In this document: piece after piece, positions 1 to 64,000 of the stretch
Layout of the letters: each line of letters starts with the position of its first letter
How positions within the stretch are numbered: position 1 is the first letter of the stretch
NCBI GenBank assembly: GCA_024672315.1
Contig: GCA_024672315.1_4714.1
Strand: one strand, 5' to 3'
DNA: 64,000 nt
Origin: a phage
Made by a program: the position numbers and the translations under genes
Notes under the pieces: generated by a model
What the model was told of the DNA's origin: nothing
What the model saw: the letters and a program-made list of their open reading frames with translations, nothing else
Databases searched by the model: none

Positions 1-1137
1 CACCATCGCCAGAGCACCTGGGTTATGCGGACCAATACCACGAGCCGCGTTGCTGATTAAAGACTGTGCCCATGCCATGCCGCTGTTCAGCGTAGCGATG
101 GTACCAATCAGACCCAGCACGAAGCTGTTCGGTGTGAACGCATCCAGCTCCAGCGGGTAAACGCTGGTCATCACGTAACGCGGCTGGTACTGTACAGTCG
201 GCGGTACCGGATAGCCGTTAACCAGAACAGGGCCTTGGTTGAAGGTCGGGTTCTGCGGGCTGTAGGTCAGGTCAATGTAACCGGTGGTGGCGACCAGACG
301 CTGTTGACTATCGTAATCGCTCATCGCTTGACGGATGCGGTTAGAGATAGTTACAGTGATGTCAGAACGCACAGGGTTACCAACAATATCGCTGTCCTGC
401 ATACCGCTGGTGTTGTACTGAACGCTGCTGATTGGCTGATCGCTTGCCATCATGCCCAGGTTGAACTGCGGCAGACCCAGTTTATCACCGAGACGGATTT
501 CGATCGCGGTTTGGATTGCGTTATCTGCAGCAGACAGCAGGGTGGTTGCCAGATGCGCAGATTCAGCGGTGATTTCATTGGTCACCACAGCCAGACCAGC
601 GATACGAACAGTACCGTTAGACTTACCGCCAATAGCTGAATACATTGCCGCCATGACTTCGTTGATGAACGTACCGTTCAGGTTATCAACCCAGGTACGC
701 GGTACCAGAATGTTACCATGCGGACCTTGTTCTTCACGACGCGGCAGCGGAGCCAGACCAGCAACCAGCGGCAGGACGTAACCGAAGAAGTGGTTATGAT
801 CACCAACTTTTGCACCGCTCATAACAACCAGGGTCGGATACGGTACGCTGTACTGGTTCGGGTCAACCGCAACAAAGATGAAGTCGTCTTTGAACTGGGT
901 ATCTTCCAGATATTTCTCCATCAGACGACGGAGATTCAGTACCTGCTCGGAGCCGGTATTACGGCTGATACGACGGCTCAGTGTACGGTTGATCGTACGC
1001 ATCGTATGAGTTACTTTAGGACGGTCGGCAAAATCTGCAGCGGTTTCCAGCGCCTCATCAGCACGTTGTGCGGTGCGGGTTTCAGCTGCACGAATTTCTA
1101 CATTATCGTTACCGTTATTACGTACGTCTAAGCCCAT
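1..1137 (-). CDS. Highly expressed protein of unknown function, truncated by the window edge (at least 378 aa, N-terminus MGLDVRNNGND)
   Basis: Uninterrupted minus-strand reading frame from ATG at 1137 to the window edge; strongly biased codon usage (CGT, CTG, GGT, AAC) typical of abundant proteins; plus-strand ORFs listed here are shadow ORFs. Preceded by early-promoter-like motif at 1208-1240. Confidence 0.7.
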   Translation of the reverse strand, partial: MGLDVRNNGNDNVEIRAAETRTAQRADEALETAADFADRPKVTHTMRTINRTLSRRISRNTGSEQVLNLRRLMEKYLEDTQFKDDFIFVAVDPNQYSVPYPTLVVMSGAKVGDHNHFFGYVLPLVAGLAPLPRREEQGPHGNILVPRTWVDNLNGTFINEVMAAMYSAIGGKSNGTVRIAGLAVVTNEITAESAHLATTLLSAADNAIQTAIEIRLGDKLGLPQFNLGMMASDQPISSVQYNTSGMQDSDIVGNPVRSDITVTISNRIRQAMSDYDSQQRLVATTGYIDLTYSPQNPTFNQGPVLVNGYPVPPTVQYQPRYVMTSVYPLELDAFTPNSFVLGLIGTIATLNSGMAWAQSLISNAARGIGPHNPGALAMV

Positions 1138-1207
1138 TTGGGATTCCTCTTTTCTTAAACTTTATTAAATGACGTCATTGAATCAGCTTCTACTCGCTCA
1201 TTCACCT

Positions 1208-1240
1208 AGGTAATATAACCCTGAAATTTTTTTCAATATT
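1208..1240 (-). promoter_or_regulatory. Early-promoter-like motif copy 1 (minus-strand reading TATTGAAAAAAATTTCAGGGTTATATTACCTA)
   Basis: One of three near-identical ~33-nt elements (A-tract plus TATATTAC), about 70 nt upstream of the leftward gene start at 1137. Confidence 0.5.
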
Positions 1241-1391
1241 GGTGTAACCGCATTGAACGATATAAACCCCTAGGCGAACGCTGCCGAGAAGCAACATTCT
1301 TTCTACATATAATCAGGATATGTCTGTAAACTTTTACTTCTCTTATTGAGAGTAATGTCATATCCGTTTACCATCTTCTTACGGAGTTCGT

Positions 1392-2486
1392 ATGTTTCGT
1401 GTTTTAAATAACCTCCCGCGAACATCATCGGGTGTGCAACCCGTCCCTCAGAAAGACTATCTAATACGCGAAGTTCAAAGAAACCTACAGACAATCCAGA
1501 ACCACTATCAAGGTTTTACCTTCGCGGTTCAGAGCGATCACATCCTTGCGTTGCTGCTCGCACAGCTCCCTATGAGATACGACATCTCAGTACAAACTTA
1601 CTACGACATGATTCTCGATCTTACCCCAGAATTGGGTAATCGTGTCAAGTTGACAACATCAAGATACGCGGGTAAGTTATTCGACGGTGCTTTCTATCCG
1701 GGATTGCACGAAGCTATTATTGCAACCGGTGAAAGTCGTCTTATTTCACGTGACGTTCTTGATAACTGGCGTAATTGGTCACCAGTTAGAATCGTGACGC
1801 ATCCATACGCAAATCTTCGTTACATTCCTCTTCACCGAAAGCAGATTGAAGAAGGACGAGGTTTTGCGGTTATTATGGTTGATGTGCCTTTATTAGCGCT
1901 ACAGTATCGAATGTGGTCTTTGGTCATGGGTCATAACGACGACGGTAAATGGGTGGTTAAAGAACCGGTTACAAGCTTCCTTGCGAGTTTTCCGTTGGTT
2001 AACGCATTATACTCACACAACGATGTTGTTATACGCAATCGTTGTTTATGGATATCTCCGGCTAAGAATCCACTCAAATCACCAATTTACGTTAACGACC
2101 TTGATAACGTATTCAGCCAAGTCGTTCTGTCCGTACAGCATCATTTATTACGAAGAAGACGAAGCTACACCGACATGCTTAAACAGATACCGAGTTTATA
2201 CGGAGATCAGTACCAAGCAACCCGAATGGGCTACACCGTCGATCTTCGACAAACACGATGGGCAAGGGATCTGGGTTGTCTGTCATTATGGCAACAACTC
2301 GTCACATTGCAAAACGTATCTGAAAGCGTCGGGTTCAGCAGTCAAATCGATAATGACCTGTATCGTGCTGCCGACCGAAGTCTAAAAGAAGGTAACTGGG
2401 AGTCCTCTCCGTTACCTGGCGATTTAAGACGTGAAGTTATTGCACAGGTTGCCGACCTCTTAAAAATTCTTCCTGCTGGTGCATAA
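1392..2486 (+). CDS. Hypothetical protein (364 aa)
   Basis: Long ORF with ATG start preceded by a purine-rich RBS-like sequence (ACGGAG); no recognisable motifs. Confidence 0.6.
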   Translation: MFRVLNNLPRTSSGVQPVPQKDYLIREVQRNLQTIQNHYQGFTFAVQSDHILALLLAQLPMRYDISVQTYYDMILDLTPELGNRVKLTTSRYAGKLFDGAFYPGLHEAIIATGESRLISRDVLDNWRNWSPVRIVTHPYANLRYIPLHRKQIEEGRGFAVIMVDVPLLALQYRMWSLVMGHNDDGKWVVKEPVTSFLASFPLVNALYSHNDVVIRNRCLWISPAKNPLKSPIYVNDLDNVFSQVVLSVQHHLLRRRRSYTDMLKQIPSLYGDQYQATRMGYTVDLRQTRWARDLGCLSLWQQLVTLQNVSESVGFSSQIDNDLYRAADRSLKEGNWESSPLPGDLRREVIAQVADLLKILPAGA

Positions 2487-2489
2487 TCA

Positions 2490-2535
2490 CCTCCCTCTTC
2501 CCTTGCATCCTCCCAACCCGTAAGGGAAGGGAGGA
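2490..2535. terminator. Imperfect pyrimidine/purine-arm hairpin between convergent genes (candidate bidirectional terminator)
   Basis: CCTCCCTCTTCCCTT ... AAGGGAAGGGAGG inverted repeat between the + gene ending at 2486 and the - gene ending at 2553. Confidence 0.4.
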
Positions 2536-2552
2536 TGGGGTGGTGGATTATG

Positions 2553-4706
2553 TTACTCTGTGGTTTCTCGCTTCGGTAAATAACTTGCTGCAATGTCTTG
2601 GGCTAACAATGTATTGTTTTTATTCGAGATGAAAATACCGTAACTTTCCATTAACGCGTAATACGAACGCACGAGCGTAGAGATCAATCGACGAATATCC
2701 ATACCTTGAATAAAGATATCGGGAAGCCCGGAGGCTTCGATCACCGGTAATGGTATCGTTAAGTTGCTTATCGTTTTCTTATCGTTACGTACAATCCAAT
2801 CACGGAAACGTTGTTGTAACCCTTTATCCTCCCAGGAATCAATCCAATCGTTAAGAAGCGTTTTGTTCTTCGTCGCCAACGGCACACGAACCCCAACATA
2901 GGGTGGTTCCTGGCAATGGCCGTACGATTGAGCAAACACCTCTTCCCACATATCGTAAGACTGTTTCGTTACTGCAACATGCGGTTTCACTTTAACACGT
3001 GTTAAGAAATCAGGATCACCACGTTTCATGGACTCAACGATTTCGTTTTCTAACGAGATAATATCGTCAAGAACCAATCGAATGCTGATCTTCTCATTAC
3101 GTAACAGCTTATCCATGATACCGCACATCATGCGTTCAACACGTTTGACGATCATTTTTGGTGCTGACGCATCGCGCATAACCGGACCTTTCAATTCCAG
3201 CTTCGGTGGATTGATAGGAACCCCTTCACGCATGGTCATGTAACCGTAATAGTTTTTACCCATCGAGGTTAACGACAGAATCAAGAACATATATTCGTTC
3301 TTCATTTCCATCACGTACATATGCTCTTTCGCCACACCGATATTACCAGAACACATCGCCATCAGATGGACTGTAATCTGCGTAACCAGATAGATAAGCG
3401 TGTTTGCTAAGCGCGTCGAAACTGGATTGATCTCCATATTTCCAAATCGCCACTGAACCCACTCCTGGCAGGTAAACACTGTCGAGTCGGTATCAGACAA
3501 CACACCCACTTCACGGATTGCTGATGGGAAAGCATAAACGCCAGCCGGTTGATTCTCGGTACGCCAGAACGCCATAATCAAATCAGCGTAGCTTTGGATA
3601 CGCTGTAGCATTAATTTTGTCGTTGCTGCGGTAAGACGATAACCAAGTTCATTTCCTTTTTCTAGCGCTACGTAAATCGCCTCCCCATTCAAGAACTCCG
3701 TGCATTGTGCTGTAATCCAAGCAACCGTGTTGTTATCCATGGAAGCAATAATGGCTTTAGCCTCTTCCATCGTTTCAACAGGTTCGGATGCCAGTTCACA
3801 TAACGAGTCAAGAAAATCTCGAACAAATTCAGGATTAAGCTCACGTAACGAGTACAGGTTATTGCTGTACATGTAGCAGGCGCGTTCTAATGGCGTTAAA
3901 CCGGTAATTAGCTCCCGGATGGTCAGCTCTTTCTCTGGGTCGAAAGTATATCGATGCAAGCATTTCGATACGTTAGCCCAAACCTCTTCCGGCGTAGGGT
4001 AATGCAGTTTGTATTTTACCATTACCTGCTCAATGGCTTTACGATCGCTATTACGAACAATGCTCACGATGTTTTCAATTGCGATATCACAATCGTAATA
4101 ATGGAAATTGCCCGCAAGGAAGCGTTCGTTGTTCGCATTGGCTGAACCTGAAGCACAGCGACATGTTGTCGTTAAGCTTGGATGCGCAATCGGATTATAA
4201 AAAGGGTTGAACTTGGACGCCTGGGTTCCTGACAAACTGTTGTTATCTAACTTGGTGTTGGTTTGTCGCTTATCGTGTAACTCAGCTTCATCTTTACGTC
4301 CGTGTGCTTGTGCTATCGACATTTGTTTCTTTTGTTTCTTACGCAACTTACCGTTTTCAACCGCAAAGTCGCTTAGCACACTGGAGCGTGTCTCACGTGG
4401 ATAACAGTTAGCCCACACCGGCGTGATAATTAAATTATTTTCTTTAATATCGTTGAAGTATTGGCTGAACTTGATGACTTCTTTTTCACGATTTCCTTCG
4501 GTACGCTGTGTTAATACCAGGCAGTCGGGATCAACCATCCCGTATTTTCCACCAGGACGAACCGTTTCAAGAACAAACTGCAACGCTTCCTGCTGAGATA
4601 TCCCACGCATGCGCATTAAGAATAGGGTATAATCCTGTACCGCTTCTTTGGTCATATCCAACGTACGACCATATCCGTTTTCATCGTAAAAGAACGGATT
4701 TTCCAT
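2553..4706 (-). CDS. Hypothetical protein (717 aa)
   Basis: Long ORF; ATG at 4706 preceded by TGGAGGATTT (RBS); no motifs confidently recognised. Confidence 0.7.
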   Translation of the reverse strand: MENPFFYDENGYGRTLDMTKEAVQDYTLFLMRMRGISQQEALQFVLETVRPGGKYGMVDPDCLVLTQRTEGNREKEVIKFSQYFNDIKENNLIITPVWANCYPRETRSSVLSDFAVENGKLRKKQKKQMSIAQAHGRKDEAELHDKRQTNTKLDNNSLSGTQASKFNPFYNPIAHPSLTTTCRCASGSANANNERFLAGNFHYYDCDIAIENIVSIVRNSDRKAIEQVMVKYKLHYPTPEEVWANVSKCLHRYTFDPEKELTIRELITGLTPLERACYMYSNNLYSLRELNPEFVRDFLDSLCELASEPVETMEEAKAIIASMDNNTVAWITAQCTEFLNGEAIYVALEKGNELGYRLTAATTKLMLQRIQSYADLIMAFWRTENQPAGVYAFPSAIREVGVLSDTDSTVFTCQEWVQWRFGNMEINPVSTRLANTLIYLVTQITVHLMAMCSGNIGVAKEHMYVMEMKNEYMFLILSLTSMGKNYYGYMTMREGVPINPPKLELKGPVMRDASAPKMIVKRVERMMCGIMDKLLRNEKISIRLVLDDIISLENEIVESMKRGDPDFLTRVKVKPHVAVTKQSYDMWEEVFAQSYGHCQEPPYVGVRVPLATKNKTLLNDWIDSWEDKGLQQRFRDWIVRNDKKTISNLTIPLPVIEASGLPDIFIQGMDIRRLISTLVRSYYALMESYGIFISNKNNTLLAQDIAASYLPKRETTE

Positions 4707-4767
4707 AAATCCTCCAAAAGTTATTTAGTCTGTCTACATCATCTCGTATATCTGTTAAAAAAGAAGG

Positions 4768-4809
4768 ACGGCATAAAAAAGAACCGATCCAGCCGAAGCC
4801 AGATCGGTT
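4768..4809 (-). promoter_or_regulatory. Hairpin plus TTTTTTATGCCGTCC element upstream of the 717-aa gene (candidate terminator/late-promoter module)
   Basis: 8-bp stem AACCGATC/GATCGGTT followed on the coding strand by the U-rich TATGCCG motif, about 60 nt upstream of the ATG at 4706. Confidence 0.45.
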
Positions 4810-5005
4810 AAAAAGGATAATAACTGACAGAAAGATATCGATGATGTTCGTGAAACAAGATCTTCTCTCGTGCACAATGATGCTAGATCAGAGGGAGGTT
4901 GTAACACGAGAGGCGATTCGCCAAAGAAGGAATAAAAAACACGAATCTATCTTATTTCACTGATGGCACTAACCACTCAAAATATATAGTACTGTATGTA
5001 AAAGT

Positions 5006-5419
5006 TTACTGATTAATCAAGTCGTTAGCAACAATCTTAGTGTAACCTGCCTGATTAAGAATCTGATTAATTTTCGTCACGTCGGTCGCATCCTCAATAA
5101 CGATGCTGGGTTTATAGATCAGCGTCTTGGTAACGACGATTGTACTCTCCTTAATCCAAGGAATCCCTAGAATCACATACTCGCCATCGGCTGTAATGAC
5201 CTCGACGTAATTGTATCTCGTCGGATCGTTCGGTACACTAGACGGGAGCCGGGAATAAATCTGTTGGTGAATGGCGTCTACATCACGGCCGTTGCGCACA
5301 GCCGTACGATAATTGTACACGGCGCTAATTTCTACTCCGTTGAAGTTAACCCCAAGTTCTGGGGCGTATACATCAAAACTCACAACAGAGCCAATCTTTT
5401 CTAAATCAGAAGCTGGCAT
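5006..5419 (-). CDS. Hypothetical protein (137 aa)
   Basis: ORF in a co-directional minus-strand gene array. Confidence 0.55.
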   Translation of the reverse strand: MPASDLEKIGSVVSFDVYAPELGVNFNGVEISAVYNYRTAVRNGRDVDAIHQQIYSRLPSSVPNDPTRYNYVEVITADGEYVILGIPWIKESTIVVTKTLIYKPSIVIEDATDVTKINQILNQAGYTKIVANDLINQ

Positions 5420-5430
5420 AATAGCATCCT

Positions 5431-5952
5431 TTATTTAAAAATGTATTCGTATCCGAAGGTCGTCGCCGACCAGACCCGGATAGATGATAGTGTTCCGCCA
5501 CGATAAAACGTTTTTGTGAATTCCATATCCTGGGCAACACGATAATAAACACGTCCGATAATACGCACGATAAGGTTTCGTGATAACGATCTCTCCTCGC
5601 AGTACTCATCGATAAAGTCATCGTCGATATCCGATAAGACAACATCTGCAATTTCTTGCAGTAGATTCCTCATCAGCATCTGCCTTCCTTCGGTACCCCA
5701 CCCAGACAAACAGTAATCGTCTTCTGCCTGACTATAGATGTCGTTAACCGCCTGTTCGAGCAGTTGCTCAAGATAGTAGTCATCGCGTTTTATAACGTGG
5801 CGACGGCGCTCAGTGGCGTATTTTTCCATCCTGTGTTTCTCTTGTTCGGCGTATGTATTAACGACGCCACAGTCTTTTCTGGATCGTCCCACAATGCACG
5901 ACGAAAACTGGATACTACCATAACGGTAGGATAGATTTGTACAACCTCCCAT
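5431..5952 (-). CDS. Hypothetical protein (start uncertain; may begin at internal Met near 5829)
   Basis: ORF overlaps the upstream ORF 5790-6278 by 163 nt in another frame; an internal ATG (MEKYATERR) would reduce the overlap to about 40 nt. Confidence 0.4.
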   Translation of the reverse strand: MGGCTNLSYRYGSIQFSSCIVGRSRKDCGVVNTYAEQEKHRMEKYATERRRHVIKRDDYYLEQLLEQAVNDIYSQAEDDYCLSGWGTEGRQMLMRNLLQEIADVVLSDIDDDFIDEYCEERSLSRNLIVRIIGRVYYRVAQDMEFTKTFYRGGTLSSIRVWSATTFGYEYIFK

Positions 5953-6278
5953 CCGTAACGATGTGCGTTAGTCGTACGTCCGACATTGAACAGACATAGC
6001 TGATTTAAGAAACAGAGCTGCATCTTCGTAAACAACACCATGTCTTCACGTTTAACGTATCCGAGGATATACGCATTCTCGAACGCCTCGCGTGACAAGA
6101 CGGGACGATTAAGATACCGCAACGCCAGTACCAACAACGTTGTTATGCGCAACGGATCTTCTGGGTCATTCATGGTGCTCAGCTCTGCTTGTAACCAGTC
6201 AGGGATAGTAACCGTCAGACGATAGGTATCTGTTCCACGATCAACCACATTCAATGTTGAAAAAGGCAACATATCCAT
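5790..6278 (-). CDS. Hypothetical protein (162 aa)
   Basis: ORF in minus-strand array; small overlaps with neighbours. Confidence 0.45.
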   Translation of the reverse strand: MDMLPFSTLNVVDRGTDTYRLTVTIPDWLQAELSTMNDPEDPLRITTLLVLALRYLNRPVLSREAFENAYILGYVKREDMVLFTKMQLCFLNQLCLFNVGRTTNAHRYGWEVVQIYPTVMVVSSFRRALWDDPEKTVASLIHTPNKRNTGWKNTPLSAVATL

Positions 6279-6735
6279 GAATTCCTTCTAGCTCGAGGTT
6301 GTTCTCGCCGGTCTTCGGTAATAACCCACTGGCCGTTAACATCTGTGTCATCGAGTAGTCAAAGCACGGAAATATCAGGTTAACGGTTTCCTGGATCGCG
6401 TCAACATAACTATAAATGGCTTCATAATACTCACCATCATGATCTACGCTAACCAGTTCCTGACACAGTTCTTCGCTTATCATTTCATATACCGGTGGAT
6501 ACCACGATTGAAATGGTCGCTGCATACGTAACGACCAATACTCGTACGTCGTATACTGAAGCACGTCATATGCCGATACGTTAATGCGGTCGAAGAAAGT
6601 ATACTTGTCCATATGCTGATACAACATCGCCAGCACGGTTTCCAAGCACACCGATATCCGCACGCCGTCATCTTTCCCGTTAAGAAAATTAGGTTTCTGC
6701 CGATAACGCACAAATGCCGACGGCTTCGATTGCAT
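6241..6735 (-). CDS. Hypothetical protein (165 aa, start MQSKPSAFV)
   Basis: ATG at 6735 overlaps the upstream stop in a TAATG arrangement (translational coupling); the track start at 6816 would overlap the upstream gene. Confidence 0.55.
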   Translation of the reverse strand: MQSKPSAFVRYRQKPNFLNGKDDGVRISVCLETVLAMLYQHMDKYTFFDRINVSAYDVLQYTTYEYWSLRMQRPFQSWYPPVYEMISEELCQELVSVDHDGEYYEAIYSYVDAIQETVNLIFPCFDYSMTQMLTASGLLPKTGENNLELEGIHGYVAFFNIECG

Positions 6736-7418
6736 TATTCCACCACCAACCATAACGTCATACTCGTATCTAACGTAAAATTGAAATGCCACCAATCTTC
6801 TACACGTGGAATCCACGTACGAAGGATTTGGTTAACTTCGCTTCGCATCACCGATAAACGACAACGAAAATCGAACTTCTCATCATGGCCGTAGTCTTCA
6901 TGCATGAAAACTTCATCCAGAACGAACTCAAGTTGCATGTCGACATCACGGCCAGAGATATTCCGTTTGTACAAATACAACTCAATCGTGTCGTAAAGCA
7001 ACGTATGAATATCATAATTTCCGTTCGGTGAGAAATAAGGTAACCGCTCATCGAGCATCGAAAACAGATATTCGCTGTAGTTTAATAACGGGATGATGTA
7101 CCGACGCCCTGTCTGTGGTGTGCGAATATGTATCGAAACCTGACTTGGGCGCGGAATAACCGACGGCTTAGAATCGTCTCTCTGAAATTGCTCTAAAGAT
7201 CGCAACAAAGGTGGCCGCATTGTAACTCTCCAACGCCCAATTGTAAGGCCCTTCCAACATGTGTTCCCATACGTGAATAAACTCACTACCGAAGACAGGC
7301 TCCAGCGCCATGGTGAGATTCGTAAGTTCTGACGCGGCCGCATGGTAAGCATCAACATGTCTTTCCATTGACGGATCGTCTTCATTGAAAATACGTTCTG
7401 TATCGCCAGCCCGCTCAA
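6735..7418 (-). CDS. Hypothetical protein; only the C-terminal ~108 codons (from ATG near 7058) look protein-like
   Basis: N-terminal 120 codons of this frame are W/R-rich and low-complexity, while the overlapping frame 7168-7797 looks coding across the same region; see frameshift finding. Confidence 0.35.
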   Translation of the reverse strand: MSGLAIQNVFSMKTIRQWKDMLMLTMRPRQNLRISPWRWSLSSVVSLFTYGNTCWKGLTIGRWRVTMRPPLLRSLEQFQRDDSKPSVIPRPSQVSIHIRTPQTGRRYIIPLLNYSEYLFSMLDERLPYFSPNGNYDIHTLLYDTIELYLYKRNISGRDVDMQLEFVLDEVFMHEDYGHDEKFDFRCRLSVMRSEVNQILRTWIPRVEDWWHFNFTLDTSMTLWLVVE

Positions 7419-7797
7419 TAAGTTCGGTAATGAGATCTGTCCATGTCTCGTGACACGTCATCATTTCCTGCTCTCGACTTAGTATGCCGATGTCTGCGTG
7501 GACGCTGGACTCGAACCGGTCTAAAAGGACCCGAAGAACGTGCACCTTGTCGATGTATTTCACCGTTATCCAAGAAAGCGGTTGCCATCGACTCAACATC
7601 CATCCGGTACTCGGGAACCCCAAACTCATATAGTACGGGTTGCACCGGACCGAAGACGGAGCGACGTTGTTTAAATCGTTCCTTAAGGGCAAGGCCTTGT
7701 TTAATATAAACGGGTTCATTGGCGAGCTGTTCCGCTTTTCGTTTTGCGTGAGCCAATCGAAGTTCTTCCAATTGCCCAAGCCATTCAAATTGTTCAT
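7168..7797 (-). CDS. Hypothetical protein or C-terminal portion of the upstream gene after a frame change
   Basis: Protein-like translation through its stop at 7168; overlaps 7415-8392 by about 380 nt, and that ORF has a low-complexity basic C-terminal tail over the same region. Confidence 0.4.
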   Translation of the reverse strand: MNNLNGLGNWKNFDWLTQNEKRNSSPMNPFILNKALPLRNDLNNVAPSSVRCNPYYMSLGFPSTGWMLSRWQPLSWITVKYIDKVHVLRVLLDRFESSVHADIGILSREQEMMTCHETWTDLITELIERAGDTERIFNEDDPSMERHVDAYHAAASELTNLTMALEPVFGSEFIHVWEHMLEGPYNWALESYNAATFVAIFRAISERRF

Positions 7798-8392
7798 CTG
7801 TTAGCTCCTGGGGACGTTCAACAATCGCGCCAGACGGGCAGATATTGATCGTAATGTTAATTGACGGCATCGCCATCACTCGAGGATTACTATTACGTAC
7901 GCGGACAACGTGTTCGGTTGCTGATTTACGATCGACGCAATACTCTGTTTCTTGGAACTCAAATGCTTTTAACGGCGTTGGTTTTGTTTGACGTTTAGGA
8001 ACGCGGCCAAGATCAACAATATAGGCATAATCGCACACACGTTCTATTCCGTAAATACGGTTATCCGACCAGTTCTTACCAAACAGCTTATTGTGATGAT
8101 AAGACAGATATTCGGTTACCATACCCTGGACAACATCGAAGTCTTCTCGAAATTCAGGTTGGTACCAAATCGGGCCGAGAATATCTGCGAACGATTCATG
8201 ACGATATCGAGGATCATGTCGAGTCCAGGTCATTCTCTGGTTAAGATCGAAATCCACCAACAACTCGGTTAATTGCAATTTTTCCTTCGGAGAAAGCTGG
8301 CGTTGATGATGCAAACTCAGGCAATCGATAAGCGGTAATGAAACCCACGATGCTAATGTGTACAAATCGATCCTGGCTAATCTCTTGGTCAT
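7415..8392 (-). CDS. Hypothetical protein (325 aa)
   Basis: Long ORF; the C-terminal ~45 residues are basic and low-complexity (possible frame artefact). Confidence 0.55.
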   Translation of the reverse strand: MTKRLARIDLYTLASWVSLPLIDCLSLHHQRQLSPKEKLQLTELLVDFDLNQRMTWTRHDPRYRHESFADILGPIWYQPEFREDFDVVQGMVTEYLSYHHNKLFGKNWSDNRIYGIERVCDYAYIVDLGRVPKRQTKPTPLKAFEFQETEYCVDRKSATEHVVRVRNSNPRVMAMPSINITINICPSGAIVERPQELTDEQFEWLGQLEELRLAHAKRKAEQLANEPVYIKQGLALKERFKQRRSVFGPVQPVLYEFGVPEYRMDVESMATAFLDNGEIHRQGARSSGPFRPVRVQRPRRHRHTKSRAGNDDVSRDMDRSHYRTY

Positions 8393-8483
8393 ACTCTTTT
8401 CCTAAGTCCCCATTGTTTATACACACGATATCTGGGAATAGTTAAAATATACGGCGTAAAACGAAGCAGGAGAGTTTCTGACG

Positions 8484-8804
8484 TCATTTTCTCCCTCTTC
8501 GAATACCACCGATACCTCTTTCGTCTAAGACGTCCCAGGCACGCTTTATTTCATCCTCCGTTGCTCTGGTATCTGGAGGGACAACCATAACACAGTCGTG
8601 GAATGGCCAATGTGTAGGTCTGGGATTAGCGAACAAATCATCCCATTCAAATGTCCATTCTTTCTTTGAGCGATTGTAATAGAGCGTAAGGTACGTGTTG
8701 GTATACGCCGGATAACCACGCATAACCTCAATATCCTTGCGATCTTGCCGTTCCTGATTCCAATCGTTAAACCGCTTTCTTATTTTCTCCCACCACTTTC
8801 CCAT
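8484..8804 (-). CDS. Hypothetical protein (106 aa)
   Basis: ATG at 8804 preceded by TAGGAGAAAGC (RBS) and the hairpin/TATGCCG element. Confidence 0.6.
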   Translation of the reverse strand: MGKWWEKIRKRFNDWNQERQDRKDIEVMRGYPAYTNTYLTLYYNRSKKEWTFEWDDLFANPRPTHWPFHDCVMVVPPDTRATEDEIKRAWDVLDERGIGGIRRGRK

Positions 8805-8817
8805 GCTTTCTCCTACG

Positions 8818-8848
8818 CGGCATAAAAGCCTGCCCCGAAGGACAGGCT
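8818..8848 (-). promoter_or_regulatory. Hairpin plus TTTTATGCCGCG element (candidate terminator/late-promoter module)
   Basis: Short GC hairpin followed on the coding strand by TTTTATGCCG about 20 nt upstream of the ATG at 8804. Confidence 0.45.
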
Positions 8849-8857
8849 CGATAGAAC

Positions 8858-9058
8858 TTAATAACCATCCAATTTCAATGAAGGATGGTTGACGATATGT
8901 GCGTGTTTTGCTGGGTCATATAGCTGATATGGAAAATAGCCATGCCATTGACGGCCTTGGCATTTCGTACACAGGAACTGACCAGCACTTTGTCGATTCT
9001 CGTAAGCGAGTTCGGTACTATCAACATGACCGCAACGTTCGCAGATAAACAGCGACAT
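8858..9058 (-). CDS. Small zinc-ribbon protein (66 aa)
   Basis: Two CxxC pairs (CERC ... CTKC) spaced about 20 residues apart. Confidence 0.5.
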   Translation of the reverse strand: MSLFICERCGHVDSTELAYENRQSAGQFLCTKCQGRQWHGYFPYQLYDPAKHAHIVNHPSLKLDGY

Positions 9059-9095
9059 AGCGCATCCCCATTCACTTGAACTTTTTGGTTCGGTG

Positions 9096-10076
9096 TTAGA
9101 AAAGCAAGAAACCGCTATTCTTCGCTTCCGCTACAGTTTCGTCACCAACTTTCGGTGCCTGTTGACGTGCGTTACGATGTTCGATGTAACGTTTCGCTTC
9201 GTCCGCGATCTGTTTGATAATACCCCCTAAACGATCGGTACTTAAAACAAACGACGTCGCTTCACGAATCGGGCTGCTTTCAGGCACAAAACCATCACAG
9301 CTGTAAATAGCGCTAACGCCCATGACTTTGGTCGCGTCTTTCGGATAAAGCGTACAGAAAGCAATCGGGCTATCGTTCTCTTTCGTCCAATCGTATCCCA
9401 TGAACGTATTCAGTTCGGTGATCGTTGGTTCCAAACCGGTAACACGCGGATGGTTTAAGAAGTTTTCCAGGTCGGCGCTGTCAAGACGACGGTTCTCGCC
9501 AGAAAACAGAACACAAAGCTGGCTAATAACAACCTGCACGTCCAGGTTGACATCCTGCTCCGATTTCCCATTTTCGCCATTCATGTGATAGCTAACAATC
9601 ACTGGACGTTTCAACCCTTCTGCGGCTGCCATCAGTCCTTTGAAGGTGCGATCGGCGTTGATCGTCTGACGCTCATCATCGAACGAGGCAACGATACAAC
9701 ACACCACACGTTCACCGCGTTCCAGCAGATTAGCAACCAACGCAGGACCGGCAACAGAACCTGAACCACCGCTCAAACTAAAGACCACGATATTAAATTT
9801 ACCTGGCGTATGCTTATTGAGAATACCTGGGATTTGTGAACAGATCAGCTCAGCGTTCTCATCACGCTTCTTACCGGAACCGTCTAGCTCACGACCAGCT
9901 GCATCTTTAAAGATGTAAATATGATCGTCGCCCAGTGTGCTATCGCGTAGGTTAGCGCGGCTGGTATCAACATACGTCATGCTGTGTAATCCTTTCGCGA
10001 CTTCGCCTTCAAATGCTGAGCCGATTTCGCCACCACAACCACCGACAGCCCAAATATGTACTTGGTTCTCTTGCAT
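9096..10076 (-). CDS. phuZ: Phage tubulin/FtsZ-like GTPase (PhuZ-like)
   Basis: N-terminal IWAVGGCGGEIGSAF (GGxG nucleotide-binding loop) and FSLSGGSGSVAGPALVANL matching the tubulin GGGTGSG signature; 326 aa, as for PhuZ of phiKZ-like phages. Confidence 0.85.
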   Translation of the reverse strand: MQENQVHIWAVGGCGGEIGSAFEGEVAKGLHSMTYVDTSRANLRDSTLGDDHIYIFKDAAGRELDGSGKKRDENAELICSQIPGILNKHTPGKFNIVVFSLSGGSGSVAGPALVANLLERGERVVCCIVASFDDERQTINADRTFKGLMAAAEGLKRPVIVSYHMNGENGKSEQDVNLDVQVVISQLCVLFSGENRRLDSADLENFLNHPRVTGLEPTITELNTFMGYDWTKENDSPIAFCTLYPKDATKVMGVSAIYSCDGFVPESSPIREATSFVLSTDRLGGIIKQIADEAKRYIEHRNARQQAPKVGDETVAEAKNSGFLLF

Positions 10077-10140
10077 GTGAACTCCTAACTTAATATGTAT
10101 TTAACGCACAATGAATCTTACTTTGCTAAAGGGGTGACCC

Positions 10141-10983
10141 ATGGGTGCTATTGACTACAGTGTAGATCGTATCTGTCGTACAATACCGGCAGATATCCTA
10201 CAGTATTGCTATATCGATCGTTACGACTGGCGTAATCGCTATCCTCGTTCCGTAGAAGACATCATTACCGATTGGGTAATCCGTAAACGGGTTATCGGCG
10301 ACATCGATATCTACGGGGGACTACAAACCGTTATTCCCCTTGATGATGCCGGTGTCACTATCGAAGAAGTCACCATTAACTGTTATGTTTTCCACATCCC
10401 GTTGGAAGCCACGCAGGGACGTTATATCACGTCTGCATTATCCATTATTTCAGGGAGCGTGAACAACTACGGAATAAACTATAACGGTCAATGGGGCGCT
10501 TTCAACCAAACCCAATTTCAACGTCAGCTTTGCGGATGGAACCCCGCAAGCAACACATTACAGCAAGGGATGAACGCGTTCGGTCCCATGAACGTTCTTA
10601 GTACAGCCAACGTTGATATCATCGCCCCTAACACCATCATGGTGAACAACGTCACGCCTGTACAATTTCCCCTGAGTCTACGTTGTTTCCTTGCCCACGA
10701 TCCGGAACTTACTAACCTCAGCATGGAGGTTTGGAACGACTTCTACAAACTCTGTTTATACGCCACACAAAGTGACATCTACAACAGAACCGTTATCCGT
10801 CTTGATAGAGGTGTTACAGCACAAGGACAAGAAGTCGGTGCATTCAAGGAATACATCGATCGCTTTGCTGATGCTGAAAACACATATCAGGAATTCCTGA
10901 ACGAAACGTGGGCTGGCGTTGCTGCCTGGAACGATCCACAAACTAAACGTCGCGCCATTCGTTTGCAAACCGGTTACTTCTGA
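10141..10983 (+). CDS. Hypothetical protein (280 aa)
   Basis: ORF divergent from phuZ. Confidence 0.6.
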   Translation: MGAIDYSVDRICRTIPADILQYCYIDRYDWRNRYPRSVEDIITDWVIRKRVIGDIDIYGGLQTVIPLDDAGVTIEEVTINCYVFHIPLEATQGRYITSALSIISGSVNNYGINYNGQWGAFNQTQFQRQLCGWNPASNTLQQGMNAFGPMNVLSTANVDIIAPNTIMVNNVTPVQFPLSLRCFLAHDPELTNLSMEVWNDFYKLCLYATQSDIYNRTVIRLDRGVTAQGQEVGAFKEYIDRFADAENTYQEFLNETWAGVAAWNDPQTKRRAIRLQTGYF

Positions 10984-11510
10984 TTAACGATAGCTTCCTC
11001 CCTCGGTGTTTTCGAGGGAGGTATTTGCCGTTTAAACACTTTCAGCACGTTCGTAAATTCAGCAGCAATAATACAGGCCGAGGTTGATAGCTTATTGCTG
11101 AAAATGAGATCGTCCGGTAAACAATCGAACTGAATACCGTATTGCGTCTTTGTCTCATCAACGATCAATGACGGTGTCGATCTTGTCTTCGCAATGTCGG
11201 TGATATACAAACGTAAAAATAATTCACCGTCTTCGCTATCCATAAAACGATAGGCGTTACCAGAAAACGCAACACATGGTGTAACGATAAATTGAACACG
11301 ATCGTCGATCGGATGGATATTTAACCAACGTTCGATATCATTACTACTCACATTTTGCATATTTACTACGGTAAAAGCAAATAGCGTATCGTGATGCTTG
11401 GAATAATGCAGCACATACGCCGCACCTTTCTTTTTGTGAATCCCTTCAATGTATTCTATTGTCGTATAGCCGGATTTATATAGCTTTACTTGCGGTTTCT
11501 CACTCATCAT
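10974..11510 (-). CDS. Hypothetical protein (start re-assigned to MMSEKPQV)
   Basis: ATGATGA overlap with the upstream stop at 11507-11509; the track start at 11591 would overlap the upstream gene by 85 nt. Confidence 0.5.
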   Translation of the reverse strand: MMSEKPQVKLYKSGYTTIEYIEGIHKKKGAAYVLHYSKHHDTLFAFTVVNMQNVSSNDIERWLNIHPIDDRVQFIVTPCVAFSGNAYRFMDSEDGELFLRLYITDIAKTRSTPSLIVDETKTQYGIQFDCLPDDLIFSNKLSTSACIIAAEFTNVLKVFKRQIPPSKTPREEAIVNQK

Positions 11511-11806
11511 AACAGCCCTTCCCGTTTCATCGCAGCGCGCATACTTGCGTAAAGCGCATTCTTCATCGCACCTGGACGCAACGGATAACAAATCTCATAT
11601 CGACGTCCTTGTTTTACAGCAATTTTCCTTCCGTTCAGAAACAACGTGCCATTATCCAACAACAACTCACCTTGTAGTATCATGAGTCCTGCTTTAACAT
11701 GACGTCCTTCTTCTTTCGTTAAGACCTTATAGCCGTGTTTATCCAATAACCACAATTCGTAGATACCATGCGCAGCCTTCGGCATTACTTTCTTCTTCGT
11801 CGTCAT
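11507..11806 (-). CDS. Hypothetical protein (99 aa)
   Basis: ORF in minus-strand operon. Confidence 0.5.
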   Translation of the reverse strand: MTTKKKVMPKAAHGIYELWLLDKHGYKVLTKEEGRHVKAGLMILQGELLLDNGTLFLNGRKIAVKQGRRYEICYPLRPGAMKNALYASMRAAMKREGLL

Positions 11807-11818
11807 GGAAGATCCTCC

Positions 11819-12193
11819 TTAAACTCCTTGTCGGATCATCACCAACCGGAGCATGTTGTATTCCAATGTAGCGCTTTCTAATTCGAATTCATATCGATAC
11901 CAGAAATTCGGCTCTAATTGACCTACAACACATTTACGAACATCTGTCTGCACCTTCCTCGACAGCACCTGTAACAGTTGTGTTATCTCCGGCTTGAAGT
12001 AATGCGCCAAACCTAACTGATCAGAATAAAACAGGCCACAATCAAAGATGGCCTGTAAAATAACATATTCAACCATCAGGTGACGCGCATCGGGGTCAGG
12101 GAATGGCGAACGTAAAGCGAGGTCTAACACATCGACGATTGGGCCGACATAAATGGCGGCGCGGTACTCACGAATAACACTGATGTTATCCAT
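11819..12193 (-). CDS. Hypothetical protein (124 aa)
   Basis: ORF in minus-strand operon. Confidence 0.55.
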   Translation of the reverse strand: MDNISVIREYRAAIYVGPIVDVLDLALRSPFPDPDARHLMVEYVILQAIFDCGLFYSDQLGLAHYFKPEITQLLQVLSRKVQTDVRKCVVGQLEPNFWYRYEFELESATLEYNMLRLVMIRQGV

Positions 12194-12206
12194 GGTAGCC
12201 TATTCA

Positions 12207-13031
12207 TTAACTATCGCTTTCTGATGTATCGACGTAGTTGAAAATACGATCCCGTAAACACTCGTAACGAGGCAACGCGCTAAGAATGATCATCTTCAAC
12301 TGCATCGCGATCGATACGCGTTCTTCATCCGATGCATCATCTCCCCATTTACCCGGCTTAACCTGAATAGGTTCATGCGGATCCTGCGGGAATATAAAAC
12401 TTAACAACAGATAATCCGTACGGAACTCCCACACTTCTCGACCGTCGTTATCGGTTTCTTTACGTAACGTGAAGAGTTGACGTTCGGTGGTTGGATCCAG
12501 CATCAGCGGTCGACCACGAACAATCTCCAGTTTACGTGGGCTGACGAACGTCGTACGTTCGGGAAGGTATTTTTCAACATCATCCGTATCCAACAAGAAC
12601 AAAATGATGTCGTCGAAATACTTCGGTGCGTACGTGTGTATCGGTTCACCGTCGCTATACGAAGAGATCTCTTGGAGTATTGGTGTCTTACACGAAAAGT
12701 TCTGGCATGAACCACGGGTGATCGGTAAGGTGGTCCATTGATGTTCTGTAGACAATTCAACAGGCACCAACGGATAGTCATCAATGAATACCACACACGT
12801 TGTGCTAATGGGTATTCTTCCGTCATTACCCGGTTCAAAAACCAAACGTATCTTACCAGTAATCAGCGCCATCTCATCTGGCATTAAATGGCTTGCTGAC
12901 CGGGCAAGTCTGAAACCGCTCGCCTGTTTATAAGGTTCGGGTTTATAGCCACGGACAATAAGAGAGACATCCGCAAGTTCAACGCTCACGAATGCATCTT
13001 TGGTGTCTTCATTGTTCGTCGTTAACGTCAT
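12207..13031 (-). CDS. Hypothetical protein (274 aa)
   Basis: ORF in minus-strand operon. Confidence 0.6.
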   Translation of the reverse strand: MTLTTNNEDTKDAFVSVELADVSLIVRGYKPEPYKQASGFRLARSASHLMPDEMALITGKIRLVFEPGNDGRIPISTTCVVFIDDYPLVPVELSTEHQWTTLPITRGSCQNFSCKTPILQEISSYSDGEPIHTYAPKYFDDIILFLLDTDDVEKYLPERTTFVSPRKLEIVRGRPLMLDPTTERQLFTLRKETDNDGREVWEFRTDYLLLSFIFPQDPHEPIQVKPGKWGDDASDEERVSIAMQLKMIILSALPRYECLRDRIFNYVDTSESDS

Positions 13032-14046
13032 TGTTCATTTTCTCCATTGCAACGAATCGTTCAAGCTCGCGTAATAAACGCTCTTTTAACGCAGGATCAA
13101 CTTCCGGAGCATGTTTATCACGATACCATTCGGTCCCGTTGTATTGCAGGCTAACATGCCACGTTCCTAACGGGCTTTCCTCTGCAGCAGCGATGAAATT
13201 CTTAACGCCGGTTTTGGTAGGATACTCCATGATAGGAACAGCCTGCTTCAGATCCATTACGGTAAGATCCTGGAAGTTATAATCCAGAAGCGTTAACGCA
13301 CGTTTGTCGCGTAACAGTAACCCGCAATCCAAGATGGTGAAATCAATACCCCAGAAACGTAACTTACCTCCAACCCCAACAGGAGTGTGACCACGATAAA
13401 CCGCGAGATAAATCTCACCTTTATCGGTTTCTTTGTTGTATCCAGCAATAAAAGCGGCTGTGATTAATGGTTGGTGTCCTTTCGCTAAGAAGACAGGGTG
13501 GTTATGATACAACCAGTCACTACGAATCAGATCGGTAACCTGACCTAAACGTGCTGTTGGTACCATCACCGATCCCAGAGTCTCATCAACAGGAACCTGG
13601 TAATATTCAAACAGAACACCATCGATTTCTTCGGTAGCGTAAGGCGTACGTGTAGGATCGTTAAGGAGTTTACGGAGTTTTGTGTCGATTTCGTTAACAC
13701 GGCTACCCTGCTCTTTCTCACGACTGCCGATAACAAAAGCAACAAGATTGCGCACGCTAACAAAAACATCATCTTTCTCAGTGTCGCTGAGATCAGCTTC
13801 ATCCGGCATTGTTGTCCAATGTAACGGACCTTCAACAACCTTAAGCCATTTATCTTCACGTTCAGGATAAACAAAAGGCTTATGCACAGGAACACTGGTG
13901 TGCTGAACTCGCAATAACAGGCTACATAACGGCGGTAATGTTTTCTCTAGAGGAGGAACAATACCTGAGGTAACGGAAATAACGTAACGATTAAGAACAA
14001 GAGAAGCTGAATAAGTGATGTTATCTAATCCTGGTAATTGATCCAT
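13009..14046 (-). CDS. Hypothetical protein (345 aa)
   Basis: ORF; a 305-nt AT-rich intergenic region lies upstream. Confidence 0.6.
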   Translation of the reverse strand: MDQLPGLDNITYSASLVLNRYVISVTSGIVPPLEKTLPPLCSLLLRVQHTSVPVHKPFVYPEREDKWLKVVEGPLHWTTMPDEADLSDTEKDDVFVSVRNLVAFVIGSREKEQGSRVNEIDTKLRKLLNDPTRTPYATEEIDGVLFEYYQVPVDETLGSVMVPTARLGQVTDLIRSDWLYHNHPVFLAKGHQPLITAAFIAGYNKETDKGEIYLAVYRGHTPVGVGGKLRFWGIDFTILDCGLLLRDKRALTLLDYNFQDLTVMDLKQAVPIMEYPTKTGVKNFIAAAEESPLGTWHVSLQYNGTEWYRDKHAPEVDPALKERLLRELERFVAMEKMNNDVNDEQ

Positions 14047-14301
14047 GATAGAAATCCTTAGTATATTTGATATGTTGTTTAATTGACATATTAAGTTTAA
14101 AAGAGGTTATGTTTTACGTATTGTTAATAACGTATTCTTATCTCTATTAAGTTATGTTCTATCTAAAGATAGTAAACAGATATAATGCTCCCCACCTCCC
14201 CATTCTCCCAAGTAATACTGGCCTACCGGCCCTCTCCTTTTTAAGGGAGAGAGTAAGCATTCAGTATTGCTCAAATGAATAAGCAAAACAGTATAAACTT
14301 A

Positions 14302-14325
14302 CCGTCTCGAGATAACTCGAGACGG
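14302..14325 (-). terminator. Perfect 10-bp hairpin CCGTCTCGAG-ataa-CTCGAGACGG (candidate intrinsic terminator)
   Basis: Located 27 nt downstream of the stop of gene 14352-14705 on the minus strand, followed by a moderately U-rich tract. Confidence 0.5.
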
Positions 14326-14351
14326 CGTAGTATCTGTTTATCTCTTTTATG

Positions 14352-14705
14352 TTAACAGCCTATTTCTGCATGAACCTTTAACGATTCGAATACATCTTCC
14401 TTCTTTATCATCGTCTTGTATAAACGTGATTGAGCAATGATCTTTATCCATTGTTGCGGATCGCGTAAATTCACATTTTCAAAACGGGGTGGGGTATTAT
14501 CTCCGTCGAGTCGGATATACCCTAAGAGCAATCCTTCATGGTGTCCTCGACGGATTTCGATATGCGGTTTGAGGAAGATGCGGTTATCTGGTGGATACCA
14601 GCTTACGGTGTAATAATGGTTTCCTGAAACAACGAACTCATGAACGGTTTTTGTTTCATCATCAATGACCGCGTTTACGCTGGGAATCATTAATTTTTGA
14701 AGCAC
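14352..14705 (-). CDS. Hypothetical protein (117 aa)
   Basis: ORF. Confidence 0.55.
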   Translation of the reverse strand: MLQKLMIPSVNAVIDDETKTVHEFVVSGNHYYTVSWYPPDNRIFLKPHIEIRRGHHEGLLLGYIRLDGDNTPPRFENVNLRDPQQWIKIIAQSRLYKTMIKKEDVFESLKVHAEIGC

Positions 14706-15289
14706 GGGACATAAACCTCCATCAACATCGCATAAAGCGCACCAAGCCCATGCAGGACTTGGTTAGGTGCAAAGGTCGGTGTGTAACATACTTGTTCGGT
14801 TGGTGCTTGTTGACGTAAGTCTAGCGGATCCCCGTTAATAAGCATCTGCAGGAGATCGGCGTCATCTTGCAATGTGTCTTCATCGATGTATGCGTCAACA
14901 CAAAGCAGTCGGTGTAACTGTTCTGGTTTAATTGAAATACCGACAACCATGCAGTTGTTGTAAGTGGCGTTGTCCAGAAAGAAGTGAATGACACCCGCCT
15001 GAGGATCGCCACCGTAGTGGAGCCAACGCGTAAAGCCAGCCGACATCATCCATAGCGGGTTGTGTTGTAACGCACTGACGACGCGGGTCTCGAATTCCAA
15101 ACCAAACTTCTGGAAGATCGCACCCATCTGGAAACGATCTTCATCGAGACGGTAGCGGAATATACAAGCATCCGATCCCGTTGAGTTGTCGTACACCGAA
15201 AGATACCCACGATGGATTTCCACGGTAACATTGTTGTCGTCAAGCGTAGCGCTCGCAACGCCGTTAGAAAAGGTTGGAACAAAGCTCAT
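14690..15289 (-). CDS. Hypothetical protein (199 aa)
   Basis: ORF. Confidence 0.55.
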   Translation of the reverse strand: MSFVPTFSNGVASATLDDNNVTVEIHRGYLSVYDNSTGSDACIFRYRLDEDRFQMGAIFQKFGLEFETRVVSALQHNPLWMMSAGFTRWLHYGGDPQAGVIHFFLDNATYNNCMVVGISIKPEQLHRLLCVDAYIDEDTLQDDADLLQMLINGDPLDLRQQAPTEQVCYTPTFAPNQVLHGLGALYAMLMEVYVPCFKN

Positions 15290-15837
15290 CTTGTAATCCT
15301 TAATTTACCTGAATGAATTATTGTTGACGGGTCCACGACGCGACCGTATTTCGCATTACGTAATACACGATGTCCAAAGAAGTCGGCGGTTTCCAAAACA
15401 ACCGTGTAACAACCCAGCTGATGTTGATGTCCCCAAAACCGTTCAATGGGAATCCAGCAGGGCGACATGCCTTTGTGTCGCCAATCCGTAACACAACCGA
15501 ATTCAGCAAACTGTTCAGTAAACCACTCGTCAATGTCGGTATCCGTAAAGAGAAATACGTGGTTTTTAACCAGATAAGCGAACCCAGGATAAAAAAGCTG
15601 AGGGTCATCCGGGTCACGTAGATAAACACGAAGTTTGTCTAGCGTACCCTCGACAACGATTGTATCGGGTAATCCTGGCGGCGTGAACCGAAGTTGGAAG
15701 TTATCCTCGTTTGCCGAGGCGTTAACCAAATACCCCAGTTGAAGGGGTCGATGCAGTTCGAAAAGGTTAAACGTTAATGCATATTCGATATACTCTAATC
15801 CTATATTCATGTCTGACCTATGTGGTATGGACGGCAT
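15286..15837 (-). CDS. Hypothetical protein (183 aa; start could be ATG at 15810)
   Basis: ORF; a GHQHQ histidine motif is noted but not assigned to a family. Confidence 0.55.
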   Translation of the reverse strand: MPSIPHRSDMNIGLEYIEYALTFNLFELHRPLQLGYLVNASANEDNFQLRFTPPGLPDTIVVEGTLDKLRVYLRDPDDPQLFYPGFAYLVKNHVFLFTDTDIDEWFTEQFAEFGCVTDWRHKGMSPCWIPIERFWGHQHQLGCYTVVLETADFFGHRVLRNAKYGRVVDPSTIIHSGKLRITR

Positions 15838-15942
15838 TGCATTGCCTTCCGCGAGTGTAATCAGGAAGGTAATGTAGGTTTATTTTAATCTCCATTTCGC
15901 GATGATATGACAGTCTTTATTACGTTTACCATCTGAGGGAGC

Positions 15943-17187
15943 ATGCTCATGTCTTCTATTTTACAGGTGTTTAATGCGCATGCGGAAGGCATTGACATCG
16001 ACGAGTATTTTGTTAATCAGGTTATCCGTTACGCGACACGCTTCCGTACGCAAGACCAAGAACATATGCGTTTTTTCGGTGGGGTTCTGTTAGGTGTACA
16101 GAAAATCCGATTCACAACAAGACATAACGATATGTGGTTTTCCGACGTCTTGATGATGGATGAAGAAAGCTTACGGCGCGATTTGAGTAAACTGCCCTTT
16201 TACAATACACAGACCAACCGTGTCGCCTCGAACGCCTTTAATCTAAGTTGCTGTTGGTTGCTTTATGCGATCTTCCACAGCAAACAAATCAAAAAAGAAA
16301 AGGTTCGTGAAGCCGGGATGCTTGCAGCAATGCAAGTCCTCCATTATAAATTCATTTGCGGTCTGGTAGCACGACGTTATCCTTATAACGCTGATCCGGC
16401 TATCGCTATTAAGGCGTACGATGAGTTAACACTCAAATCAGGCATCAAGCGCATGAATAGCTGGAATGAGTACATCGACGAACGCTGTAATGCCATCATT
16501 GCGCGCAATAGTACACATTTCAGTCGCTGGTCAACCCTGGAACCTGATAGTGTCGCCGAACGTTTTGTACGTGATGTGAATACTGGAATCCGTAAGGTTA
16601 TCAACCGTATCACCGATACGTACTACGCGATGTACGAAGAAGGTAAGAAGATAGGCACGTCTTCTCAAACTGTAGAATTAGACGATGGTCTCGCTGTTCG
16701 CGATATTAAACGCAACGAAACCACTTATCGTCAATATCTGTTCGAGATCGCTTATGACCGAACAAGTTTCGTTAAACGTGAACTCATGGTCGTCATCCTC
16801 GACGTGCATCATACGACCAATCTTTTATCCCTTGAGCGAGCGTTAAGCTATATCAGCGCTAACGTAGAACGACCGACAAGAGACGGAAAACAGGTCTCTC
16901 AGATGTTGCGGCTTGTAATGGAACATGCTATCGAGTATATCATCTTGAATAAGGTCGATATGCGCGATCTCACGTTCTTATTCTACATGCGTAACGTGTA
17001 CACGTCTAACCGTACCAGCAACCCGAAACTGTTAGAGCTGCGTAAACTCGGCTCTGAAGTCATTAAGAAAGCAACCAACGCGAGAAACGACGCTGAAGCC
17101 GCAGCGACACGTACCGGTGTCTTTCTGTATATCCTGCTTCGGGTGTTTAGCCGTAACTATTACGTTCGACGTGCGATGTCACGTTAA
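15943..17187 (+). CDS. Hypothetical protein (414 aa)
   Basis: ORF with a GGGAGC RBS-like sequence upstream. Confidence 0.6.
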   Translation: MLMSSILQVFNAHAEGIDIDEYFVNQVIRYATRFRTQDQEHMRFFGGVLLGVQKIRFTTRHNDMWFSDVLMMDEESLRRDLSKLPFYNTQTNRVASNAFNLSCCWLLYAIFHSKQIKKEKVREAGMLAAMQVLHYKFICGLVARRYPYNADPAIAIKAYDELTLKSGIKRMNSWNEYIDERCNAIIARNSTHFSRWSTLEPDSVAERFVRDVNTGIRKVINRITDTYYAMYEEGKKIGTSSQTVELDDGLAVRDIKRNETTYRQYLFEIAYDRTSFVKRELMVVILDVHHTTNLLSLERALSYISANVERPTRDGKQVSQMLRLVMEHAIEYIILNKVDMRDLTFLFYMRNVYTSNRTSNPKLLELRKLGSEVIKKATNARNDAEAAATRTGVFLYILLRVFSRNYYVRRAMSR

Positions 17188-17339
17188 CAATGTAACGGTA
17201 AAACTTTACTGACGTTGGTTATTATTTGAAGCATAGGGCTTCACCCAGGAGTACCATCCCTTTAAGTCGTTTGTCCTCTCCTGGTTAACTGTCGTTCTCT
17301 CACAGTGCTCGACAGACCAAAAATGCTCAGGCCTCATAG

Positions 17340-17368
17340 CCTCCTCTGGGAATGGAACCCAGAGGAGG
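17340..17368 (+). terminator. Perfect 11-bp hairpin CCTCCTCTGGG-aatggaa-CCCAGAGGAGG
   Basis: Downstream of the + gene ending at 17187; followed by ACTATGTTTGCC. Confidence 0.5.
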
Positions 17369-17380
17369 ACTATGTTTGCC

Positions 17381-17689
17381 TTAAAATTCAATGCGACCTT
17401 TTGTCGTAAACAATACACCTCTTTGCCAACAGAAAAGATCCTCCGATTGAGCACAAACACGAATACCCGCATCGAATAGATGTTTTGTTCTGGCGCTTAA
17501 ACAATCTGGATCTTCTACATACAACAGAAGACGTTGGCATTTATTTTGAATGCGTTCGACAAGGATATTCTTATCGCTTAAAATAAAATGCGCGTTATCT
17601 GTTAAGTTATCGTCGGTTTCCAGCTGCTTGACAAGTTTGATTAAAATACGTAATTGCTCAAGTGTGTCATGATCAAGTGAATCACCCAT
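17381..17689 (-). CDS. Hypothetical protein (start re-assigned to MGDSLDHD)
   Basis: ATG at 17689 preceded by TGAGGTACGCC (RBS). Confidence 0.5.
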   Translation of the reverse strand: MGDSLDHDTLEQLRILIKLVKQLETDDNLTDNAHFILSDKNILVERIQNKCQRLLLYVEDPDCLSARTKHLFDAGIRVCAQSEDLFCWQRGVLFTTKGRIEF

Positions 17690-17774
17690 GGCGTACCTCA
17701 ACGTTATACGTCGTTTGTATTATAATACGCTATAGTCTCCCCGCCTATATTAACGGGGAGTCTGCAGACTACTC

Positions 17775-20006
17775 TTAGAAAAAACCGCCCGGACGGTATT
17801 GACCCATCGTCATCCACGCATTACGAGAAATATTCCGTTCATTCGAAGAGCGGCTTATTTGACGATAAGTATTCGCTCGTTCCTCCCTTGCTTTCGTGAT
17901 CATCGCATCAATAGAAACAGCCGCTGAATCCTCCCCACGTATTTTTCCTTTATACGTAAGAAGCTCTGCCTCCAATCGATCCAAGATAAGGCCGTTGGTT
18001 TCGGTCTTAAGCAACTCATAAATTTCAGCAACGCGCTGACGTAGCTTCGCTTGCTGTTGGTTAAGATACGCTTCATACGGATCGATTTCACCCGTCACAG
18101 ATGCCGGTAAACGACTCATGACTTTAAGCGGATCGATACCGTAATGAATCTGTTTCTTAGCACGCTTGATGAACCACATCGCTAACATCCAGGCGAACGT
18201 CATGTCATCATGCATTCCATCCTGGTGATCGACACGCCCATCTTTGATAACCAATCCAAGGATCTCGGAACACAACATCTTGTCGCGTAATTGCCCGCGA
18301 GTTTCTACAATACCTTCCATCAAGATGTCGGAATACAACTCCATACGTTTGCGTGCATCCGTTGTGAAGCCCAAATGCCGTTTACGTTGAGCGTACCAAC
18401 TTTCATCACGCATGCTCAATGGCAGTTTCAGGTCTTCGAACATCGCTGGGTTATCAGCATGTCTGTCCACAATCGTGTTGTATACACGTTTGAACACGTC
18501 GATGCCCGCTTGTCTCAGGAACTCTTCAATTGCGTCTAACAACATGATTGCACTGCTTTTACGTTCAGGAATCAACGTAACGTTCTTAAAACGCATCATG
18601 AAGTTGGCCATCCAACGAGCAAAAGAAAGCAGGCTCAGTTTATTAAAACGTCCTGTCGCAACAACTTCTGCTGTTTCCACATCCACCATCACCAAACCGA
18701 TAGCGTCACGACCTATCGCATCACTGGTATCTAAACCAGCAACCACCTTATTGTTCTGCATGTATGTCTCGATTTGACCTCGAGGTATATACCAGTTAAT
18801 GCAGTAGCCTTCAGGTGAGATCTCGATATGGTCGATTTCACGTTGTCCCGCCATGATCATCTCAACCATCTCAGCGGTTAACGGACTTTCTGCTGAACCG
18901 TTGGTCCAAATGTTCATGTAGTCGCGGTCTTTCTGAAGTTTATCACCTTCCGTTTCGTTCATGGTTTTTGCTAACCATTCGTCACTGAAGCCCAGCTGAG
19001 CATGGTTCCATTGTGCCCCGATCCTGACGGTCGCTTTGCTGAGCTCGCACGGTACGTTGTTCAATACCGTCTGATGCAGATGCTTTTCGTTACGGCAGTC
19101 AAAGAAACTTTCAGAGAACGGCGCTGAACGCATGAAAACTTCATAAGCCCATTTACCTTCACGTTTATCCAATTCACCTGCCGTTGTCGTATAGATGATA
19201 CTTGTCAGGTCGCCGTTGCTTAATGCTTCGTCACGTGCTGCACCCATCGCACCGATACCAGCAGGAACAATGATTTCGATGTATTTCGTAAACGCGGTTT
19301 CGTCGCTGTGGAATAGCGGGGTTGTTAGACCACGACCGATGTTTGTTGCTTGTTTCTTATCCGAACGCGGAATCTTTACCGATAACTTGTTCTTAAACCG
19401 CGTGTAGGTTACGTTCTCTTTGTTCGATGAATCGCGACTATCCAGCGTCCAGAGATATGCAGGCAACAGATCGCGTATACTACGCACGTCTTCTACCGTT
19501 TTCGTACGGGCATCACCGTCTTTTGTTAACTGAATAACCTCGGTGTTTCGACTACGAACATAGGTTAGATAACAGAACAATCCTAACATGGTCATGGATT
19601 TACCGGTCTGACGTATCTGTATCTGATACCAGTTCGTTCGGGTAAATATCCCCCAAAGCATCGGAATGTTACCACGGTTAGCACGGAATGAAATTTTGTT
19701 ATCGCCCGCTTTAGCCGGAACACGCATCACTTCACGGAAGAAGTACCACGGATTAAGATAGCATTCCGCACTGATCATCTGAATCTGTTCTGACGTCAAA
19801 TTCGGTGCGTGGGGATCAACGCCAATCAATCTTGGGTTTAATAACGCCATGAAAAACGCAGAGTTCCGGACACCGAATTCACGACGATACAAGATCGCTA
19901 AATCACGCCAACTTGTGTTTGTTGTTTCCCAGTGTGGAACAGCCTGAGGAAAATAATCCCAATCTTCCTCAAACAGGATGATTTTCTTCGGATCAACAAT
20001 CGACAT
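17775..20006 (-). CDS. Terminase large subunit candidate (743 aa)
   Basis: Walker A-like IRQTGKSM motif near residue 130 (compare T4 gp17 RQLGKT), a Walker B-like LFHSDE and a plausible C-terminal nuclease region; ATG at 20006 preceded by GGAGGAG. Confidence 0.55.
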   Translation of the reverse strand: MSIVDPKKIILFEEDWDYFPQAVPHWETTNTSWRDLAILYRREFGVRNSAFFMALLNPRLIGVDPHAPNLTSEQIQMISAECYLNPWYFFREVMRVPAKAGDNKISFRANRGNIPMLWGIFTRTNWYQIQIRQTGKSMTMLGLFCYLTYVRSRNTEVIQLTKDGDARTKTVEDVRSIRDLLPAYLWTLDSRDSSNKENVTYTRFKNKLSVKIPRSDKKQATNIGRGLTTPLFHSDETAFTKYIEIIVPAGIGAMGAARDEALSNGDLTSIIYTTTAGELDKREGKWAYEVFMRSAPFSESFFDCRNEKHLHQTVLNNVPCELSKATVRIGAQWNHAQLGFSDEWLAKTMNETEGDKLQKDRDYMNIWTNGSAESPLTAEMVEMIMAGQREIDHIEISPEGYCINWYIPRGQIETYMQNNKVVAGLDTSDAIGRDAIGLVMVDVETAEVVATGRFNKLSLLSFARWMANFMMRFKNVTLIPERKSSAIMLLDAIEEFLRQAGIDVFKRVYNTIVDRHADNPAMFEDLKLPLSMRDESWYAQRKRHLGFTTDARKRMELYSDILMEGIVETRGQLRDKMLCSEILGLVIKDGRVDHQDGMHDDMTFAWMLAMWFIKRAKKQIHYGIDPLKVMSRLPASVTGEIDPYEAYLNQQQAKLRQRVAEIYELLKTETNGLILDRLEAELLTYKGKIRGEDSAAVSIDAMITKAREERANTYRQISRSSNERNISRNAWMTMGQYRPGGFF

Positions 20007-20018
20007 ATAAACTCCTCC

Positions 20019-20045
20019 GATGGAGGGTGCCCAGCACCCTCCATC
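20019..20045 (-). promoter_or_regulatory. Perfect 11-bp hairpin immediately upstream of the terminase RBS
   Basis: GATGGAGGGTG-cccag-CACCCTCCATC located between the stop of gene 20057-21796 and the terminase start; candidate terminator or translational control structure. Confidence 0.4.
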
Positions 20046-20056
20046 GTTGTATTACC

Positions 20057-21796
20057 TTATGCGACTTTACTAATAACGACTGCTGTGATACCGAGATGTA
20101 GGTCGACGCCATTCTGTACTTTAATCCAACGGATATACAGGTTAGCGTTATCCTGTCCCGTACCACCTGGGACGTTATTGTTCCTATTCCATTGCGAGAT
20201 TTCGAAACGTTTCTGCACGTTAGGACCAACCATGATTTCAAAGTGGGTCGGTTCTGGTGCTTTCGATTCCGTTTTCTCAAGATAGAGCGGATGCGTCGGG
20301 TAGTAAAGCTGCTTCAACCATTCACCCAGATCTGAGTGTTTGTTCGTCAAGTCAACATACGCGTTACCAGCAACATCGTAAGTAAACAACGCTTTCGTGT
20401 TACGACCGTACACATCCGTTGTCGTCGGCGTTGTTTGCGAGCTGAACGTTACTGTCCAGTAGTCACCGGATGTTGCCGAACCTGCTTGCAGTAGCGTCAT
20501 TCGAATAGTCTGCGTATGACGTACGCGCTTGTAAACGGTAGGATCGACTTCATCTAACCAGATGTTGTACGCAAATTCCTGAGGTTGTCCGTATTTCTTC
20601 GGATTAAACTCAGGACTGTTCAGTGCCAATTGTACTTTATCGGTTACGTTGTAGTATCGCTCACGGTCAACGTTGTACAACCAGAATACCAGCTCATATC
20701 CCACCGCATCAGATACCCATTGCGGATAGCAGAACAGTTTAACACTGTATGCCCCTTTCGCTTCTTTAGAAACAACGGTATAAGGGACACTAATATGTTT
20801 CACTGCACCAGGTAACGCGTAGGACGTGTCCTCATCGTCGTCCAGGTAGTAGTGTAACGCCAGCGGATGTTTGCTGTTGATGACCTGGGACGTGAAGACG
20901 TTAAGGCCGTCCAACACAACCTTGTTACCAGTAACCGGCCATTGTTTAATGGAGCCGTCACTGTAGGTGACTTCAGCCTGAAGGTCAACGGAGTCCAGGT
21001 TGACGTTGATCGGTAACTCGAGTAGTTTGGTATCGCTGCTGCTCAACCACGTTGACTTCAGTCGTACCCCGTCTTCCAGAATATATTTAATACCCTGGTC
21101 TGGGGTGCGTACATAGTCAGTGATACGAACGATCATGCGTTTCATGGATAGCGGCTGCGGACCGTCACCATAACCTACTACCATCACCTGCTCAAAATCT
21201 TCGACCGGCTTGATGCAGTAACCTTCGCGGGGTGCCCAGATAGCTTTATTCGTTCCGTCTTTGTAAGCGATAAGCTGGCACGGAATGAAATCGCTAATCT
21301 TATTCCCGCTGTTATCATACATCGCACTGATGATTTCGCCTTTGGCGCTAATATCAGAACCGCGGAACACCGCGATACGTCGAATATCCGAGCCGTGTAG
21401 ATGGAAACGACGATCGATGTTCATTGTAGCAGGGATCGTGTTCGTATTAATCAATACACGCCATGTGTCGTATGACCACGTAGGATCAATACCTTCGAAG
21501 GTTGTCGTCCCATCACCCTGGCCGTCGAACGGAGCAGACAGCTGACCGATAAGTTTAAGGGTACTTAGTTTAGTGCGATCGTCTACGGCGATAACGCGGT
21601 ACACCGCATTCGTATCCCAGTCTTCAACTTTATCATCCACGTTGGGAACGTAAAGTTTCCAGTCTTCTTCAACGCCATTATAGATCTCTTTATACGCATA
21701 GGTGGTATAGCGTCTGTCGAGATCCTGAATAGCGAGTTTATCCGGATGCTGTTGTGCATAAAGCACCGGATTGGTAATCTCTCTTCCCATTATCAC
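20057..21796 (-). CDS. Hypothetical protein, probable virion protein (579 aa)
   Basis: Long ORF tightly coupled to the upstream 864-aa ORF. Confidence 0.6.
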   Translation of the reverse strand: MIMGREITNPVLYAQQHPDKLAIQDLDRRYTTYAYKEIYNGVEEDWKLYVPNVDDKVEDWDTNAVYRVIAVDDRTKLSTLKLIGQLSAPFDGQGDGTTTFEGIDPTWSYDTWRVLINTNTIPATMNIDRRFHLHGSDIRRIAVFRGSDISAKGEIISAMYDNSGNKISDFIPCQLIAYKDGTNKAIWAPREGYCIKPVEDFEQVMVVGYGDGPQPLSMKRMIVRITDYVRTPDQGIKYILEDGVRLKSTWLSSSDTKLLELPINVNLDSVDLQAEVTYSDGSIKQWPVTGNKVVLDGLNVFTSQVINSKHPLALHYYLDDDEDTSYALPGAVKHISVPYTVVSKEAKGAYSVKLFCYPQWVSDAVGYELVFWLYNVDRERYYNVTDKVQLALNSPEFNPKKYGQPQEFAYNIWLDEVDPTVYKRVRHTQTIRMTLLQAGSATSGDYWTVTFSSQTTPTTTDVYGRNTKALFTYDVAGNAYVDLTNKHSDLGEWLKQLYYPTHPLYLEKTESKAPEPTHFEIMVGPNVQKRFEISQWNRNNNVPGGTGQDNANLYIRWIKVQNGVDLHLGITAVVISKVA

Positions 21797-24387
21797 TCAC
21801 CTTTGATTGTGTAAAACTTCGTGAAGTCCACGCGATCTTTCAAGAACTCACGACTGACGCGTTCTAAGAACCGCAGTTGTTTAACCGTAACTTCAAGCGG
21901 CGTCCAACTGTCGTGTGGATGAATAGAGACCATCCGCCAATCGTAATTACGTAACGCAGGATCGTAGTCATAGAACCATTTATACGGCTCCATGAAATCC
22001 ATCAGTTTAACGTCCTGCATGTCAGGATCGGGATCGATAACACCATTGATAAGATCGTACGTTACCGCCATCAACGTTGGGCTGATAAGCTGGTATTTGT
22101 TTTCAATCGTTACCGGCGTATCGTACTTCACACGAGGGAAATACAAGGACATATAGTCTTCAACGCGTTTATCGGTTTCAAGACTTTTGTCGCGTAGATA
22201 ATACGTGTCTGTGTTCACGAGACCGCGGATAGGGGCAATAACGTGGTAAATCGCATAAGGTACCCCATCGTTGACTTTGATGTCGGCAGGGTATTGCGTG
22301 TCCTCTGCGGTAACCACTTCGCTACGATCGTAAATACGTCCACCAACCACAATACGAACAACGTGATCGTCACGAACATTAAACACATCGTCGTAAGAAA
22401 GCTGATTATGCATCGTCCAACCGGTATCGTAAACGGTTTCACCGGTTAAGTCCGTACGCGGAAAACCGGTGCATCTCACGGTAACCGTGTGTGTGTTCCC
22501 TTCACTGAAATAACGTTTCGCGTTGATCACGATCGTTGGCCATTTTACGATATAGTCGATATCGCGTACCAAGCTGTAGCTTTTGGTTGCTCGCTCGTCA
22601 CCTAACCACACTTCGATTTGACCAGGTTCGAAAGGCAGCGGATATTCAACATCAATACCTGTCGTAACATCCAACCATACGGTGTGGTTACGATGTTGTA
22701 CTGTGGTCTTATACGCTAAGAAGTAGGTGTCGAACAATACTAAACCGGTTTGCTTTCTTCCATCCAACGACCATTTTATCACCCCGTTCTCTTCCGTTAC
22801 CACAGAAGCATCGTCGGTAACATCCTTCCATGTGTTCGCAACAGGTTGTCCGTTACGAAGGTTTACGCTATAGCAACGGTAGCTTGCCCATTCACGGATT
22901 GGGACGTCGGCAACACCCATTACGTAATCAAGCGTTCTCCCACCAACACCCGATCGACCCTCAACATAGGACGTGGTTTCATATTGCGGATAAAAATGTC
23001 GACCTGCCGGATGTTGCGTGATACCCAATAATAGACCGTCACTGTCGTACTCGAAAAACGTCGCATTTGCACGCAAACCCCACGGTACTTCAGCAGTAGG
23101 TGTACCCATATCGTCAGTAACGCGTTGTGGACTATCTGCAACCAGTTTCGCCATCGCGTTATACCCGTAAGCGGAGGTCACCATGTCGATCGTGATATTG
23201 CTTTCCTTATTACGCATGATGCGTGTATAATCACTGGCTTCAAGCGTACGTGCAAAGAACTCAGGTATATTAGCGTTCTGTTCTAACATCGCACCGACGA
23301 TGACGTCGTCTGGAAGTTTATACAACTCGTGGATGCGGTTATGTTCAAAGGTTAACTGCGTTTTCAAACCGCTATCACGGACAACCACTTCCAGGGTTAA
23401 ATCACGAAGCGATTCTGCGCCATCAATCCGTTCAACGAAGTAGCTGACATAATCAACAGGAATCCCGTAATCACGATGCGTGAGCATGCGGATACTATTT
23501 TCCTGGTTGGTGTGGTAATAACGTCCTTTTCCGTTAGGGCCTTTCACGTAGATATCAACGTCATCACGATACCGGATCTTGGTATCCACTTCATCTTTCG
23601 GTGGATGAATAAGATACTTCACTTTTTTGTCCAGATCGCTATTGTACGTTTTAAGATCTTCTACACGGAAGCTGTACCGATGAACAACCGTACCGTCATA
23701 GACGACCTGAATGCTATCACCAATCTTAAAACTTGACGGCGGAATGTCTTCAACCGCTTCACCGTTGATGCTGCAGTGCGTCCAGCCGATACCGGTTTCC
23801 TGGATCTTTTTACGCCAGGCGTATAGCTGGCGCTGCCACTGCAGAACCTGTGTCGAGCTGGTTACGATCCCCCCAAGGACATGCACTTCACGCCCCGTCG
23901 GTTTCGTGTATGATGGATAGCCTTCCGCGAAGTCAGCGTTGAGATAAGTGCGCCAGTAATAATCACCAACGCCAAGGTCAGCGATATTCGGTTGGTCTAG
24001 CACACAGACCAGCATCGTTTCGTTTTCCAGATTACCCGTCCACGTTAATGTCAACGGGAATTCTTTACCGTCCTCGGTATAGATATTGTAATACGATCCC
24101 TTCACTTCACAGAACTTGCTGAGTTCTCGCCACCACAACCGCCCAGCCCCGACATTAAAATCCTCTCCCATATGTCGTCCAATAACAAACACATGGAACG
24201 TATTCGTATCGTCAGGAAGATTGAATGTACGATGCCAAGCCGTAAAGTTTTTTACTGCGCCGGTCTTTCCGGTAATACGACGCATCTTGATACGATGCTG
24301 GTTGTCCATTAATGGACGACAGTTCACATTCAGCGCAGCATGATTTATCAAGTATTGCGCTGTAGGATTAGAAGCGTTCAACACCAC
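21793..24387 (-). CDS. Hypothetical protein, probable virion protein (864 aa)
   Basis: Long ORF; no motifs recognised. Confidence 0.65.
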   Translation of the reverse strand: MVLNASNPTAQYLINHAALNVNCRPLMDNQHRIKMRRITGKTGAVKNFTAWHRTFNLPDDTNTFHVFVIGRHMGEDFNVGAGRLWWRELSKFCEVKGSYYNIYTEDGKEFPLTLTWTGNLENETMLVCVLDQPNIADLGVGDYYWRTYLNADFAEGYPSYTKPTGREVHVLGGIVTSSTQVLQWQRQLYAWRKKIQETGIGWTHCSINGEAVEDIPPSSFKIGDSIQVVYDGTVVHRYSFRVEDLKTYNSDLDKKVKYLIHPPKDEVDTKIRYRDDVDIYVKGPNGKGRYYHTNQENSIRMLTHRDYGIPVDYVSYFVERIDGAESLRDLTLEVVVRDSGLKTQLTFEHNRIHELYKLPDDVIVGAMLEQNANIPEFFARTLEASDYTRIMRNKESNITIDMVTSAYGYNAMAKLVADSPQRVTDDMGTPTAEVPWGLRANATFFEYDSDGLLLGITQHPAGRHFYPQYETTSYVEGRSGVGGRTLDYVMGVADVPIREWASYRCYSVNLRNGQPVANTWKDVTDDASVVTEENGVIKWSLDGRKQTGLVLFDTYFLAYKTTVQHRNHTVWLDVTTGIDVEYPLPFEPGQIEVWLGDERATKSYSLVRDIDYIVKWPTIVINAKRYFSEGNTHTVTVRCTGFPRTDLTGETVYDTGWTMHNQLSYDDVFNVRDDHVVRIVVGGRIYDRSEVVTAEDTQYPADIKVNDGVPYAIYHVIAPIRGLVNTDTYYLRDKSLETDKRVEDYMSLYFPRVKYDTPVTIENKYQLISPTLMAVTYDLINGVIDPDPDMQDVKLMDFMEPYKWFYDYDPALRNYDWRMVSIHPHDSWTPLEVTVKQLRFLERVSREFLKDRVDFTKFYTIKGE

Positions 24388-25315
24388 GGCATGCCTCCAG
24401 GAGGTATTTCATGTTGGCTTGGAAATCATTGACGTCACGCGCCATACGACGCTGATCCGCCATGAGACGAGCCAACACGGTATCACGGTAACCACGATCG
24501 TGGTCGGCAGCAGAGCATAAAAGAATAAATGTTGGTGGATGCTCTAAAGCAATCCCAGCAACTTCTTTACTATAACCCCCAACCCAGCTGTAAGCGGTGA
24601 TTTCAAACAACAACGCTTGGGTTAACGTGTTCAAACGGGGACTAATATTACTTTCTTTTAATGCTGTTACGAAAGCTGCCATGTTAGGGATATAACCAAG
24701 GTTTTCGGTTACGATACCGATGCTCGCAAAATCGTAACGAAGCGTTGTCTGGATGGTGCGCACCATAGTTAGTCTTTCATTATTTGTAAGGCTATCTTTA
24801 AACAGGCAAAGATAATACCATGCTGTTATGATGGCAACATCACGACGTTGTTGAAGGTCCAACCCTAAACGCTGTGTGATTTGTCCGCTAATCCAATCAC
24901 AAAAGACACGCATCGGGATAGGGCCAAGACGTTCAAAAGGACGTGTGCCCAAGGATTCCCATCCTACCTGAAGATACGCACGTGATTGAAGAAAGTTATA
25001 TTCACGTTCGTTAACAACGGTAGTACGCGATCCTGGGCGTGAAGTATCTGTTGGGGTGCGCGCGTAGGCGCGTTGGTCGATAACAACGCGCTGTCCGTCC
25101 ATCACTGTTTTAATAACCAACGGATGGCCGAAAGAAGGGATATCGTCCAACGTATTTTTGTTGCCGATGACTTCGAGAACGGGAGTGTTTACGCCACTTT
25201 CTTCACCGGGTGCACTTAACAATCCGCCGACGTAAGCAACTTCGATAGCGGTTCGGATACGGTCAATGCCTTTTAGTTTTGTTCCAACAGTTGTGTCGTA
25301 AGGAGAGATGAACAT
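24368..25315 (-). CDS. Hypothetical protein (315 aa)
   Basis: ATG at 25315 preceded by the TATATGCCGTAAT element. Confidence 0.6.
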   Translation of the reverse strand: MFISPYDTTVGTKLKGIDRIRTAIEVAYVGGLLSAPGEESGVNTPVLEVIGNKNTLDDIPSFGHPLVIKTVMDGQRVVIDQRAYARTPTDTSRPGSRTTVVNEREYNFLQSRAYLQVGWESLGTRPFERLGPIPMRVFCDWISGQITQRLGLDLQQRRDVAIITAWYYLCLFKDSLTNNERLTMVRTIQTTLRYDFASIGIVTENLGYIPNMAAFVTALKESNISPRLNTLTQALLFEITAYSWVGGYSKEVAGIALEHPPTFILLCSAADHDRGYRDTVLARLMADQRRMARDVNDFQANMKYLLEACRGVERF

Positions 25316-25330
25316 ATGTAATTCCTTTAT

Positions 25331-25343
25331 TACGGCATATAAG
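25331..25343 (-). promoter_or_regulatory. TATATGCCGTAAT element (late-promoter-like) without an adjacent hairpin
   Basis: Same TATGCCG core as the hairpin-associated copies, about 20 nt upstream of the ATG at 25315. Confidence 0.35.
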
Positions 25344-25388
25344 AAAACGGGTTAAGCACACAGATTTACGCATAATTGTAATATTTTA

Positions 25389-25401
25389 CGTTATGCCTAT
25401 G
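25389..25401 (+). promoter_or_regulatory. CGTTATGCCTATG element (late-promoter-like) upstream of the 690-aa gene
   Basis: T-rich tract plus TATGCC about 55 nt upstream of the ATG at 25459. Confidence 0.35.
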
Positions 25402-25458
25402 ACATTGTGTCACGTGTGCAATTATGTCATACAATTTCCTTAAATTAAGGAGAGTTCC

Positions 25459-27531
25459 ATGAGGCTTAAGAATAGCACGCCTCGCGCGATTTTTACGGGC
25501 TTTAAAGAGGGTCTTACCACGGATCCGGTTACAGCCCCAGAGATCACGCCCATTCACCTCCCGTATGTTTTCATTCAGGGTGGTCGTGGTAAAGAGGACA
25601 CCTTGCTGTTAACAGGGGACGCCCTGTCTACAGTCTATGGTGAAGATATGCTGAACTACCGCAGTAAGTACGCTTCTCCGGCAACACTGATTGCTCGCCA
25701 GGCGGCTTCTACAGGTAGCGCGATCTTCACAAAACGTTTGGTTGCGCCGGATGCAACGGCAGCACGCATCCGTATCGGTGTTGAAGTGGTCGCCGATAAA
25801 CTGGTCGTTTACCAGCGTAACGCTGACGGGTCCTTTATGAAGGACACCGATGGCAACAAAATCCCTGACGGCGATAAAACCGTTGACGGGGTGAAAATGC
25901 GTTGGATTGTTAACCACGACAAAGATGCCGTAGCGCCTAACGCCTTCGGTAAAGATGAAGTGGTTATCGGACAAATGACCGCAGCTGATGGTACCCAGAG
26001 CAACTACTATCCTATTCTGGATGGAATGGTGAGCTGGCGTGGTGCTGAAGGGGACAACATCGGCTTACGTCTGGAAGCACCGACCGCGCTGAGCAGCAAC
26101 CCTACCCGTACCGATATCATCGAACGCATCGGTGCTTTCCTGTACCGCATTCAGTTCGTGGAACGTAAGTCTTCACGTACTGCGCCGACGGTCATTCGTA
26201 CGATCAGCGGCATGGAACAAGAAACCTTCGCGTTGCAGGAAGGTGTTATCCAGCCTGATGACGAAACCGATCTGTCCTTCGGTAAAGTGGTCGTTGATGC
26301 CTACGAGTATAATGAGACGGGTAACACCCCGATCTTTGCTCCGATGGATCAGATGCATCTTTATCAGAAGAACATCGATGAAGTCGTCAAGAAGCTGTAC
26401 GAATCTGAAAGCAAAGTTAACAAAGATCTGTTAACCGACGTTGAATTCGTCGAAGGTCAGATGAACATCTTCACCGGTGTCGATTACAACGGCATCCCTT
26501 ATCAAACCATCGAAGTTCTCGATGCGGATCAGGGCGGCGTCATCTTTGATGGTACCAGCACCTTCTACGCAATTGATGGTAGCGACGGTGACGTTGACTG
26601 GGATACCTTCGACGCGTTAGCGAAACAGCAGTTCGAATCGTTCGGCAGAATGGGCGAAGATCTGGAAGACATGGCTTTCTATCCGTTCTCCATCGTGTAT
26701 GACATTGGTTACAAAGTCGACACGAAGAAAGCGATGGCAAACGTCTTGTCTCTGCGTCCGGATGTCATGATCATTGCGTCAACCCATACCTGGAAGGGTG
26801 TGGAACTGAATGTCGATGAAGAAAGCTCCATGGGCGCAATGCTGCGTAACTACTATCGTCTGCATCCAGAAAGCGTGCTTTACAATACCCCAGCTTGCCG
26901 TGCTGCTGTATTCATGCAATACGGTGAAAGCATCGAAGCACCAAGCCTGGGTAAAGTTCCGTTGACGCTGGAAGTTGCTAATAAACTGGCAACTTACATG
27001 GGTGCTTCGGATGGTGTTATCCGTGGTACCCGCATCGATAACAACCCTGGTAACGTTGTCACAACGATGCGTAAAATCAACAAGACGTATCGTAACGCAA
27101 CGGTCCGTGATCGTGATTGGGAAAACGGCTTGAACTATGTTCAGACCTACAACCGTAATTCCAACTTCTTCCCGGCTTGGGGTACGATCTACAATAACGA
27201 CCGTTCGGTATGGCGTTCGTTGATCAACGTGATCATCGGTTGCGATCTGACTCGTGTCTGCTATCGTCTCTGGGCAGAAACCACCGGTACTACAGGAATG
27301 GATGAAACGCTGTTCCTGAAACTGATGGGCGAACGCTTCCTGGAATACACCACGGGCCGTTACAACGACCACGTGACTGTTAAGGGACGTTTCTACCTGG
27401 ATAAAGAAGACGGTTATAACGGCTTCAGCTATCACGGCGATATCAGCCTGATCGGCGATCCAGGCATGACCGTGGGTACGTTTACCATCACCGGGCTGCG
27501 TCGTAACACCGAAGCAGCAGAAGCGGCGTAA
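25459..27531 (+). CDS. Abundant late structural protein, candidate tail sheath (690 aa)
   Basis: Strong RBS (AAGGAGAG) and highly biased codon usage; the size and the immediately following ~33 kDa ORF resemble the sheath/tube pair of phiKZ-like myophages. Product assignment is by analogy, not by a recognised motif. Confidence 0.6.
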   Translation: MRLKNSTPRAIFTGFKEGLTTDPVTAPEITPIHLPYVFIQGGRGKEDTLLLTGDALSTVYGEDMLNYRSKYASPATLIARQAASTGSAIFTKRLVAPDATAARIRIGVEVVADKLVVYQRNADGSFMKDTDGNKIPDGDKTVDGVKMRWIVNHDKDAVAPNAFGKDEVVIGQMTAADGTQSNYYPILDGMVSWRGAEGDNIGLRLEAPTALSSNPTRTDIIERIGAFLYRIQFVERKSSRTAPTVIRTISGMEQETFALQEGVIQPDDETDLSFGKVVVDAYEYNETGNTPIFAPMDQMHLYQKNIDEVVKKLYESESKVNKDLLTDVEFVEGQMNIFTGVDYNGIPYQTIEVLDADQGGVIFDGTSTFYAIDGSDGDVDWDTFDALAKQQFESFGRMGEDLEDMAFYPFSIVYDIGYKVDTKKAMANVLSLRPDVMIIASTHTWKGVELNVDEESSMGAMLRNYYRLHPESVLYNTPACRAAVFMQYGESIEAPSLGKVPLTLEVANKLATYMGASDGVIRGTRIDNNPGNVVTTMRKINKTYRNATVRDRDWENGLNYVQTYNRNSNFFPAWGTIYNNDRSVWRSLINVIIGCDLTRVCYRLWAETTGTTGMDETLFLKLMGERFLEYTTGRYNDHVTVKGRFYLDKEDGYNGFSYHGDISLIGDPGMTVGTFTITGLRRNTEAAEAA

Positions 27532-27546
27532 TGAGAGGAGTCCATA

Positions 27547-28437
27547 ATGCGTCCTGATAATACCCTACTCGGTGAACAGGGTGTTGGTGCTCTTAGCAAC
27601 GCGGCTATGGTCGATATTCGTGCGGGTGCCCAAAACGGGTACATCAGCAATATCGGTACGTACGTTGCTAACGCCAACTACATTCCGAACCAAATGTTCT
27701 GTCTCCTGCTGGAGGCACCACGTGGTTTCAACTATCTGCCTAACCCGGATGTACAGATTGGTTATCTGAAGGCGTTGGTAGAAGAAGTTGCGCATTCGAT
27801 TACCGGTCTGCAACGCGGATTGGAAGTTGAATTCGTTAGCGTCCCGGTTTCTGGTTCCGGTGAAATCCAGGAAGAAGTCTCTGACGTTAAACGTCCTCGC
27901 TCTAACCCGACTTTCGGGATCTATGAGAAAGAAGGTCGTTCCGTTAGCTACTTCCTGGAACAATGGATCACGTATCTGTTGATGGATCCGGATGCCAAAT
28001 ATCCGATGTTGTCGTCTATCGTATCCACCGGTGGTCCAACCGACCTGCTGGCGGATTATCGTAGCGCAACAATGCTGTTCGTTGAGCCAGACCGTCAACA
28101 CAAGAAAGTGGTTAACGCCTGGCTGTGCACGAACATGATGCCTCACGGTACCGGTGACTGGACATCACGTCGTAACAAGAACGATGCGCCAAACGTGGTA
28201 GAATTGAGCATTCAGTTCACCGCGTTAACACAGACCAACTACGGCGTGCGTGCTTTTGCACAACGTCTGCTGGATAAGATGAACCTGCTTAAAGTGAACC
28301 CGGATTTCCGTCCGGCTTATCTGAGCGACATCGATCCGGCTGTGGCAGCGCAGAAGGTTGGCTACACCTTCGACTTTGATAACAACGATACCTTTGAGGT
28401 ACCGAATACTTATCAAAACGTAACACCTCGCGTGTAA
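27547..28437 (+). CDS. Abundant late structural protein, candidate tail tube (296 aa)
   Basis: RBS GAGGAG 6 nt upstream; biased codon usage; tightly coupled to the upstream gene. Confidence 0.55.
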   Translation: MRPDNTLLGEQGVGALSNAAMVDIRAGAQNGYISNIGTYVANANYIPNQMFCLLLEAPRGFNYLPNPDVQIGYLKALVEEVAHSITGLQRGLEVEFVSVPVSGSGEIQEEVSDVKRPRSNPTFGIYEKEGRSVSYFLEQWITYLLMDPDAKYPMLSSIVSTGGPTDLLADYRSATMLFVEPDRQHKKVVNAWLCTNMMPHGTGDWTSRRNKNDAPNVVELSIQFTALTQTNYGVRAFAQRLLDKMNLLKVNPDFRPAYLSDIDPAVAAQKVGYTFDFDNNDTFEVPNTYQNVTPRV

Positions 28438-28462
28438 CGTAAAAAAAAAGCATATTAACCTC

Positions 28463-28499
28463 CCTTCCTTCCCTAGCCGTCAAGGCCGGGGAAGGAAGG
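28463..28499. terminator. Perfect 11-bp hairpin CCTTCCTTCCC ... GGGAAGGAAGG followed by TTTATGG
   Basis: Between convergent genes (27547-28437 + and 28512-29051 -); preceded by an A9 run. Confidence 0.55.
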
Positions 28500-28511
28500 T
28501 TTATGGTTTAT

Positions 28512-29051
28512 TTACTGTGTGTTCTTAGCTTCACGAATGAAAATAACATCAGGATATTCTTGGGATTCAATGAATTCAGGATTACGATAACGACGAATAT
28601 GACGCATCGTCGTACAAGCAAGTTTGTAAAGATGTTCCTCCTCACGTTGTGTTAATAACATCAGTTGCGCGTCTGGGATCACGAATGGGAGTCTTTCACT
28701 CACGTATTCTCGAAGGTCATCGAGATCATCGTGATGAATGCCCTCTGAGAGCTTATATAACGCTTCCAGCAATTCTAATCCACCGAACTGGTAACTTCCT
28801 ATTGTTGTCTTAAACAATGCGCCAGAACGCGTGGTGGATGCTCTATCGGCGACATCGTATTGTTCTAACATATATCCGTAGACCATGCTACGTCGATCCA
28901 GTGTATCCGTAACGAGATTACGCCACCGTTCCAGTCTTTCGAGCGCTTTGTCGATAGAGTAAACGATCATGCCATGTTCATCCAACTCTTCCGCAATACC
29001 CAATAGTTCATTGTTGTTAGGTTTTGCTGCACCGATAAGAAAAACACTCAT
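28512..29051 (-). CDS. Hypothetical protein (179 aa)
   Basis: ORF. Confidence 0.55.
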   Translation of the reverse strand: MSVFLIGAAKPNNNELLGIAEELDEHGMIVYSIDKALERLERWRNLVTDTLDRRSMVYGYMLEQYDVADRASTTRSGALFKTTIGSYQFGGLELLEALYKLSEGIHHDDLDDLREYVSERLPFVIPDAQLMLLTQREEEHLYKLACTTMRHIRRYRNPEFIESQEYPDVIFIREAKNTQ

Positions 29052-29464
29052 TACTCAAACTCCTTATTCCAAAACTCGATTAATGAATCGAGCTGTTCCT
29101 TACTGGTTATCTCACCTCCCCTAACAAAATGAAATCGTTCTTGAATGGCGATCTTTTCCAGGATATCGGTAAGCAAATGACGGTGACAGAAATTTCCTGC
29201 AGGACAATAACACCCTAACACCACAACCGGATGGGAGAATAAAGCCAACCATTCCGGTGTATGATCAACAAAGCTTTTGCGCATAAGCGTGTAGTAGCCT
29301 GCGGTATATTCATCCTCGGTTAACGTTTTTGATTTGATTCCTGTAACAAGTTCCCATGAAGGTGCGAAGAGTGGGTTACCTGTTTTCACCGTCGTGTCCA
29401 GTAGGAACGCTCGTGTGTCTGAAAGCCAACGATGTTTGGCTAATTGAAGGGTGTATAAAAACAC
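29051..29464 (-). CDS. DUF488-like protein (137 aa)
   Basis: LGCYCPAGNFCHRHLL resembles the Cys/His motif of DUF488-family proteins; recalled from memory, unverified. Confidence 0.45.
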   Translation of the reverse strand: MFLYTLQLAKHRWLSDTRAFLLDTTVKTGNPLFAPSWELVTGIKSKTLTEDEYTAGYYTLMRKSFVDHTPEWLALFSHPVVVLGCYCPAGNFCHRHLLTDILEKIAIQERFHFVRGGEITSKEQLDSLIEFWNKEFE

Positions 29465-29567
29465 AGCGCTAACCCCAAAGGATAAAAATAAAACCTTGAC
29501 ATAACCACCACCGCAACCCCATACAGGGCTACGGTGGGGTCATACAGAGAGACGTGTTAGGTTACAA

Positions 29568-30047
29568 TCAGTCTTTCAGCAGCTCAGCTGCATACGCACT
29601 GATGTTGTCGCGAATATGCTTAACCTGAGTTGTTGGGAAAGATTTCTTATACGCGGTGGTCAGGCGTCCGTAAACCTGTTTCTTCTCGTTAGAGCCGAAA
29701 CCAACTTCAGCGCTGCGTTGAACGGTTGCGGACACAACGTCTTTGCCCAGCGGCAGGGTTACAGAAACAACGTCAACCTGTTTGTTATCCGCCATGAACT
29801 GCGCGCCAACGCGGCCAACCGCCAGACCGTGAGCCAGACCGATATCGGTGGTCAGTTTCTGTGCTTTTTCCAGGATTTCTTTTTCTTCCGGTGTTACCAG
29901 AGTACCCAGGAAATCACTGCCTAGCTTCTGGCTACCAGATTCGTCCAGTTTAATACCAGCGGCGATTTTATCAGAAAGAGCCTGAACTTCCGGACGTACG
30001 TTAGAAGTGGTTTCAGTCGCTACGGTGGTTTCTACAGCTTCAGACAT
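29568..30047 (-). CDS. Highly expressed small protein of unknown function (159 aa)
   Basis: Very biased codon usage; preceded by early-promoter-like motif copy 2. Confidence 0.7.
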   Translation of the reverse strand: MSEAVETTVATETTSNVRPEVQALSDKIAAGIKLDESGSQKLGSDFLGTLVTPEEKEILEKAQKLTTDIGLAHGLAVGRVGAQFMADNKQVDVVSVTLPLGKDVVSATVQRSAEVGFGSNEKKQVYGRLTTAYKKSFPTTQVKHIRDNISAYAAELLKD

Positions 30048-30167
30048 GTTAATACTCCAATTAGTTTTTTCGATCGATCAAAAGGATAAAATCAGAAGAT
30101 TCTTTCTTCATAGGGAAAACACAAGTCGGTTAAGGTTTACTTCTTAAACTCCTTGCGTTCTATCAGT

Positions 30168-30201
30168 TAGGTAATATAGACCTCAACTTTTTTCCAATAA
30201 T
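30168..30201 (-). promoter_or_regulatory. Early-promoter-like motif copy 2 (minus-strand reading TATTGGAAAAAAGTTGAGGTCTATATTACCTA)
   Basis: Near-identical to copies 1 and 3; about 125 nt upstream of the leftward gene start at 30047. Confidence 0.5.
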
Positions 30202-30983
30202 GCCGCAACGTTCCGTGCGAAGCGAATCACCTTGTAATTGCGGGTCTGTTTGATATCTTCTTCCCCATCACTGTCACCTTCAGACGGATCTTCCCACATG
30301 AAGTCTTGTTCGTCCGCTTTCTGTAAGTAGCGGTATAACTGCACCATGCTGCGTGCGGTCGGAGAGATAGCGCGAAGCTCATCCAATTCTTCATCCGTCA
30401 ACAGAACGTGCGATGAACGCAGCGGCTCCATTGTCGTATTACACAACAGACGAATCAGCAGATCGACGCACGGAATAACAGAACCTGGTGCGGCGATTTC
30501 TGGGTGTAACGTATAACCCCAATATACGGTGTTAAAATACGTCAAAACAGCAGGTAGTGACGGATGTTCCATCGCACGACCAATTTGTTGTCTTACGATA
30601 GATGCACGATCGTTCAATACATCGAAAGTAATCTGCTGCGGTTCCATAACCGCAAGTGAAATACCGTATGCGTCAGCCACGCCCAGGATTTCATGAAGGG
30701 CCGAACGTTCTTCTTCGGCGGATATTGTCCCGATTGCTTTACGCCCTGCAAGGTCAATCAGCATCGGTGAAACAGCTTCTTTAACCGCATTAAAAGAAGC
30801 CTGGTAAGCGTGTTTGTGAATATACAATGTCCACGCTAATGCGCGTTCAGCCGCATGAAGCAGATCGACATAAGACAGTTCTTGATGGCATGGGCCATAC
30901 ACGCTCACAGCAAGCTTGGTGGCTTTCTCAGAGGCTTGCATAATAACATCCGGTGATTTAGGCATATCGCGTTCTTCTTGCAT
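30183..30983 (-). CDS. Hypothetical protein (266 aa)
   Basis: ORF; its 3' end overlaps motif copy 2. Confidence 0.6.
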   Translation of the reverse strand: MQEERDMPKSPDVIMQASEKATKLAVSVYGPCHQELSYVDLLHAAERALAWTLYIHKHAYQASFNAVKEAVSPMLIDLAGRKAIGTISAEEERSALHEILGVADAYGISLAVMEPQQITFDVLNDRASIVRQQIGRAMEHPSLPAVLTYFNTVYWGYTLHPEIAAPGSVIPCVDLLIRLLCNTTMEPLRSSHVLLTDEELDELRAISPTARSMVQLYRYLQKADEQDFMWEDPSEGDSDGEEDIKQTRNYKVIRFARNVAALLEKS

Positions 30984-31060
30984 CTTTTAAATTCCTACTT
31001 AACAATAAAGTTCATATACGGCGTATGTATCCGTAGAATAATGGGTTCTGGTAAGATCTT

Positions 31061-31103
31061 ACATCAAAATGACGGCATAAAAAGTACCTCCTTACCCACA
31101 TGG
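31061..31103 (-). promoter_or_regulatory. Perfect 12-bp hairpin plus ACTTTTTATGCCGTC element
   Basis: ACCTCCTTACCC-acat-GGGTAAGGAGGT followed on the coding strand by TTTTTATGCCGTC, about 90 nt upstream of the ATG at 30983. Confidence 0.5.
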
Positions 31104-31244
31104 GTAAGGAGGTTCGTCCATCACGACGAAAGGACGTTATGTGACGCGGTGTCCATAACGGCCCTGGTAGCAGGCATCAAAGATAACAAAAAGGATGTAA
31201 GTTGAGCTAAACCACCTAAATACGGTAACGATTACTTCCGTACA

Positions 31245-31274
31245 CAATATAACGTAACGTATTTTTTTACCAAT
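31245..31274 (-). promoter_or_regulatory. Degenerate fourth copy of the early-promoter-like motif
   Basis: CAATATA-N8-ATTTTTTTACCAAT matches the A-tract and spacing of copies 1-3 but reads TATATTGT instead of TATATTAC; it overlaps the 3' end of gene 31267-32076. Confidence 0.3.
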
Positions 31275-32076
31275 GATTAAAGCTGCCCGCTTTAACGACG
31301 TCACAACGTAGGTGGTTACGTAACTGATCCAGGAAGACAACCGGACTGTCGCCAGACAACATGGCCAGCGCGTGTTGACCACCTGAACGAACAACAAGCT
31401 CATCAACCATTGGTGCTGTAATCGGAAGATCATACGCGTCCATGATTGCTTTGGCTTCCTGTTCTACGTCTTTCTGGAACCCTTCCATCGTCGGAGAGTC
31501 ATATTTGGTTGCAAACTCGATCCCAGGCAAGTTAACGTAATCGTAAGTCATGACACGGGTCATAACACGACGGCGCTCACGTTGCCAGATCTGAGGATCA
31601 GTTAATGCGCGAACCGAAAAACATACGTTCACCAGCGGTGTTTCAAAATCTTTACGTAATGGATCACCGTACGGTCCGCAAGGAATAACATCCCCCATCA
31701 CCATTACGACAGGACGACCACGACGATCGCGTCCAGCTTCCTCTAACCAAATCTTAGAAAAACAATGGCTCACCTTCGTTTCTTCGATTCGTAATGCTCG
31801 CTGTAAAAAGCTGGTTGCATCCTGACCGATCTCCGGTTTAGGGTGACCGTATTCACCTTTCAACGAACGATTGCGCGCGTTTGTTTGCAATAAACTGTTT
31901 TCCAGGAACAGCGGTTTCGAACGCTCAAGTTCGTAATATTCTTCGGTATTGTTAAAACAGTTAAATCCGCCGATAACACAGGTGTAGGCACCGTCAGCAT
32001 TAGGACGGATAATACCTTTCTTATTCACACCAAGATAACTGGTGCAAACAAGATTACTAATTGGTGGTTGCATCAT
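31267..32076 (-). CDS. Hypothetical protein (269 aa)
   Basis: ORF. Confidence 0.6.
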   Translation of the reverse strand: MMQPPISNLVCTSYLGVNKKGIIRPNADGAYTCVIGGFNCFNNTEEYYELERSKPLFLENSLLQTNARNRSLKGEYGHPKPEIGQDATSFLQRALRIEETKVSHCFSKIWLEEAGRDRRGRPVVMVMGDVIPCGPYGDPLRKDFETPLVNVCFSVRALTDPQIWQRERRRVMTRVMTYDYVNLPGIEFATKYDSPTMEGFQKDVEQEAKAIMDAYDLPITAPMVDELVVRSGGQHALAMLSGDSPVVFLDQLRNHLRCDVVKAGSFNHW

Positions 32077-32154
32077 AACCCCTTTATAAGCAACTGAATG
32101 AAAAAGCGTTACCTTCCCACTTTTACGTCAAGAAGGCGACGTGTAAGCGTTATA

Positions 32155-32886
32155 TCACCATTCATACGATCCGGCGCACTGATGCCCCAATAGTACCAAC
32201 GCGTCGTCTTTGGCCGCCAGATATTTTTCTAACGTTATCCGTGAAACAGACACATTAGAGAAATCCATCACGCCTAAGCGATGATCGTAATGGTTAATTT
32301 GCATCCGGTAATAACCTTTCTTTACCACCAGAAACTCGCCTTGACGCAACCATAGCGGAACGTTGTCAACCTCCGCATGGATATAAAACACCGGACATTC
32401 TGTCGTAACGGAGTTTTCCTTCCCATCGCTATCTGTAATCTTCCCTTTGGGAACAGCCGCGATAAAACATTCACCGATACGCTCGGTTTGGTACCCGTTT
32501 GGATAACGCGGATCGTGAAATAACCAATGCTCATCGCTAATATCAACATCGGATAATAACGTACGATGTGGACGTAAGGCGATATCAAACGGAACACGAT
32601 AGATAACGTACCCGCCTAACCAATGGGCTAAGTGACCGCCGGAATAGTACTGCTTGATTGCGGTACTGTAACCGTATATACACCCCATCAAACTGCTGGA
32701 TACACAGATCCTTGGAAACGACCCGTCTTCCATACGCAAGGTACGTTGTGGGATACGCGGCATCATCGTTTTCAGTTCGGTGTCGGTGCTGATATGCAAT
32801 AAACCGAAAGGAAGCGTTTTACTCGGTACCCACGCGCAACGTTCCATGATCGCTCTTGGGACAATAGTCTCGATAGACGATAACAT
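32155..32886 (-). CDS. Hypothetical protein (243 aa)
   Basis: ORF in an operon with abutting stop/start codons. Confidence 0.6.
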   Translation of the reverse strand: MLSSIETIVPRAIMERCAWVPSKTLPFGLLHISTDTELKTMMPRIPQRTLRMEDGSFPRICVSSSLMGCIYGYSTAIKQYYSGGHLAHWLGGYVIYRVPFDIALRPHRTLLSDVDISDEHWLFHDPRYPNGYQTERIGECFIAAVPKGKITDSDGKENSVTTECPVFYIHAEVDNVPLWLRQGEFLVVKKGYYRMQINHYDHRLGVMDFSNVSVSRITLEKYLAAKDDALVLLGHQCAGSYEW

Positions 32887-32887
32887 A

Positions 32888-33598
32888 TCACCCCCTCAGA
32901 ATCGCTTCTGTTTCGCTGATCGTATCCGCAGGATAAACCAAACTACTATCGATTGCGTTATTCACGTAACCACCCATTAAGTTGGTGATGGTGTTTGTAC
33001 CACTATCGATAATGTTTCGTAATCCGATGTCGATGGCTTTTAACGTACTGCGTTCCTCATCCGAAAGCAGACGCCACGCTCGACGACGATCGTTGGGGTC
33101 GCGTGTGGTGATAGAAGCCAGAACAGAATAGATGCTGCTGTCTGCGTTCAATTTAACGCCAGCCAATTTCGCTGACGTGTAGAGCAGCTGATATTTTTCT
33201 TTCTCAGTGTACCACCATGGCACTTTACCGAGCGTATAGATCTCGTTATACATCAGCCATGGGAAAGAGTTTCGCATCACGACATCGGTCGACACCAACA
33301 CCGTGTCGCCGGGAAGAAACACAAATTCATAAAACGGCTGACCATCCATGGTAATCTCACGGATGTCAGACGGGTCGATATGGAGCTGGGTCAATGCGTG
33401 GCTGACACCATACTGTCCATCAGGAAGAATAATCGGGCAGCACGCACAAACCCGGTTCTCACTCCCGATGATAGATAAACCCAATCCCTCGTAACGGACG
33501 GGTGTCAGAATCGAACACCCGCCACGAGTAACAACAGATTTATCTTCTTGTATGTCCCAGTCCGCAAGCACCGCAGCACCGTTGCGGACAAGCGCCAT
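32888..33598 (-). CDS. Hypothetical protein (236 aa)
   Basis: ORF in the same operon. Confidence 0.6.
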   Translation of the reverse strand: MALVRNGAAVLADWDIQEDKSVVTRGGCSILTPVRYEGLGLSIIGSENRVCACCPIILPDGQYGVSHALTQLHIDPSDIREITMDGQPFYEFVFLPGDTVLVSTDVVMRNSFPWLMYNEIYTLGKVPWWYTEKEKYQLLYTSAKLAGVKLNADSSIYSVLASITTRDPNDRRRAWRLLSDEERSTLKAIDIGLRNIIDSGTNTITNLMGGYVNNAIDSSLVYPADTISETEAILRG

Positions 33599-35122
33599 TT
33601 ACACCTCGCTAATCTGGATAACGTAAAGCTGCTGGGCCACGTAATCGGTGGTCAGATGCATCGTTGCGATGGTCGCTGCTTCGAACACCGTGAGTTCAGG
33701 ACGTTCACGCATAATCAAATCGATCTCGTCGATGAGACGGTTAACGCCTTGAGCGTCTTCATGATGCATCGTTTTCACGTAGAGTGTACGGAAATACTGC
33801 TGGAAGTTAGCTACGTCGGTATCGGTAAGGTTAGCAACTTCACCACGCACAATTTCCATGACCTTCTTACGGGTATCTTCATCGAGGTCTACCGTAATCA
33901 GGTCAGCAAATACACCCTGCAATGCCAGCGCGTATGCACGTAAGCGGTTTGCGGCTTGCTGGCTGGCTTTCATGTTGATGTAGTTACGGTAATGCTGCAT
34001 GAAGCCAGCACCGTTAGCCAGCAGTTCATCTTTACTGATGAGTTCACGCTCTAACAGGACAGCTGCGGTTAATGCTTCCGGTGAACCGCCTTCTTGCAGA
34101 TAACCCATGTAGACATCTGCGTTAACGAAAATCGTCATCGCTGACGCGTCTTCAGCACGTTGAATCTGAGAAGCTGACGGTGCAGAAAGAATCAGTTCAC
34201 CACGCTCCATACGCAGGATACGATCACGACCGACGCGTGCCATCCCGTTAATCGCTGCAGCACGAGCTTGTTGCATTTTAGCGCGGTAGTTTTCAAGCAT
34301 CATGTCGTTGCCGTCCTGGATATCTTCCAGCAGGTTAACGGCCCACATATAGCAGAGGAATGCAGGAGTTGCCGCAGCGCGGGAACCGTGGAATGCAACG
34401 TTATCGCTATCCGGATACGTAATCAGATAAGCGGTGTTGTTCGAAGAAGGAGCGGAACCACGGAAGAAATAGTTGTAGATGTCTTCCAGTGCCTGGTCGC
34501 TCATCCCTTCCGTCGCTTGCTGTACAAAGCGATCCAGGTTTTCATTACCGGTATACAGCAACGTACGCAGCTTATCACCGGTGATAAACGCAAGCTTTCC
34601 GGTTGGAGTGAAATCGTTATTAATCGAAATCAAGCCGTTAAGATCGTAATCGCTAACTAAGGCCTGGTACTCTTCGGAGTTATAAAACTCAGGATAGTAA
34701 CTCAGACTTACTGTCGGGATCAGTTTCGGTGCCAGGATGATCGAATCGATGCGTTTTTCCAGTTCCGGGTACAGCGCACGGCATTTCGGCAGGATGGTAT
34801 TACGCGCCAACTCTTTGGCATACACCACTTTTTCCACCACGTCTTGAACTGCGGTCTGTAAAACTTCATCGTGGATATAAACCTCGCGTTCGCTGGCAGG
34901 TGCTACAACGCCATCTTCGGTTTCATCAAGTGTTTCAGCAACAACCATACGTTCAGCACTAAGCTGCACCAACGCATCTGCGTCTTCCGGTGGCTGGTTC
35001 CAATGCATGGTTTCACAAACCGCGGCTAACGGGGTACCTGGAATGGCTGCGACGATTTGGTTACGTTTGATAAACCCTTCGACAATAGGCTCAACGGCAT
35101 AAACGGTTTTATTGGTGATCAT
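33599..35122 (-). CDS. Hypothetical protein (507 aa), possibly virion-associated
   Basis: ORF immediately downstream of the RNAP beta gene in the same operon. Confidence 0.65.
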   Translation of the reverse strand: MITNKTVYAVEPIVEGFIKRNQIVAAIPGTPLAAVCETMHWNQPPEDADALVQLSAERMVVAETLDETEDGVVAPASEREVYIHDEVLQTAVQDVVEKVVYAKELARNTILPKCRALYPELEKRIDSIILAPKLIPTVSLSYYPEFYNSEEYQALVSDYDLNGLISINNDFTPTGKLAFITGDKLRTLLYTGNENLDRFVQQATEGMSDQALEDIYNYFFRGSAPSSNNTAYLITYPDSDNVAFHGSRAAATPAFLCYMWAVNLLEDIQDGNDMMLENYRAKMQQARAAAINGMARVGRDRILRMERGELILSAPSASQIQRAEDASAMTIFVNADVYMGYLQEGGSPEALTAAVLLERELISKDELLANGAGFMQHYRNYINMKASQQAANRLRAYALALQGVFADLITVDLDEDTRKKVMEIVRGEVANLTDTDVANFQQYFRTLYVKTMHHEDAQGVNRLIDEIDLIMRERPELTVFEAATIATMHLTTDYVAQQLYVIQISEV

Positions 35123-35355
35123 TACTGCGCTCCCTCCAACGCATTACTACCTACGGGTTCTTTGGTTTCCAGACGGCTGTTTAAGCGCGCAGCAACCGCA
35201 TCTTCCAATCCCAACGGCATAACCTTTTTGTTCACGTCGGGATCGGCGGCATCATTACCAACGGTTTGACGTACGACCTCAGCAACCAACGTTACCGCGT
35301 TCGTCAGCGCAACAAAGCTCGCTGCCCGAGCCGTGTTAAGTTGTTCTTGGTTCAT
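35122..35355 (-). CDS. Small hypothetical protein (77 aa)
   Basis: ATG preceded by AAAGGAAAAGTGA (RBS). Confidence 0.45.
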   Translation of the reverse strand: MNQEQLNTARAASFVALTNAVTLVAEVVRQTVGNDAADPDVNKKVMPLGLEDAVAARLNSRLETKEPVGSNALEGAQ

Positions 35356-35430
35356 TCACTTTTCCTTTTAATGTCAGAGCATCGCATTCTTGACATGCGT
35401 CAAGAAGGTATTGCGTTCAGCGAAATAAAC

Positions 35431-35456
35431 GAGCAGGGGCATGACGCCCCCTGCTC
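35431..35456 (-). terminator. Perfect 11-bp hairpin GAGCAGGGGGC-atgac-GCCCCCTGCTC directly after the beta gene stop
   Basis: Followed on the minus strand by GTTTATTTCGC (U-rich). Confidence 0.55.
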
Positions 35457-38400
35457 TTATTTAGCGTCGTTAAAGTAAATATCAACAGCTCGTTCCGTTG
35501 CGTAGAGGAGACCAAGATTCACAGTCCCAACCACTTCCGGTGAACCGATGATACGGTTAGCGATACTGGTGCCACTGAAGATAGCATCAAGGGTGTGCCC
35601 GTCTTCGGTTTTGTTCACACCATGACCCACGGAAGAGACAACGGATTTCGCTTGTGCTGCGAAGGTACCTTTATCACCCATCCCCGCACCAAGGTCGTAA
35701 CGCATGAAAATACGGATAGCGATCTGGTTCTCGCCTAACGGATTACCGTCTATTCTCACGTTACTGTTATTGATACGCCCTGTTGTTGCCTCGCTGAGTT
35801 TCAGTTCCTTGACGCGTTTAGCTCGCGCTTTATCCGCTTCACCGACGAGCGCCGCCATGGTTTCGCTCATATCCTCAATCTGAGCGCGGTACAGTACATC
35901 GATCTGTACAACTTCACCATGAACATCAGCACGTGGGTTATACTGACTCATACGACGTAATGCTTCAACGGCTTCCTGACTCTCATCACTCAGATCAGTT
36001 GCGATCGGTTCTTCCAGTGTTGCAAGAATCGTTCGCGGTTCAACGTGGTCGCCGATTTTCACAAGACCACGAATGTTGAGATGGGCGTCAACGATAAGCG
36101 TACGGCTCTTAATCGATGGTGTTACGAGACGATCAGCAAGATTGTCGAAGATATACGAACTGTCCTCGTGAGTCTCTGGAATATCCAGAATACCGACAAG
36201 AGACAGAACACCTGCGCGCCAAACAACCTGACCCGGGTTCCACCAATCGCGTTTAAAATAAAGACGATGGAAAACCACCACATCCTGATCCTTAACGCGA
36301 TCCCCGACTTTATAATCGGTAATGAGATCATGGGGATAATACTTACCTGGTCCTTTCCCGATTATCGTACCGAGCTGGAAAACCTCTTCCCCTAACTCTG
36401 GATCGTCGTATTGTATCGTAAGCGCGGTTTTGGTGACCTTCTTCACAACACCATCGCCTTGGGCAGCTGCTGCGAAGAGCTTACCAACACGATGCGCGAT
36501 GACAGTCTCACCACCTGTACGCCACGGTTGTACATCGTAACCTTCAGCAGCAATCATGCGGTTGTGTTGGATCCCGACAAAGACCAGACGTTTTCCATCG
36601 TCGCGGTCTACAGCCGGAACAGCTAACGCTGACGTACTCATTACCGATGAAATGCCGTCTGTCTTTTCATCGAATGGTCGTGTTTCACCATATACCGACA
36701 CGATATTAGCATTAGGTGCGAGGTAAGCAGAAATACCTACGTCCCCGCTATCTTTCGTACCCTCTGACACAATACCAACATCGGACTTGTCGTATTCACG
36801 ATCGCGTGCGCGTCGAAGCGATGTCTTTGAACGACCTCCGATACCGGTCATCGTCGCTTCTTCACCCTGCTTGATATCCAACATCGGGTTGGTTTCATCA
36901 ATCACGATGGAAGCACTGTCGTCGAGAATCTGGTTCCAGACACTTACCGGACTGATTGATATTTTCTGGCGATTTCCTTGACTGCTGTTCTCATTCTGAC
37001 GAATAGCACCAACCAGGTCCTTATACACCAATTCAGCGAACTTATCGTACGTTTTAAAACGTTGGTAGTTCACATCGTTCGTGTTAGGAGCCCAATCATC
37101 CAGAAGCAGTTCAACAGCACGCAGTAACAACATGGCGAAATCGGTAGGTTCTCCCATGTTCTGTAGCAACGTACGGCTTACCGGATCAACGAAAAGACGC
37201 TCCATGAGTTCAAGTTCGCGTAAATGACGAACCTTAAGTCCAGCACCATCGACAACGTTAAAATAGATATCTCGATTGTCAAAAGCGCCGCGAGCGTAAC
37301 CGATGTAGTTACGGTATTCGTTAAACCCACCCAGCAACAACGTCGTCATGCGATCGTCTTTACTGAAGATCAAACTTTCGTCATCAAAGCTCACCGCGAA
37401 TTCATCGGGTGCTAGACCCATACGAGAACCGCGAGGTACCGTACGATAGTTCGCTTTAAGATGTTCTAATAACGGGGTAAGTCCACCCAGATAACTTAGA
37501 ACAACACCGACCGGAATACGTACACCCATGAATTCAAGATCGGCGGCTTCGATCGGCATCTTAGCCGCATTGATACCGAAGAAATCAGGGAACGTCCCTA
37601 CAGGTGTTGGTGTTTGTCCTGACTGACAGATATAGAGCTGATTGCGTTTATCGATTGCTAAGAATTCACCCAGCGTGTTACGCGCAAACGTCAGGAGCCC
37701 TTCGGCTAACTGTTCGTTGAACCGATCTTCCCCGATGAACTCCGGCAATGTCTTTGTATCGAGACGTATATCCCAATCAGCAAATTGGATTTGGGTATAG
37801 TTGCGTGCAAGCACAGCGAAGTAATACGGAACTTTGACGGCCGGATCAAAGACGTTACCGCGTTTCAACGTGGTTAAGGGTGAGGATTTATCGTAATACA
37901 TCGCCGTAAGTTGACGTGTTAGCCAACGACCGGCGTTATTAACGACGCGCTCTGAACGTTTAACAAACACCTTACCGTAGGCGGTACTCAACGCAACTTC
38001 AGATGACGATACCTTTCTAATAGGTTTATCAACACGTTGTTTACGCATCCGGTATTTGATGCCGTTAACGACATAAATGCCATCCTTACGAACCTTCGGC
38101 AACATCACCGGGAACGTGGTCGGGACACCGCCTACGGGAGCCAGTTTAATCGTGATGACTTGATAATCCCCCATCACGTCAACAACATCTTCGACTTTAT
38201 ATCCCGTAACAGGGTAACCCGCCTGCTGTACCGCAACAACAGCGGCTGCGATGTCCTTTTGCATTACGTGTTCAACGTAATGTTTATCCCACACCGCAAG
38301 CGTCGATTTACACAGGCTCTTATCGACGATAACATCCGCTTCCGGCATAACCTTTGCAGGAGCTAATTTCGCGGCTTTTGGTTTAACTTCAACATACTCG

Positions 38401-39803
38401 GCAAGTGTTAATCCAGAACCGTCGGGTGCTTCGATTTCATGGATGGCGTCAGCATTACGCATCGCTGCTTTATATTGGACACCGCTTAACTGACCTGCAT
38501 CGGCCAGATCGCTCGCGCGCACCAACACCGCATCCGATAACGACTGAATATACTCACCGTGTGTTTTTGGTAACGTTGTCGCGTCAAAGACATCAACCTT
38601 TTCTTCTTCGGTATCGTCGGTAACGACTTCGAAGAGATCGTCGGTAATGTCCTGATCTTCATCAGGTTGGAAATCCGGTTGTACTTCTACCCCAGGTACT
38701 TCACGGACATCTTCGAACGAGCGTTCTACAATGGCGTTCCACGCATCAGCGTCATCGTCTTCATCCGACCCGCCGACCAACTCAGCTTCTAACTCATCGG
38801 GATCAAGAACGGTAGCCAGATCCTCACCGTTAGGAAGCACGACGTCGCGATCATCGTACTCCGCATCCGGGCTGTCCGCAAGAATATCTCGCTCCTGACG
38901 AAGAACCTGTTCCTCTTCTTGTTTCTGTTCTTCTTCATTCGCGCTCTGCGACCACAGACGTGTTACCGCCATCATCCAACGACGTTGGAAGGTTTCAAGT
39001 GTCGTTTTATCGAGTTCTTCCCCTTCCTTTACAAGTCCGGTACGCCATTCTTCCAGCAGGCCGAGATTCAGCGTAAAGAAGTACACGCCGTCTGTGAATA
39101 CAACGTTAAGCTTGTCCAGCGTGGCTCTGTCTAACGAAGCCATCGTGCTGTTCTCACGATCGGTTCCCAGCCAGCGGAAGAAGTCAAAGAACGACAGCTC
39201 CTCCGGTGTGGCGAAATTCATGAGGTTGTTACGGGTCGGTGCCTGTTGCGTGGTACGCATCAACGAAATCTTCGGCAATGTTGACGGTATACGGAACAAC
39301 AAAAAGTGTTGGCGATCGCTTTGCTGTGCGATTTCGTTGGCTTTCGACCAAATTGTTTTACGTACATTGAACCATTCATCATACCAACGGGTGAGCGTTG
39401 GACGATAAATGTACATGTGGTTAAGATGCGCGTAGTTAGCAACGATCTGAGCGTTGATGTTTTTCTCCACCGTGCTTAGATCGGTAACCAAACGAAAACG
39501 ACGATGTGATGCACGATAATCCAATTTCGCTCGTGGGAGTTGGAATCGTTGATCGCGTCGAGGTGCACCCTGTTTGGTTGCGAGATCATCAGCAAACGAA
39601 ATCCATAGTTGAGCATTTTCTTTACTCAGCATGTATTCGTTTTCTGGAGGACCTATCAATGAAGGATCCGTTGCGATGTAATGATAGACAGCATAACGCG
39701 GCAGCTGCAATAGCTGCACTAAACGTAATCTTGGTGATAGTAACTCTTGGTAGCGTCTGACACCAAACTGTCGGTAGTAATCAAGGTATTTAAGTTTTGC
39801 CAT
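35457..39803 (-). CDS. Multisubunit RNA polymerase beta-like subunit (N-terminal part of beta; 1448 aa)
   Basis: TGIGGRS..RRARDREYD..VGIVSEGTKDSGDVGISAYLAPNA aligns with E. coli RpoB [40 protein letters not shown]; downstream AVPAV and GDKG segments align with beta NMQRQAVP and GDKxAGRHGNKG. No GEME region, so the beta C-terminal part is presumably encoded elsewhere. ATG at 39803 preceded by GGAG and an in-frame stop 2 codons upstream. Confidence 0.8.
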   Translation of the reverse strand: MAKLKYLDYYRQFGVRRYQELLSPRLRLVQLLQLPRYAVYHYIATDPSLIGPPENEYMLSKENAQLWISFADDLATKQGAPRRDQRFQLPRAKLDYRASHRRFRLVTDLSTVEKNINAQIVANYAHLNHMYIYRPTLTRWYDEWFNVRKTIWSKANEIAQQSDRQHFLLFRIPSTLPKISLMRTTQQAPTRNNLMNFATPEELSFFDFFRWLGTDRENSTMASLDRATLDKLNVVFTDGVYFFTLNLGLLEEWRTGLVKEGEELDKTTLETFQRRWMMAVTRLWSQSANEEEQKQEEEQVLRQERDILADSPDAEYDDRDVVLPNGEDLATVLDPDELEAELVGGSDEDDDADAWNAIVERSFEDVREVPGVEVQPDFQPDEDQDITDDLFEVVTDDTEEEKVDVFDATTLPKTHGEYIQSLSDAVLVRASDLADAGQLSGVQYKAAMRNADAIHEIEAPDGSGLTLAEYVEVKPKAAKLAPAKVMPEADVIVDKSLCKSTLAVWDKHYVEHVMQKDIAAAVVAVQQAGYPVTGYKVEDVVDVMGDYQVITIKLAPVGGVPTTFPVMLPKVRKDGIYVVNGIKYRMRKQRVDKPIRKVSSSEVALSTAYGKVFVKRSERVVNNAGRWLTRQLTAMYYDKSSPLTTLKRGNVFDPAVKVPYYFAVLARNYTQIQFADWDIRLDTKTLPEFIGEDRFNEQLAEGLLTFARNTLGEFLAIDKRNQLYICQSGQTPTPVGTFPDFFGINAAKMPIEAADLEFMGVRIPVGVVLSYLGGLTPLLEHLKANYRTVPRGSRMGLAPDEFAVSFDDESLIFSKDDRMTTLLLGGFNEYRNYIGYARGAFDNRDIYFNVVDGAGLKVRHLRELELMERLFVDPVSRTLLQNMGEPTDFAMLLLRAVELLLDDWAPNTNDVNYQRFKTYDKFAELVYKDLVGAIRQNENSSQGNRQKISISPVSVWNQILDDSASIVIDETNPMLDIKQGEEATMTGIGGRSKTSLRRARDREYDKSDVGIVSEGTKDSGDVGISAYLAPNANIVSVYGETRPFDEKTDGISSVMSTSALAVPAVDRDDGKRLVFVGIQHNRMIAAEGYDVQPWRTGGETVIAHRVGKLFAAAAQGDGVVKKVTKTALTIQYDDPELGEEVFQLGTIIGKGPGKYYPHDLITDYKVGDRVKDQDVVVFHRLYFKRDWWNPGQVVWRAGVLSLVGILDIPETHEDSSYIFDNLADRLVTPSIKSRTLIVDAHLNIRGLVKIGDHVEPRTILATLEEPIATDLSDESQEAVEALRRMSQYNPRADVHGEVVQIDVLYRAQIEDMSETMAALVGEADKARAKRVKELKLSEATTGRINNSNVRIDGNPLGENQIAIRIFMRYDLGAGMGDKGTFAAQAKSVVSSVGHGVNKTEDGHTLDAIFSGTSIANRIIGSPEVVGTVNLGLLYATERAVDIYFNDAK

Positions 39804-39806
39804 GGG

Positions 39807-39986
39807 TTAGGCTCCACGAGGTCCCGTTAAGTTGCGTAATAGGAACGCAACCGTATCGTAACCAATATCGATGTTGAATTTATTTTTACCACTTACCCAG
39901 AAAGCACGCTTCTTGTGCGAGTTGGTAATTTCGTCAATGGCTTCCATGGAATAAAGAACGTTAACCGAGACCGTATCGCCGTCGAA
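39807..39986 (-). CDS. RNA polymerase beta-prime-like subunit, exon 2 (59 codons: FDGDTVSVNVLYSMEAIDEI...)
   Basis: Translation aligns with E. coli RpoC [21 protein letters not shown] immediately after the catalytic aspartates; the exon stop is 3 nt before the beta start codon. Splice boundary inferred, plus or minus a few nt. Confidence 0.6.
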   Translation of the reverse strand, partial: FDGDTVSVNVLYSMEAIDEITNSHKKRAFWVSGKNKFNIDIGYDTVAFLLRNLTGPRGA

Positions 39987-40505
39987 CCTTGTCTTCGCCT
40001 CAGGTCGCTACGCTGAGACCGCCTGCGTGGATACGTACATCACAGGCTGCTTGCACTTTCATGCAAGAGGAGACTATATCAAACCGTCAGCTTCACCTGC
40101 TACGGTAACCTACACTTCGAAGACGCTTGTCCTCTACAGGGTGGTAAATCCCTTAGTCGTTGAACCTGCGTTGTTTCACATTCTTGTTTGCAAGAATGCC
40201 GTATTGCTACGCAACAACCAGGCTGCTGATTGCCCATTATCACGCACCTTAGCACCGCTTACGCGGCTTTTCTTTCAGCCTAAGCCTCCGTGGGAGGTAG
40301 TGCATCTCAACTGTTGTTTCCGCCTTTCGGCACCTCATGGGTTGTTGAGCTTTAGGGGTTCCCAGCAATTCGTAGGTTTTTCAAGCACTCCCTTTCGGGA
40401 ATACCGGACCAATTCAGTTAGTAAACAACATTATTACCATCCCTCATTCTTAAGGGTTAATTTTTTAAAATGATAAAATTAATGTGTTTTTGGGCTAACT
40501 CGAAG
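39987..40505 (-). other. Group I self-splicing intron (about 519 nt) within the RNAP beta-prime gene
   Basis: On the minus strand in canonical order: P-like AATTGCTGGGAAC (plus 40358-40370), Q-like AATCAGCAGCC (40221-40231), R-like GTTCAACGACTAAGG (40151-40165) and S-like GATATAGTC (40072-40080); exon 1 ends in U, the intron ends in G; no long ORF on the intron coding strand. Confidence 0.75.
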
Positions 40506-41972
40506 ATCACCGCCTAAACCGGCGAGGTATGGCGCAGGAACAATAGTCGTTTCTACGAACGAAGCATTAGGTAACCAGTCGGGGTATTCCCATGCGATAA
40601 ATCGTTCATCCGTTATTGGTTCCCAGTTACTATCCAGTTCGGTTTTCGGTTTTGCAGCGACGGTTGTACGCGCGTAACAGGTTAACGGGATAACGGATTG
40701 CATACCCGATACCGGATAACGTGTTACCATCGCAGCCAGGTTATTCCAGTACTTATATCCGGCGATATAGATAAGCTCGGTGTAAGTAATGGGGTGAACA
40801 TCCGCACCAGGTTTATTCAACATCTCTGGGGGTAATTCACTCATACCACGGAATAACCGAAACGAATCGTTGTTCACATAGACGAGGCAAAGATAACGTC
40901 CATTAACCATGATAGGCTCGTTACGCACACCAGGATCGCTTAAGGTGTTCAATAAACGTTCTATTCCGTCCCATGTTGTAAAGTCATCGATGGTATCTGG
41001 GTCTAACGTGACACGTTCACGTTCCATCGTTTCGATATCGATAAGTTCAACTTCTGTAACATCACGGACAAATATTTCCTGCAAAATCCCCGTACGTAGC
41101 GCATGTTGCGTTACAGGGAGAGCAGCTTTACTCATCTGGTATAACCCTAACTGAACCGCGGTACAGGAAGGCTGGTTAGGCGACCCTAATACCTCCGTTG
41201 TGGGGTTAATTGCCGAAATAACGTTACGGGTTGAGTTCCAAACGCGACGTGAGCCGAACTTACCTTGGAAGATCCCTTTCTTACCCTGGAACATATCCAA
41301 CAGTAAAGCGTAGATATCGTTAAATGTTCTCTGTAAGCTCCAACGTTGACCGTCGTAAACGGGATCAGAATAATCTTTTAATCCATCAGGGACGGTGTTA
41401 GAAATTGCAAGGAAACGACGATACAACTCCGTGATTTCTTGCTCGCTTTCATACCCACCTTCTTTTACTTCTATTTCACGTAAGCCTGCAGGCAATACCA
41501 GTAAGTGACGGGTCATCGCTTTGAACATGTTCTCTTCGACAACTTTAATTCGTAGCTCTCGTTGAGCTGAACCCGTTGAAACGAACTTGATATCAGCGAC
41601 GTGTTGTGCAAAGAACCCGTATCCTGTTTGTCCTGTTAATGCATCAGACGCAACGAAGTCGCGTTGTTCAGGATCCCAACGAGCATACGCCTTTCCCGAC
41701 ATGATATCACCATAGAGGTGTTTTAGTCGAATGAGGCGGTCGTAAATGACGGGATGCAGGATTTCAACTTTGCATTCAATCACCGCAAATCGACGGTCTC
41801 GATCTTCACTACCTGCGCTACCAAAGATGGTGTAAGAATAGAAACCATCATCGTGGAAATTACCGGTGCTTGGGTCACGAATGCTCATGCTCGTGATCTT
41901 GGGGAGAAAACGTAACTGCTGTTTATCGAGGTGTAAAATGCTAATGTTAAACGGCTCTCTGACTTTAGCCAT
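40506..41972 (-). CDS. RNA polymerase beta-prime-like subunit N-terminal part, exon 1
   Basis: AVIECKVEILHPVIY (compare GHIELAAPVAH), LLVLPAGLREIEV..EITELYRRFLAISN (compare VLPVLPPDLRPL..DLNDLYRRVINRNN) and FQGKKGIFQGKFGSRRVWNSTRNVIS (compare [23 protein letters not shown]); ATG at 41972 preceded by AAGAGGAG. The unspliced frame runs 8 codons into the intron to a stop at 40479. Confidence 0.8.
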
Positions 41973-42217
41973 GGAGACACTCCTCTTTACCACCACCGGC
42001 TGCGGCGGTATCATCTGAACACACGAGAGACGTAATGGGTGATGGCGTCACCCATCGCTTCCTTGCCTGATGCCAGGAAGTTATTAGGTTACGTACCGGC
42101 TTGATAAAATCAAGCAGGCGATGTGTGAAGTTACGCTTCAACATTATCAATGCCGAAGGTAAGCTTCGTGCATCACGTTCCAACGTAACATGGGAACGTA
42201 TCGAACTGGAGGTATAC

Positions 42218-45200
42218 ATGGTAGATAAAACCCGTGTTGAGGGTGATGATAATTGGGATAACTGGGATGAAGACTTCTCCCTGGATCTCGATTTCAACGA
42301 ACCCAAAGACGATCGTAAACCGATAACACGCTTTGCGATAGGAGCGGTTAAAGGTGCCGCTGAGGATCTTACTTCCTACGAAAGAATGAAGGAGATCGCC
42401 AGAAACGCATTGCCTAAGGGCTACAGCGACGGTATGGATCTTATCGATTCCGCCGTCGGATCCACGAAGGAACTATACAATGAAGCCGTTCGTGACGTTC
42501 TTCCTAAGGTCCAAAGCTCAAAACGGTTAGCTGCACAACTGACCAAGAAATACCGCGCGAGCATGCCCGATTTCTCGAAGAAAATTCTCGAGCAATGGGA
42601 GCGAGAAGCCAAGGAAGAAGACGAACGTAAACATGCTGAAGAAACCCTTCGTCAACGCATGGCGAGCGCGGGGGACGATGAGATTGCCCGCAAGGTTGCC
42701 GAGGCATTAGGCGAATCAGCAAACCAAAACGCGGATCAGTTCGCTGAACAGCAAGCGAAAGAGAGTATCCGTGACGATATCGCTGATAAACGGTACGCTG
42801 TAACCAACAAACAAATGAGTGCGATGCAAGAAGGCGTCGCCAAGATGGTTGGTTTCAACAACGAATTCGCTGCACGTTACATGCGTAAAAGCCTGGAACT
42901 GAAATATCGTTCCTTAGCGATTCAACGTGCAAGTTTTGATCAGCATAAAAAGTTAGCCGAAGTCTATATCGGTTTATTACAAAACATCCAGAAGAATACG
43001 GCTTTACCTGATGCGGCTAAAGCGAAAATGTCGGAAGAATTCCGTCGTAGCGCATACCAACGTTTCTTTGGTAATGCGTTAGATGCGATGGGTTCTTTCG
43101 AGAACCGTTTCTTTGCCGATGTTAAGAAGAACCTTGCCACCAACGCATTAGGTGCTTTAAAAGGCGTCGTGTCTGGCGCAAACGATGCGTTATACGGTTT
43201 AAACGAAGCGCGTGACTCGATGTCCATGATGGACGGGATGGGGTCAGAAGGCGATATTAAGGAAATGCAAGGAAAGATGTTGGGTCAGTTCATTGGCTCA
43301 ACTGTCGCACCATGGATGGCTAATAAAGGCAGGATGGCGTTACGTGATTTAGCAAAACGCCACCCCAATGCTAAATTCGCAAGTGCGTTAAAAGCCGTGG
43401 ATCAAGGTGGTGAGGCTGCCGCTTACACGACGCGTAATCTCGGTAAACTGCTCCAGGAAGATATTCGTAAAAACGAATTCAATCTTAGCGATCCGTTTTA
43501 CAAGCAATTAATACGCGGCGCAGGGCGTTGGGCGTTCAACATGGACAGCGGACGTAACTTCCGTGTGATGAACGACACCGCTGAAACGCTGGCGGAGCAA
43601 ACGTCTTTCGACGGTTTAACCTACCGCAGCATCAACGAGGTTATTCCAGGCTTTCTTGCACGCATTCTGAAAAGCAGTGAAGGTATCCGCACCGGAAACA
43701 GCGATCCTGACTACGAGGTCTATGACGGCATCAGCGGGCAATTCGTGTCTCAGCGCACGCGTGAGCAAAGCGTCAACGACACACTGTTTAACAAACGTAC
43801 GTTTGGTTATTACGCCAGCCGTTTCAACGAGGTTATCTCGGTCATCGATCCCGATAAGAAATTATCGGAAAAAGCCAGGAAGGCACTGGCTAAGCAGCTG
43901 GCACGAGATAGCGACGCAAACATCGCATTCGACCCAGCTCGTTTTACGGATGAAAGCAACTTCGATCGTAGTATTGACCGCGACGCTATTAAGGAACTTT
44001 CCACGTACTTTCGTGATCGTTACGGTATTCGTGACGATATCAACGATAAGGGCGAACGTCATCAGGTCATTGGAAACCGCGGGCAATATTACACGGAACG
44101 TAACCGAGCTGACCTTCGCTACGGTAATCTGAAATCTTTACAGCCGGATATTCAGCGTAACCTTAACCTACTGAAACGTACTGGTGACGTCCAATATCTG
44201 GAACGTATTGGTATCGTAACGAGAAATAGCGACGGAAGCTACTCGGTTAATCACGATCGGTATTTCTCTGAAATCGATCGATACATCGACCGACCGGAGT
44301 ACGCTGAACGTAACGACGTTAATACGCGATTAACCGCTCAGGAAACAAGAGCGCTGGCGTTGGGTTATCGTGACGCAAAACCATCAGCTGATGACGTCCA
44401 AAATGCGGGTCTGCCACACATCGGTCGTAAGGCTGTTGGAACAGTAACCGTTGATGAAAACATCGGCTACGATAAATGGTGGAACGACACAGGTGTTATC
44501 ACCACATCGCTTGAAGAACAGAATCGAGCGTGGCAAGAACTCTATCTCGAAGCGTTATCTGAAGCATCCGAACAACGTACTGAAATGCTTGCGTTACTGA
44601 AAGCCATTTCTGAGAAAGACCGGTCTAATAACGTTTCGTTGGACGGCGAAGATGTACCTGAAGGTACGGCACCCATTTCATTTATCGATCGTGCCAAACA
44701 AAAACTCGGTGCACGCAACCCCTTTAAAGGCGGCCGTAATCTCCTCTGGAAAGGAATTAAAAATACCGCACGTTGGGGTGTTAAAGGCGCGCGCTGGGGT
44801 GCAGAACGCACGTTGGGTAGTTTGGTAAATTCTGGCCGTCGCATTATCAATTTCAACCGTTTTGTGTTCGGTGCATTATCCAAAGTCGATCAGGTTCCGT
44901 TTGACATTTACGTTAAAGGGGAATCCCAACCACGCATACTGGCTGCTAAACTTCGTCAGGGGTTATACTTCGACGAAGCGACAGGAAAAGCCGTAAAACG
45001 GATGAAGGATATCAAAGGCCCACTCGTTGATGCTGATGGAAACATCGTAATCAGCAACGAGGATATCGAGAAAGGGTTGGTCACTCGCGCGGGTCGTGCC
45101 TTTGAGAATTCAGGACTTAAGGCGTGGGCACGTGAAGGTCTTAATGGAATCACGACGGTATTAAGTCTACCACGGATGTTAAAACGCGGTGCGGTCGAGA

Positions 45201-48200
45201 TCTACAAACAGCTTGACAAGACGCCCGACGTTTACGTCAAGGGAGAATCAACGCCTCGTCTGTTGTCCATGGTGTTAGCAGCGGGTGGGTATTTCCGTCG
45301 GTCGGATGGACAAGTCATCAAAAATCTTGAAGACATCGATGGTGATGTTGTTGATGCACAAGGTAACGTCGTACTTACGCTTGCCGACATGCAGAAAGGA
45401 CTTGTCGATAAATACGGTAAAGCGATTCGTCGCTTAAAAGAAAAGCTCATCAACTTCGGTGTAAAAGCTTTTACGTTACCGTTAACGCTGCTACGTAAGA
45501 CAAAGGACATCCTTAAAGCCCTTCCAGGTAAAGCCGTTAACGGTCTACGACGGATGGGATTAAACTTCCAATCACCTGACGCATTACTGGTGGGAACAAC
45601 GTCGAGTATGGTAGATCGTCTCGATGCGATTTACCAGCTTCTTGACCAGCGTATGCCGGGTGGTGATAAGGATTACCGCGATTGGAATGGCGATGGTGTT
45701 CGAGAAGGATCGCTGGAAGACCTAAAACGTAAGCGTGAAGCCAAGGAAAACGGTAAGGACGACACCGGCAAAGATTCCAATAAAGGGGAAGAAAAGGAGA
45801 AGAAACGAGGATTACTCGGAAGCCTTTTCGATATGCTCGGCGATACCGCATTAGGCAAACGACTCATGGCGAGTCCGCTTGGAAAAATTCTAGGTGGTCT
45901 TGGGGCGGTGTTAAGCGGCGGTGCATCGTTAACCGGGTTGTTGGGCAAGGGTCTCATTAGTGGAACCGGCGCGCTGGTCAAGGGGGGACTAAGTGCGGCA
46001 GGATGGTTAGGACGTGGTGCGTTAATGGCGGGTGGGGCCGCGTTGAACGCCGTTGGTGGGTTATCGGGATTAGGTGCATTCCTTATCTCACCTGTTGGGC
46101 TTGCTATCGCTGGCGGTGCATTGGCTGCTTATGCTGGATGGAAGATCTATCAGCATTTCGCTGAGAAGCCTGACCCGATGCAGAAACTCCGTCTTATTGC
46201 ATACGGTGCAAAAGGGGACGATAAAGACTTCAATAAGAAGCTGCTTGCGACAGAAACATACCTCACCGATCACGTGGTTATGACCGGGGATACCATCGGA
46301 TTCGATCCGAAAGCGGATTCTGAAAAGATTCTCGAAATCTGGGAATTGTCCCTGGAAGATTCCGACCGAATGAACGAATGGAAACGCTGGTATCTGCATC
46401 GTTTTATTCCTGTTTTCGCTCGTGCGTACAAACTCTGGAAAGAGCATATGCCGGACGAGAAGAAATACATGGAAATGGATAAATATCCGAACGGTGAGAA
46501 CAAAGTGAAATGGTCGGAAGCGTTTATCTGGCCTTCCGATAGTCCTGACGGTCCGTATTACGTCGAAGCTAACCCGTTGGGTTCTTCTGGTGCGACGCGT
46601 TATATTGCTGGTCAAGACGTCAAAACCTTGATGCTGAAACAACTCGAAGCCATCAAGAAAGAGTACCAGAATCAGATTAAGCAATACACTCATGATGAGG
46701 CTATTGCTGATTGGTCACGGATGTCTGACACGCAACGTAAATCCGTTGCGCCTAACGCATTACGCGGTCAGAAAGCGTCGTTACGTTTTAACGATAAACG
46801 TTACAACAGTGCTGGCGCTAAAGGACGACAGAAGCTTGACGCAACCGCGGTTATTGAAAGCGTAGACCGTCGTGGTAGAAAATGGGTTGCCGGTGGATAC
46901 ATCGATGAACTCACCAGTCTCCGTGTTCGTGCGTACGGTATCAAGGTTCCGTTGTTAAGTCAGATAAAAGTGCTGATGGAACTCGAAGACGCTGTAGAAC
47001 CTGGCGTAGTCGCTGAAGGTAAAGGTGTTAAATACGGTGGCGATCTTGTTGCGCTCTACAAGAAATTCGCGACGAAGTTCGGAAGAGACGTTAACAGCAA
47101 GCGGGATCAGGATATCTGGTTCGCTTGGATGAATAACCGTTTCCTGCCCGTCTTTTTAACCTATTACCAACAAGTTAGCGACATGGGCGGTCAAGGACTT
47201 CTGTCCGACGTGGTACAGAACCTGAAAGACAGCCAACGCTGGGAAATCGGTGAAGCACTTGTCGCAACGCAATACCGTGATGAGAAAGGTACACTGCAGC
47301 CTGTATGGTCCTGGAATAGTTGTGGTTTCTCCGGTACTGAAGCTAACACCACCAGCAGTTCAACAAAGAGCCAGCTCGATCTGTTAAAAGAATATGCGGA
47401 TAAAGAGAAGGTTCGTGAGAAGAACGCGGAAGCATCGCAAGAGGATGCCGATAAATTATCGAAGATCCAAGAGCTGATGATGAAGCAGGCTGGGTACGAG
47501 AAGAAAGACGGTGTCTGGCAGAAGAAATCACGCATTACCGGCGGGATGAGTAACGCCGAAGCGAATTACAACCCCAATGGGAATAGGGTAGGTGCAAGCA
47601 GCTTTACTGCTTCGGCTACTTCCAGTGCTGGGTTGGGGTCAACCGGCGATCTTACTGGATTGCCTAACATGGGCTTACAGAAACCTGCAATGGGACCAGG
47701 TCCTGAAGCTGGACGTCGTGCGCTTGTTAAATCCGCTGTAAAACGCGGCATTACCGATCCAATGGAAATGGCGATGTTCCTCGCGAACATCGAACATGAA
47801 TCAGGGAACTACACTCACGTACGTGAGGGGAACTATAAGACACCAGAGCGTCTTAAACAGGTCTTCCCTTACAAATTCCGTGATGTACAGGATGCCGCAC
47901 AGACGATCAGCATGGGGCCGGAAGCGGTATTCGAACGTGTGTATGGTAATCGTAAAGATCTCGGGAACACACAGAAAGGGGACGGGGCGAAGTATTTAGG
48001 ACGTGGCTTCATTCAGGTTACCGGTAAAGCTAACTACGCTCGTCTGTCCAAGACCTTGAATAAGGATCTTGTCAGCGATCCGACATACCTGGAAACGCCG
48101 GAAGGTGCGGCGGAAGGTAGTGTCGCATGGTGGCTCAACCGAGGTAACGTGTTACGCGATCCCGCAAAACGGGGTGATGTACGCCAAGTTCGTTATCTGG

Positions 48201-48883
48201 TTAACGGCGGTTTTAACGGATTACGCGATGTTGAACAACGTTCAGCTTATTGGATTCAGGCGGCTAAGAATGGCACCCTGAAGAGAATGATGGACGAGTT
48301 ATCAGGGTCAACATCAGACGATCAAGCTGAAGGACCGACCACTGCCGAACAGGTGAAGAACGAAGCAGCACAAGAGGCAAACGGAACACCTGCTGTAAGC
48401 AACGATCCGCAAGCCCCAGTATCTTCTACTACCCCTGAAGCTAAACCGTCTGCGGCTGCCGGGACGGCCCCAGCACCTGGAGAAGCATCACCAACGCCTG
48501 GAAGTTTCGAAACAGCAAAAGCCGCGGCAGGACAACCGACATCAACTCCAGCACCTAGCGATTTGCCGTCAAACCCGGGCGCAAATCGAGGGATATCGGT
48601 TCCGAATACGCCTGCACAGGTTGCGCAGTCTGCGACACAAACATCGGTTGCAAGTGAGAACTTCTACGGTAGCGCAGGTGAAATTCTCCGACAGCAGCTG
48701 ACCACGCAGCAGAACATCGAGAAGAACACCGGTAGAACGAATGAACTTATTTCGGAATTAATCCAAGCCGTTAAGGGTTCTTCTATCGGTAAGGGTTCTG
48801 CAGGTCCTTCTCAACAACAGACGATGTCGCTACCTAATCGTCCGCAAGGAATCTCTCCAACACGGACAAGGTACGCACAGTAG
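42218..48883 (+). CDS. Giant virion protein (2221 aa) with glycine-zipper membrane segment and C-terminal GH19-like muralytic domain
   Basis: Start re-assigned to ATG at 42218 (GGAGGTATAC RBS). Gly-rich hydrophobic segment at about 45900-46150; GH19/chitinase-like motifs ANIEHESGNY and YLGRGFIQVTGKANY at about 47760-48270; P/A/S/T-rich linker at 48290-48600. Size and domain order resemble the ~2237-aa phiKZ gp181 family. Confidence 0.8.
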   Translation: MVDKTRVEGDDNWDNWDEDFSLDLDFNEPKDDRKPITRFAIGAVKGAAEDLTSYERMKEIARNALPKGYSDGMDLIDSAVGSTKELYNEAVRDVLPKVQSSKRLAAQLTKKYRASMPDFSKKILEQWEREAKEEDERKHAEETLRQRMASAGDDEIARKVAEALGESANQNADQFAEQQAKESIRDDIADKRYAVTNKQMSAMQEGVAKMVGFNNEFAARYMRKSLELKYRSLAIQRASFDQHKKLAEVYIGLLQNIQKNTALPDAAKAKMSEEFRRSAYQRFFGNALDAMGSFENRFFADVKKNLATNALGALKGVVSGANDALYGLNEARDSMSMMDGMGSEGDIKEMQGKMLGQFIGSTVAPWMANKGRMALRDLAKRHPNAKFASALKAVDQGGEAAAYTTRNLGKLLQEDIRKNEFNLSDPFYKQLIRGAGRWAFNMDSGRNFRVMNDTAETLAEQTSFDGLTYRSINEVIPGFLARILKSSEGIRTGNSDPDYEVYDGISGQFVSQRTREQSVNDTLFNKRTFGYYASRFNEVISVIDPDKKLSEKARKALAKQLARDSDANIAFDPARFTDESNFDRSIDRDAIKELSTYFRDRYGIRDDINDKGERHQVIGNRGQYYTERNRADLRYGNLKSLQPDIQRNLNLLKRTGDVQYLERIGIVTRNSDGSYSVNHDRYFSEIDRYIDRPEYAERNDVNTRLTAQETRALALGYRDAKPSADDVQNAGLPHIGRKAVGTVTVDENIGYDKWWNDTGVITTSLEEQNRAWQELYLEALSEASEQRTEMLALLKAISEKDRSNNVSLDGEDVPEGTAPISFIDRAKQKLGARNPFKGGRNLLWKGIKNTARWGVKGARWGAERTLGSLVNSGRRIINFNRFVFGALSKVDQVPFDIYVKGESQPRILAAKLRQGLYFDEATGKAVKRMKDIKGPLVDADGNIVISNEDIEKGLVTRAGRAFENSGLKAWAREGLNGITTVLSLPRMLKRGAVEIYKQLDKTPDVYVKGESTPRLLSMVLAAGGYFRRSDGQVIKNLEDIDGDVVDAQGNVVLTLADMQKGLVDKYGKAIRRLKEKLINFGVKAFTLPLTLLRKTKDILKALPGKAVNGLRRMGLNFQSPDALLVGTTSSMVDRLDAIYQLLDQRMPGGDKDYRDWNGDGVREGSLEDLKRKREAKENGKDDTGKDSNKGEEKEKKRGLLGSLFDMLGDTALGKRLMASPLGKILGGLGAVLSGGASLTGLLGKGLISGTGALVKGGLSAAGWLGRGALMAGGAALNAVGGLSGLGAFLISPVGLAIAGGALAAYAGWKIYQHFAEKPDPMQKLRLIAYGAKGDDKDFNKKLLATETYLTDHVVMTGDTIGFDPKADSEKILEIWELSLEDSDRMNEWKRWYLHRFIPVFARAYKLWKEHMPDEKKYMEMDKYPNGENKVKWSEAFIWPSDSPDGPYYVEANPLGSSGATRYIAGQDVKTLMLKQLEAIKKEYQNQIKQYTHDEAIADWSRMSDTQRKSVAPNALRGQKASLRFNDKRYNSAGAKGRQKLDATAVIESVDRRGRKWVAGGYIDELTSLRVRAYGIKVPLLSQIKVLMELEDAVEPGVVAEGKGVKYGGDLVALYKKFATKFGRDVNSKRDQDIWFAWMNNRFLPVFLTYYQQVSDMGGQGLLSDVVQNLKDSQRWEIGEALVATQYRDEKGTLQPVWSWNSCGFSGTEANTTSSSTKSQLDLLKEYADKEKVREKNAEASQEDADKLSKIQELMMKQAGYEKKDGVWQKKSRITGGMSNAEANYNPNGNRVGASSFTASATSSAGLGSTGDLTGLPNMGLQKPAMGPGPEAGRRALVKSAVKRGITDPMEMAMFLANIEHESGNYTHVREGNYKTPERLKQVFPYKFRDVQDAAQTISMGPEAVFERVYGNRKDLGNTQKGDGAKYLGRGFIQVTGKANYARLSKTLNKDLVSDPTYLETPEGAAEGSVAWWLNRGNVLRDPAKRGDVRQVRYLVNGGFNGLRDVEQRSAYWIQAAKNGTLKRMMDELSGSTSDDQAEGPTTAEQVKNEAAQEANGTPAVSNDPQAPVSSTTPEAKPSAAAGTAPAPGEASPTPGSFETAKAAAGQPTSTPAPSDLPSNPGANRGISVPNTPAQVAQSATQTSVASENFYGSAGEILRQQLTTQQNIEKNTGRTNELISELIQAVKGSSIGKGSAGPSQQQTMSLPNRPQGISPTRTRYAQ

Positions 48884-48894
48884 TCATTAGTTAA

Positions 48895-48913
48895 GGGCGG
48901 GAGATTCCCGCCC
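48895..48913 (+). terminator. Short GC hairpin GGGCGGG-agatt-CCCGCCC after the giant gene
   Basis: Located 12 nt after the stop at 48883; a weak U-tract suggests attenuation rather than a strong terminator. Confidence 0.35.
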
Positions 48914-48932
48914 TCTTCTTGAGGAATGTTAC

Positions 48933-51074
48933 ATGGGTATTCTTGTTCAAAACGCCCTAATAACCAAACAAGCGTTTTTATTACCTGGCGATAGCAGCAC
49001 GCTTAGTGCTGACATGATTAAAGCGAGACATACACCGTATTCCTACGATAACGTCGATGATACCACCTTAGGTGGGAACTGGGTGCTTAACCCGCCACCG
49101 CAATATACCAAATTTGCCGACATCAAAGAACGCCGACGTGCGGTTATGCCGGGATCAACGGGCATGGGCCGAGGCTATAGTGAAAGCATTAACAGCTTTA
49201 AAGAAGTCGTTACCTTACGATTCGGTAAACCTCGCTTTACAGGCGCAAGTATCTTCTTTACCGATTTCTACGACGCCGATGTTGCCGTAACGGTTAAAAC
49301 CGGTCGCGATCCCGGTATTCTTTATTACGCAGCCAAAGCGTATACCACCGTTCTTTCTTACCTCACACCGCTACCTTACCTGTATATGGTTGGACGTATC
49401 GGTCGATATTTCCTGGGTAAGCCTACCAGTCAATATTACTATCAAGTACCAACCATGCACGTGTATTGGGCGTCTTTCCAGACGCTGGTAAACCAAACAG
49501 CGATAAACATGGGTCTTATCGCCGGTGCCGGTAAAGATAAAGGCTACGTGGAAGAAGGGGGTACCGTACTCCATCAATATTCAATCGGTGGTCAGAACGT
49601 TGAAGAATTCATCAACTACGCCTCTAAGACGCTACCGGGGATTTATAAGAAAGGTGGTGGGATCGATATCTACCAGATTGCAACACGTCGTCAGCGTATA
49701 CAAAACGCATGGGTACGTCGTATTCAATCCATGATGGAAAACGATTACTCGTCTTACGAGGAGTTCTGGAACGATCTTGATAAACGACTTGATAGCGGAG
49801 CATTTCCATCGGATGTAACCGGTCGTACGTTAACGCAGTATCTCGCCGACACACAGAAGTCTGCTGTTTACAGTGCGACAGCTGGTGATAATAAACAAAC
49901 GATGGACGACCTTTTATTCGGAAGGGCCTCATACACCAACAAGGATGCTGATGCTAACTTCAATGTCTCAGCGGCTACCTCCGACGGCGGTACGTCAACA
50001 CAGAGTCAGGGTACAACAGCCAATGTCGGTAATTCAACATCGGGGACAACGCAGGCTTCAACAGCAGCATCCACGGCTGGAGGCGCGAACGTACAGAGCA
50101 AAGGAATCGGACAAACGAATGCAGCCGAAGAAGCTACGTTTCTTGATCTGATGGACGCTGAATTGGCCGACGGTGCTCAGTTCATCAGTTTTCGAGTCGA
50201 TTCTGTCACCAGTGTAACCGAAACGTTTTCAAACAGTGCTTCAGAAAGTTCAATCGCACAGACGATGAACAGCCGTGCACAAGCGAACATCGAACGTCGT
50301 TTCACCCTCTCCGGCGGTAATACAGGTTGGGCTGTACTGGACGAAGCCATCAAAGCCGGTTCCGACCTCGTTAATGGCGCTATTTCCGGGATGGGTTTGG
50401 ATGGTATTTTTGGTGCCTTCATGGGTTCCGGCTTCGCTGACATTCCGAAATTCTATTCTGGGTCTTCGGTAAGTCTACCGCGTGCGGATCTGACGATGGA
50501 ATTGCGTTCCTGGAGTGGGGATCGTTGGTCGATCTTTACGAACCTCATGGTACCTCTTTTAGCGATCCTTGCAGGTGGTTTACCTCAGGCTACCGGTAAA
50601 TCGTCCTACGGGATGCCATTCATGTGTGAGTGTTATATTCCCGGTAAAGTCCAGATTAAAATGGGTCTTATCGATAACATCACTGTGACGCGTCATGTTG
50701 GGAACGTACCATCAACGCGTGAGCGATTACCGTTGGGTATCGATGTCAGCTTCAGTGTTTATGACCTGTCGTCCATCGTCGCCATGCCGATCACAACGAC
50801 AGCCGCATCGATCGCAAAACTGGATCCTCGTGGCTTCTTAAGTGATCTTCTTGCTGATGATACCCCACTCAACAACTATCTTGCTGTATTATCGGCATTG
50901 ACACTTACGGAACAAGTTTACATGATTCCTGATTTAAGTCGTCGTATGCATAAAACCATGGCCGATATCGATAGTTTCTGGAGCAAAGGTAATTTTGCTA
51001 GCTGGTTATCTGACACCATGCCAGGCAGGATAGCATCAGGGCTGTTATGGAAACGTACAGAACGACCGTTCTGA
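48933..51074 (+). CDS. Hypothetical protein, probable virion protein (713 aa)
   Basis: Long ORF immediately downstream of the giant gene; contains a Ser/Thr/Gly-rich low-complexity region. Confidence 0.7.
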   Translation: MGILVQNALITKQAFLLPGDSSTLSADMIKARHTPYSYDNVDDTTLGGNWVLNPPPQYTKFADIKERRRAVMPGSTGMGRGYSESINSFKEVVTLRFGKPRFTGASIFFTDFYDADVAVTVKTGRDPGILYYAAKAYTTVLSYLTPLPYLYMVGRIGRYFLGKPTSQYYYQVPTMHVYWASFQTLVNQTAINMGLIAGAGKDKGYVEEGGTVLHQYSIGGQNVEEFINYASKTLPGIYKKGGGIDIYQIATRRQRIQNAWVRRIQSMMENDYSSYEEFWNDLDKRLDSGAFPSDVTGRTLTQYLADTQKSAVYSATAGDNKQTMDDLLFGRASYTNKDADANFNVSAATSDGGTSTQSQGTTANVGNSTSGTTQASTAASTAGGANVQSKGIGQTNAAEEATFLDLMDAELADGAQFISFRVDSVTSVTETFSNSASESSIAQTMNSRAQANIERRFTLSGGNTGWAVLDEAIKAGSDLVNGAISGMGLDGIFGAFMGSGFADIPKFYSGSSVSLPRADLTMELRSWSGDRWSIFTNLMVPLLAILAGGLPQATGKSSYGMPFMCECYIPGKVQIKMGLIDNITVTRHVGNVPSTRERLPLGIDVSFSVYDLSSIVAMPITTTAASIAKLDPRGFLSDLLADDTPLNNYLAVLSALTLTEQVYMIPDLSRRMHKTMADIDSFWSKGNFASWLSDTMPGRIASGLLWKRTERPF

Positions 51075-51092
51075 TATTCACCGCATAAACCC

Positions 51093-51124
51093 CCCTCTCC
51101 CTTCCCTGATGGGTCGGGAGAGGG
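51093..51124. terminator. Perfect 9-bp hairpin CCCTCTCCC-TTCCCTGATGGGTC-GGGAGAGGG
   Basis: Between convergent genes; loop nearly identical to the hairpin at 63955-63986. Confidence 0.55.
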
Positions 51125-51130
51125 ATTATG

Positions 51131-52198
51131 TTAACCTAACGTCACTGTCGGTAAATCAGGATAAAGTTTCTTCAATCCCGCCATCGTGGTGGTAGTCGTA
51201 TAATTCTTACCCATCACAGCAAGAGATGCGTATTTCCTACTGCGGGAGAAAAGGGAATAAAACCCACTGGATGTTTCCATCCACATCGTGAGGAGTTCTG
51301 CATCCTTACCGTGATAGTTCGTTTTACCCCATCCGGGTTTAAACGCATCGGCAAAATCAATTAAACGCGAGGCTTCAGCGTCGTATTCTTTAAGGGTAAG
51401 GTACGATGGGATACGGTAGTTACGGAACAGTAACGTAATGAGTTCAGGGACAACGCTACGGGCACGTTCAGCCGTAATGAGTTCGGTGATAACAGCAGCT
51501 GTACGGAAATCGCCGTTAAGACCAACGCTGCTTAACGATTCCGCTAAAGTGGTCGCCATCGCCACTTTATCCTCCGCTGACCCAGAGTCATACAGACTAC
51601 GTACATCGATATAGTTGCCTGCTAATGCGGCTTGACGAATCAACGACGTGACAACCGTCCGGTTCGTCTTATAGTCGTTGTAGCTGAATTCGGTTCGCGT
51701 TTTCCCTTGATCCTCGAGATACCGATCAACAATCGTCGACAGTTTATAATACTCATCGCCAGACATCAGACTATCGAGAAGCTTAACATTTCCATCTTTA
51801 TCGATAAGCTTCCCTAACGCACCATTGGATTGCTGGTTAATGGTGCTGTAAATCTGGTCTTTTACTTGCGATAGGATGTTATCGGTTGACGATATATTCA
51901 GGCCAGTAACATCTTTGATCTTATTCATCAACGCGTTTTCATTCAGGGAGATTTTGCCTCCGCTGATATCGATGAAAGAATTAAGATCGCTTATGGAAAT
52001 CAGGTTTCCTGTTAACGCCGATAATGTACTATTGATACTGTTCGTAATACTGCTACGAAAACTGGTTAACGCATCCGCCGCTGAAACAGCGGTACCGCTA
52101 ACCGCTTTAAGGAGCGTATCACGCCCTGTCGAAAAATCGCTGGTGATGGTTTTGATCTTGGACGTATCTATACTCGGCAGTTTGTCGTAAAGACTCAT
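51131..52198 (-). CDS. Hypothetical protein (356 aa; start re-assigned to MSLYDK)
   Basis: ATG at 52198 preceded by CAGGAGGACGTG (strong RBS); the track start at 52249 lies inside the hairpin/TATGCCG element. Confidence 0.6.
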   Translation of the reverse strand: MSLYDKLPSIDTSKIKTITSDFSTGRDTLLKAVSGTAVSAADALTSFRSSITNSINSTLSALTGNLISISDLNSFIDISGGKISLNENALMNKIKDVTGLNISSTDNILSQVKDQIYSTINQQSNGALGKLIDKDGNVKLLDSLMSGDEYYKLSTIVDRYLEDQGKTRTEFSYNDYKTNRTVVTSLIRQAALAGNYIDVRSLYDSGSAEDKVAMATTLAESLSSVGLNGDFRTAAVITELITAERARSVVPELITLLFRNYRIPSYLTLKEYDAEASRLIDFADAFKPGWGKTNYHGKDAELLTMWMETSSGFYSLFSRSRKYASLAVMGKNYTTTTTMAGLKKLYPDLPTVTLG

Positions 52199-52227
52199 CA
52201 CGTCCTCCTGAAAAAGAAAAAAGAAAT

Positions 52228-52264
52228 ACGGCATAAAGCCTACCCACACAATGGTGGGTAGGCT
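52228..52264 (-). promoter_or_regulatory. Perfect 10-bp hairpin plus TTTATGCCGTATTTC element
   Basis: AGCCTACCCA-cacaa-TGGGTAGGCT followed on the coding strand by TTTATGCCGT, about 30 nt upstream of the ATG at 52198. Confidence 0.5.
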
Positions 52265-52280
52265 AAGATCAACATCGATG

Positions 52281-52793
52281 TTAAACTTCTTCGTTTTCTG
52301 AACCTAGTGATTCAGCATCTGGATCGTCAACAGGAATGGTTGCGTCAAAATACCGTTTCGTATGCGTGGTTGTATATCCTACGCTATCTGTGATGGAAAT
52401 CGTAAACGTGACTTCTCTTGCACGGATTAAGCGTAGTTTATTCATGAAGTTACGGAACGGCATCGATCCCCGATTCAACTCCTTAATGACGTTTCCCCGA
52501 ATACTGGAAATGTCTTTATTCGTTTTATCAGGATGTCGTTTCTTCACATCACGCATATGTCGGGTAATATACGAATTGAGCTGATTTGCGCCGATCCCTC
52601 TCTCCGTATAAATCTGCAACAGGAACTCCGTAAGGAAATCCTGTCTACCCGTAGGCGTCCAGAAATTGTTACCGTGATTGTAGTTAGTCGCTCGTCCTCG
52701 ATTGCTTTGAGGATTTTCATCATCGCTTTCGTCACGACGCTTAAGCGGATTAATGCGCGCGCGAAAAGAGACTTCATTATATTTATTTGTCAT
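52281..52793 (-). CDS. Hypothetical protein (start re-assigned to MTNKYNEV)
   Basis: The track start at 52838 is a TTG codon; the first ATG is at 52793 and overlaps the upstream stop. Confidence 0.5.
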   Translation of the reverse strand: MTNKYNEVSFRARINPLKRRDESDDENPQSNRGRATNYNHGNNFWTPTGRQDFLTEFLLQIYTERGIGANQLNSYITRHMRDVKKRHPDKTNKDISSIRGNVIKELNRGSMPFRNFMNKLRLIRAREVTFTISITDSVGYTTTHTKRYFDATIPVDDPDAESLGSENEEV

Positions 52794-53305
52794 AATACAC
52801 CAGTGTACTGACTGAGTGCGAAGGTTAGGAGTTCGCAACAGTCTCTCGCTAGTTTCCTTGTTTTGCGTAATCCATAAGCCGCATCCAAATCGTCACGTTC
52901 CGCCAGCGCGTCTAACCACGTCGCAAGTATGCGTCCATACTCGATAACGTCACGCATGAGAACGTCGAACTGGATAACACGACCATCGGCATCAGCAAGC
53001 CAACGATTGAATGTGATTTGTGGTGCTAGTATTGCATATGTTCTCTCCTCTAATGCTATTATGTTTATGTTGCCTTCGTTATCGAACGCTTGATGCCAAC
53101 GGCGAAGGTCAAGCATCAACGACTCAGCGTCCATATACCACAACGGTAAATACGTTTTACGTGCAACGCGTATATCGTAGATGTTGTGAACCCAGGACGT
53201 TGTTTTGTAAAGCAACAAGAGTTCGTTTAACCGTTGCCTATCATCTTGAAACGTCTTCCTTTTATAACGTTGGAACGCACGCCTCAAGAAAAAGCGATGT
53301 AACAT
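52790..53305 (-). CDS. Hypothetical protein (171 aa)
   Basis: ATG at 53305; first gene downstream of early-promoter-like motif copy 3. Confidence 0.6.
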   Translation of the reverse strand: MLHRFFLRRAFQRYKRKTFQDDRQRLNELLLLYKTTSWVHNIYDIRVARKTYLPLWYMDAESLMLDLRRWHQAFDNEGNINIIALEERTYAILAPQITFNRWLADADGRVIQFDVLMRDVIEYGRILATWLDALAERDDLDAAYGLRKTRKLARDCCELLTFALSQYTGVL

Positions 53306-53394
53306 GGCATCACCTATGTATCATTCTTGCAGGCATCAATGAAGCCATCACAAGAAGGTAACGTTATACGTCGCCTTCATGACTGTCATCATGA

Positions 53395-53426
53395 AGGTAA
53401 TATAGTCCTGTTATTTTTTTCAATAC
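53395..53426 (-). promoter_or_regulatory. Early-promoter-like motif copy 3 (minus-strand reading TATTGAAAAAAATAACAGGACTATATTACCTT)
   Basis: Near-identical to copies 1 and 2; about 95 nt upstream of the leftward gene start at 53305, in a divergent intergenic region. Confidence 0.5.
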
Positions 53427-53438
53427 GGAGAATGTAAA

Positions 53439-54068
53439 ATGAGCGAATATGGTGTTGCCCCCGTAGATGATGAACCGCAAGAAGCACCTGATAAATTCGA
53501 GGTCCGTCTTGACGAAACCCGTAATATCCGCCAACGATTTATTCAACGCCTTGAAATGCTGTTAGATAGCGAATTCAAAGAATTTGAGCATAACCCCGGT
53601 GCTGATAATAAAGCCATCGTTGACGTCGAAAACGTCGACCGCATAGGTAAGCTGTTATTGAAATCGTTGGGTGATAACGACAAAGTCGACTTAACGTTGA
53701 AACGTATCAGCGCCGACCAGGCCATGAACGACAGCGCATTGAAAACAGCACAGGCCCTAACCGAAACCATGCTGCGCCGCTTAGGTCAGATGGATCAACA
53801 TCCTCTCGCAGCAGGGGCTGTTTATGAAGGCGAAGTCGTGAAGCCAGTCACGCCTGAAGAACGTGATCGTCGACTTGGTTTTGCGTCATTGGAAGAGTTC
53901 GACAGCAAGGAGTTTTCACCAGGCGTTCTCATCCAGGGACGTGTCGAAGAAACCAGCGATGCTTTCTATGCTAGAATGGCTCAACTGACGGCGTCGGTTC
54001 GTGAGGAGGTATCTCAGAAGATGGCTGCAGATCATCAGTCTTCGGAGGCGTCACACGAGGAGGAATAA
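53439..54068 (+). CDS. Acidic hypothetical protein (209 aa)
   Basis: ATG preceded by GGAGAATGTAAA; the 3' end overlaps the convergent ORF 53971-54759. Confidence 0.6.
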   Translation: MSEYGVAPVDDEPQEAPDKFEVRLDETRNIRQRFIQRLEMLLDSEFKEFEHNPGADNKAIVDVENVDRIGKLLLKSLGDNDKVDLTLKRISADQAMNDSALKTAQALTETMLRRLGQMDQHPLAAGAVYEGEVVKPVTPEERDRRLGFASLEEFDSKEFSPGVLIQGRVEETSDAFYARMAQLTASVREEVSQKMAADHQSSEASHEEE

Positions 54069-54759
54069 AATAACTGAACCATTTTATTCCAAAGAACCGC
54101 ATGAACATCACAGGTGCGTTAGAAAGTTCGATTGCTTCGTAAAGTTTGTCATAAGCCAGATCGGAATCAGGGATGGTTTCGCTGATTCGTCTGGCTACAA
54201 CCAGTACGTTACAAATCGGATTGTCTTCTAACAGCATCTGATTGGGGAGGTGCCAGCGTTTGAAATCGTAAAAGAACATCGCGTTATACGTCTTACGGAT
54301 TTCTGACGGATGCAGTGTGGCCGGATGACGGTAAATAATCTCGACGCTATCTTGCGCACCGAGGTATTGCTGGATGCCTTCTTTTAACGCAATTGCAGCA
54401 TCTCCCACAAATTCAAACGGGTACGTATTCACATGAACCGAAAAATCCGGTGCAGCAATCCCTGTCAAGCGGTCTTTCATGTAATCCGCGACCACGTAAC
54501 ATAATCGCCACATCAACTCCGTCGGAATGCATTTATCGAGAATGGTTTCGTCGATATTTGCCATCGCGTCCTTAAACTCTTCGTAAGTGTAAGTAACACC
54601 CGCCTGCTTCTCCGGCTCCAGGTTATAGGGTCGGTAATGCCATTTCTTCCCCCACTTTCTGATAGCCTCAGGATCCAACGTTGTTGCTACCGCCATTTCG
54701 ATATCAAGCAGCGCCTCGAGTTCTACGTACACCGTCACTAACGCCGCATTTCCAGTCAT
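53971..54759 (-). CDS. Hypothetical protein (262 aa)
   Basis: ORF; the C-terminal ~30 codons are proline-rich and overlap the convergent + gene. Confidence 0.5.
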   Translation of the reverse strand: MTGNAALVTVYVELEALLDIEMAVATTLDPEAIRKWGKKWHYRPYNLEPEKQAGVTYTYEEFKDAMANIDETILDKCIPTELMWRLCYVVADYMKDRLTGIAAPDFSVHVNTYPFEFVGDAAIALKEGIQQYLGAQDSVEIIYRHPATLHPSEIRKTYNAMFFYDFKRWHLPNQMLLEDNPICNVLVVARRISETIPDSDLAYDKLYEAIELSNAPVMFMRFFGIKWFSYFIPPRVTPPKTDDLQPSSEIPPHEPTPSVEPF

Positions 54760-55463
54760 CGTTGCTCTCCAGCTTCACCGGTTAACATCTGCATATCGGG
54801 AGACATTTTAATTTTCTTCTCGTACTCTTTTGTTTGTTTGAATACCAATTCACCGATTTCTTCCAATTCTTCAACGGTAACGGTATGCAAATAAAGCAAT
54901 GGAATAAACCAGGTATTCGCACGAAGCATATCCCGAATATCATCAACGGTGGGTAATTCCGTAAAGAACTGTTCGTCTACCGCGAATAAATCCCGTGCGA
55001 TACCATCCACCAGTTTATGATTGCTTTCATGGATCCATGCAAAACTTCCAGCAAGATGATCGATAAGCATATCGATGTCCTCGTCCGTTGAGAACACTGT
55101 ACGGCGAACATGCGTTGTGAGGTCCATCGTAAAACCCATTAACGAAGGGGTTTCCTCAGAACGGAGTTCACGCCAAAGACGGAGCATGTTTTCAGGGATA
55201 AACAAATCGTGGATGAACGTCACACTGAATTTCGTAACCCAGTCACGAATTGTTGCACCTTTGGCATATTGTTGCGGTGGGGAATACAAATACACCCAAC
55301 GTTTTGTGTACGCGATAACTTCCTTTCGCATCACCGCATCTAAAACAAGCACGTAACGATCGGAAGCAAGCTCTTCTAATAAAAGCTCGAACGCATCATC
55401 ACTCTCTGGAGAGAACGATCGTTTTATTTCTGCGATACGTCGTGATAACCGACCACGTAACAT
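54756..55463 (-). CDS. Hypothetical protein (235 aa)
   Basis: ORF with ATGA stop/start overlap with the downstream gene. Confidence 0.6.
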   Translation of the reverse strand: MLRGRLSRRIAEIKRSFSPESDDAFELLLEELASDRYVLVLDAVMRKEVIAYTKRWVYLYSPPQQYAKGATIRDWVTKFSVTFIHDLFIPENMLRLWRELRSEETPSLMGFTMDLTTHVRRTVFSTDEDIDMLIDHLAGSFAWIHESNHKLVDGIARDLFAVDEQFFTELPTVDDIRDMLRANTWFIPLLYLHTVTVEELEEIGELVFKQTKEYEKKIKMSPDMQMLTGEAGEQR

Positions 55464-55465
55464 AA

Positions 55466-56140
55466 TTAGCCCTCATCAAGGTTATTCTGGAGATGCATCG
55501 CGGTGAGGATAACACCAACCGCCGAAACCGATTTTGCCTTGCTGTCTTCAGGGAGCTGCTCCAAGCTTACGGTACCTGTCTCTAACAGCATGCGGTTCAT
55601 CGCGTTGAATTTCTTATCGTCACCACCACGAGCCTGCATCAACTCTCTGTTCACGTTCGGCATCGACCGTCCTAACGTCGCTTGCATTTCCGGCTGGCTC
55701 CAAGTGGAACCTTTACTATCACCCGTCGGCTGATTAGTCAGCTGGTCCTTGGTGTTGTTGTTTTTCGGAATCGAAATTTTAGCACTCAACGTTTCGGCTT
55801 GTCGGCGGTTTGGAATCAGGTACAATCTGGTTGGGCGGTCACGAAGCACCAATTGCCCTGTTTTCTGGTCGGTGAGATAAATACGCTGGAAGAAGGGGAA
55901 ACCGTATTTCTTACCGACTTCCAACGCACGTTTTATCGTCACCTCGTTTTTGTTCATGTTGGGTACCCAGATGGGTAGAATCTCTTTCTTATCCCGACAT
56001 AAACGCATATAGGCATCAAACGTCTCATCATCGATTTCAGCAAAACGTTTTTTGTAAATAGCGTAAGTCGGGCTCGATTCACCCACCAGGTCTTTGATAT
56101 ACCCAAGAATGAATTTTTCTGCTGCAGCGCGGTTGGACAT
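55466..56140 (-). CDS. Hypothetical protein (224 aa)
   Basis: ORF. Confidence 0.6.
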   Translation of the reverse strand: MSNRAAAEKFILGYIKDLVGESSPTYAIYKKRFAEIDDETFDAYMRLCRDKKEILPIWVPNMNKNEVTIKRALEVGKKYGFPFFQRIYLTDQKTGQLVLRDRPTRLYLIPNRRQAETLSAKISIPKNNNTKDQLTNQPTGDSKGSTWSQPEMQATLGRSMPNVNRELMQARGGDDKKFNAMNRMLLETGTVSLEQLPEDSKAKSVSAVGVILTAMHLQNNLDEG

Positions 56141-56149
56141 AAACGTCTC

Positions 56150-56491
56150 CTATTGTCGTGTCTGTTGCGGAAATACCCGAAACACCTGGACAATGATGTT
56201 CTTGTCCTCGCGGTTGGCGATGTCGATCATGTGTTTTGTTCCAGGACTTTTGAAATCCCAGAACGCAATTAGATGCGTAATGACATCGCCCATCCACTCA
56301 TTGCGTCTGAATCCAGCACCTTTACGATAAGGGCCATCCCAATCGGCAGGAAACGTGGTGTATTTAAACCCGTAATCCTTCGCGTAGCGGCGCACATGCA
56401 AATCAGCGCCTGAATGCGCACCGCCAGCAATGAGATGAACTTTGTCGTGAGGAAGGTTGTGTAACATCTGGTTCATACGCTTTTCGAACAA
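56150..56491 (-). CDS. DUF2493/SLOG-like small protein (113 aa)
   Basis: IAGGAHSGADLHVRRYAKDYG..FPADWDGPYRKGAGFRRNEWM matches the recalled DUF2493 pattern (GGAxGAD ... W ... AGxxRN); unverified. Confidence 0.45.
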   Translation of the reverse strand: MFEKRMNQMLHNLPHDKVHLIAGGAHSGADLHVRRYAKDYGFKYTTFPADWDGPYRKGAGFRRNEWMGDVITHLIAFWDFKSPGTKHMIDIANREDKNIIVQVFRVFPQQTRQ

Positions 56492-56544
56492 GGGATAATC
56501 ATCCCAGTAGCGTGATCCTGATACCCCTACACGATAGGGTTCGC

Positions 56545-56865
56545 TTATCTTCCACCGCGCAATGACTTTACGTTACGTGCAATAAAGGGTGCAACATAAT
56601 CACGGAAATTATGGATCCATCCTTTAATGGGTTGGTTGTCGAGTAAGCACTCACGTACCGAAAACGTACTTACTTCTAACACACCAAACTGCAGTCGCCA
56701 ATAGCGATTGATTTCAGCTTGGGTATGTTCTAATGTCATGTACTCAGGAACACGAGCCAGTAGGTCGTGTTTAAATTGCTCAGCAATCGCTGGTTGATGT
56801 GACGCAATTGTCTGCGTGATAACATCAATCAGTTCATGTGCATGCTTGATAGCAGGTGCGGTCAT
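56545..56865 (-). CDS. Hypothetical protein (106 aa)
   Basis: ORF. Confidence 0.5.
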   Translation of the reverse strand: MTAPAIKHAHELIDVITQTIASHQPAIAEQFKHDLLARVPEYMTLEHTQAEINRYWRLQFGVLEVSTFSVRECLLDNQPIKGWIHNFRDYVAPFIARNVKSLRGGR

Positions 56866-56877
56866 TTATTTAGCCTT

Positions 56878-58368
56878 TTATTTTTTACTCGGACGATTCA
56901 ATGCGGGTACCGGGTTCTTTGGTTGCTTTGTCTTTTCATCCATCCAGTACGGGAAGTACTCACCAGTACGCATACGCAATAAGTCCATTGTAGACAGGAA
57001 CGGCAGTGGGTTAGGATCGTCCAAATACGTCCAGTAACCACGCGTGTTTAACAATACATCCCAATCGAAACCTTTTGCTTTAAGATCGTCGTATAGTTCC
57101 TGTGGGGTGCAATACAGCTGTGGGTTTTCGTAAACCTCTTGACGCCAGAGATTATGCATCTGACACAGCTCCGACGTGATTTCCAGAGCACGCTGTAAAT
57201 ACTCATCCTCTTCGCAGAGAGAACGAATGGTCGTACGCTGCAACGCAACATCCGGATAAATATCCAAATATACCGTTGAAGCACCATCCGCTGACTTACC
57301 ACCTGACGCATGCATACCCCAACCACGCATCCAATCTTTATCACGCAGGTAGTGGTATTCCGTTAATGATGGTTTAACCCCTTCGCTCTGACTAACCACA
57401 ATCGGGAACGGTAAACCGGTAGGTCCGTTTTTAGCGCGCATGTTGAAGACTTGAATCAACTGCAGATCGGTATCCCCGATAAGGTTGTCACCAGGCCCAC
57501 GCGGATAAAGGACGCGTTTATCGGCGTTCTGAAGAATCGTCAGTTTATCGATTTTCCAGAGGTTATTCGTATAAAACGTGAAGCGTTCCGGGACGTTCTT
57601 AAACTTCTCATCGCCCTTAAACCCTTTCAGTTTTCGTACCGGCTGCTGGCCTGGCATACCACCAACGTTTACACCGTCACCAAGGTGGGCGGTCATGGTA
57701 ATGTAGATACCCGCCGACGCTGTGAGTACCGGCATCTGTGATAGAATCTGGCTTTTCGCTGCGGCTGAACGCATCGCTTCGGCATTCAGTTTTGCACCAC
57801 CTGCGGTTTCTTTATCGAACAGTGCATCAACGGCGTCGATTGGTAATCCAGAGAAACTGTCGATGAGTACAACGGTTGGCAACCACCAGGTATAGTTCTC
57901 ACCGTGTTTATTAATGAACGGAACGGCTTTGCGTTGAGATTTATCTTTGACCTTGTCATCACGGAATTTCTTAATCGCATCAAACCAAATGTTACCGCTC
58001 ATCTGAACAGCATCGGTGATAAACACACGTTCTTCTTCGAAAAGATCGACGCCTGCGATATTAGACATGTTCATCGCAAGCGTTAAGATACGTGTCGTCG
58101 TTAACGACATTTCTGTGTCGTAAACGCTACTATTGCTGTTTGCGTAACGATCGATAACGCGTAACAAGCGAAACATTATGAACGTGGTTTTGTTCATGTT
58201 GCCGCGAGCGCCTGCGCCCTCAACAAGCATCATACCGCCGTTACAAATGCTTTCACCGTGTTTACCGACATAGTACCGACCACCAGATGTGGGAATATCC
58301 ATTAAGCAGCCAATGTTGAGATTAAAACGCATCTCTTCACCGGGAGAAAGGTACTTATTAAGATTCAT
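56878..58368 (-). CDS. Hypothetical protein (496 aa)
   Basis: Long ORF; no motifs recognised with confidence. Confidence 0.65.
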   Translation of the reverse strand: MNLNKYLSPGEEMRFNLNIGCLMDIPTSGGRYYVGKHGESICNGGMMLVEGAGARGNMNKTTFIMFRLLRVIDRYANSNSSVYDTEMSLTTTRILTLAMNMSNIAGVDLFEEERVFITDAVQMSGNIWFDAIKKFRDDKVKDKSQRKAVPFINKHGENYTWWLPTVVLIDSFSGLPIDAVDALFDKETAGGAKLNAEAMRSAAAKSQILSQMPVLTASAGIYITMTAHLGDGVNVGGMPGQQPVRKLKGFKGDEKFKNVPERFTFYTNNLWKIDKLTILQNADKRVLYPRGPGDNLIGDTDLQLIQVFNMRAKNGPTGLPFPIVVSQSEGVKPSLTEYHYLRDKDWMRGWGMHASGGKSADGASTVYLDIYPDVALQRTTIRSLCEEDEYLQRALEITSELCQMHNLWRQEVYENPQLYCTPQELYDDLKAKGFDWDVLLNTRGYWTYLDDPNPLPFLSTMDLLRMRTGEYFPYWMDEKTKQPKNPVPALNRPSKK

Positions 58369-58466
58369 TGGGTAAAGACTCCTTCGATTCTTCGACTAAT
58401 TCTTAGTGTTCAGAGAATAACTATTTTTAGTTAAGACTGACAACCACTATTTCCACGAGGACCATC

Positions 58467-59309
58467 ATGCATAAATTTACCATTCCTGAAGACCCGATTA
58501 CACTGCAGACCCTTTGGGATTCACATCGTGCTTTATCAATGGAAGGCTTTGCGCAAGACTTCGCTTCACTTACCGCAGTAACGAATCTTCGTAGCATGTT
58601 TACCAACGGTAAGAAGTTTGTTACCGATTGGCTTAAGAAACGTGATGTGACGGTTTATCCTAAAGTCTTCGATGACCTCGATACCATCTTTAGCAACAAC
58701 GCTTACAGCGATCTCATTGGGTATCGCGCTTTTATTCCGAATGGTTTAAATGCGCCGATGTCAGATTATGTTGTTGCTTTAACCCAGAGTCTGGATAGCG
58801 TAATTGGCACCATCCTACCTGATTTGGATAAGTTGACCGTAACGTGCGCTAAAGCCGTCAACGACGTTAACTTCCGTCGCAGTAGTGGTATGGCTCAAAC
58901 GCTACCTAAAAACGATCCAGAGAACGTTCTAGAGACGTTACGTGCGATGTTCAAACAAGGGACGGTAACACAGACCACTGTAGGCCGTGCATATAAGAAC
59001 GAAGATGATATTCGTCAGATCGGAAAAGATCTGGATGCTTCCCGTATCCGTGCGCTTGACGTTAATCCTAAAGACGTGAAGAAGGCAATCGAACGTTTCA
59101 TGGAGGTGGCTGACCGTTTAACCGAAATCCTGGTTCAAGACTACAATGAAGGTGCGGTGAGCAACGCGATGATTCGCGATATTAGCGATGCTATCTACCA
59201 AACAGCCAAGCAGGCTGAACTGTATGCGTTTCTCGTGAACGCTTTGGCTGAGGCGATCATCGCATATAACGATACCTGGGACGCCGTTAAAAAGAACGCG
59301 AAAAAATAA
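58467..59309 (+). CDS. Hypothetical protein (280 aa)
   Basis: ORF. Confidence 0.6.
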   Translation: MHKFTIPEDPITLQTLWDSHRALSMEGFAQDFASLTAVTNLRSMFTNGKKFVTDWLKKRDVTVYPKVFDDLDTIFSNNAYSDLIGYRAFIPNGLNAPMSDYVVALTQSLDSVIGTILPDLDKLTVTCAKAVNDVNFRRSSGMAQTLPKNDPENVLETLRAMFKQGTVTQTTVGRAYKNEDDIRQIGKDLDASRIRALDVNPKDVKKAIERFMEVADRLTEILVQDYNEGAVSNAMIRDISDAIYQTAKQAELYAFLVNALAEAIIAYNDTWDAVKKNAKK

Positions 59310-59317
59310 CATAATAA

Positions 59318-59353
59318 CCCACCCTACTACCCCGTTAAGGGCGGTAGGGTGGG
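59318..59353. terminator. Perfect 10-bp hairpin CCCACCCTAC ... GTAGGGTGGG followed by GGTTTATTTGCCGTATAG
   Basis: Between convergent genes 58467-59309 (+) and 59361-59792 (-). Confidence 0.55.
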
Positions 59354-59360
59354 ATAAGGT

Positions 59361-59792
59361 TTATTTGCCGTATAGATGTACCACTCGTTGTGTCGTAGGA
59401 ACGCAGACTCTTACCAGAAGCTTCTTAATCTCCTGACGAATCGTTGCTTTATCATCATAATAAAGCCATGGTGGAACGCGCTGCATTATGCACTGCACGG
59501 CTTCATCGTAGTTCGTCGTCTCATTGAGTAACGTCTCACTATCCAAATCTTTCCATGCAGTAATACCAAGTCGCGCAGCAAACATCAACGCTGAAACCGA
59601 CTCAGCTATCTCCAATCGCTCATTCATATCCGCAAGACCTTTTAGCATGATGTAATTATCATCATGCTGATGTAAAGTGCCATACAAACTTCCGAAGAGA
59701 AGTATACGTTTAGCTTTTGCGGTTAAGAGGAACGACAGGAGAGCGTGTTTCAACGGTTGTTTCTCACGTTCTACCTGTTCGACCATCACCAT
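59361..59792 (-). CDS. Hypothetical protein (143 aa)
   Basis: ORF. Confidence 0.5.
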   Translation of the reverse strand: MVMVEQVEREKQPLKHALLSFLLTAKAKRILLFGSLYGTLHQHDDNYIMLKGLADMNERLEIAESVSALMFAARLGITAWKDLDSETLLNETTNYDEAVQCIMQRVPPWLYYDDKATIRQEIKKLLVRVCVPTTQRVVHLYGK

Positions 59793-59795
59793 TGA

Positions 59796-61322
59796 TTACT
59801 CCAACACATAACGTGGGTTACTGTATATGTTAGCCCATATACCAACGTCGTCTCCTGATTCGATAATCACAGCGAAACGAAACGCAACATCAGATTCACG
59901 ATAAGTTACCGCGTACGCTTTCGTTTCTGGAGATGCTAAATAGCTCAAGTTCAGACGTTGAGGTAGGTCTAACCCCAAGGACATGGTACAAGACGTAACG
60001 CCCTGCTTATCAGGGTTCAGTCTGTAATTCACGTCCACCTTCAGGCTTTTCGTAACCTGCGTAATCGCACTATGCACTTTGGTAACCGTTTTGCCTTTCT
60101 TATCCTTTTCTGTTTCGAAAAGAACATCGGTAATTTCGGTTACAACCAGGCGTGGTGTGGATTCGCGGTTAGCGTCAAGCCATTCATCCAGTAACGTCTT
60201 TAAGAAGTTCAAGGAATCAATCGCACGCCAAGCAAGGTTAGGCGGATTACATGCTTCCATTAAAATGGCTGTGTTCGATCCACCTAGCGGAAGATGCACG
60301 CTCTTACCGAGGCCTGTCGGACGCATCGTAAGATCGCACTCACCCTCAAGAATATCGCGATGATATTGACGATGATGAAGGTTATCCGTGTATGCGATAT
60401 ACACTGACTCCGTTGTCCCATGCTCTAATACCCGAGACGCATGCGTACGCATAATCTCAACAGCATCATCCGGCTTGCTTAAATAGATAACACTGTACGC
60501 ACTATCGCTAATCCTTTTCCCTAACTCAAGACGTCCCTTGTTGTCTTTATCGGTGTTACCACCGAAATAGATGTAGCGGCCATCTTTCGCACGCTCTTGC
60601 TGCTGGTTGGTGGTAAAGTAGCAGCGCGAGAACGTAAAGAACGGGCTTATTTCCGGTTCGGGACTCCAATACCCCTTAGCCGGAAGTTCGCGACGTATTT
60701 GGGTTCTTACAGCCCAGTCCTGGTTTTGTGACAGATATGTTCCACGCGTTGCCAGCATATCCGCACGTTCGTTACCAACATTGCCCTCATGTCCAGGAAC
60801 GTAGCGCAGCGAAATATCGATAGCGTCGCGCTTCGCATCCCTTATCACGCTATCGAGTTTCCGCCACCGTTCCGCATTCATTAACGGTTTATTGTCGGAT
60901 TTAACCCAGTTGTTCTCTCGCCAGTTAGCAAGATGGTTGGTGGCACCTACAACAACATATTGGCTGTCCGACAACAGCTGGATCCGTTTTGCCCCCTTTG
61001 CTTTTCCAAGTTCAATCGCACGTATTGCAGCATCCAACTCAGCCTGATTGTTAGTTACGTTGAAACCCAAAGCCTCTAACTCATCCACGTATTCCTTGGG
61101 TTCGACCAGCACAGCGTCTTTAGGAAAGTCGAGTTTAGGGTCAACATAACCGTATTGCGTTGGTTTGGGCTTCCCACTTTTTGAGGGTTCCAAGGTGCCT
61201 TTTATTTCTTTCACCATATCGTAGGTGTAGCCGTGCACGCCGTAGCCACCATACCCACTCGATGTTGGACGGGATCCTCCATCACAGTAGAAAACGGCAC
61301 CGAGCTCAGTATTTCCTGCCAT
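59796..61322 (-). CDS. RNase HI-domain protein fused to a ~300-aa C-terminal domain of unknown function
   Basis: N-terminal ~200 aa carry RNase HI motifs: YCDGG, TNNQAELDAAIRAIE, LLSDSQYVV and VPGHEGNVGNERADMLATRG (compare E. coli RnhA NNRMELMAAI, TDSQYV, VKGHAGHPENERCDELAR). Start re-assigned to ATG at 61322 (GAGG RBS). Confidence 0.75.
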   Translation of the reverse strand: MAGNTELGAVFYCDGGSRPTSSGYGGYGVHGYTYDMVKEIKGTLEPSKSGKPKPTQYGYVDPKLDFPKDAVLVEPKEYVDELEALGFNVTNNQAELDAAIRAIELGKAKGAKRIQLLSDSQYVVVGATNHLANWRENNWVKSDNKPLMNAERWRKLDSVIRDAKRDAIDISLRYVPGHEGNVGNERADMLATRGTYLSQNQDWAVRTQIRRELPAKGYWSPEPEISPFFTFSRCYFTTNQQQERAKDGRYIYFGGNTDKDNKGRLELGKRISDSAYSVIYLSKPDDAVEIMRTHASRVLEHGTTESVYIAYTDNLHHRQYHRDILEGECDLTMRPTGLGKSVHLPLGGSNTAILMEACNPPNLAWRAIDSLNFLKTLLDEWLDANRESTPRLVVTEITDVLFETEKDKKGKTVTKVHSAITQVTKSLKVDVNYRLNPDKQGVTSCTMSLGLDLPQRLNLSYLASPETKAYAVTYRESDVAFRFAVIIESGDDVGIWANIYSNPRYVLE

Positions 61323-61372
61323 TGTAAACCTCATTAATCATTGTCCGTATGATAGCCCAAAGTTGTACGGTA

Positions 61373-61924
61373 TTACCGATTACCGTCGGTTGACGTTGGT
61401 TGATCGCGATCGACTTTCATTGACCGCAGTTTTCCGCCGTTAATTACACATTGATTGCGTTGTTTGGCGGAGGTCAGACTATTACAGACGTAATAGGTAT
61501 CGATAAAACGTTCAACGCGTTCTTGAAACTCCCTCTCGTCAACTTTATCTTTTTCAAAGGTTCGTAACGCTCGATCAACCTCACCCTGGAGAATCCGGTT
61601 CTGTTCAACCATACTGTCGATTAAACGGCCTCGTACTTCGTTCGATGTGTAGAGTTGACGAATCAGTTCTCGGTTGGTGTCTCGCGCATAACGCAATGTT
61701 GCATTTTCCTGACGTAAACTCGTCACGTCAGCCATCAAGGTAATGATTTTTTCGCCAGCGAATAACGTCACGATACCCAATACGATGAAAAAGCCCGTAA
61801 TCAAGAATATCGAGGACTGTCGAGCTCCATCTCGACGATAGCGTGTGGGCGGTCGCTTACTTCGCCGAAACAACTCGCGAAGAAAAGGGAAAAGCCAGGG
61901 CAACGCCTTGAGTGTAGTAAACAT
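61373..61924 (-). CDS. Membrane-anchored coiled-coil protein (184 aa; start re-assigned to MFTTLKA)
   Basis: Basic N-terminus, one hydrophobic helix (IFLITGFFIVLGIVTLFAG), then a charged coiled-coil-like region; ATG at 61924 preceded by AAGGA. Confidence 0.5.
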   Translation of the reverse strand: MFTTLKALPWLFPFLRELFRRSKRPPTRYRRDGARQSSIFLITGFFIVLGIVTLFAGEKIITLMADVTSLRQENATLRYARDTNRELIRQLYTSNEVRGRLIDSMVEQNRILQGEVDRALRTFEKDKVDEREFQERVERFIDTYYVCNSLTSAKQRNQCVINGGKLRSMKVDRDQPTSTDGNR

Positions 61925-61978
61925 GCGTGTGTCCTTGATAGTATGAAATTTCCAATACAACTTAACCGAGGACGTCGA

Positions 61979-63319
61979 ATGATTAGTATTTTTGGTTTTT
62001 ATACGTACAAAGGGTACGCTAATAACCACCCAAAAACCACGGCGAAATTCGGTGAGTTCAGTCAGCACAGTGCTACGTTCAGTCGCGAGATCGGCATCTA
62101 TTCCAACACGGCGTACGCACGTACGACCTTATTAGTGTTGAATGCCGAAAACGAAGCTGGTGAAGCACAAACGCTGAATGACGACACCGCAGGCCGTATT
62201 CTTCAGGTTGGTCAATGGTTGCTGGAAAAAGCCGCATCGGGCGAAATCCAGGAAGACCGAGACCAGGTTATCAGTTACCTAAAAGACGACTTCACAACGT
62301 ATCTGGATTCTATCGACATCCCAACACCCACCACCGATGGTACAGTCTATCTACCGGCGTGGATCAGTTTCAAGATAACCGCCACCGGCGATGTTGTCAA
62401 GATTTGGTTGTCTGATAGCGTATTCCAAAGTCAATATCCAAAATACGAATATGAAGTCGTTCCCCCTGTTCCTAAGGATCAGTTAGATACCTTCTTCGAA
62501 GATCTGGCAACATTGAAGAAACTGGTTGACAGTCGAAGCAGCGAGAAACTGACCGAAGAAATCAACGAGGTGCGCGACCAATTCCCAGACACACAATTGT
62601 GGACGAAAACCTATAAAGCGTATGATTACACCGACGATTCGAAATACATTAATACCGATTGGACGGTGATTATCTACGGTGCGGCAGGTAACAACATTGA
62701 TAATATCAAGGAGTTCCTGCAAAACTGGATTCTTAGCAATAGCACACACGGACGTCCAGACTGGGAAATCGTTCTGCCGGATCTTTTTATTCCGACAGAA
62801 CACATCTTCATCCCGATCTGGAACCGCCACAGTGCTCCAGAGATGACCAATCAGGCACGTATCTATAGTCCTATCTTCGATGATTCGTTGATGGATACCT
62901 ACCTGAAAAACTTTGCTGATGGTTACGGCGAAACCGCCGAAGTCCGTAAGTCGCTTCAAGCGGTGCCGACGCTGTGGCGCTCGATCGGTTTCTTAAGTGT
63001 TGGTAACTCACGTAACCGAGACGGTAAACTTAAGTTCTACGATCGTTGGCCGCAATACGCGCTCATCAGCACAACCAGCATCGACATTAACCGTATCGAT
63101 GATGCGACACGTGAATTCATCACGTTCACTTACGAAATGCTGAAACTGGCAGAATCGCTCACCGAAGACGACCCGGTACCGTTGGGTTATAGTCGTGTTA
63201 CGCGCGGTAGCAATAGCTTCTTAGCGAAAAGCCACAACGATGTTCAGTATCTCTTCTTAACAAAAGAAGCGTTCCTGAAGAAAATGCCGGATGAAGCCGA
63301 CACACCCGTTGGAGGTTGA
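61979..63319 (+). CDS. Hypothetical protein (start re-assigned to MISIFGFY)
   Basis: ATG at 61979 preceded by GAGGACGTCGA; the track start at 61943 leaves only an 18-nt divergent intergenic gap. Confidence 0.55.
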   Translation: MISIFGFYTYKGYANNHPKTTAKFGEFSQHSATFSREIGIYSNTAYARTTLLVLNAENEAGEAQTLNDDTAGRILQVGQWLLEKAASGEIQEDRDQVISYLKDDFTTYLDSIDIPTPTTDGTVYLPAWISFKITATGDVVKIWLSDSVFQSQYPKYEYEVVPPVPKDQLDTFFEDLATLKKLVDSRSSEKLTEEINEVRDQFPDTQLWTKTYKAYDYTDDSKYINTDWTVIIYGAAGNNIDNIKEFLQNWILSNSTHGRPDWEIVLPDLFIPTEHIFIPIWNRHSAPEMTNQARIYSPIFDDSLMDTYLKNFADGYGETAEVRKSLQAVPTLWRSIGFLSVGNSRNRDGKLKFYDRWPQYALISTTSIDINRIDDATREFITFTYEMLKLAESLTEDDPVPLGYSRVTRGSNSFLAKSHNDVQYLFLTKEAFLKKMPDEADTPVGG

Positions 63320-63948
63320 TTATGGCTGTAACACGCATGACGCCAAGTCCCGGTGCGGTCGGGGTATTCACAGTATCAGCGCCGTTTACCGTTGGTGCGT
63401 CGACGCTATATACCGTTACAGCGTTGCGAAGATTTAGCGAAGTCATCGGTAGTGGAATCGATCTATTTACGGAACTGTACGAACCGTTATCGATAGACAA
63501 ATCCACTTTCGAAGCGCATCTCGAAGCGAATGCTTATCTCGTCACGTTGCAACCAGATTATGGTGCGCCCGTACTGGTACCCGACACGTATATCACGTCG
63601 TACCCAAAGAACGATTCCTTGCGGTATCGTCGCATTATTCTGGGTATCGATTTCGGGCCTCTTCCTCCCGGTCTTGACCTTTCGTATTTAACAACGATAT
63701 TGAAAGGTAAGGCCAGTGATATTCTTGGTGTCGAACCTGAAGTTAAAACGATGGAAATCACGCTCGATGATACCGTTACTCAGGAACAACATCAGATAAA
63801 CGAAGCCCGTCGTCAGGCTGCGATAAAAGAGCGAGATACCATTTACGCACGCTGTGAAACGCAAGAGAAGCAGATAACGGCTTTACTTGCAACCCAAAAG
63901 CAACTTATCAAATTGCTTCAAGACGCCGGAATCAATCCGACACCTTAA
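63316..63948 (+). CDS. Hypothetical protein (210 aa)
   Basis: ATGA-overlapped with the upstream gene; C-terminal coiled-coil-like region. Confidence 0.6.
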   Translation: MIMAVTRMTPSPGAVGVFTVSAPFTVGASTLYTVTALRRFSEVIGSGIDLFTELYEPLSIDKSTFEAHLEANAYLVTLQPDYGAPVLVPDTYITSYPKNDSLRYRRIILGIDFGPLPPGLDLSYLTTILKGKASDILGVEPEVKTMEITLDDTVTQEQHQINEARRQAAIKERDTIYARCETQEKQITALLATQKQLIKLLQDAGINPTP

Positions 63949-63954
63949 CATATT

Positions 63955-63986
63955 CCCTCCTCCTTCCCTGTTGGGTTGGAGGAGGG
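63955..63986 (+). terminator. Perfect 9-bp hairpin CCCTCCTCC-TTCCCTGTTGGGTT-GGAGGAGGG followed by GTTATGCCGTC
   Basis: Immediately after the stop at 63948; same loop family as 51093-51124 and followed by the TATGCCG element. Confidence 0.55.
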
Positions 63987-64000
63987 TTATGCCGTCAAGC

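Follow-up and report, generated by a model that had tools for sequence, protein, structure and literature searches.

A Goslar-type chimallin gene at the edge of a 64,000-nucleotide stretch of jumbo phage DNA and a candidate early promoter family with a copy upstream of it

The DNA analyzed here, a stretch of 64,000 nucleotides from contig GCA_024672315.1_4714.1 (hereafter the window), begins within an open reading frame that occupies positions 1–1137 of the minus strand. The ATG start codon of this gene, chmA, lies at 1137–1135 (minus strand) and the frame continues without interruption to base 1, so that 379 of 631 codons are visible and the remaining 252 extend past the left window edge. A preliminary description made from the sequence had already recognized an ORF running off the window edge, although its count of 378 visible residues is corrected to 379 by translation. 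The ribosome-binding site of chmA is strong: direct reading of the sequence places a Shine-Dalgarno sequence, AAGAGGA (1145–1151, minus strand), 7 nt upstream of the ATG. Further upstream, 66 nt from the gene, lies a long promoter-like motif, TATTGAAAAAAATTTCAGGGTTATATTACCTAGGTG (1203–1238, minus strand). A second gene (1392–2486, plus strand; 364 aa) is divergent from chmA and the two have a 254-nt intergenic region in common. The product of this neighboring gene, which has an E. coli codon adaptation index (CAI) of 0.218, matches PHROG 3938 (unknown function) at 4e-53; its match to a PHROG of virion structural proteins is weak. No sigma-70-like sequence was matched in the chmA orientation between positions 1138 and 1391.

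Three plus-strand ORFs of 109–137 aa (235–639, 452–781 and 718–1131) lie antisense within chmA. Comparison with the corresponding gene of phage Goslar, from which the fragment differs at 37 nucleotides, ruled these out as genes: read in the minus frame the differences leave the residue unchanged in 28 codons and replace it in 7, whereas the synonymous/non-synonymous counts for the three plus-strand ORFs are 0/6, 4/4 and 1/14, respectively. The minus frame is thus the frame under selection, and the antisense ORFs are by-products of strong codon bias.

What this gene encodes is apparent from several searches. A phmmer search of the PDB aligned all 379 residues of the fragment with the Goslar chimallin chain 7SQT (E=3.5e-248; fragment residues 1–379 against chain residues 4–382), and the other Goslar chimallin structures, 7SQU and 7SQV, were matched as well. 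In a tblastn search of phage genomes the fragment found the Goslar gene annotated as nuclear shell protein (gp189, YP_009820873.1) with 98.2% amino acid identity (372 of 379 residues, seven substitutions) and 96.7% nucleotide identity; beyond Goslar, the sole other match in that search was a weak one to Pseudomonas phage Noxifer. The preliminary description had put forward a nuclear-shell protein as a candidate while finding no family signature. The candidate proved correct and such signatures do exist, since both Pfam family PF25677 (Chimallin_Phikzvirus; 44.1 bits against a gathering cut-off of 27, E=1e-11) and PHROG 4795 (nuclear shell protein; 2.3e-20) recognize the fragment. More distant chimallins were also matched in the PDB, namely PhiPA3 PhuN (gp53; 8FNE) at 5e-9 and 7SQQ at 1.8e-5. 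We take 7SQQ to be gp105 of phage 201phi2-1, given its 634-residue chain and an entry number adjoining that of 7SQT. These two proteins are distant in sequence from the fragment but belong to the same family and have the same fold, a two-domain core with NTS, CTS1 and CTS2 tails that assembles into a square lattice. The visible part of the two-domain core in the window aligns gap-free with the solved Goslar chain 7SQT at 98% identity, by which its fold is assigned from sequence. Each defining chimallin feature open to testing is present. We conclude, with a probability of roughly 97% and with no contrary observation, that window positions 1–1137 are the 5′ 60% of chmA from a Goslar-like jumbo phage of E. 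coli and Salmonella.

Over its full length the window runs collinear to Goslar positions 171763–237291 at 96.7–97.1% DNA identity, with one larger difference, and the source phage is a member of the genus Goslarvirus in the nucleus-forming family Chimalliviridae. In the Goslar annotation the collinear stretch carries a DNA polymerase, the tubulin PhuZ, a terminase, a tail sheath and several split RNA polymerase subunits. Pfam searches of the window ORFs recovered a divergent family B DNA polymerase (PF20286, 681 bits), a phiKZ gp29 sheath domain and a tubulin-like domain whose score (29.9 bits) is below its cut-off of 33. A group I intron (RF00028, 63.6 bits; 40050–40434, minus strand) lies between RNA polymerase beta-subunit ORFs. 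Adjoining it, the window (40411–40504) is without about 1.57 kb of Goslar sequence (212227–213796) containing gp206, an ORF similar to phiKZ ORF179 that the Goslar annotation places beside the intron; if gp206 is a homing endonuclease, the window intron has lost it and the locus is a presence/absence polymorphism. The right end of the window (63990–64000) falls about 16 nt short of the end of the Goslar record (237291–237307 / 1–56). Each terminus of that record has a run of 16–17 A (positions 40 and 237292), and these runs may represent either a terminal repeat or an artefact of the reference assembly.

Overlapping contigs were found through an exact protein match of the neighboring gene at 1392–2486. 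Both of the read-archive contigs recovered in this way also encode a 631-aa chimallin. One of them, L004 (SRR13871333 contig 173), is identical to window positions 1–2535 with 0 mismatches and therefore extends the window leftward. In L004 the full chmA gene (3854–5746, minus strand) is an intact ORF of 631 aa, which provides the complete frame that the preliminary description had suggested obtaining from adjacent sequence. The full-length protein scores 98.3 bits against PF25677 over residues 19–596 of 631. It corresponds to Goslar ChmA in gene, genomic position and length, and the region upstream of the Goslar gene is nearly identical, sharing both the promoter-like motif and the Shine-Dalgarno sequence. 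Between the two full-length proteins 615 of 631 residues are identical, and the dN/dS of about 0.11 shows that chmA is under purifying selection. Seven of the 16 substitutions relative to Goslar are within the window (G38D, Q39R, R81Q, A167S, A177V, A326V and T338S) and nine are past it (Y436F, K439N, E441D, E443K, R445Q, V461T, L474Q, H488Y and V621G).

Domain boundaries were carried over from 201phi2-1 chimallin, the N-terminal tail of which comprises residues 1–47 (PMC9365700), and moved by about −5 residues according to the phmmer offset to 7SQQ; they are for this reason approximate. On the minus strand of the window, the N-terminal tail (approximately residues 1–42; 1012–1137), which holds G38D and Q39R, is followed by the N-terminal interacting segment, or NTS (approximately residues 43–56; 970–1011), by the N-terminal alpha/beta domain (approximately residues 57–223; 469–969) with R81Q, A167S and A177V, and by the beginning of the GNAT-like C-terminal domain (approximately residues 224–379; 1–468) with A326V and T338S. 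About 155 residues of this C-terminal domain are inside the window. CTS1 and CTS2 are outside it and present in L004, where V621G is the sole change after residue 488. CTS2 is shorter in Goslar than in 201phi2-1 chimallin (PMC9365700).

In a comparison of 16 Goslar-type chimallins, variable patches were confined to residues 38–40, 76–90, 167–177, 326–338 and 436–488. The predicted NTS is invariant among these proteins, as is most of CTS1 and CTS2, and no substitution relative to Goslar affects the NTS. The substitutions relative to Goslar fall in patches that vary among other Goslar-type chimallins. Clusters are found in the full-length protein at residues 436–447 (five changes relative to Goslar) and 455–488, and these clustered substitutions may mark exposed surface loops. 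The exact ChmA protein is present in NCBI under the name hypothetical protein [Escherichia coli] (HCJ5982503.1 and HCJ8148490.1) and on 31 draft-assembly and read-archive contigs of up to 240 kb, and its 90% cluster has 249 members, many of them from Salmonella isolates. No copy of window positions 1–4000 was found in complete RefSeq E. coli genomes, so the sequence does not derive from a finished E. coli replicon of that set.

Codon usage in the chmA fragment is far from that of the rest of the window. Using the weights of Sharp & Li (1987), the fragment has an E. coli CAI of 0.616, while the mean of the remaining 59 ORFs is 0.277 (sd 0.086; z=3.9), and none of the 60 window ORFs has an Nc below its value of 34.4. 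When ChmA was recoded with window-average codon usage the CAI was 0.280 ± 0.019 with a maximum of 0.351 in 2000 trials, which puts the observed value at z=17 above chance. The description of this codon usage as the most extreme in the window therefore stands by Nc and among ORFs longer than 160 aa but is not strictly true by CAI, where chmA is second to a 159-aa ORF at 29568–30047 (0.649). The next ranks are taken by the tail sheath (0.472), the virion structural protein adjoining it (0.454) and PhuZ (0.384), so that CAI behaves here as a proxy for expression, and we infer that the chmA codon bias reflects very high expression. The top-ranked ORF at 29568–30047 (minus strand; Nc 34.9) matches PHROG 9746 only, with no Pfam match, and like chmA it is preceded by the long promoter-like motif (30164–30199, minus strand). 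Its product, too, is probably an early protein made in very large amounts.

Two other accounts of the ORF at 1–1137 deserve consideration. A strong codon bias could also arise in a major capsid or other virion protein made in large amounts late in infection, and the high CAI values of the tail sheath and its adjoining structural protein in this same window illustrate the point. However, the fragment matched chimallins only in Pfam, PHROGs and the PDB, with no capsid or other late structural family among the matches in these three resources. Homology of that kind, which the preliminary description had named as evidence against a shell protein when proposing comparison with chimallins and capsids, is thus absent. 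The major head protein of Goslar is encoded elsewhere, at 43439–45661, and 98% identity to a solved chimallin already refutes the notion of a late structural protein, to which we attach a vanishingly small probability. The other account is that the gene is a decayed or truncated chimallin remnant, a pseudogene or non-functional paralogue, instead of a working shell gene. Since the window shows part of the ORF only, integrity of the frame is unreadable from the window alone. The overlapping contig, however, carries the frame uninterrupted through all 631 codons, the dN/dS is low and third codon positions account for 28 of the 37 nucleotide differences, the exact full-length protein recurs on the 31 contigs noted above, and the position is that of the single Goslar chmA. 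A remnant is in our judgment highly improbable, and a working shell gene is the reading we retain.

The promoter-like motif upstream of chmA, to which the preliminary description had called attention, is real: it is non-random and phage-specific. The long form occurs as three copies in the window against 0 expected. Its core, TAYATTACYTNNNTG, was found by pattern search at four window sites (1203–1217, 15862–15876, 30164–30178 and 53390–53404), each on the minus strand, although chance predicts just 0.04, and the copy at chmA is identical at the Goslar chmA site. The Goslar genome (NC_048170) has 13 copies of the core, all again on the minus strand, at positions 2567, 15067, 43266, 49732, 86705, 113797, 142800, 160791, 166069, 172978, 187639, 201944 and 226695. 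The strict long motif has only three copies genome-wide, which at first spoke against a general promoter. K-mer enrichment in oriented upstream regions of the full Goslar genome then gave TATATTA and ATATTAC as the top 7-mers and exposed a wider motif family. The Goslar copies share an extended AT-rich consensus, tAAt.cAaaa..tTTcAcG.cTAtATTACcTa.gTGA, alternatively written tAAt.cAaaa..tTTcAcG.cTAYATTACYTnnnTGA, in which an invariant G (part of an invariant TG) lies exactly 6 nt after TAYATTAC. Runs of at least seven A were also considered as promoters and rejected, being mostly the tails of terminators on the opposite strand.

Three copies of the motif, those upstream of chmA, ORF 29568–30047 and ORF 52790–53305, carry an additional TATTGrAAAAAA tract, and we propose that this tract, TATTGAAAAAAA, is the mark of a putative strong promoter subclass. 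For the remaining two genes that have the long motif upstream, and for the neighbor at 1392–2486, neither PHROGs nor Pfam assigned a function, and the Goslar accessions of these three genes are absent from the searchable literature. A literature search for the string TATATTAC likewise returned no relevant match. Of the four window genes that follow a copy of the motif, one has a CAI of only 0.193, so the motif is not always paired with codon bias. As a separate observation, Goslar intergenic regions contain recurrent C-rich/G-rich hairpins, CCCTCCC...GGGAGGG, followed by TTATGC(C/T)G (examples for minus-strand genes lie near NC_048170 positions 140960, 180580, 86830 and 62360). They resemble the conserved intrinsic terminator motif of phiKZ that ends in TTAT (PMC10914365), and the TATG within the motif could be a late-promoter start, as in phiKZ.

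The architecture of the Goslar-type motif suggests a function. The mapped early promoter of the AR9 virion RNA polymerase is AAATATATATTAT-(6N)-G+1, also given as TATATTAT-(6N)-G+1 (PMC5312081). Early promoters of the AR9/phiKZ type and the Goslar-type motif have in common a long AT-rich element with TATATTA(T/C) and an invariant G exactly 6 nt downstream, and the copies, few in number, are highly conserved and consistent in strand. They differ in that the upstream half of the Goslar-type motif (tAAt.cAaaa..tTTcAcG.c) is unlike AR9 and in the extra tract of the three copies that include chmA. By motif enrichment and analogy with AR9, then, the copy at 1203–1238 is a candidate early promoter for the virion RNA polymerase. 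AR9-like spacing would place the transcription start of chmA at the G at position 1203, which predicts a 66-nt 5′ leader (1138–1203, minus strand). Tentatively, and at less than even odds, we suggest that the 13-copy single-strand motif is the early promoter of the Goslarvirus virion RNA polymerase and that the three tract-bearing copies are a stronger or "immediate" subclass that would put the shell protein first.

The motif could instead be a middle or late promoter used by the non-virion polymerase, an operator bound by a phage regulator or some other recurrent element. No map of Goslar transcription start sites was found in the searchable literature, and the 13 copies are few beside the 175 Goslar genes expressed by 5 min (PMC10541120); the motif-preceded gene of low CAI also fits such a role. 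Against it, the architecture agrees with that of the mapped AR9 early promoter, and the features of the motif fit those of phiKZ-like virion-polymerase promoters, which are long, AT-rich and highly conserved with a start 6 nt downstream (PMC5312081). Moreover, the long leftward gene arrays lie on the strand that carries all 13 copies, so that few promoters could serve many genes. Finally, chmA mRNA is made when the vesicle stage alone is present: in the arrested Goslar vesicle the early program of the virion RNA polymerase continues and chmA mRNA is, by RNA-seq, at control levels (PMC10541120). Taken with this evidence, a role other than that of an early promoter seems to us unlikely, if far from negligible, and we proceed with the early promoter as the working interpretation.

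Work on the Goslar protein, which is nearly identical, indicates the mechanism in which this gene would act. The core of chimallin consists of two domains, alpha/beta at the N-terminus and GNAT-like at the C-terminus, and is flanked by flexible tails; docking of the NTS on a neighbor gives C4 tetramers, CTS1 and CTS2 link these tetramers into a square lattice, and deletion of the NTS or CTS segments abolishes assembly (PMC9365700). The protomers of Goslar and 201phi2-1 superimpose with an r.m.s.d. of 1.8 Å at 19.3% identity (PMC9365700). Published work on Goslar has shown ChmA to be essential: its knockdown stops infection at the membrane-bound early vesicle, and DNA replication starts only once the genome moves into the ChmA shell (PMC10541120). 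Direct evidence for early, abundant expression and shell assembly comes from Goslar itself (PMC9365700, PMC10541120); for the phage described here, codon bias, the Shine-Dalgarno sequence and the promoter-like motif are indirect signs. By analogy, the injected genome of the phage described here would enter a membrane vesicle in which co-injected virion RNA polymerase would transcribe the early genes, chmA included, and host ribosomes in the cytoplasm would translate the chmA mRNA. The resulting 70-kDa protomers would self-assemble into a square lattice one molecule thick, the NTS docking on the neighboring N-terminal domain to form tetramers and the two C-terminal segments outside the window, CTS1 and CTS2, connecting them. 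The closed shell, predicted to be needed for DNA replication, would hold phage DNA in and keep host nucleases and ribosomes out.

The chmA gene described here is one allele of a gene that is already known and has a solved structure, and its phage lineage has previously been catalogued in bacterial assemblies; to that extent the finding is an ordinary one. The structure of Goslar chimallin has been determined at 2.3–2.6 Å and knockdown has shown that the protein is needed to pass the vesicle stage. Hundreds of assemblies of enterobacterial isolates are reported to contain Goslar-like phages with chimallins more than 90% similar to that of Goslar (PMC12768965; bioRxiv 10.1101/2024.12.31.630880), the reported hosts being E. 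coli, Salmonella and Shigella isolates; the contigs and the 90% cluster described above agree with this. That the correct gene was reached at first reading from codon bias and promoter context alone is nonetheless worth recording. The early-promoter candidate family with its three-member TATTGrAAAAAA subclass may be new in the searchable literature and offers a modest lead. Its consensus, with predicted starts, is directly testable by Goslar transcriptomics and, if the interpretation is true, the tract-bearing promoter subclass would ensure that the shell protein comes first.

Follow-up and report, generated by a model that had tools for sequence, protein, structure and literature searches.

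The right-hand part of a jumbo phage genome carries three near-identical elements in front of leftward genes, and the question is whether they are early promoters and, if so, which RNA polymerase would read them. The window, that is, the whole 64,000-nt stretch of DNA analysed here (contig GCA_024672315.1_4714.1), is 97-98% identical to Escherichia phage Goslar, a member of the Chimalliviridae, over positions 171763-237291 of the Goslar genome (its right-hand 64 kb), and the first 12 kb of the window have about 98% DNA identity to Goslar. When the whole window was searched with the pattern TTGRAAAAA-N10-TATATTACCT, three minus-strand matches with no mismatches were found, at 1208-1236, 30169-30197 and 53395-53423. 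In 100 dinucleotide-preserving shuffles the same pattern gave no match with one mismatch permitted. These results bear out an earlier note on this DNA, which had described three near-identical minus-strand copies at these places. The note had also put the copies 70-125 nt upstream of leftward gene starts; measured between the last C of the core and the ATG that follows, the distances are indeed 73, 124 and 92 nt for copies 1, 2 and 3, respectively. The exact sequence TATATTAC is present in all three copies. Moreover, a -30 box (an A-tract or TTAAT box) and a -20 box (TTTCAsG) stand in a fixed register with the core, and this register is the same as in the phiKZ promoter P054 and the 201phi2-1 consensus. 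The shorter string TATATTACC was seen four times in the window against 0.44 expected; its occurrence at 52563-52571, inside a coding sequence and without upstream boxes, was rejected as a chance match.

Copy 1 (1201-1241, minus strand; CAATATTGAAAAAAATTTCAGGGTTATATTACCTAGGTGAA) has its core TATATTAC at 1217-1210, a predicted start at G 1203 (+/-3) and a leave-one-out motif score of 35.8 bits. The first gene after it is the chimallin (nuclear shell) gene chmA, Goslar gp246 according to NC_048170, the 5' part of which occupies 1-1137 on the minus strand and is cut by the window edge. In copy 2 (30162-30202, minus strand; CATTATTGGAAAAAAGTTGAGGTCTATATTACCTAACTGAT) the core lies at 30178-30171 and the start is predicted at G 30164 (+/-3); its leave-one-out score is 21.5 bits, and it overlaps at its upstream end with the stop codon of the ORF 30183-30983. 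It is followed by a gp214-like gene (29568-30047, minus strand, 159 aa), which matched a single family, PHROG 9746, whose function is unknown. Copy 3 (53388-53428, minus strand; CCGTATTGAAAAAAATAACAGGACTATATTACCTTCATGAT; core 53404-53397, predicted start G 53390 +/-3) scored 25.2 bits in the leave-one-out test and sits in a 133-nt gap between the divergent genes 52790-53305 (minus) and 53439-54068 (plus). The first of these encodes a gp200-like protein of 171 aa, for which the PHROG search gave no match, and is followed on the same strand by 52281-52838 and 51131-52249. The PHROG searches of the downstream proteins returned only function-unknown families. A 9-bp inverted repeat overlaps the start of copy 3; it is not strictly conserved among Goslar-like genomes. 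An Rfam scan of the entire window detected only a group I intron and gave no match at the elements, and no tRNAs were found in the window.

The earlier note had proposed a genome-wide motif search, which was run on Goslar. The core TAYATTACYTNNNTG occurs at 13 sites in the full Goslar genome, all of them on the main coding (minus) strand and co-oriented with the genes, and 12 of the 13 are intergenic and upstream of a co-oriented gene, whereas intergenic DNA makes up 7.1% of the genome. The binomial probability of such a placement is < 1e-10. The box TAYATTAC is present at each of the 13 sites, 32-212 nt separate the cores from the annotated start codon that follows, and the sites head gene runs. 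A 27-nt motif model was built from sequence alone, with the site selection blind to annotation, and was refined on the same Goslar genome as was scored; it detected 12 sites at 30-41 bits, with the next best at 13 bits, and 30 shuffled Goslar genomes reached peak scores of 7-19 bits. Two Goslar occurrences of TATATTAC, at 1608 and 225862, fall within coding sequence, lack the upstream boxes and were treated as chance matches. The Goslar consensus is cntTAaTncAAaanaTTTCACGnCTAtATTACcTangTGAta, with a strongly conserved YTNNNTGA tail.

The elements are also better conserved than their surroundings. Among four Goslar-like genomes none of 120 element columns varied, compared with 43 of 861 flanking columns; copy 2 by itself is invariant in these genomes, and its flanks vary at 23 of 287 columns. 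Judged from these alignments, the elements are under purifying selection in the four Goslar-like genomes. In addition, exact-pattern scans of 2.9 million viral contigs with two patterns returned 35 and 17 stretches, mostly located shortly upstream of ORFs. They were found largely in contigs of 180-317 kb and, in the case of the second pattern, almost entirely so.

A degenerate fourth copy had been claimed at 31245-31274, and this claim did not hold. The best score of the 27-nt model there was -17.9 bits, compared with 30-41 bits at the true sites. The core at this place reads TATATTGT, the spacer is 1 nt longer and the YTNNNTG tail is missing, and the candidate was rejected. Several positions of its spacer also differ between the window and Goslar, in contrast to the true copies, which do not vary among the four Goslar-like genomes. 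A better candidate for a fourth, weaker promoter is the putative element at 15860-15886 on the minus strand (CTACATTACCTTCCTGAT), in which the -10/start region is intact and the -20 and -30 boxes are not. Its positions 15862-15876 (minus strand) read TACATTACCTTCCTG and represent the sole extra match to TAYATTACYTNNNTG, in the window and in the Goslar genome alike. This match is intergenic and co-oriented, and the predicted start (G 15862) is situated 25 nt before the first ATG of the ORF 15286-15837 (minus strand), a gp225-like gene that would be the first gene after this promoter. However, the full 27-nt score of the element is only 11 bits, which is at noise level.

We conclude, with a probability of roughly 85%, that the 30-40-nt elements are early promoters of a Goslar-like E. 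coli jumbo phage, read by its virion RNA polymerase (vRNAP). The earlier note had suggested that they could be early promoters of a phiKZ-related phage, and this reading is supported by the match to the published consensus, the placement of the Goslar sites, the equivalence of copy 1 to the phiKZ gene-54 promoter and the presence of vRNAP genes. Its statement that phiKZ early promoters carry TATATTAC agrees with the literature as well: the published early consensus is TATATTAC in phiKZ, TTAWTAVAA_HYWTTTRARR_BTATATTACDWHDGTG in 201phi2-1 and ...AWWWWWTTTYARRYAKATATTATYWWADTG in OBP (PMC7058600). According to a review, all RNAP-encoding jumbo phages have an AT-rich motif near -10 before their early operons, and this motif is read by the vRNAP (PMC7598289). 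In Goslar, virion mass spectrometry identified gp78, gp196, gp205, gp207 and gp210 as vRNAP subunits, and four of the five subunit genes are encoded in the window, all on the minus strand: gp210-like (32888-33598; ORF and Goslar annotation), gp207-like (35457-39803, 1448 aa; Goslar annotation), gp205-like (40479-42014) and gp196-like (55466-56140; Goslar annotation). The group I intron lies between the gp205-like and the gp207-like genes. GFP-tagged gp196 colocalises with the injected DNA (bioRxiv 10.1101/2023.09.20.558163).

According to the proposed mechanism, the vRNAP would be packaged in the capsid and would enter the early-infection vesicle along with the injected DNA. There it would recognise a three-part signal consisting of an A-rich or TTAAT-type box at about -30, TTTCAsG at about -20 and, spanning roughly -14 to -7, the almost invariant TAYATTAC, and it would initiate about 7 nt downstream of the last box, at the conserved TG(A). 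The predicted starts (+/-3 nt) are thus 1203, 30164 and 53390, which correspond to Goslar 172964, 201930 and 226681, with 15862 as the weaker candidate; they are extrapolated from phiKZ and 201phi2-1. We infer the transcription starts, the vRNAP dependence and, for copies 2 and 3, the early timing. Transcription from copy 1 would provide chimallin, the shell protein needed before the phage nucleus can be built, and copies 2 and 3 would stand at the front of short leftward operons (gp214-216-like and gp200-202-like, respectively) of unknown function.

Published expression data are available for chmA: in Goslar its transcription is under way by 5 min after infection and persists under vesicle-stage arrest, when the vRNAP resides in the vesicle (bioRxiv 10.1101/2023.09.20.558163). 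The one published statement on the Goslar chmA start, a figure legend (Extended Data Fig. 4) based on ordinary RNA-seq coverage, is ambiguous: the first nucleotide displayed lies 91 nt before the ATG, within the A-tract and 25 nt ahead of the predicted +1. In total, 175 Goslar genes were detected at 5 min (bioRxiv 10.1101/2023.09.20.558163). The 13 recognisable Goslar sites are few in comparison both to these early-detected genes and to the 28-32 early promoter sites of phiKZ (PMC8244752), which implies either extensive read-through or additional promoters without the motif.

The genes 1-1137 and 29568-30047 had been said to possess the strongest codon bias in the window, and the same picture emerged from the Goslar annotation: among the 58 genes of the window region the gp214 orthologue ranked first and the chimallin orthologue second, and among all 247 Goslar genes they ranked third and fifth, respectively. 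The ranks agreed by both measures used, the frequency of E. coli-optimal codons and the effective number of codons.

These two genes also provide arguments for a different reading, namely that the elements are read by the non-virion RNAP (nvRNAP) at middle or late times, or by vRNAP and nvRNAP alike, and are not strictly early vRNAP promoters. The codon bias of chimallin and gp214 is similar to that of the major capsid protein and suggests sustained high expression, and gp214 is present at >200 copies per Goslar virion preparation (bioRxiv 10.64898/2026.04.21.720040), an abundance that is unexpected for a purely early gene. Moreover, phiKZ gene 54 has, besides its early primary start, a secondary start with a middle-type motif (PMC8244752). 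However, the known late signal is TATG at the start, and the middle signal is TACT near -22 after an A-rich stretch (PMC7598289, PMC8244752); upon inspection none of the three elements has TATG or TACT in a conserved register, whereas the fit to the early consensus extends over about 35 nt. Additional internal promoters may exist in the leaders but would be separate elements. We therefore regard use by the nvRNAP as unlikely. The idea that the elements are not promoters at all, but a conserved motif of a transcribed leader or a protein-binding DNA site serving genome organisation, packaging or replication, draws on the wide range of distances to the start codon (32-212 nt). Such variation is, however, typical for promoters and atypical for translation signals, and the strict co-orientation with the downstream genes and the position at the heads of gene runs speak for promoters. 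The phiKZ counterparts coincide with mapped primary transcription starts (PMC7598289, PMC8244752), and the phiKZ consensus early promoter has been put in a transposon donor to drive early expression of acrVIA1. A non-promoter role is thus very unlikely. No terminator-like site (a GC-rich stem-loop followed by a T-run) was found at any of the three elements, and a reading as intrinsic terminators was rejected.

The elements also bear some resemblance to strong host sigma-70 promoters, which E. coli RNAP would use as infection begins: in the three window copies TTGAAA resembles the -35 hexamer TTGACA, and TATATT (or TATTAC) could serve as a -10 box similar to TATAAT. The resemblance is incomplete, since the spacer measures 13-15 nt compared with 16-18 nt and the last base of the -10 box is wrong, and a consensus scan made no minus-strand call at any of the three elements. 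TTGAAA is absent from 9 of the 13 Goslar sites, at which the TTTCACG and TAYATTAC boxes are nevertheless kept, and the motif is common to phages of Pseudomonas, Erwinia, Ralstonia and Proteus. In addition, infection by phiKZ-type phages is reportedly rifampicin-insensitive, the RNAPs of jumbo phages have no sigma homologues, and the injected DNA shares the vesicle with the vRNAP (bioRxiv 10.1101/2023.09.20.558163). Taken together, these points make initiation by the host enzyme extremely improbable, and early promoters recognised by the vRNAP remain the preferred reading.

The leader downstream of copy 1 has a feature of its own. A perfect 12-nt palindrome (AATGACGTCATT, 1168-1179) is centred about 35-36 nt upstream of the chimallin ATG. 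In 12 of 15 lineages a perfect spacer-less palindrome of 12-18 nt is centred 31-46 nt before the chimallin start codon; its sequence varies by lineage (AATGACGTCATT, TTCTTGATCAAGAA, ACATTAGCTAATGT, ACACACTCGAGTGTGT, TGTTCGCGCGAACA, CAATCGCGATTG, GCTTTGCAAAGC), with the dyad symmetry and the position kept. Comparable palindromes occur about 30-33 nt upstream of other very highly expressed genes, those for the Goslar major capsid protein, Goslar gp58 and the phiKZ tail sheath. The phiKZ model late promoter p119L has no palindrome, indicating that the leader palindrome is not universal to nvRNAP late promoters. In nvRNAP promoters, sequences downstream of the start matter yet show no consensus (PMC12809450). 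We found no description of the chimallin-leader palindrome in the literature. It may represent a hitherto undescribed regulatory element, for example an operator bound by a dimeric phage protein or a hairpin at the 5' end of a second transcript made at middle or late times; alternatively, it may form part of the specificity determinant that is still missing for nvRNAP promoters. Copy 1 might then, although we put this forward only tentatively, belong to a deeply conserved 'chimallin expression cassette', with the early promoter as its first half and the palindrome-bearing leader as its second.

Goslar serves as the E. coli model of nucleus-forming jumbo phages, and our literature search, which included papers on Goslar, found no description of its early-promoter motif. 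The set of 13 sites gives testable boundaries of transcription units and predicts which genes (chimallin, gp214, gp200 and others) would be read first by the injected polymerase in the early-infection vesicle. The elements could also be employed as portable early promoters for engineering.

Comparison with other phages that inject an RNAP places these elements within a known class. Coliphage N4 likewise uses an injected virion RNAP and phage-specific promoters for its early genes in E. coli, as is proposed here; its enzyme is a giant single-subunit polymerase, unlike the multisubunit vRNAP. The N4 virion RNAP promoters are DNA hairpins, and no hairpin was found in the three window elements. 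AR9 and PBS2 share with what is proposed for the Goslar-like phage an injected multisubunit vRNAP and an AT-rich box near -10, whereas they differ in consensus, have a uracil-containing genome, infect Bacillus and lie outside the chimalliviruses. The OBP/N1M2 promoter AWWWWWTTTCARRYAKATATTATYWAAGTG, a bioinformatic prediction only, has the same three-box register as the elements, and OBP reads ATATTAT where Goslar has TAYATTAC. In 201phi2-1 the three boxes stand in the same register as in Goslar, including the downstream (G)TG, and the Goslar consensus aligns over its full length; the -20 box has R where Goslar has C. Conservation at -10, -20 and -30 has been reported for the early promoters of both phiKZ and 201phi2-1.

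Elements of a similar type lie upstream of chimallin in a minimum of eight other phage lineages, being present in front of the chimallin genes of PhiPA3, RAY, Proteus phage 10, RSL2, Eowyn, Noxifer, Phabio, D6, pEa_SNUABM_37 and two metagenomic contigs. The chimallin proteins of these phages are only 19-29% identical. The chimallin promoter is nearly identical even between phages whose chimallins share just about 20-25% identity, and this implies that recognition by the vRNAP strongly constrains the DNA of the element. The closest comparison is with phiKZ, which, like the Goslar-like phage, encodes a multisubunit virion RNAP; its host is Pseudomonas, whereas that of the window phage is E. coli. 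Most Goslar sites differ from those of phiKZ in having TTAATCCAACA in place of the A-tract and a tighter TTTCACGGC box; the Goslar sites of the A-tract class are those of chmA, gp214, gp200 and gp40. The phiKZ gene 54 promoter (ATGAAAAAAATTTGAGATTTATATTAC), with which a primary start mapped by dRNA-seq is associated (PMC8244752), shares with the window sequence TTGAAAAAAATTTCAGGGTTATATTAC the TATATTAC core, the A7 tract, the TTTsAG box and the spacing, and in both phages the last C lies 73 nt from the chimallin ATG. In position and architecture, copy 1 is equivalent to the early promoter of phiKZ gene 54. Promoters of this class have been described before in phiKZ-type phages, and the present elements add one more genus to the picture of chimallivirus transcription without revising it.

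The first 12 kb of the window were 97.9% identical to Escherichia phage vB_EcoM_Goslar, a nucleus-forming jumbo phage (Goslarvirus), and the correspondence extended over the whole window at 94-97% identity (window 2-40096, 40087-40410 and 40505-64000 matching Goslar 171763-211863, 211903-212226 and 213797-237291, respectively). The minus-strand sequences quoted in the earlier note were all found in the window. The pattern TTGRAAAAA-N10-TATATTACCT had three zero-mismatch matches there (copy 1, 1208-1236; copy 2, 30169-30197; copy 3, 53395-53423) and none in 100 dinucleotide-preserving shuffles with one mismatch permitted. TATATTACC occurred four times in the window versus 0.44 expected; its fourth exact occurrence (52563-52571, minus strand) lies within a gp201-like coding region, lacks the flanking boxes and was set aside as a chance occurrence. 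All three copies are on the minus strand and, as had been claimed, upstream of gene starts: copy 1 lies 73 nt 5' of the ATG at 1137 that starts the gene of chimallin, the nuclear shell protein (chmA, Goslar gp246), copy 2 124 nt 5' of the ATG at 30047 of a gp214-like gene, and copy 3 92 nt 5' of the ATG at 53305 of a gp200-like gene, in the gap separating divergent genes. The leave-one-out motif scores of copies 1, 2 and 3 were 35.8, 21.5 and 25.2 bits, and they represent a motif variant with the -30 box TATTGRAAAAAA and the -20 box CAGG or GAGG. When the window, Goslar and two Goslar-like metagenomic genomes were compared, none of the 120 element columns varied, versus 43 of the 861 flanking columns.

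The genome-wide motif search that the earlier note had proposed was run on the complete annotated Goslar genome, where the minus strand carries 216 of 247 genes and intergenic DNA makes up 7.1% of the sequence. The motif was grown from the three copies by sequence alone. We observed that TATATTAC occurs ten times in Goslar, always on the minus strand, and that eight of these sites share a much longer motif; the motif model added four sites bearing TACATTAC. With the 27-nt model 12 sites scored 30-41 bits and the next best 13 bits, the maxima on shuffled genomes being 7-19 bits; true sites are thus cleanly separated from the rest. The simple core TAYATTACYTNNNTG gave 13 sites, every one on the minus strand, of which 12 were intergenic and the thirteenth lay within a 62-codon hypothetical ORF. 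The distance from the last C of the core to the next annotated co-oriented start codon was 32-212 nt (32-124 nt in 10 cases), and the probability of such placement by chance is below 1e-10. The consensus of these putative Goslar early promoters is cntTAaTncAAaanaTTTCACGnCTAtATTACcTangTGAta.

The "degenerate fourth copy" reported earlier at 31245-31274 did not hold up: it scored -17.9 bits, contains TATATTGT with a spacer 1 nt longer and lacks YTNNNTG, and its spacer differs between the window and Goslar, so that it is at most a decayed copy. A better candidate for a fourth, weaker early promoter would be TACATTACCTTCCTG at 15862-15876 (minus strand), 5' of the gp225-like ORF 15286-15837, where the -10 and start region are kept and the -20 and -30 boxes are missing.

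The claim of strong codon bias was borne out, since gp214 and chimallin ranked first and second among the 58 genes of the region, and third and fifth among all 247 Goslar genes; comparable bias was found only in the major capsid protein, the inner-body protein gp58 and gp23. The gp214-like gene (29568-30047, minus strand) encodes 159 aa and matches solely PHROG 9746, a family of unknown function; no other gene in the window is as strongly biased towards E. coli-type codons, and the bias is on a par with that of the major capsid protein. For the Goslar orthologue, over 200 copies per virion preparation have been reported (bioRxiv 10.64898/2026.04.21.720040), an abundance that sits oddly with an early-type promoter in front of the gene.

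Judged from the sequence, the interpretation of the three elements as early promoters stands. The virion RNA polymerase (vRNAP) subunits of Goslar, gp78, gp196, gp205, gp207 and gp210, have all been detected in virions. Tagged gp196 enters the early-infection vesicle along with the injected DNA, and chmA is transcribed by 5 min, also in infections arrested at the vesicle stage (bioRxiv 10.1101/2023.09.20.558163). The genes of four of the five subunits lie in the window (32888-33598, 35457-39803, 40479-42014 and 55466-56140). A group I intron (Rfam RF00028, 63.6 bits; 40050-40434, minus strand) separates two vRNAP beta-like gene pieces. About 1.48 kb with gp206, a phiKZ ORF179-like ORF next to the intron, is present in Goslar and missing from the window (at 40410-40505), so the window phage appears to carry the intron without this ORF.

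In the mechanism we propose, the injected vRNAP would recognise the three-part element and initiate about 7 nt past the core, and a co-injected factor may assist it, because no sigma homologue exists. We infer this +1 position from the published box centre near -10, the invariant TG at that distance and the stem-loops at the G: three Goslar leaders open with a 6-8-bp stem-loop whose first base is the predicted +1 G or its immediate neighbour (Goslar 49697-49718, 86668-86691 and 166043-166055, in the Goslar stretches L004 and L006; e.g. GATAACAGcggttaCTGTTATC). These stem-loops are consistent with a stabilising 5' hairpin as well as with the predicted start site. The predicted starts of copies 1, 2 and 3 are at 1203, 30164 and 53390, giving leaders of 66, 117 and 85 nt. 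In the Goslar paper, a figure legend sets the first displayed nucleotide of the chmA start at 91 nt 5' of the ATG and hence 25 nt 5' of the predicted +1, a position derived from coverage and not from 5'-end mapping. Copy 3 is followed by a 9-bp inverted repeat, CCTTCATGA-N6-TCATGAAGG (53373-53396, minus strand), which lies directly 3' of its TATATTAC core, spans the predicted start and is absent at the other copies; in one Goslar-like genome the 3' arm has a G in place of an A, which would leave a G-U pair in RNA.

A weak point of the early-promoter reading is that 13 sites are few when 175 Goslar genes are detected at 5 min. If the elements were instead sigma-70 promoters, their spacing would be wrong, and the consensus scan made no such call; moreover, the nine Goslar sites without TTGAAA would be left unexplained, as would the use of the motif in phages that infect four other genera, and this reading fails. 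Recognition by the non-virion RNA polymerase is unlikely as well, because the signals of that enzyme are of another kind (TATG at the start or else TACT near -22). That the elements are sites with no promoter function is also improbable in view of their orientation, their position and the mapped phiKZ starts.

The chimallin leader contains, in addition, a perfect spacer-less palindrome AATGACGTCATT (window 1168-1179), centred 36 nt 5' of the ATG. Perfect palindromes of 12-18 nt, centred 31-46 nt 5' of the chimallin ATG, were found in 12 of 15 chimallivirus lineages (the window and the chimallin loci L042, L043, L044, L047, L049, L059 and L064-L068). They comprise at least seven unrelated sequences, among them AATGACGTCATT in the window, TTCTTGATCAAGAA in phiKZ, ACATTAGCTAATGT in RAY and Proteus phage 10, and ACACACTCGAGTGTGT in FLC9; an equally long palindrome occurs in 0-3.6% of natural 80-nt windows, depending on the locus. 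In the TTGATCAA group, a change at an outer position is matched by its complement in the other arm (TTC..GAA, TAC..GTA, TTAAC..GTTAA). Chimallin is the sole one of the 13 Goslar early leaders with such a palindrome, of which we found no description in the literature searched. Similar palindromes lie 30-33 nt 5' of very highly expressed genes, namely those of the Goslar major capsid, the Goslar inner-body protein gp58 and the phiKZ tail sheath; sites of this kind are Goslar 45685-45696 (L004:685-696), 65117-65132 (L004:20117-20132) and 142859-142870 (L006:7859-7870), and about 47237-47250 in the phiKZ stretch L070. The gp58 palindrome, CACATTAGCTAATGTG, includes that of the RAY and Proteus phage 10 chimallin leaders, and the site at 142859 is a second Goslar occurrence of the chimallin 12-mer AATGACGTCATT (about 0.01 expected by chance). 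A conserved ribosome-binding context, (C/T)GTAAAGGA, often follows these palindromes. The phiKZ late promoter p119L has no such palindrome. An identical 12-nt palindrome, TCCTACGTAGGA, lies 13 nt 5' of the start codons of Goslar gp55 (60909-60920; L004:15909-15920) and the phiKZ major capsid gene gp120 (L070:18250-18261), and since its Shine-Dalgarno AGGA pairs with TCCT, it could sequester the ribosome-binding site.

Our literature search found no paper describing the early motif in Goslar. For related phages, the phiKZ early consensus given in the earlier note agrees with the published TATATTAC; the 201phi2-1 consensus is TTAWTAVAA_HYWTTTRARR_BTATATTACDWHDGTG, and those of OBP and N1M2 are close variants (PMC7058600). 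According to a review, an AT-rich motif centred near -10 heads early operons in every RNA polymerase-encoding jumbo phage and serves the virion RNAP as early promoter wherever this has been tested (PMC7598289). In phiKZ and 201phi2-1, early promoters show conservation at -10, -20 and -30 (PMC11512511). When 2.9 million viral contigs were scanned for exact matches, TTTCASG...TAYATTACYTNNNTGA matched 35 stretches and the A-tract form 17, most of them in both scans a short way 5' of an ORF. By a rough estimate (~37 bits per pattern) about one chance match would be expected in such a collection. The A-tract matches were on contigs of 180-317 kb, save two short AT-rich contigs, and those of the TTTCASG pattern also on several contigs of 23-48 kb.

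Among the chimallin loci of 14 named phages, related elements were found 5' of chimallin in PhiPA3, RAY, Proteus phage 10, RSL2, Eowyn, Noxifer, Phabio, D6 and pEa_SNUABM_37, and also in two metagenomic contigs, the chimallins of which have 21-29% identity to that of Goslar. In nine aligned chimallin-linked elements TA.ATTAC and a TG five bases on were invariant; the chimallin proteins themselves share 19-23% identity. Upstream of phiKZ gene 54 stands ATGAAAAAAATTTGAGATTTATATTAC, in which the A7 tract, the TTTsAG box and the spacing are all as in copy 1, and the core-to-ATG distance is equal (73 nt); dRNA-seq links the early motif to the primary start of PHIKZ054, which also has a secondary start linked to a middle-type motif (PMC8244752). 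The Goslar consensus aligns box for box with that of 201phi2-1, downstream GTG included. The promoter class is already well known, and Goslar would add a member to it.

What the first reader, a model, noticed from the sequence alone, without database searches (positions are those of the whole stretch)
4768..63994. Recurrent module: GC-rich hairpin followed by a U-tract and TATGCCG, 20-90 nt upstream of start codons
At least seven instances share a (U)UUAUGCCG(U) core: 4768-4809, 8818-8848, 31061-31103, 52228-52264 (minus strand, each directly 3' of a perfect 8-12 bp hairpin and upstream of the next co-directional gene), 25331-25343 (minus, no hairpin), 25389-25401 (plus, upstream of the 690-aa structural gene) and 63982-63994 (plus, after a hairpin). 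Conservation beyond a simple U-tract suggests a sequence-specific signal. As I recall, late promoters of phiKZ-type phages centre on a TATG motif, so these may be coupled terminator/late-promoter units allowing gene-by-gene control in long co-directional arrays. Variants after hairpins at 35431 and 59318 read TTTATTTCGC and TTTATTTGCCG.
Basis: partly seen in the sequence, partly recalled or inferred. Interest (0 to 1): 0.6.

Follow-up and report, generated by a model that had tools for sequence, protein, structure and literature searches.

The report
Jumbo-phage terminators with conserved TATG tail
The recurring "hairpin + TTATGCCG" module is the transcription-stop signal typical of phiKZ-like nucleus-forming jumbo phages, here in a close relative of E. 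coli phage Goslar; it is a known kind of element, and its tail happens to contain the same four letters (TATG) that these phages' own RNA polymerase uses to start late transcription.

Summary
The window is 97% identical to Escherichia phage Goslar (Chimalliviridae). It carries about 15 GC-rich hairpin loci (about 20 oriented elements) followed within 0-10 nt by TAT(G/T), often TTATG(C/T)(C/T)G(T). The heptamer alone is only marginally enriched. Its association with hairpins is very strong.

The element matches the conserved phiKZ terminator motif BCCYCCCCHWWDGGGRRGGBYTTATKYYGT, defined from mapped RNA 3' ends (Putzeys 2024). A similar motif is reported in 201phi2-1. I also found the tail in Erwinia phage Ea35-70 and Ralstonia phage RP12, but not in SPN3US or CR5.

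In the window the element sits at 5/5 convergent gene junctions, 8/17 co-directional junctions and 0/7 divergent (promoter) regions. That is a terminator distribution.

In phiKZ the mapped 3' ends fall inside TATGYY. None of 119 mapped start sites lies on a terminator's own TATG; nearby promoters use a second TATG 5-45 nt downstream.

The "same TATG is a late promoter" half is not supported, though it is not excluded for Goslar.

The unremarked identity between the terminator tail and the promoter core suggests a testable idea: polymerase-specific, pause-assisted termination.

The parts
2482..2552 (.). Bidirectional terminator at the convergent junction gp245(+)/DNA polymerase gp244(-). Hairpin about 2500-2540; TATG tails at 2549-2552 (+) and 2485-2482 (-).
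   Evidence: -31 kcal/mol, z -3.1
4768..4809 (-). Terminator: 12-bp hairpin 4782-4809, then CTTTTT-TATGCCGT. It lies 69 nt upstream of the DNA polymerase start.
   Evidence: z -4.9. Annotated as a putative terminator in Goslar.
8818..8849 (-). Terminator: hairpin 8826-8849, then T-TATGCCG. It lies 20 nt upstream of the next start.
   Evidence: Annotated as a terminator in Goslar. Missed by the T-tract scan.
10997..11031 (+). Terminator after gp233(+) facing a minus-strand gene: hairpin CCTCCCTCG...CGAGGGAGG, then TATTTGCCGT.
   Evidence: z -4.3
14288..14326 (-). Hairpin 14301-14326, then AAGTTTATACTGT. This is a variant tail with TATA in place of TATG.
17335..17374 (.). Bidirectional terminator at the convergent junction gp224(+)/gp223(-), with TATG overlapping both stem ends.
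   Evidence: -32 kcal/mol, z -6.1
20018..20046 (.). 13-bp hairpin between gp221 and the terminase gene. On the minus strand it is followed by GGAGGAGTTTATATG, in which the ATG is the terminase start codon. This is an atypical member.
28451..28505 (.). Bidirectional terminator at the convergent junction gp217(+)/gp216(-). Hairpin 28463-28499; TATG on both sides.
   Evidence: z -4.3
29500..29542 (-). Terminator hairpin, then (GGT)TATGTCAAGG.
   Evidence: z -6.6. The apex is inverted relative to Goslar.
31072..31113 (-). Terminator: hairpin ACCTCCTTACCC...GGGTAAGGAGGT, then ACTTTT-TATGCCGT.
   Evidence: z -5.8
35420..35466 (.). Terminator hairpin 35431-35456. Tails are GTT-TATTTCGC (-) and T-TATTTAGCG (+).
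   Evidence: Annotated as a terminator in Goslar.
51084..51130 (.). Bidirectional terminator at the convergent junction gp203(+)/gp202(-). Hairpin 51093-51124; TATG on both sides.
   Evidence: z -3.9
52228..52264 (-). Terminator: hairpin 52237-52264, then T-TATGCCGT. It lies 37 nt upstream of the gp202 start.
   Evidence: z -5.0. Missed by the T-tract scan.
59310..59371 (.). Bidirectional terminator at the convergent junction gp192(+)/gp191(-). Hairpin 59318-59353. Tails are TTATTATG (-) and ...TTTATTTGCCGT (+).
   Evidence: z -5.1. Annotated as a terminator in Goslar.
63955..63995 (+). Terminator after gp187(+): hairpin CCCTCCTCCTTCCC...GGGTTGGAGGAGGG, then T-TATGCCGT. In Goslar the next gene is on the opposite strand.
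   Evidence: (z -5.1)
25333..25339 (-). Hairpin-less TATGCCG in the divergent region between two virion genes, with the G 21 nt upstream of the gp219 start. It is a candidate late promoter and is not part of the terminator family.
   Evidence: no structure, z +0.65

Best explanation
These are factor-independent transcription terminators of the phiKZ (Chimalliviridae) type. Each has a GC-rich hairpin, often with a pyrimidine-rich 5' arm and a purine-rich 3' arm (CCCTCCC...GGGAGGG). A short U-run follows, and then a conserved tail U-A-U-G-(C/U)-(C/U)-G-(U).

By analogy with phiKZ, the RNA is released inside UAUGYY. The weak U/A-rich hybrid together with the TATG is therefore the release zone. 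The conserved G(T) lies just downstream of the RNA 3' end, in the DNA still ahead of the polymerase.

Many elements are palindromic enough to stop transcription from both directions at convergent gene ends. In long co-directional arrays they partition operons and are probably leaky.

Shown here: the sequence anatomy, the genomic distribution, and homology to an experimentally mapped motif. Inferred: that termination happens in this phage, the exact release point, and which phage polymerase(s) respond.
For: 1. Match to the known motif. The tail TTATGCCGT fits YTTATKYYGT of the phiKZ motif, which was defined from 61 mapped terminators. A similar motif is found in 59 terminators of 201phi2-1.

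2. Distribution in the window. The element is present at 5/5 convergent, 8/17 co-directional and 0/7 divergent intergenic regions.

3. Distribution in Goslar. Of 72 hairpin+TATG elements, 63 lie about 40-60 nt downstream of a co-directional stop codon.

4. The CYG extension occurs essentially only next to hairpins: 23 of 25 intergenic TATGCYG sites.

5. The hairpins are highly stable, z -3 to -6.6.

6. Four of the hairpins are already annotated as putative terminators in the Goslar record.

7. phiKZ 3' ends. For 18 hairpin+TATG terminators they fall -2 to +4 nt from the end of TAT. Eleven of the 18 lie at a Y|G step, TAT|G or TATGYY|G (P=0.004). This includes bidirectional pairs at convergent junctions.

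8. Cross-phage enrichment of hairpin+TATG: phiKZ 38/73 stems, 201phi2-1 10/33, Ea35-70 13/34, RP12 21/80, each with P below 1e-6.

9. TATG is unchanged between the window and Goslar in all 20 oriented elements, while the loops vary.
Against: No RNA-end data exist for this phage or for Goslar; only ordinary RNA-seq has been published.

The U-tract is short, typically 3-5 T interrupted by A. Only 2 of 40 stems are followed by a T5 run. Several elements fail a conventional terminator scan.

The relatives SPN3US and CR5 use plain T-runs, so the TATG tail is not obligatory for this polymerase family.

The YYG extension is more common in co-directional arrays than at convergent junctions, 16/24 against 6/24 (p=0.008). 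This could hint at a role for the downstream gene. Alternatively, at convergent sites the opposing gene's stop codon often abuts the TATG and constrains the tail.
Confidence: 0.85

Rival explanations
1. Coupled terminator and late promoter. The TATG in the tail is also a start site for the non-virion RNA polymerase (G = +1). Each unit would then stop the upstream transcript and restart transcription of the next co-directional gene.
For: TATG is the necessary core of phiKZ late promoters, with the start at the G. The residues of the phiKZ GP123 pocket that read TATG are largely kept in the Goslar homologue: F151, K158 and H331 are identical, and H185->Y and Y406->F are aromatic replacements.

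In 19 of 24 co-directional Goslar cases no other TATG lies between the terminator and the next start codon, and the implied leaders (17-50 nt) are plausible. The YYG extension is commoner in co-directional arrays.

TATG is about 2-fold enriched in divergent, promoter-bearing regions (27 observed against about 13 expected). So TATG promoters probably do exist in Goslar.
Against: The same module sits at every convergent junction, where a promoter would fire antisense into the facing gene. It is absent from all divergent regions.

None of 119 mapped phiKZ start sites is on a terminator's first TATG. Where a start follows a terminator it uses a second TATG or a different motif 5-45 nt downstream.

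The CYGT extension is absent from promoter-context TATGs and from the phiKZ late-promoter logo. Hairpin-less TATGCYG is not enriched between genes.
Confidence: 0.12
2. Translation signal. The purine-rich 3' arm (GGAGG-like) followed 4-8 nt later by ATG would be a ribosome-binding site and start codon for a short leader peptide.
For: The 3' arms are Shine-Dalgarno-like. For example, 31086-31113 contains UAAGGAGGU, and the spacing to the ATG is SD-like. At 20007 the ATG after such a hairpin is the real terminase start.
Against: The most conserved tail position is the third base of the would-be second codon (G in 19/24), while the first two positions vary. This is the opposite of a coding pattern.

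The would-be ORFs have arbitrary lengths and no conserved peptide (sequence). The SD-like arm is locked in a very stable stem.

In phiKZ the RNA ends inside the motif. The element also occurs at convergent gene ends.
Confidence: 0.02
3. A spreading palindromic repeat, comparable to REP or MITE elements or a recombination hot spot, with no transcriptional role.
For: Fourteen near-identical hairpins (Y-run CCTTCCC N4 GGGTTGG R-run) are scattered over Goslar. Between the window and Goslar the apical parts of three hairpins are inverted.
Against: Placement is strictly downstream of stop codons and oriented with the upstream gene. The homologous elements are mapped RNA 3' ends in phiKZ and 201phi2-1. 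The tail is conserved across genera whose stems differ. Copy-and-paste spread and terminator function are compatible with each other.
Confidence: 0.03

Closest known systems
Conserved intrinsic terminator motif of Pseudomonas phage phiKZ (Putzeys et al. 2024, microLife; 5'-BCCYCCCCHWWDGGGRRGGBYTTATKYYGT-3')
   Same: GC-rich stem with a C/T-rich 5' arm and a G/A-rich 3' arm. The tail YTTATKYYGT is matched exactly by TTTATGCCGT, TTATGCTGT and TTTATTTCG. The position is after genes, often bidirectional at convergent junctions. The host phage encodes the same two split multisubunit RNA polymerases.
   Different: The host (E. coli) and genus (Goslarvirus) differ. In Goslar the K position is mostly G and the tail is mostly GC(C/T)G. 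Several window hairpins (4782-4809, 8826-8849, 52237-52264) have unrelated stem sequences. There is no experimental 3'-end mapping here.
Terminator motif A of Pseudomonas phage 201phi2-1 (Microb Biotechnol 2024, PMC11512511)
   Same: The authors report that it strongly resembles the phiKZ motif. My scan of 50 kb finds tails such as TTTATGCCG, CTTATGCCGT and TTTATGTCGT after hairpins.
   Different: Some 201phi2-1 terminators combine two motifs into a longer stem, and the authors discuss antitermination. Nothing comparable was examined here.
phiKZ late promoter for the non-virion RNA polymerase (T-3 A T G+1; Yakunina 2015; GP123 pocket, IUCrJ 2026)
   Same: The four bases TATG are identical. In phiKZ some mapped terminator 3' ends stop at TAT|G, the same register as initiation at G+1.
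   Different: Promoter TATGs have no conserved flanks and no upstream hairpin. The terminator TATG carries CYGT downstream and a hairpin upstream. No start site maps to it in phiKZ.
Canonical bacterial intrinsic (Rho-independent) terminator
   Same: A stable GC-rich hairpin is followed by a U-rich stretch. Release is predicted 5-9 nt after the stem.
   Different: The U-tract is short and interrupted. It is replaced by a sequence-specific tail, TATGYYG, that is conserved across genera.
Bacterial consensus elemental pause (G-10 Y-1 G+1; own knowledge of Larson 2014 and Vvedenskaya 2014)
   Same: The two conserved Y|G steps of the tail (TAT|G and YY|G) coincide with 11 of 18 mapped phiKZ 3' ends. 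For the YY|G site, the G-rich stem arm supplies G at -10/-11.
   Different: This is purely an analogy. The enzyme is a highly diverged phage polymerase, and pausing has not been measured.

Membership tests
phiKZ-type conserved intrinsic terminator | Stable GC-rich stem-loop, typically CCYCCCC-loop-GGGRRGG | tested here: met
   All 15 loci fold at -18 to -33 kcal/mol with z -3 to -6.6. About 10 have C/T-rich 5' arms and G/A-rich 3' arms. Three (4782-4809, 8826-8849, 52237-52264) have other stem sequences.
phiKZ-type conserved intrinsic terminator | Tail YTTATKYYGT directly after the stem | tested here: met
   TTTATGCCGT, TTATGCCG(C/T), TTTATTTCGC and TATTTGCCGT. The EM-derived Goslar consensus is TTTATGCYGTT. 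At convergent junctions only TATG is kept.
phiKZ-type conserved intrinsic terminator | Lies downstream of a gene on the same strand; frequent bidirectional pairs at convergent junctions | tested here: met
   63 of 72 in Goslar. In the window, 5/5 convergent, 8/17 co-directional and 0/7 divergent regions.
phiKZ-type conserved intrinsic terminator | RNA 3' ends map to the element | not testable with these tools
   No Term-seq or ONT data exist for Goslar. In phiKZ the 3' ends fall inside TATGYY.
phiKZ-type conserved intrinsic terminator | The phage encodes phiKZ-like virion and non-virion multisubunit RNA polymerases | tested here: met
   Split RNAP beta subunits are annotated in the orthologous Goslar region and genome. 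The GP123 homologue aligns at 25-28% identity with pocket residues kept.
phiKZ late (nvRNAP) promoter | TATG with transcription starting at the G | tested here: inconclusive
   The four bases are present, but start sites cannot be tested here. In phiKZ, 0 of 119 mapped starts lie on a terminator's first TATG.
phiKZ late (nvRNAP) promoter | Located upstream of, and co-directional with, a (late) gene | tested here: not met
   34 of 72 Goslar elements, and all 5 convergent-junction loci of the window, have no co-directional downstream gene. None lies in a divergent region.
Canonical bacterial intrinsic terminator | Uninterrupted U-tract of about 6-8 after the stem | tested here: not met
   Only 2 of 40 window stems and 6 of 141 Goslar stems are followed by a T5 run. 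8826-8849 and 52237-52264 fail the requirement of at least 5 T in 8.

The most novel reading that the evidence does not exclude
The tail TATG is not a coincidence. On this reading, the pocket in the beta-like subunit that reads non-template TATG at -3..+1 to fix the start site (phiKZ GP123) also grips TATG when an elongating polymerase reaches the same register, with the RNA 3' end at TAT and G next.

The resulting sequence-specific pause would give a hairpin with only a weak U-tract time to release the RNA. Termination would then be 'addressed' to the phage's own polymerase. It could also leave the enzyme positioned on a start-site motif for occasional re-initiation.
Probability: 0.2. Interest if true: 0.7.

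Novelty: new member of a known kind. Interest (0 to 1): 0.35.

Why it matters
For annotation, the result gives a simple, specific signature for operon boundaries in Goslar-like and several other chimalliviruses: hairpin + TATG(C/T)(C/T)G. Conventional terminator finders partly miss these elements because the U-tract is short.

For mechanism, nucleus-forming phages transcribe with two highly diverged RNA polymerases, without host factors and without coupled ribosomes. How these enzymes terminate is essentially unstudied.

The terminator tail shares the promoter's TATG in several genera (Phikzvirus, Serwervirus, Agricanvirus, Ripduovirus, Goslarvirus), while Seoulvirus and Derbicusvirus use plain T-runs. 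This gives a concrete hypothesis and natural comparison set for in-vitro termination assays.

For engineering, these are compact, often bidirectional insulators that may be specific to the phage polymerases.

Tried and rejected
1. Treating TATGCCG as a free-standing motif. It is only marginally enriched, and without a hairpin it is not enriched between genes.

2. Looking for a strand bias or flanking consensus of hairpin-less intergenic TATG that would define Goslar late promoters. The counts were 37 sense against 36 antisense, with no flanks. Divergent regions show about 2-fold TATG enrichment but no extension.

3. The mini-ORF / SD+ATG reading. I rejected it on the conservation pattern.

4. 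A co-variation test between tail type and the GP123 TATG-pocket residues across seven phages. F151 and H331 are invariant even in CR5, which uses T-run tails, so there is no informative co-variation. My first choice for the SPN3US homologue (gp222) was only 14% identical and probably not orthologous, so SPN3US could not be scored.

5. Rfam. No family covers these hairpins; the only hit is a group I intron.

6. Supplementary tables of the published microLife and 201phi2-1 papers are not held. I used the bioRxiv supplement instead and read only parts 7, 8 and 13, covering TSS P008-P126 and TTS T034-T076.

7. Window-versus-Goslar substitutions. The divergence of 2.6-3% is too small for a statistical covariation test of the stems.

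Full report
IDENTITY OF THE WINDOW. A 10-kb piece of the window is 97.4% identical over its full length to Escherichia phage vB_EcoM_Goslar. Goslar is a 237-kb nucleus-forming jumbo phage of the Chimalliviridae. The whole window is collinear with Goslar 171,763-237,291, except for one 1.6-kb deletion. The orthologous Goslar region encodes chimallin, PhuZ, terminase, tail sheath, head protease and several split RNA polymerase beta subunits.

THE OBSERVATION. Reading the named sites on the proper strand confirms five hairpins followed by (T)TTATGCCG(T). They are 4768-4809(-), 8818-8849(-), 31072-31113(-), 52228-52264(-) and 63955-63995(+). One hairpin-less TATGCCGT is at 25333-25339(-). The near-match at 25389-25401(+) reads TTATGCCT. 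The two variants are TTTATTTCGC at 35420 and TTTATTTGCCG at 59362.

The heptamer alone is weakly enriched: 14 against 6.8 +/- 2.7, with 1 of 100 shuffles reaching 14. The 9-mer with one mismatch is not enriched. What is far from chance is the coupling to hairpins. Of perfect stems of at least 8 bp, 8 of 40 are followed by TATG (1.3 expected, P=3e-5) and 4 by TATGYYG (0.15 expected). ViennaRNA folds give -18 to -33 kcal/mol with z-scores of -3 to -6.6, while the hairpin-less site has no structure.

A systematic scan raises the count to about 15 loci, or about 20 oriented elements. It adds 2482-2552, 10997-11031, 14288-14326, 17335-17374, 20018-20046, 28451-28505, 29500-29542 and 51084-51130. 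Most of these are bidirectional.

GENOME-WIDE ANATOMY. I assembled the full Goslar genome and checked all 247 annotated CDS. An EM search on the 3' flanks of 98 intergenic hairpins gives the consensus T-T-T-A-T-G-C-Y-G-T-T.

TATGCYG occurs 84 times on both strands. Of these, 25 are intergenic, and 23 of the 25 abut a hairpin of -12 kcal/mol or stronger, against an 11% background in intergenic DNA. Only 2 hairpin-less copies are intergenic against 52 in coding sequence, so there is no enrichment without the hairpin.

Of 72 intergenic hairpin+TATG elements, 63 lie downstream of a gene on the same strand, typically 40-60 nt past the stop. Thirty-four have no co-directional gene downstream.

In the window itself, the element is present in 5 of 5 convergent intergenic regions, 8 of 17 co-directional ones and 0 of 7 divergent ones. 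This is what terminators do and what promoters do not do.

At convergent junctions the facing gene's stop codon often abuts the TATG (TATG|TTA). There the YYG extension is lost but the TATG is kept. The extension is found at 6/24 convergent sites against 16/24 co-directional sites (p=0.008).

WHAT IS KNOWN. Putzeys et al. (2024) mapped phiKZ RNA ends by ONT-cappable-seq. They reported that 61 predicted intrinsic terminators share 5'-BCCYCCCCHWWDGGGRRGGBYTTATKYYGT-3'. The window's TTTATGCCGT, TTATGCTGT-type and TTTATTTCG tails fit YTTATKYYGT exactly. Many of the stems (CCCTCCTCC...GGAGGAGGG, CCTCCCTCG...CGAGGGAGG) fit the stem consensus. The 201phi2-1 study found a motif that 'strongly resembles' it in 59 terminators.

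Four of the window's hairpins are already annotated as putative terminators in the Goslar GenBank record. Neither transcriptome paper contains the string TATG. The coincidence with the late-promoter core seems not to have been pointed out. No 5'/3'-end map exists for Goslar; the published RNA-seq is conventional.

TESTING THE PROMOTER IDEA WITH PHIKZ DATA. I fetched phiKZ 70-170 kb and placed the published coordinates on it, taken from the bioRxiv supplement.

For 18 hairpin+TATG terminators, the mapped 3' end lies -2 to +4 nt from the last T of TAT. The offsets are 0 four times, +2 four times, +3 seven times, -2 twice and +4 once. The RNA therefore ends inside UAUGYY, and the conserved G(T) is just ahead of it. 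Eleven of the 18 ends sit at a pyrimidine|G step (P=0.004 if offsets were uniform), though nanopore ends are only good to 1-2 nt. Bidirectional pairs at convergent junctions (133067/133099, 158210/158242, 114207/114239) are among them.

None of the 119 start sites P008-P126 lies on the first TATG after a terminator hairpin. Two (P049 at 94330 and P075 at 145659) start 5-10 nt further on, at a second TATG. Several others (P016, P017, P041, P054, P078, P099, P104) start 20-45 nt downstream, at their own TATG or at an early-promoter motif.

Closely spaced terminator-then-promoter pairs do therefore exist in phiKZ, but with separate signals.

PROMOTER-SIDE EVIDENCE IN GOSLAR. Hairpin-less TATG in co-directional spacers shows no strand bias (37 sense, 36 antisense) and no flanking consensus. 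In the 20 divergent regions TATG is about twice as frequent as the genome average (27 against about 13), but it lacks the CYG extension.

The phiKZ residues that clamp TATG in GP123 are largely kept in the Goslar homologue gp039. F151, K158 and H331 are identical; H185->Y and Y406->F are aromatic replacements. TATG is thus probably the Goslar late start signal too, and 25333-25339(-) is a reasonable late-promoter candidate, with its G 21 nt upstream of a virion gene.

Dual use cannot be excluded from sequence alone.

PHYLOGENETIC SPREAD. The same stem-and-tail test gives strong enrichment in four further phages:
- phiKZ: 19/38 and 19/35 stems.
- 201phi2-1: 10/33 stems.
- Erwinia phage Ea35-70: 13/34 stems, with tails that are literally TTATGCCG.
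- Ralstonia phage RP12: 21/80 stems.

Serratia phage PCH45 is mixed. Pseudomonas phage EL and a Vibrio Aphroditevirus are weak. Salmonella phage SPN3US (1/49) and Cronobacter phage CR5 (2/49) show no enrichment and instead have plain T-runs.

The GP123 pocket residues F151 and H331 are invariant in all seven homologues compared, including CR5. Tail type does not visibly co-vary with the pocket.

HOW IT MOST LIKELY WORKS. Shown: a stable hairpin, a short U/A-rich segment, a conserved TATGYYG(T), and placement after genes on both strands. Inferred from phiKZ: release of the RNA 5-9 nt after the stem, inside UAUGYY, before a G is added.

I conclude that the conserved tail is the release and pause zone of a factor-independent terminator used by the phage polymerases (confidence 0.85).

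A more adventurous reading is that the promoter-reading pocket grips the same TATG during elongation, in the same register as at initiation, and thereby makes termination polymerase-specific. It fits the TAT|G ends. It is unsupported by the co-variation test, and the pocket is reported to be incomplete in the transcribing complex. I give it about 0.2.

VERDICT. The element is a new member, in a new genus and host, of a terminator class described in 2024. Interest is modest, and is raised somewhat by the unremarked identity between terminator and promoter and by the clade-specific loss of the tail.

Noticed in passing
window 1217(-), 30178(-), 53404(-); Goslar 2567, 113797, 142800, 160791, 166069, 172978, 201944, 226695 (all minus strand): An extended intergenic motif, (a/t)-rich...ttcacggcTATATTACyta(c/g)gtga, whose core equals the phiKZ early (virion RNAP) promoter core TATATTAC. 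One copy lies upstream of the chimallin gene. TATATTAC occurs 8 times in intergenic against 2 times in coding sequence. A variant, TACATTAC, follows two terminators in Goslar.
   Followed up: partly
window 40050-40434(-) and 40411-40504: A group I intron (Rfam RF00028, 63.6 bits) lies between two RNA polymerase beta-subunit ORFs. Relative to Goslar the window lacks about 1.57 kb (Goslar 212227-213796) carrying gp206, a NUMOD/HNH-like homing-endonuclease ORF. This phage therefore has the intron without its endonuclease gene.
   Followed up: partly
window 29502-29542, 31086-31113, 51093-51124: Between the window and Goslar, the apical part of these terminator hairpins (the loop plus the inner stem or internal loop) is inverted rather than point-mutated. 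Pairing is preserved. This suggests flipping or exchange of palindromic cassettes.
   Followed up: no
Goslar genome, 14 sites; window 2500-2535 and 63953-63986: A family of near-identical terminator hairpins, Y-run-CCTTCCC-N4-GGGTTGG-R-run, with a conserved U.U internal mismatch. Twelve of the 14 are on the strand that carries most genes.
   Followed up: partly
window 31086-31113 and many other stems: The stems are built from anti-Shine-Dalgarno-like and Shine-Dalgarno-like arms. For example ACCUCCUUA...UAAGGAGGU, whose 5' arm, from my own knowledge, equals the 3' end of 16S rRNA. GGGAGGG/CCCTCCC occurs 19 times in intergenic against once in coding sequence in Goslar. The reason for the fixed pyrimidine-first polarity is unexplained.
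   Followed up: no
Goslar 27780(+), 93479(+), 49773(-): Some tails are duplicated in tandem (TATGCTGTTATGCT; TATGCTGTCTTATTTCG), as if two release sites were stacked 8-10 nt apart.
   Followed up: no
window 48894-48914: A strong hairpin between the two large plus-strand genes (gp204/gp203) has neither a TATG tail nor a T-run (CTTCTTGAGGAATG...). It is the one co-directional plus-strand junction in the window and does not fit the family.
   Followed up: no
L008 (SPN3US 1-50 kb), L014 (CR5): These chimalliviruses end their hairpins with ordinary long T-runs (8/49 and 11/49 stems with a T5 run, against 0.4 expected) and lack the TATG tail. Terminator style therefore differs between clades of the family.
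   Followed up: partly

Follow-up and report, generated by a model that had tools for sequence, protein, structure and literature searches.

A PhuZ-Type Tubulin Gene in a 64-kb Goslarvirus Sequence and Its Genomic Setting

Introduction

The stretch of phage DNA analyzed here (64,000 nt; hereafter referred to as the window) contains an open reading frame (ORF) for a 326-aa protein with glycine-rich loops of the tubulin/FtsZ type, which raises the questions of whether this protein is PhuZ, the phage tubulin, or a TubZ- or FtsZ-type relative, whether the gene is intact, and what its identity means for the rest of the window. The evidence presented below leaves little doubt that the ORF encodes PhuZ, a GTPase of the tubulin/FtsZ superfamily, and that the window derives from a Goslarvirus, one of the nucleus-forming jumbo phages that make up the Chimalliviridae. 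The protein is thus already known, as a near-identical PhuZ has been imaged in vivo and mutated, and its structure has been solved.

Results and Discussion

Identification of the PhuZ Gene

The PhuZ coding sequence was found in the ORF listing of the window at positions 9096..10076 on the minus strand; it starts with ATG, is intact, and comprises 326 codons and a stop codon. A Shine-Dalgarno sequence, AGGAG (10082..10086, minus strand), could be read from the sequence 5 nt upstream of the start codon. A preliminary description of this DNA, which did not state the strand, had reported a 326-aa protein with two glycine-rich loops at this position and had classified it as a PhuZ-type tubulin; the ORF and both loops are present, and the classification is supported by a full-length match to PHROG 4733 “tubulin PhuZ” (E = 2.9e-68) and by identity to PhuZ of Escherichia phage vB_EcoM_Goslar at 325 of 326 residues, both far beyond chance. 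The Goslar orthologue is HOV27_gp234 in RefSeq numbering (YP_009820885.1, “tubulin PhuZ”), which is named Goslar_00201 or gp201 in Birkholz 2022, and the sole change between the two proteins is the conservative substitution E229D.

A sequence search of the PDB with the window PhuZ identified the Goslar structures 9pm9/9pmk (E = 4e-220; 325/326 residues identical), phiKZ gp39 (3zbp/3zbq; E = 8e-29), and 201phi2-1 PhuZ (3r4v, 3rb8, and 3j5v; E = 6e-15); the same search returned zero TubZ or FtsZ chains, even at E ≤ 10. Homologues of PhuZ were found by tblastn in 173 phage records; those listed were all jumbo phages (190–312 kb) and, among the matches listed, Goslar was the only phage isolate with more than 32% identity to the window PhuZ. 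All sequence homologues of this protein were phage PhuZ proteins. The Pfam Tubulin model (PF00091) matched residues 9–151 with 29.9 bits (E = 8e-7), which falls short of the gathering score of 33, so that this generic model alone would not call PhuZ. In addition, PF22334, which accompanies PF00091 in the precomputed annotations of the majority of remoter homologues, was absent from the window PhuZ in our Pfam scan; together with the sub-threshold PF00091 match, this indicates that the Goslar lineage represents a divergent branch of PhuZ.

Conserved Motifs and Evidence for Selection

The catalytic and nucleotide-binding residues are all found in the window protein, which carries the loop patterns GGxG (T1), GG(G/S)SGS (T4), and LDxxD (T7). 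The T1-type glycine loop, VGGCGGEIGS (codons 11–20; 10017..10046, minus strand), includes G12, G13, and G15, which are nearly invariant in a 20-sequence PhuZ alignment, as are S105, G106, S107, and G322. The T4 loop, SLSGGSGSVAGP (codons 100–111; 9744..9779, minus strand), includes G103 and G104, which are invariant in the 20 relatives. The preliminary description had located both loops correctly and had equated the second with the tubulin signature GGGTGSG; its core is GGSGSV, the PhuZ version, which resembles this signature without matching it strictly. The T7-loop, DSAD (codons 199–202; 9471..9482, minus strand), contributes the invariant aspartates D199 and D202; D202, the residue changed to alanine in the dominant-negative Goslar PhuZ, is retained here. 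The segment LDSADLEN aligns with LDVHDVAN in 201phi2-1 and LDLMDITN in phiKZ, with the T7 aspartates inside the aligned segment. The other positions that are invariant in the 20 relatives are D37-T38-S39, N42, G66, G68, R71, V108, N140, Y163, N166, and L190.

In the AlphaFold2 model described below, a long helix (residues 281–305) precedes a flexible C-terminal tail with low pLDDT (codons 306–326; 9099..9161, minus strand), which ends in GFLLF and in which G322 and hydrophobic residues are conserved. By analogy with work on 201phi2-1 and phiKZ PhuZ, this tail may mediate subunit–subunit contacts in filaments; compared to the consensus D-x-x-D-x-G-x-V-L, its terminal sequence (KNSGFLLF) is less acidic.

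The PhuZ gene differs from its Goslar counterpart at 16 of 981 nt, including 15 synonymous changes and one non-synonymous change (pN/pS ~0.02), indicating that the gene is maintained by purifying selection. The lone amino-acid difference results from codon 229 (9390..9392, minus strand), which is GAT (Asp) in the window and GAA (Glu) in Goslar and falls in a variable alignment column. These data bear on the possibility that this copy of PhuZ is a decaying or dispensable, non-functional remnant. PhuZ has been described as non-essential and as repeatedly lost; about two-thirds of nucleus-forming phages encode it and about one-third of these chimalliviruses are without it, and the gene that defines the Chimalliviridae is chimallin rather than PhuZ (PMC12908238). 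The ORF in the window is nonetheless intact and keeps all catalytic and nucleotide-binding residues, its 15:1 ratio of synonymous to (conservative) non-synonymous changes is that of a constrained gene, and the identical allele is found on 488 public contigs, which makes a remnant very unlikely.

Predicted Structure and Comparison with TubZ and FtsZ

An AlphaFold2 model of the window PhuZ, built from a 20-sequence alignment, had a mean pLDDT of 87.4 and a pTM of 0.86. When this model was compared to the PDB with Foldseek, PhuZ, CetZ, TubZ, and FtsZ structures were all matched with a probability of 1.00, indicating a tubulin/FtsZ-superfamily GTPase fold. The matches were nevertheless clearly ranked: 9pm9, “PhuZ Tubulin from phage Goslar (locally refined monomer)”, which has a release date of 2025-12-24, presented E = 7e-59 and a TM score of 0.91, followed by phiKZ PhuZ (E = 4e-26; TM 0.82) and 201phi2-1 PhuZ (E = 4e-23; TM 0.79–0.81), and then by CetZ (E = 2e-13), TubZ of phage c-st (E = 5e-13), FtsZ (E about 1e-12 to 1e-10; TM 0.55–0.62), and TubZ of B. 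thuringiensis (E = 2e-10). PhuZ proteins are therefore the best matches by sequence as well as by fold, whereas TubZ and FtsZ match at the fold level only, at 1e-13 or weaker; these proteins and CetZ share the superfamily GTPase fold with the window PhuZ but show 11–16% identity to it and occur in a different context. A further reading, prompted by the chain label “C” in 9pm9 and by an AVAST type 5 anti-jumbo-phage paper naming both PhuZ and Goslar, was that the solved structure shows PhuZ as the trigger in an immune complex. It was rejected, since that paper brings up PhuZ only as background and 9pm9 is a locally refined PhuZ monomer.

Given the common fold, the protein might instead be a TubZ-type segregation tubulin of a type III partition system, as found in Bacillus plasmids and Clostridium phage c-st, which would move the genome via a centromere-bound TubR adaptor; the phiKZ PhuZ structure 3zbq was itself deposited as “TubZ”. 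However, fold scores for TubZ fall short of those for PhuZ by more than 10 orders of magnitude, not a single TubZ chain was recovered at the sequence level even at E ≤ 10, the neighbors of the gene are a portal adaptor gene and a zinc-ribbon ORF rather than a gene for a TubR-like DNA-binding adaptor, and the genome is that of a lytic chimallivirus, making this reading exceedingly improbable. A host-captured FtsZ-like protein that interferes with host cell division is the least credible reading, with a probability close to negligible, since the fold-level matches to FtsZ structures on which it draws are set against 11–16% identity without sequence-level matches, against sequence homologues that are all phage PhuZ, and against a Goslar orthologue that surrounds the phage nucleus rather than forming a division ring (PMC9891218).

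Goslarvirus Genome and Related Public Sequences

The window can also be placed at the genus level. The whole 64 kb is collinear with positions 171,763–237,291 of Escherichia phage vB_EcoM_Goslar (NC_048170/MK327938) at 96.5–97.9% nucleotide identity (megablast), with one 1.5-kb indel; no nucleotide-level match to phage isolates other than Goslar was found by megablast among GenBank phages. Complete E. coli genomes contained no match to the window region, and relatives sit in draft assemblies and read archives. The exact D229 PhuZ is present on 488 public contigs (the longest being 259 kb), as compared to 10 contigs with the E229 version of the Goslar type strain; in assemblies of Salmonella enterica, E. 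coli, and Shigella, the D229 entries bear the label “hypothetical protein”, and E. coli, Salmonella, and Shigella are the hosts of this Goslarvirus lineage. These 488 contigs thus represent unrecognized Goslarvirus genomes inside bacterial assemblies. A 2025 study in Nature Microbiology enlarged the genus Goslarvirus from one to 237 genomes, all from bacterial assemblies (PMC12768965), and, in line with that study, collinearity with Goslar and the copies on public contigs identify the window as a Goslarvirus variant. Position 64000 of the window corresponds to position 237,291 of 237,307 in Goslar, which leaves just 16 nt of the Goslar record beyond it; the source genome and the Goslar reference thus appear to share their point of linearization.

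The preliminary description had also mentioned a nucleus-forming jumbo phage, a possible shell protein, and split multisubunit RNA polymerase (RNAP) genes, all of which agree with the gene content of the window. Goslar is a jumbo phage that has been shown experimentally to form a phage nucleus (PMC9891218). The first 379 residues of chimallin (ChmA), the nuclear shell protein, are encoded about 8 kb from PhuZ at 1..1137 on the minus strand (Goslar chimallin structure 7sqt, E = 3.5e-248; PHROG 4795); the frame is open over 379/379 codons and the gene is cut by the left edge of the window, whereas the annotated Goslar chimallin CDS has 1,896 nt (about 631 aa). This gene is missed by ORF lists from which ORFs running off an edge are left out. 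A divergent DNA polymerase, typical of chimalliviruses, is encoded at 2553..4706 (minus strand; PHROG 2927, E = 2e-206), and the domain PF20286 (divDNApol) is found in its orthologues. The window also holds three RNAP subunit genes, which match PHROG 3148, 2986, and 3233. The largest (35457..39803, minus strand; 1448 aa; PHROG 3148, 1390 bits), which corresponds to Goslar gp207, likely encodes, by synteny, the part of the virion polymerase that resembles phiKZ gp180; the smallest (55466..56140, minus strand) encodes a 224-aa subunit (PHROG 3233, E = 1e-65), and the third, a beta-prime gene, is described below.

A sigma-70 scan gave hits at chance level, as expected for phages with their own polymerases. 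When 9–12-mers of the 64-nt region upstream of PhuZ were searched across the window as candidate promoter motifs, only scattered matches with two to four copies were found, with no pattern.

Genes Adjacent to PhuZ

An ORF encoding a 66-aa zinc-ribbon-like protein with a CxxC...CxxC pattern (8858..9058, minus strand) begins 37 nt downstream of the PhuZ stop codon, and the two genes are probably co-transcribed. The unit is closed by a terminator-like hairpin read from the sequence, AGCCTGTCC-TTCG-GGGCAGGCT followed by TTTAT (8824..8848, minus strand). This hairpin is an annotated terminator in Goslar; our consensus terminator scan made no call at 8824..8848 because the T-tract is short. The zinc-ribbon ORF directly follows PhuZ, with a gap of 10–37 nt and a common terminator, in three Goslar-like lineages with PhuZ identities as low as 56%, and two metagenomic relatives (56% and 61% PhuZ identity) preserve the order DUF7484, PhuZ, zinc-ribbon ORF, and, further on, DNA polymerase and chimallin. 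Homologues of the zinc-ribbon protein in Xanthomonas, Erwinia, Pseudomonas, and Vibrio jumbo phages are unlinked to PhuZ, and neither Xanthomonas phage Xoo-sp14 nor Erwinia phage pEa_SNUABM_54 has such a homologue beside a PhuZ-sized gene. This lack of adjacency in distant jumbo phages suggests that the linkage represents local synteny and is not evidence of a functional pair; that the 66-aa protein might be functionally tied to PhuZ is an improbable speculation based on this synteny.

The gene on the other side of PhuZ (10141..10983, plus strand) is transcribed divergently and matches DUF7484 (Pfam PF24302, E = 1e-87); its Goslar counterpart, gp233 in RefSeq numbering, is the portal adaptor protein, a virion gene product (bioRxiv 10.64898/2026.04.21.720040). 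A role for this neighbor as a cytoskeletal partner of PhuZ was therefore rejected. Like this neighbor, two further genes, at 51131–52249 (minus strand) and 63316–63948 (plus strand), had been regarded as “hypothetical”; they correspond to gp202 and gp187, with coordinates obtained via Goslar mapping only, and both encode lower-wedge baseplate proteins in Goslar (2026 Goslar virion cryoEM preprint).

An Intron at the Catalytic Motif of the RNAP Beta-Prime Subunit

The gene for the N-terminal RNAP beta-prime subunit (39807..42014, minus strand) contains a group I intron and consists of exon 1 (42014 to 40505), a 518-nt intron (40504 to 39987), and exon 2 (39986 to 39807). The Rfam model Intron_gpI matched the minus strand at 40050–40434 with 63.6 bits, and the point of insertion coincides with DFDGD, the catalytic motif of RNAP beta-prime. 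Exon 1 ends in ...LAGLGGD at position 40505, on a T, and the last base of the intron, at 39987, is a G; exon 2 reads FDGDTVSV... and its stop codon, at 39807, lies three nt before the ATG of the next gene. Joining the exons in silico, with a predicted junction of GGT GAT|TTC GAC, recreates DFDGD and extends the match to PHROG 2986 from profile positions 3–484 (536 bits) for the unspliced ORF (40479–42014) to positions 3–538/539 (596 bits) for the spliced product. Exon 1 of this gene is annotated as a stand-alone ORF in Goslar.

The only large difference between the window and Goslar is also located here: 94 nt at 40504–40411 stand in place of 1,571 nt in Goslar (212,226–213,797). The Goslar segment, within an annotated group I intron, represents gp206, a 490-aa protein whose HNH_3 and NUMOD1 domains mark it as a homing endonuclease; the RNAP intron of the window is without this HNH endonuclease ORF. 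Identity in the sequence flanking the indel is ~90%, as compared to ~97% elsewhere. A study by Birkholz et al., which appears in the reference list of the review cited above, reportedly concerns PhiPA3 and phiKZ; with this precedent, the polymorphism seen here probably represents one more case of a phenomenon already described.

Proposed Function of PhuZ in the Goslar Lineage

The window shares with Goslar (9pm9/9pmk) the order of genes around PhuZ, the flanking genes, the terminator, and all PhuZ motifs including D202, and differs from it in this gene by E229D and 15 silent changes. Filaments of GFP-PhuZ were observed in 19% of cells at 30 min and in 97% at 60 min (PMC9891218). These filaments wrap the chimallin shell and extend from it as far as the membrane, forming a vortex and no bipolar spindle (PMC9891218; PMC12908238), and PhuZ is located around the phage nucleus, not at the division ring (PMC9891218). 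PhuZ(D202A), a change meant to block GTP hydrolysis, polymerizes at much lower expression and is dominant negative in Goslar, where it abolishes the vortex and strongly reduces rotation of the nucleus (PMC9891218); nucleus positioning and growth are unchanged (PMC9891218; PMC12908238). Mass spectrometry of Goslar virion preparations has detected PhuZ as co-purifying filaments (2026 preprint). By analogy with the 99.7%-identical Goslar protein, the D229 allele is predicted to polymerize in a GTP-dependent manner into dynamic filaments, and filament and vortex formation as well as the D202A phenotype would carry over to it.

PhuZ of phiKZ (gp39; 3zbp/3zbq) and 201phi2-1 (gp59; 3r4v, 3rb8, and 3j5v) shows 23–27% identity to the window PhuZ and has in common with it the family, the fold, the T4 loop, the T7 LDxxD pattern, a long C-terminal helix and tail (predicted for the window PhuZ), and the context of a chimallin-encoding jumbo phage. 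However, while PhuZ in these two phages forms a bipolar spindle that centers the nucleus, Goslar-type PhuZ assembles into a vortex by which the nucleus is rotated but not positioned. The statement in the preliminary description that PhuZ positions the phage nucleus thus applies to phiKZ, PhiPA3, and 201phi2-1, but not to the Goslar lineage, in which the function shown is rotation.

A mechanism can be proposed on this basis. GTP-bound PhuZ subunits would join head to tail, with D199 and D202 in the T7 loop of one subunit completing the GTPase site of the next and with the C-terminal tail, as the literature on Pseudomonas phage PhuZ suggests, reaching the neighboring subunit; GTP hydrolysis would then provide for filament dynamics. 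In the Goslar lineage, filaments may form a vortex round the chimallin shell and push on the cell membrane, such that the phage nucleus rotates. This rotation is thought to spread capsids over the nuclear surface for DNA packaging, with a role in capsid delivery suggested by Pseudomonas phage PhuZ.

Conclusions

Nothing new about phage tubulins is learned from the window PhuZ. Its identification fixes the frame in which the window is to be read, i.e., as part of a jumbo phage that forms a nucleus and belongs to the genus Goslarvirus, and the other genes in the window are therefore best interpreted against the literature on Goslar, including its chimallin shell, its own RNA polymerases, and the structure of its virion.
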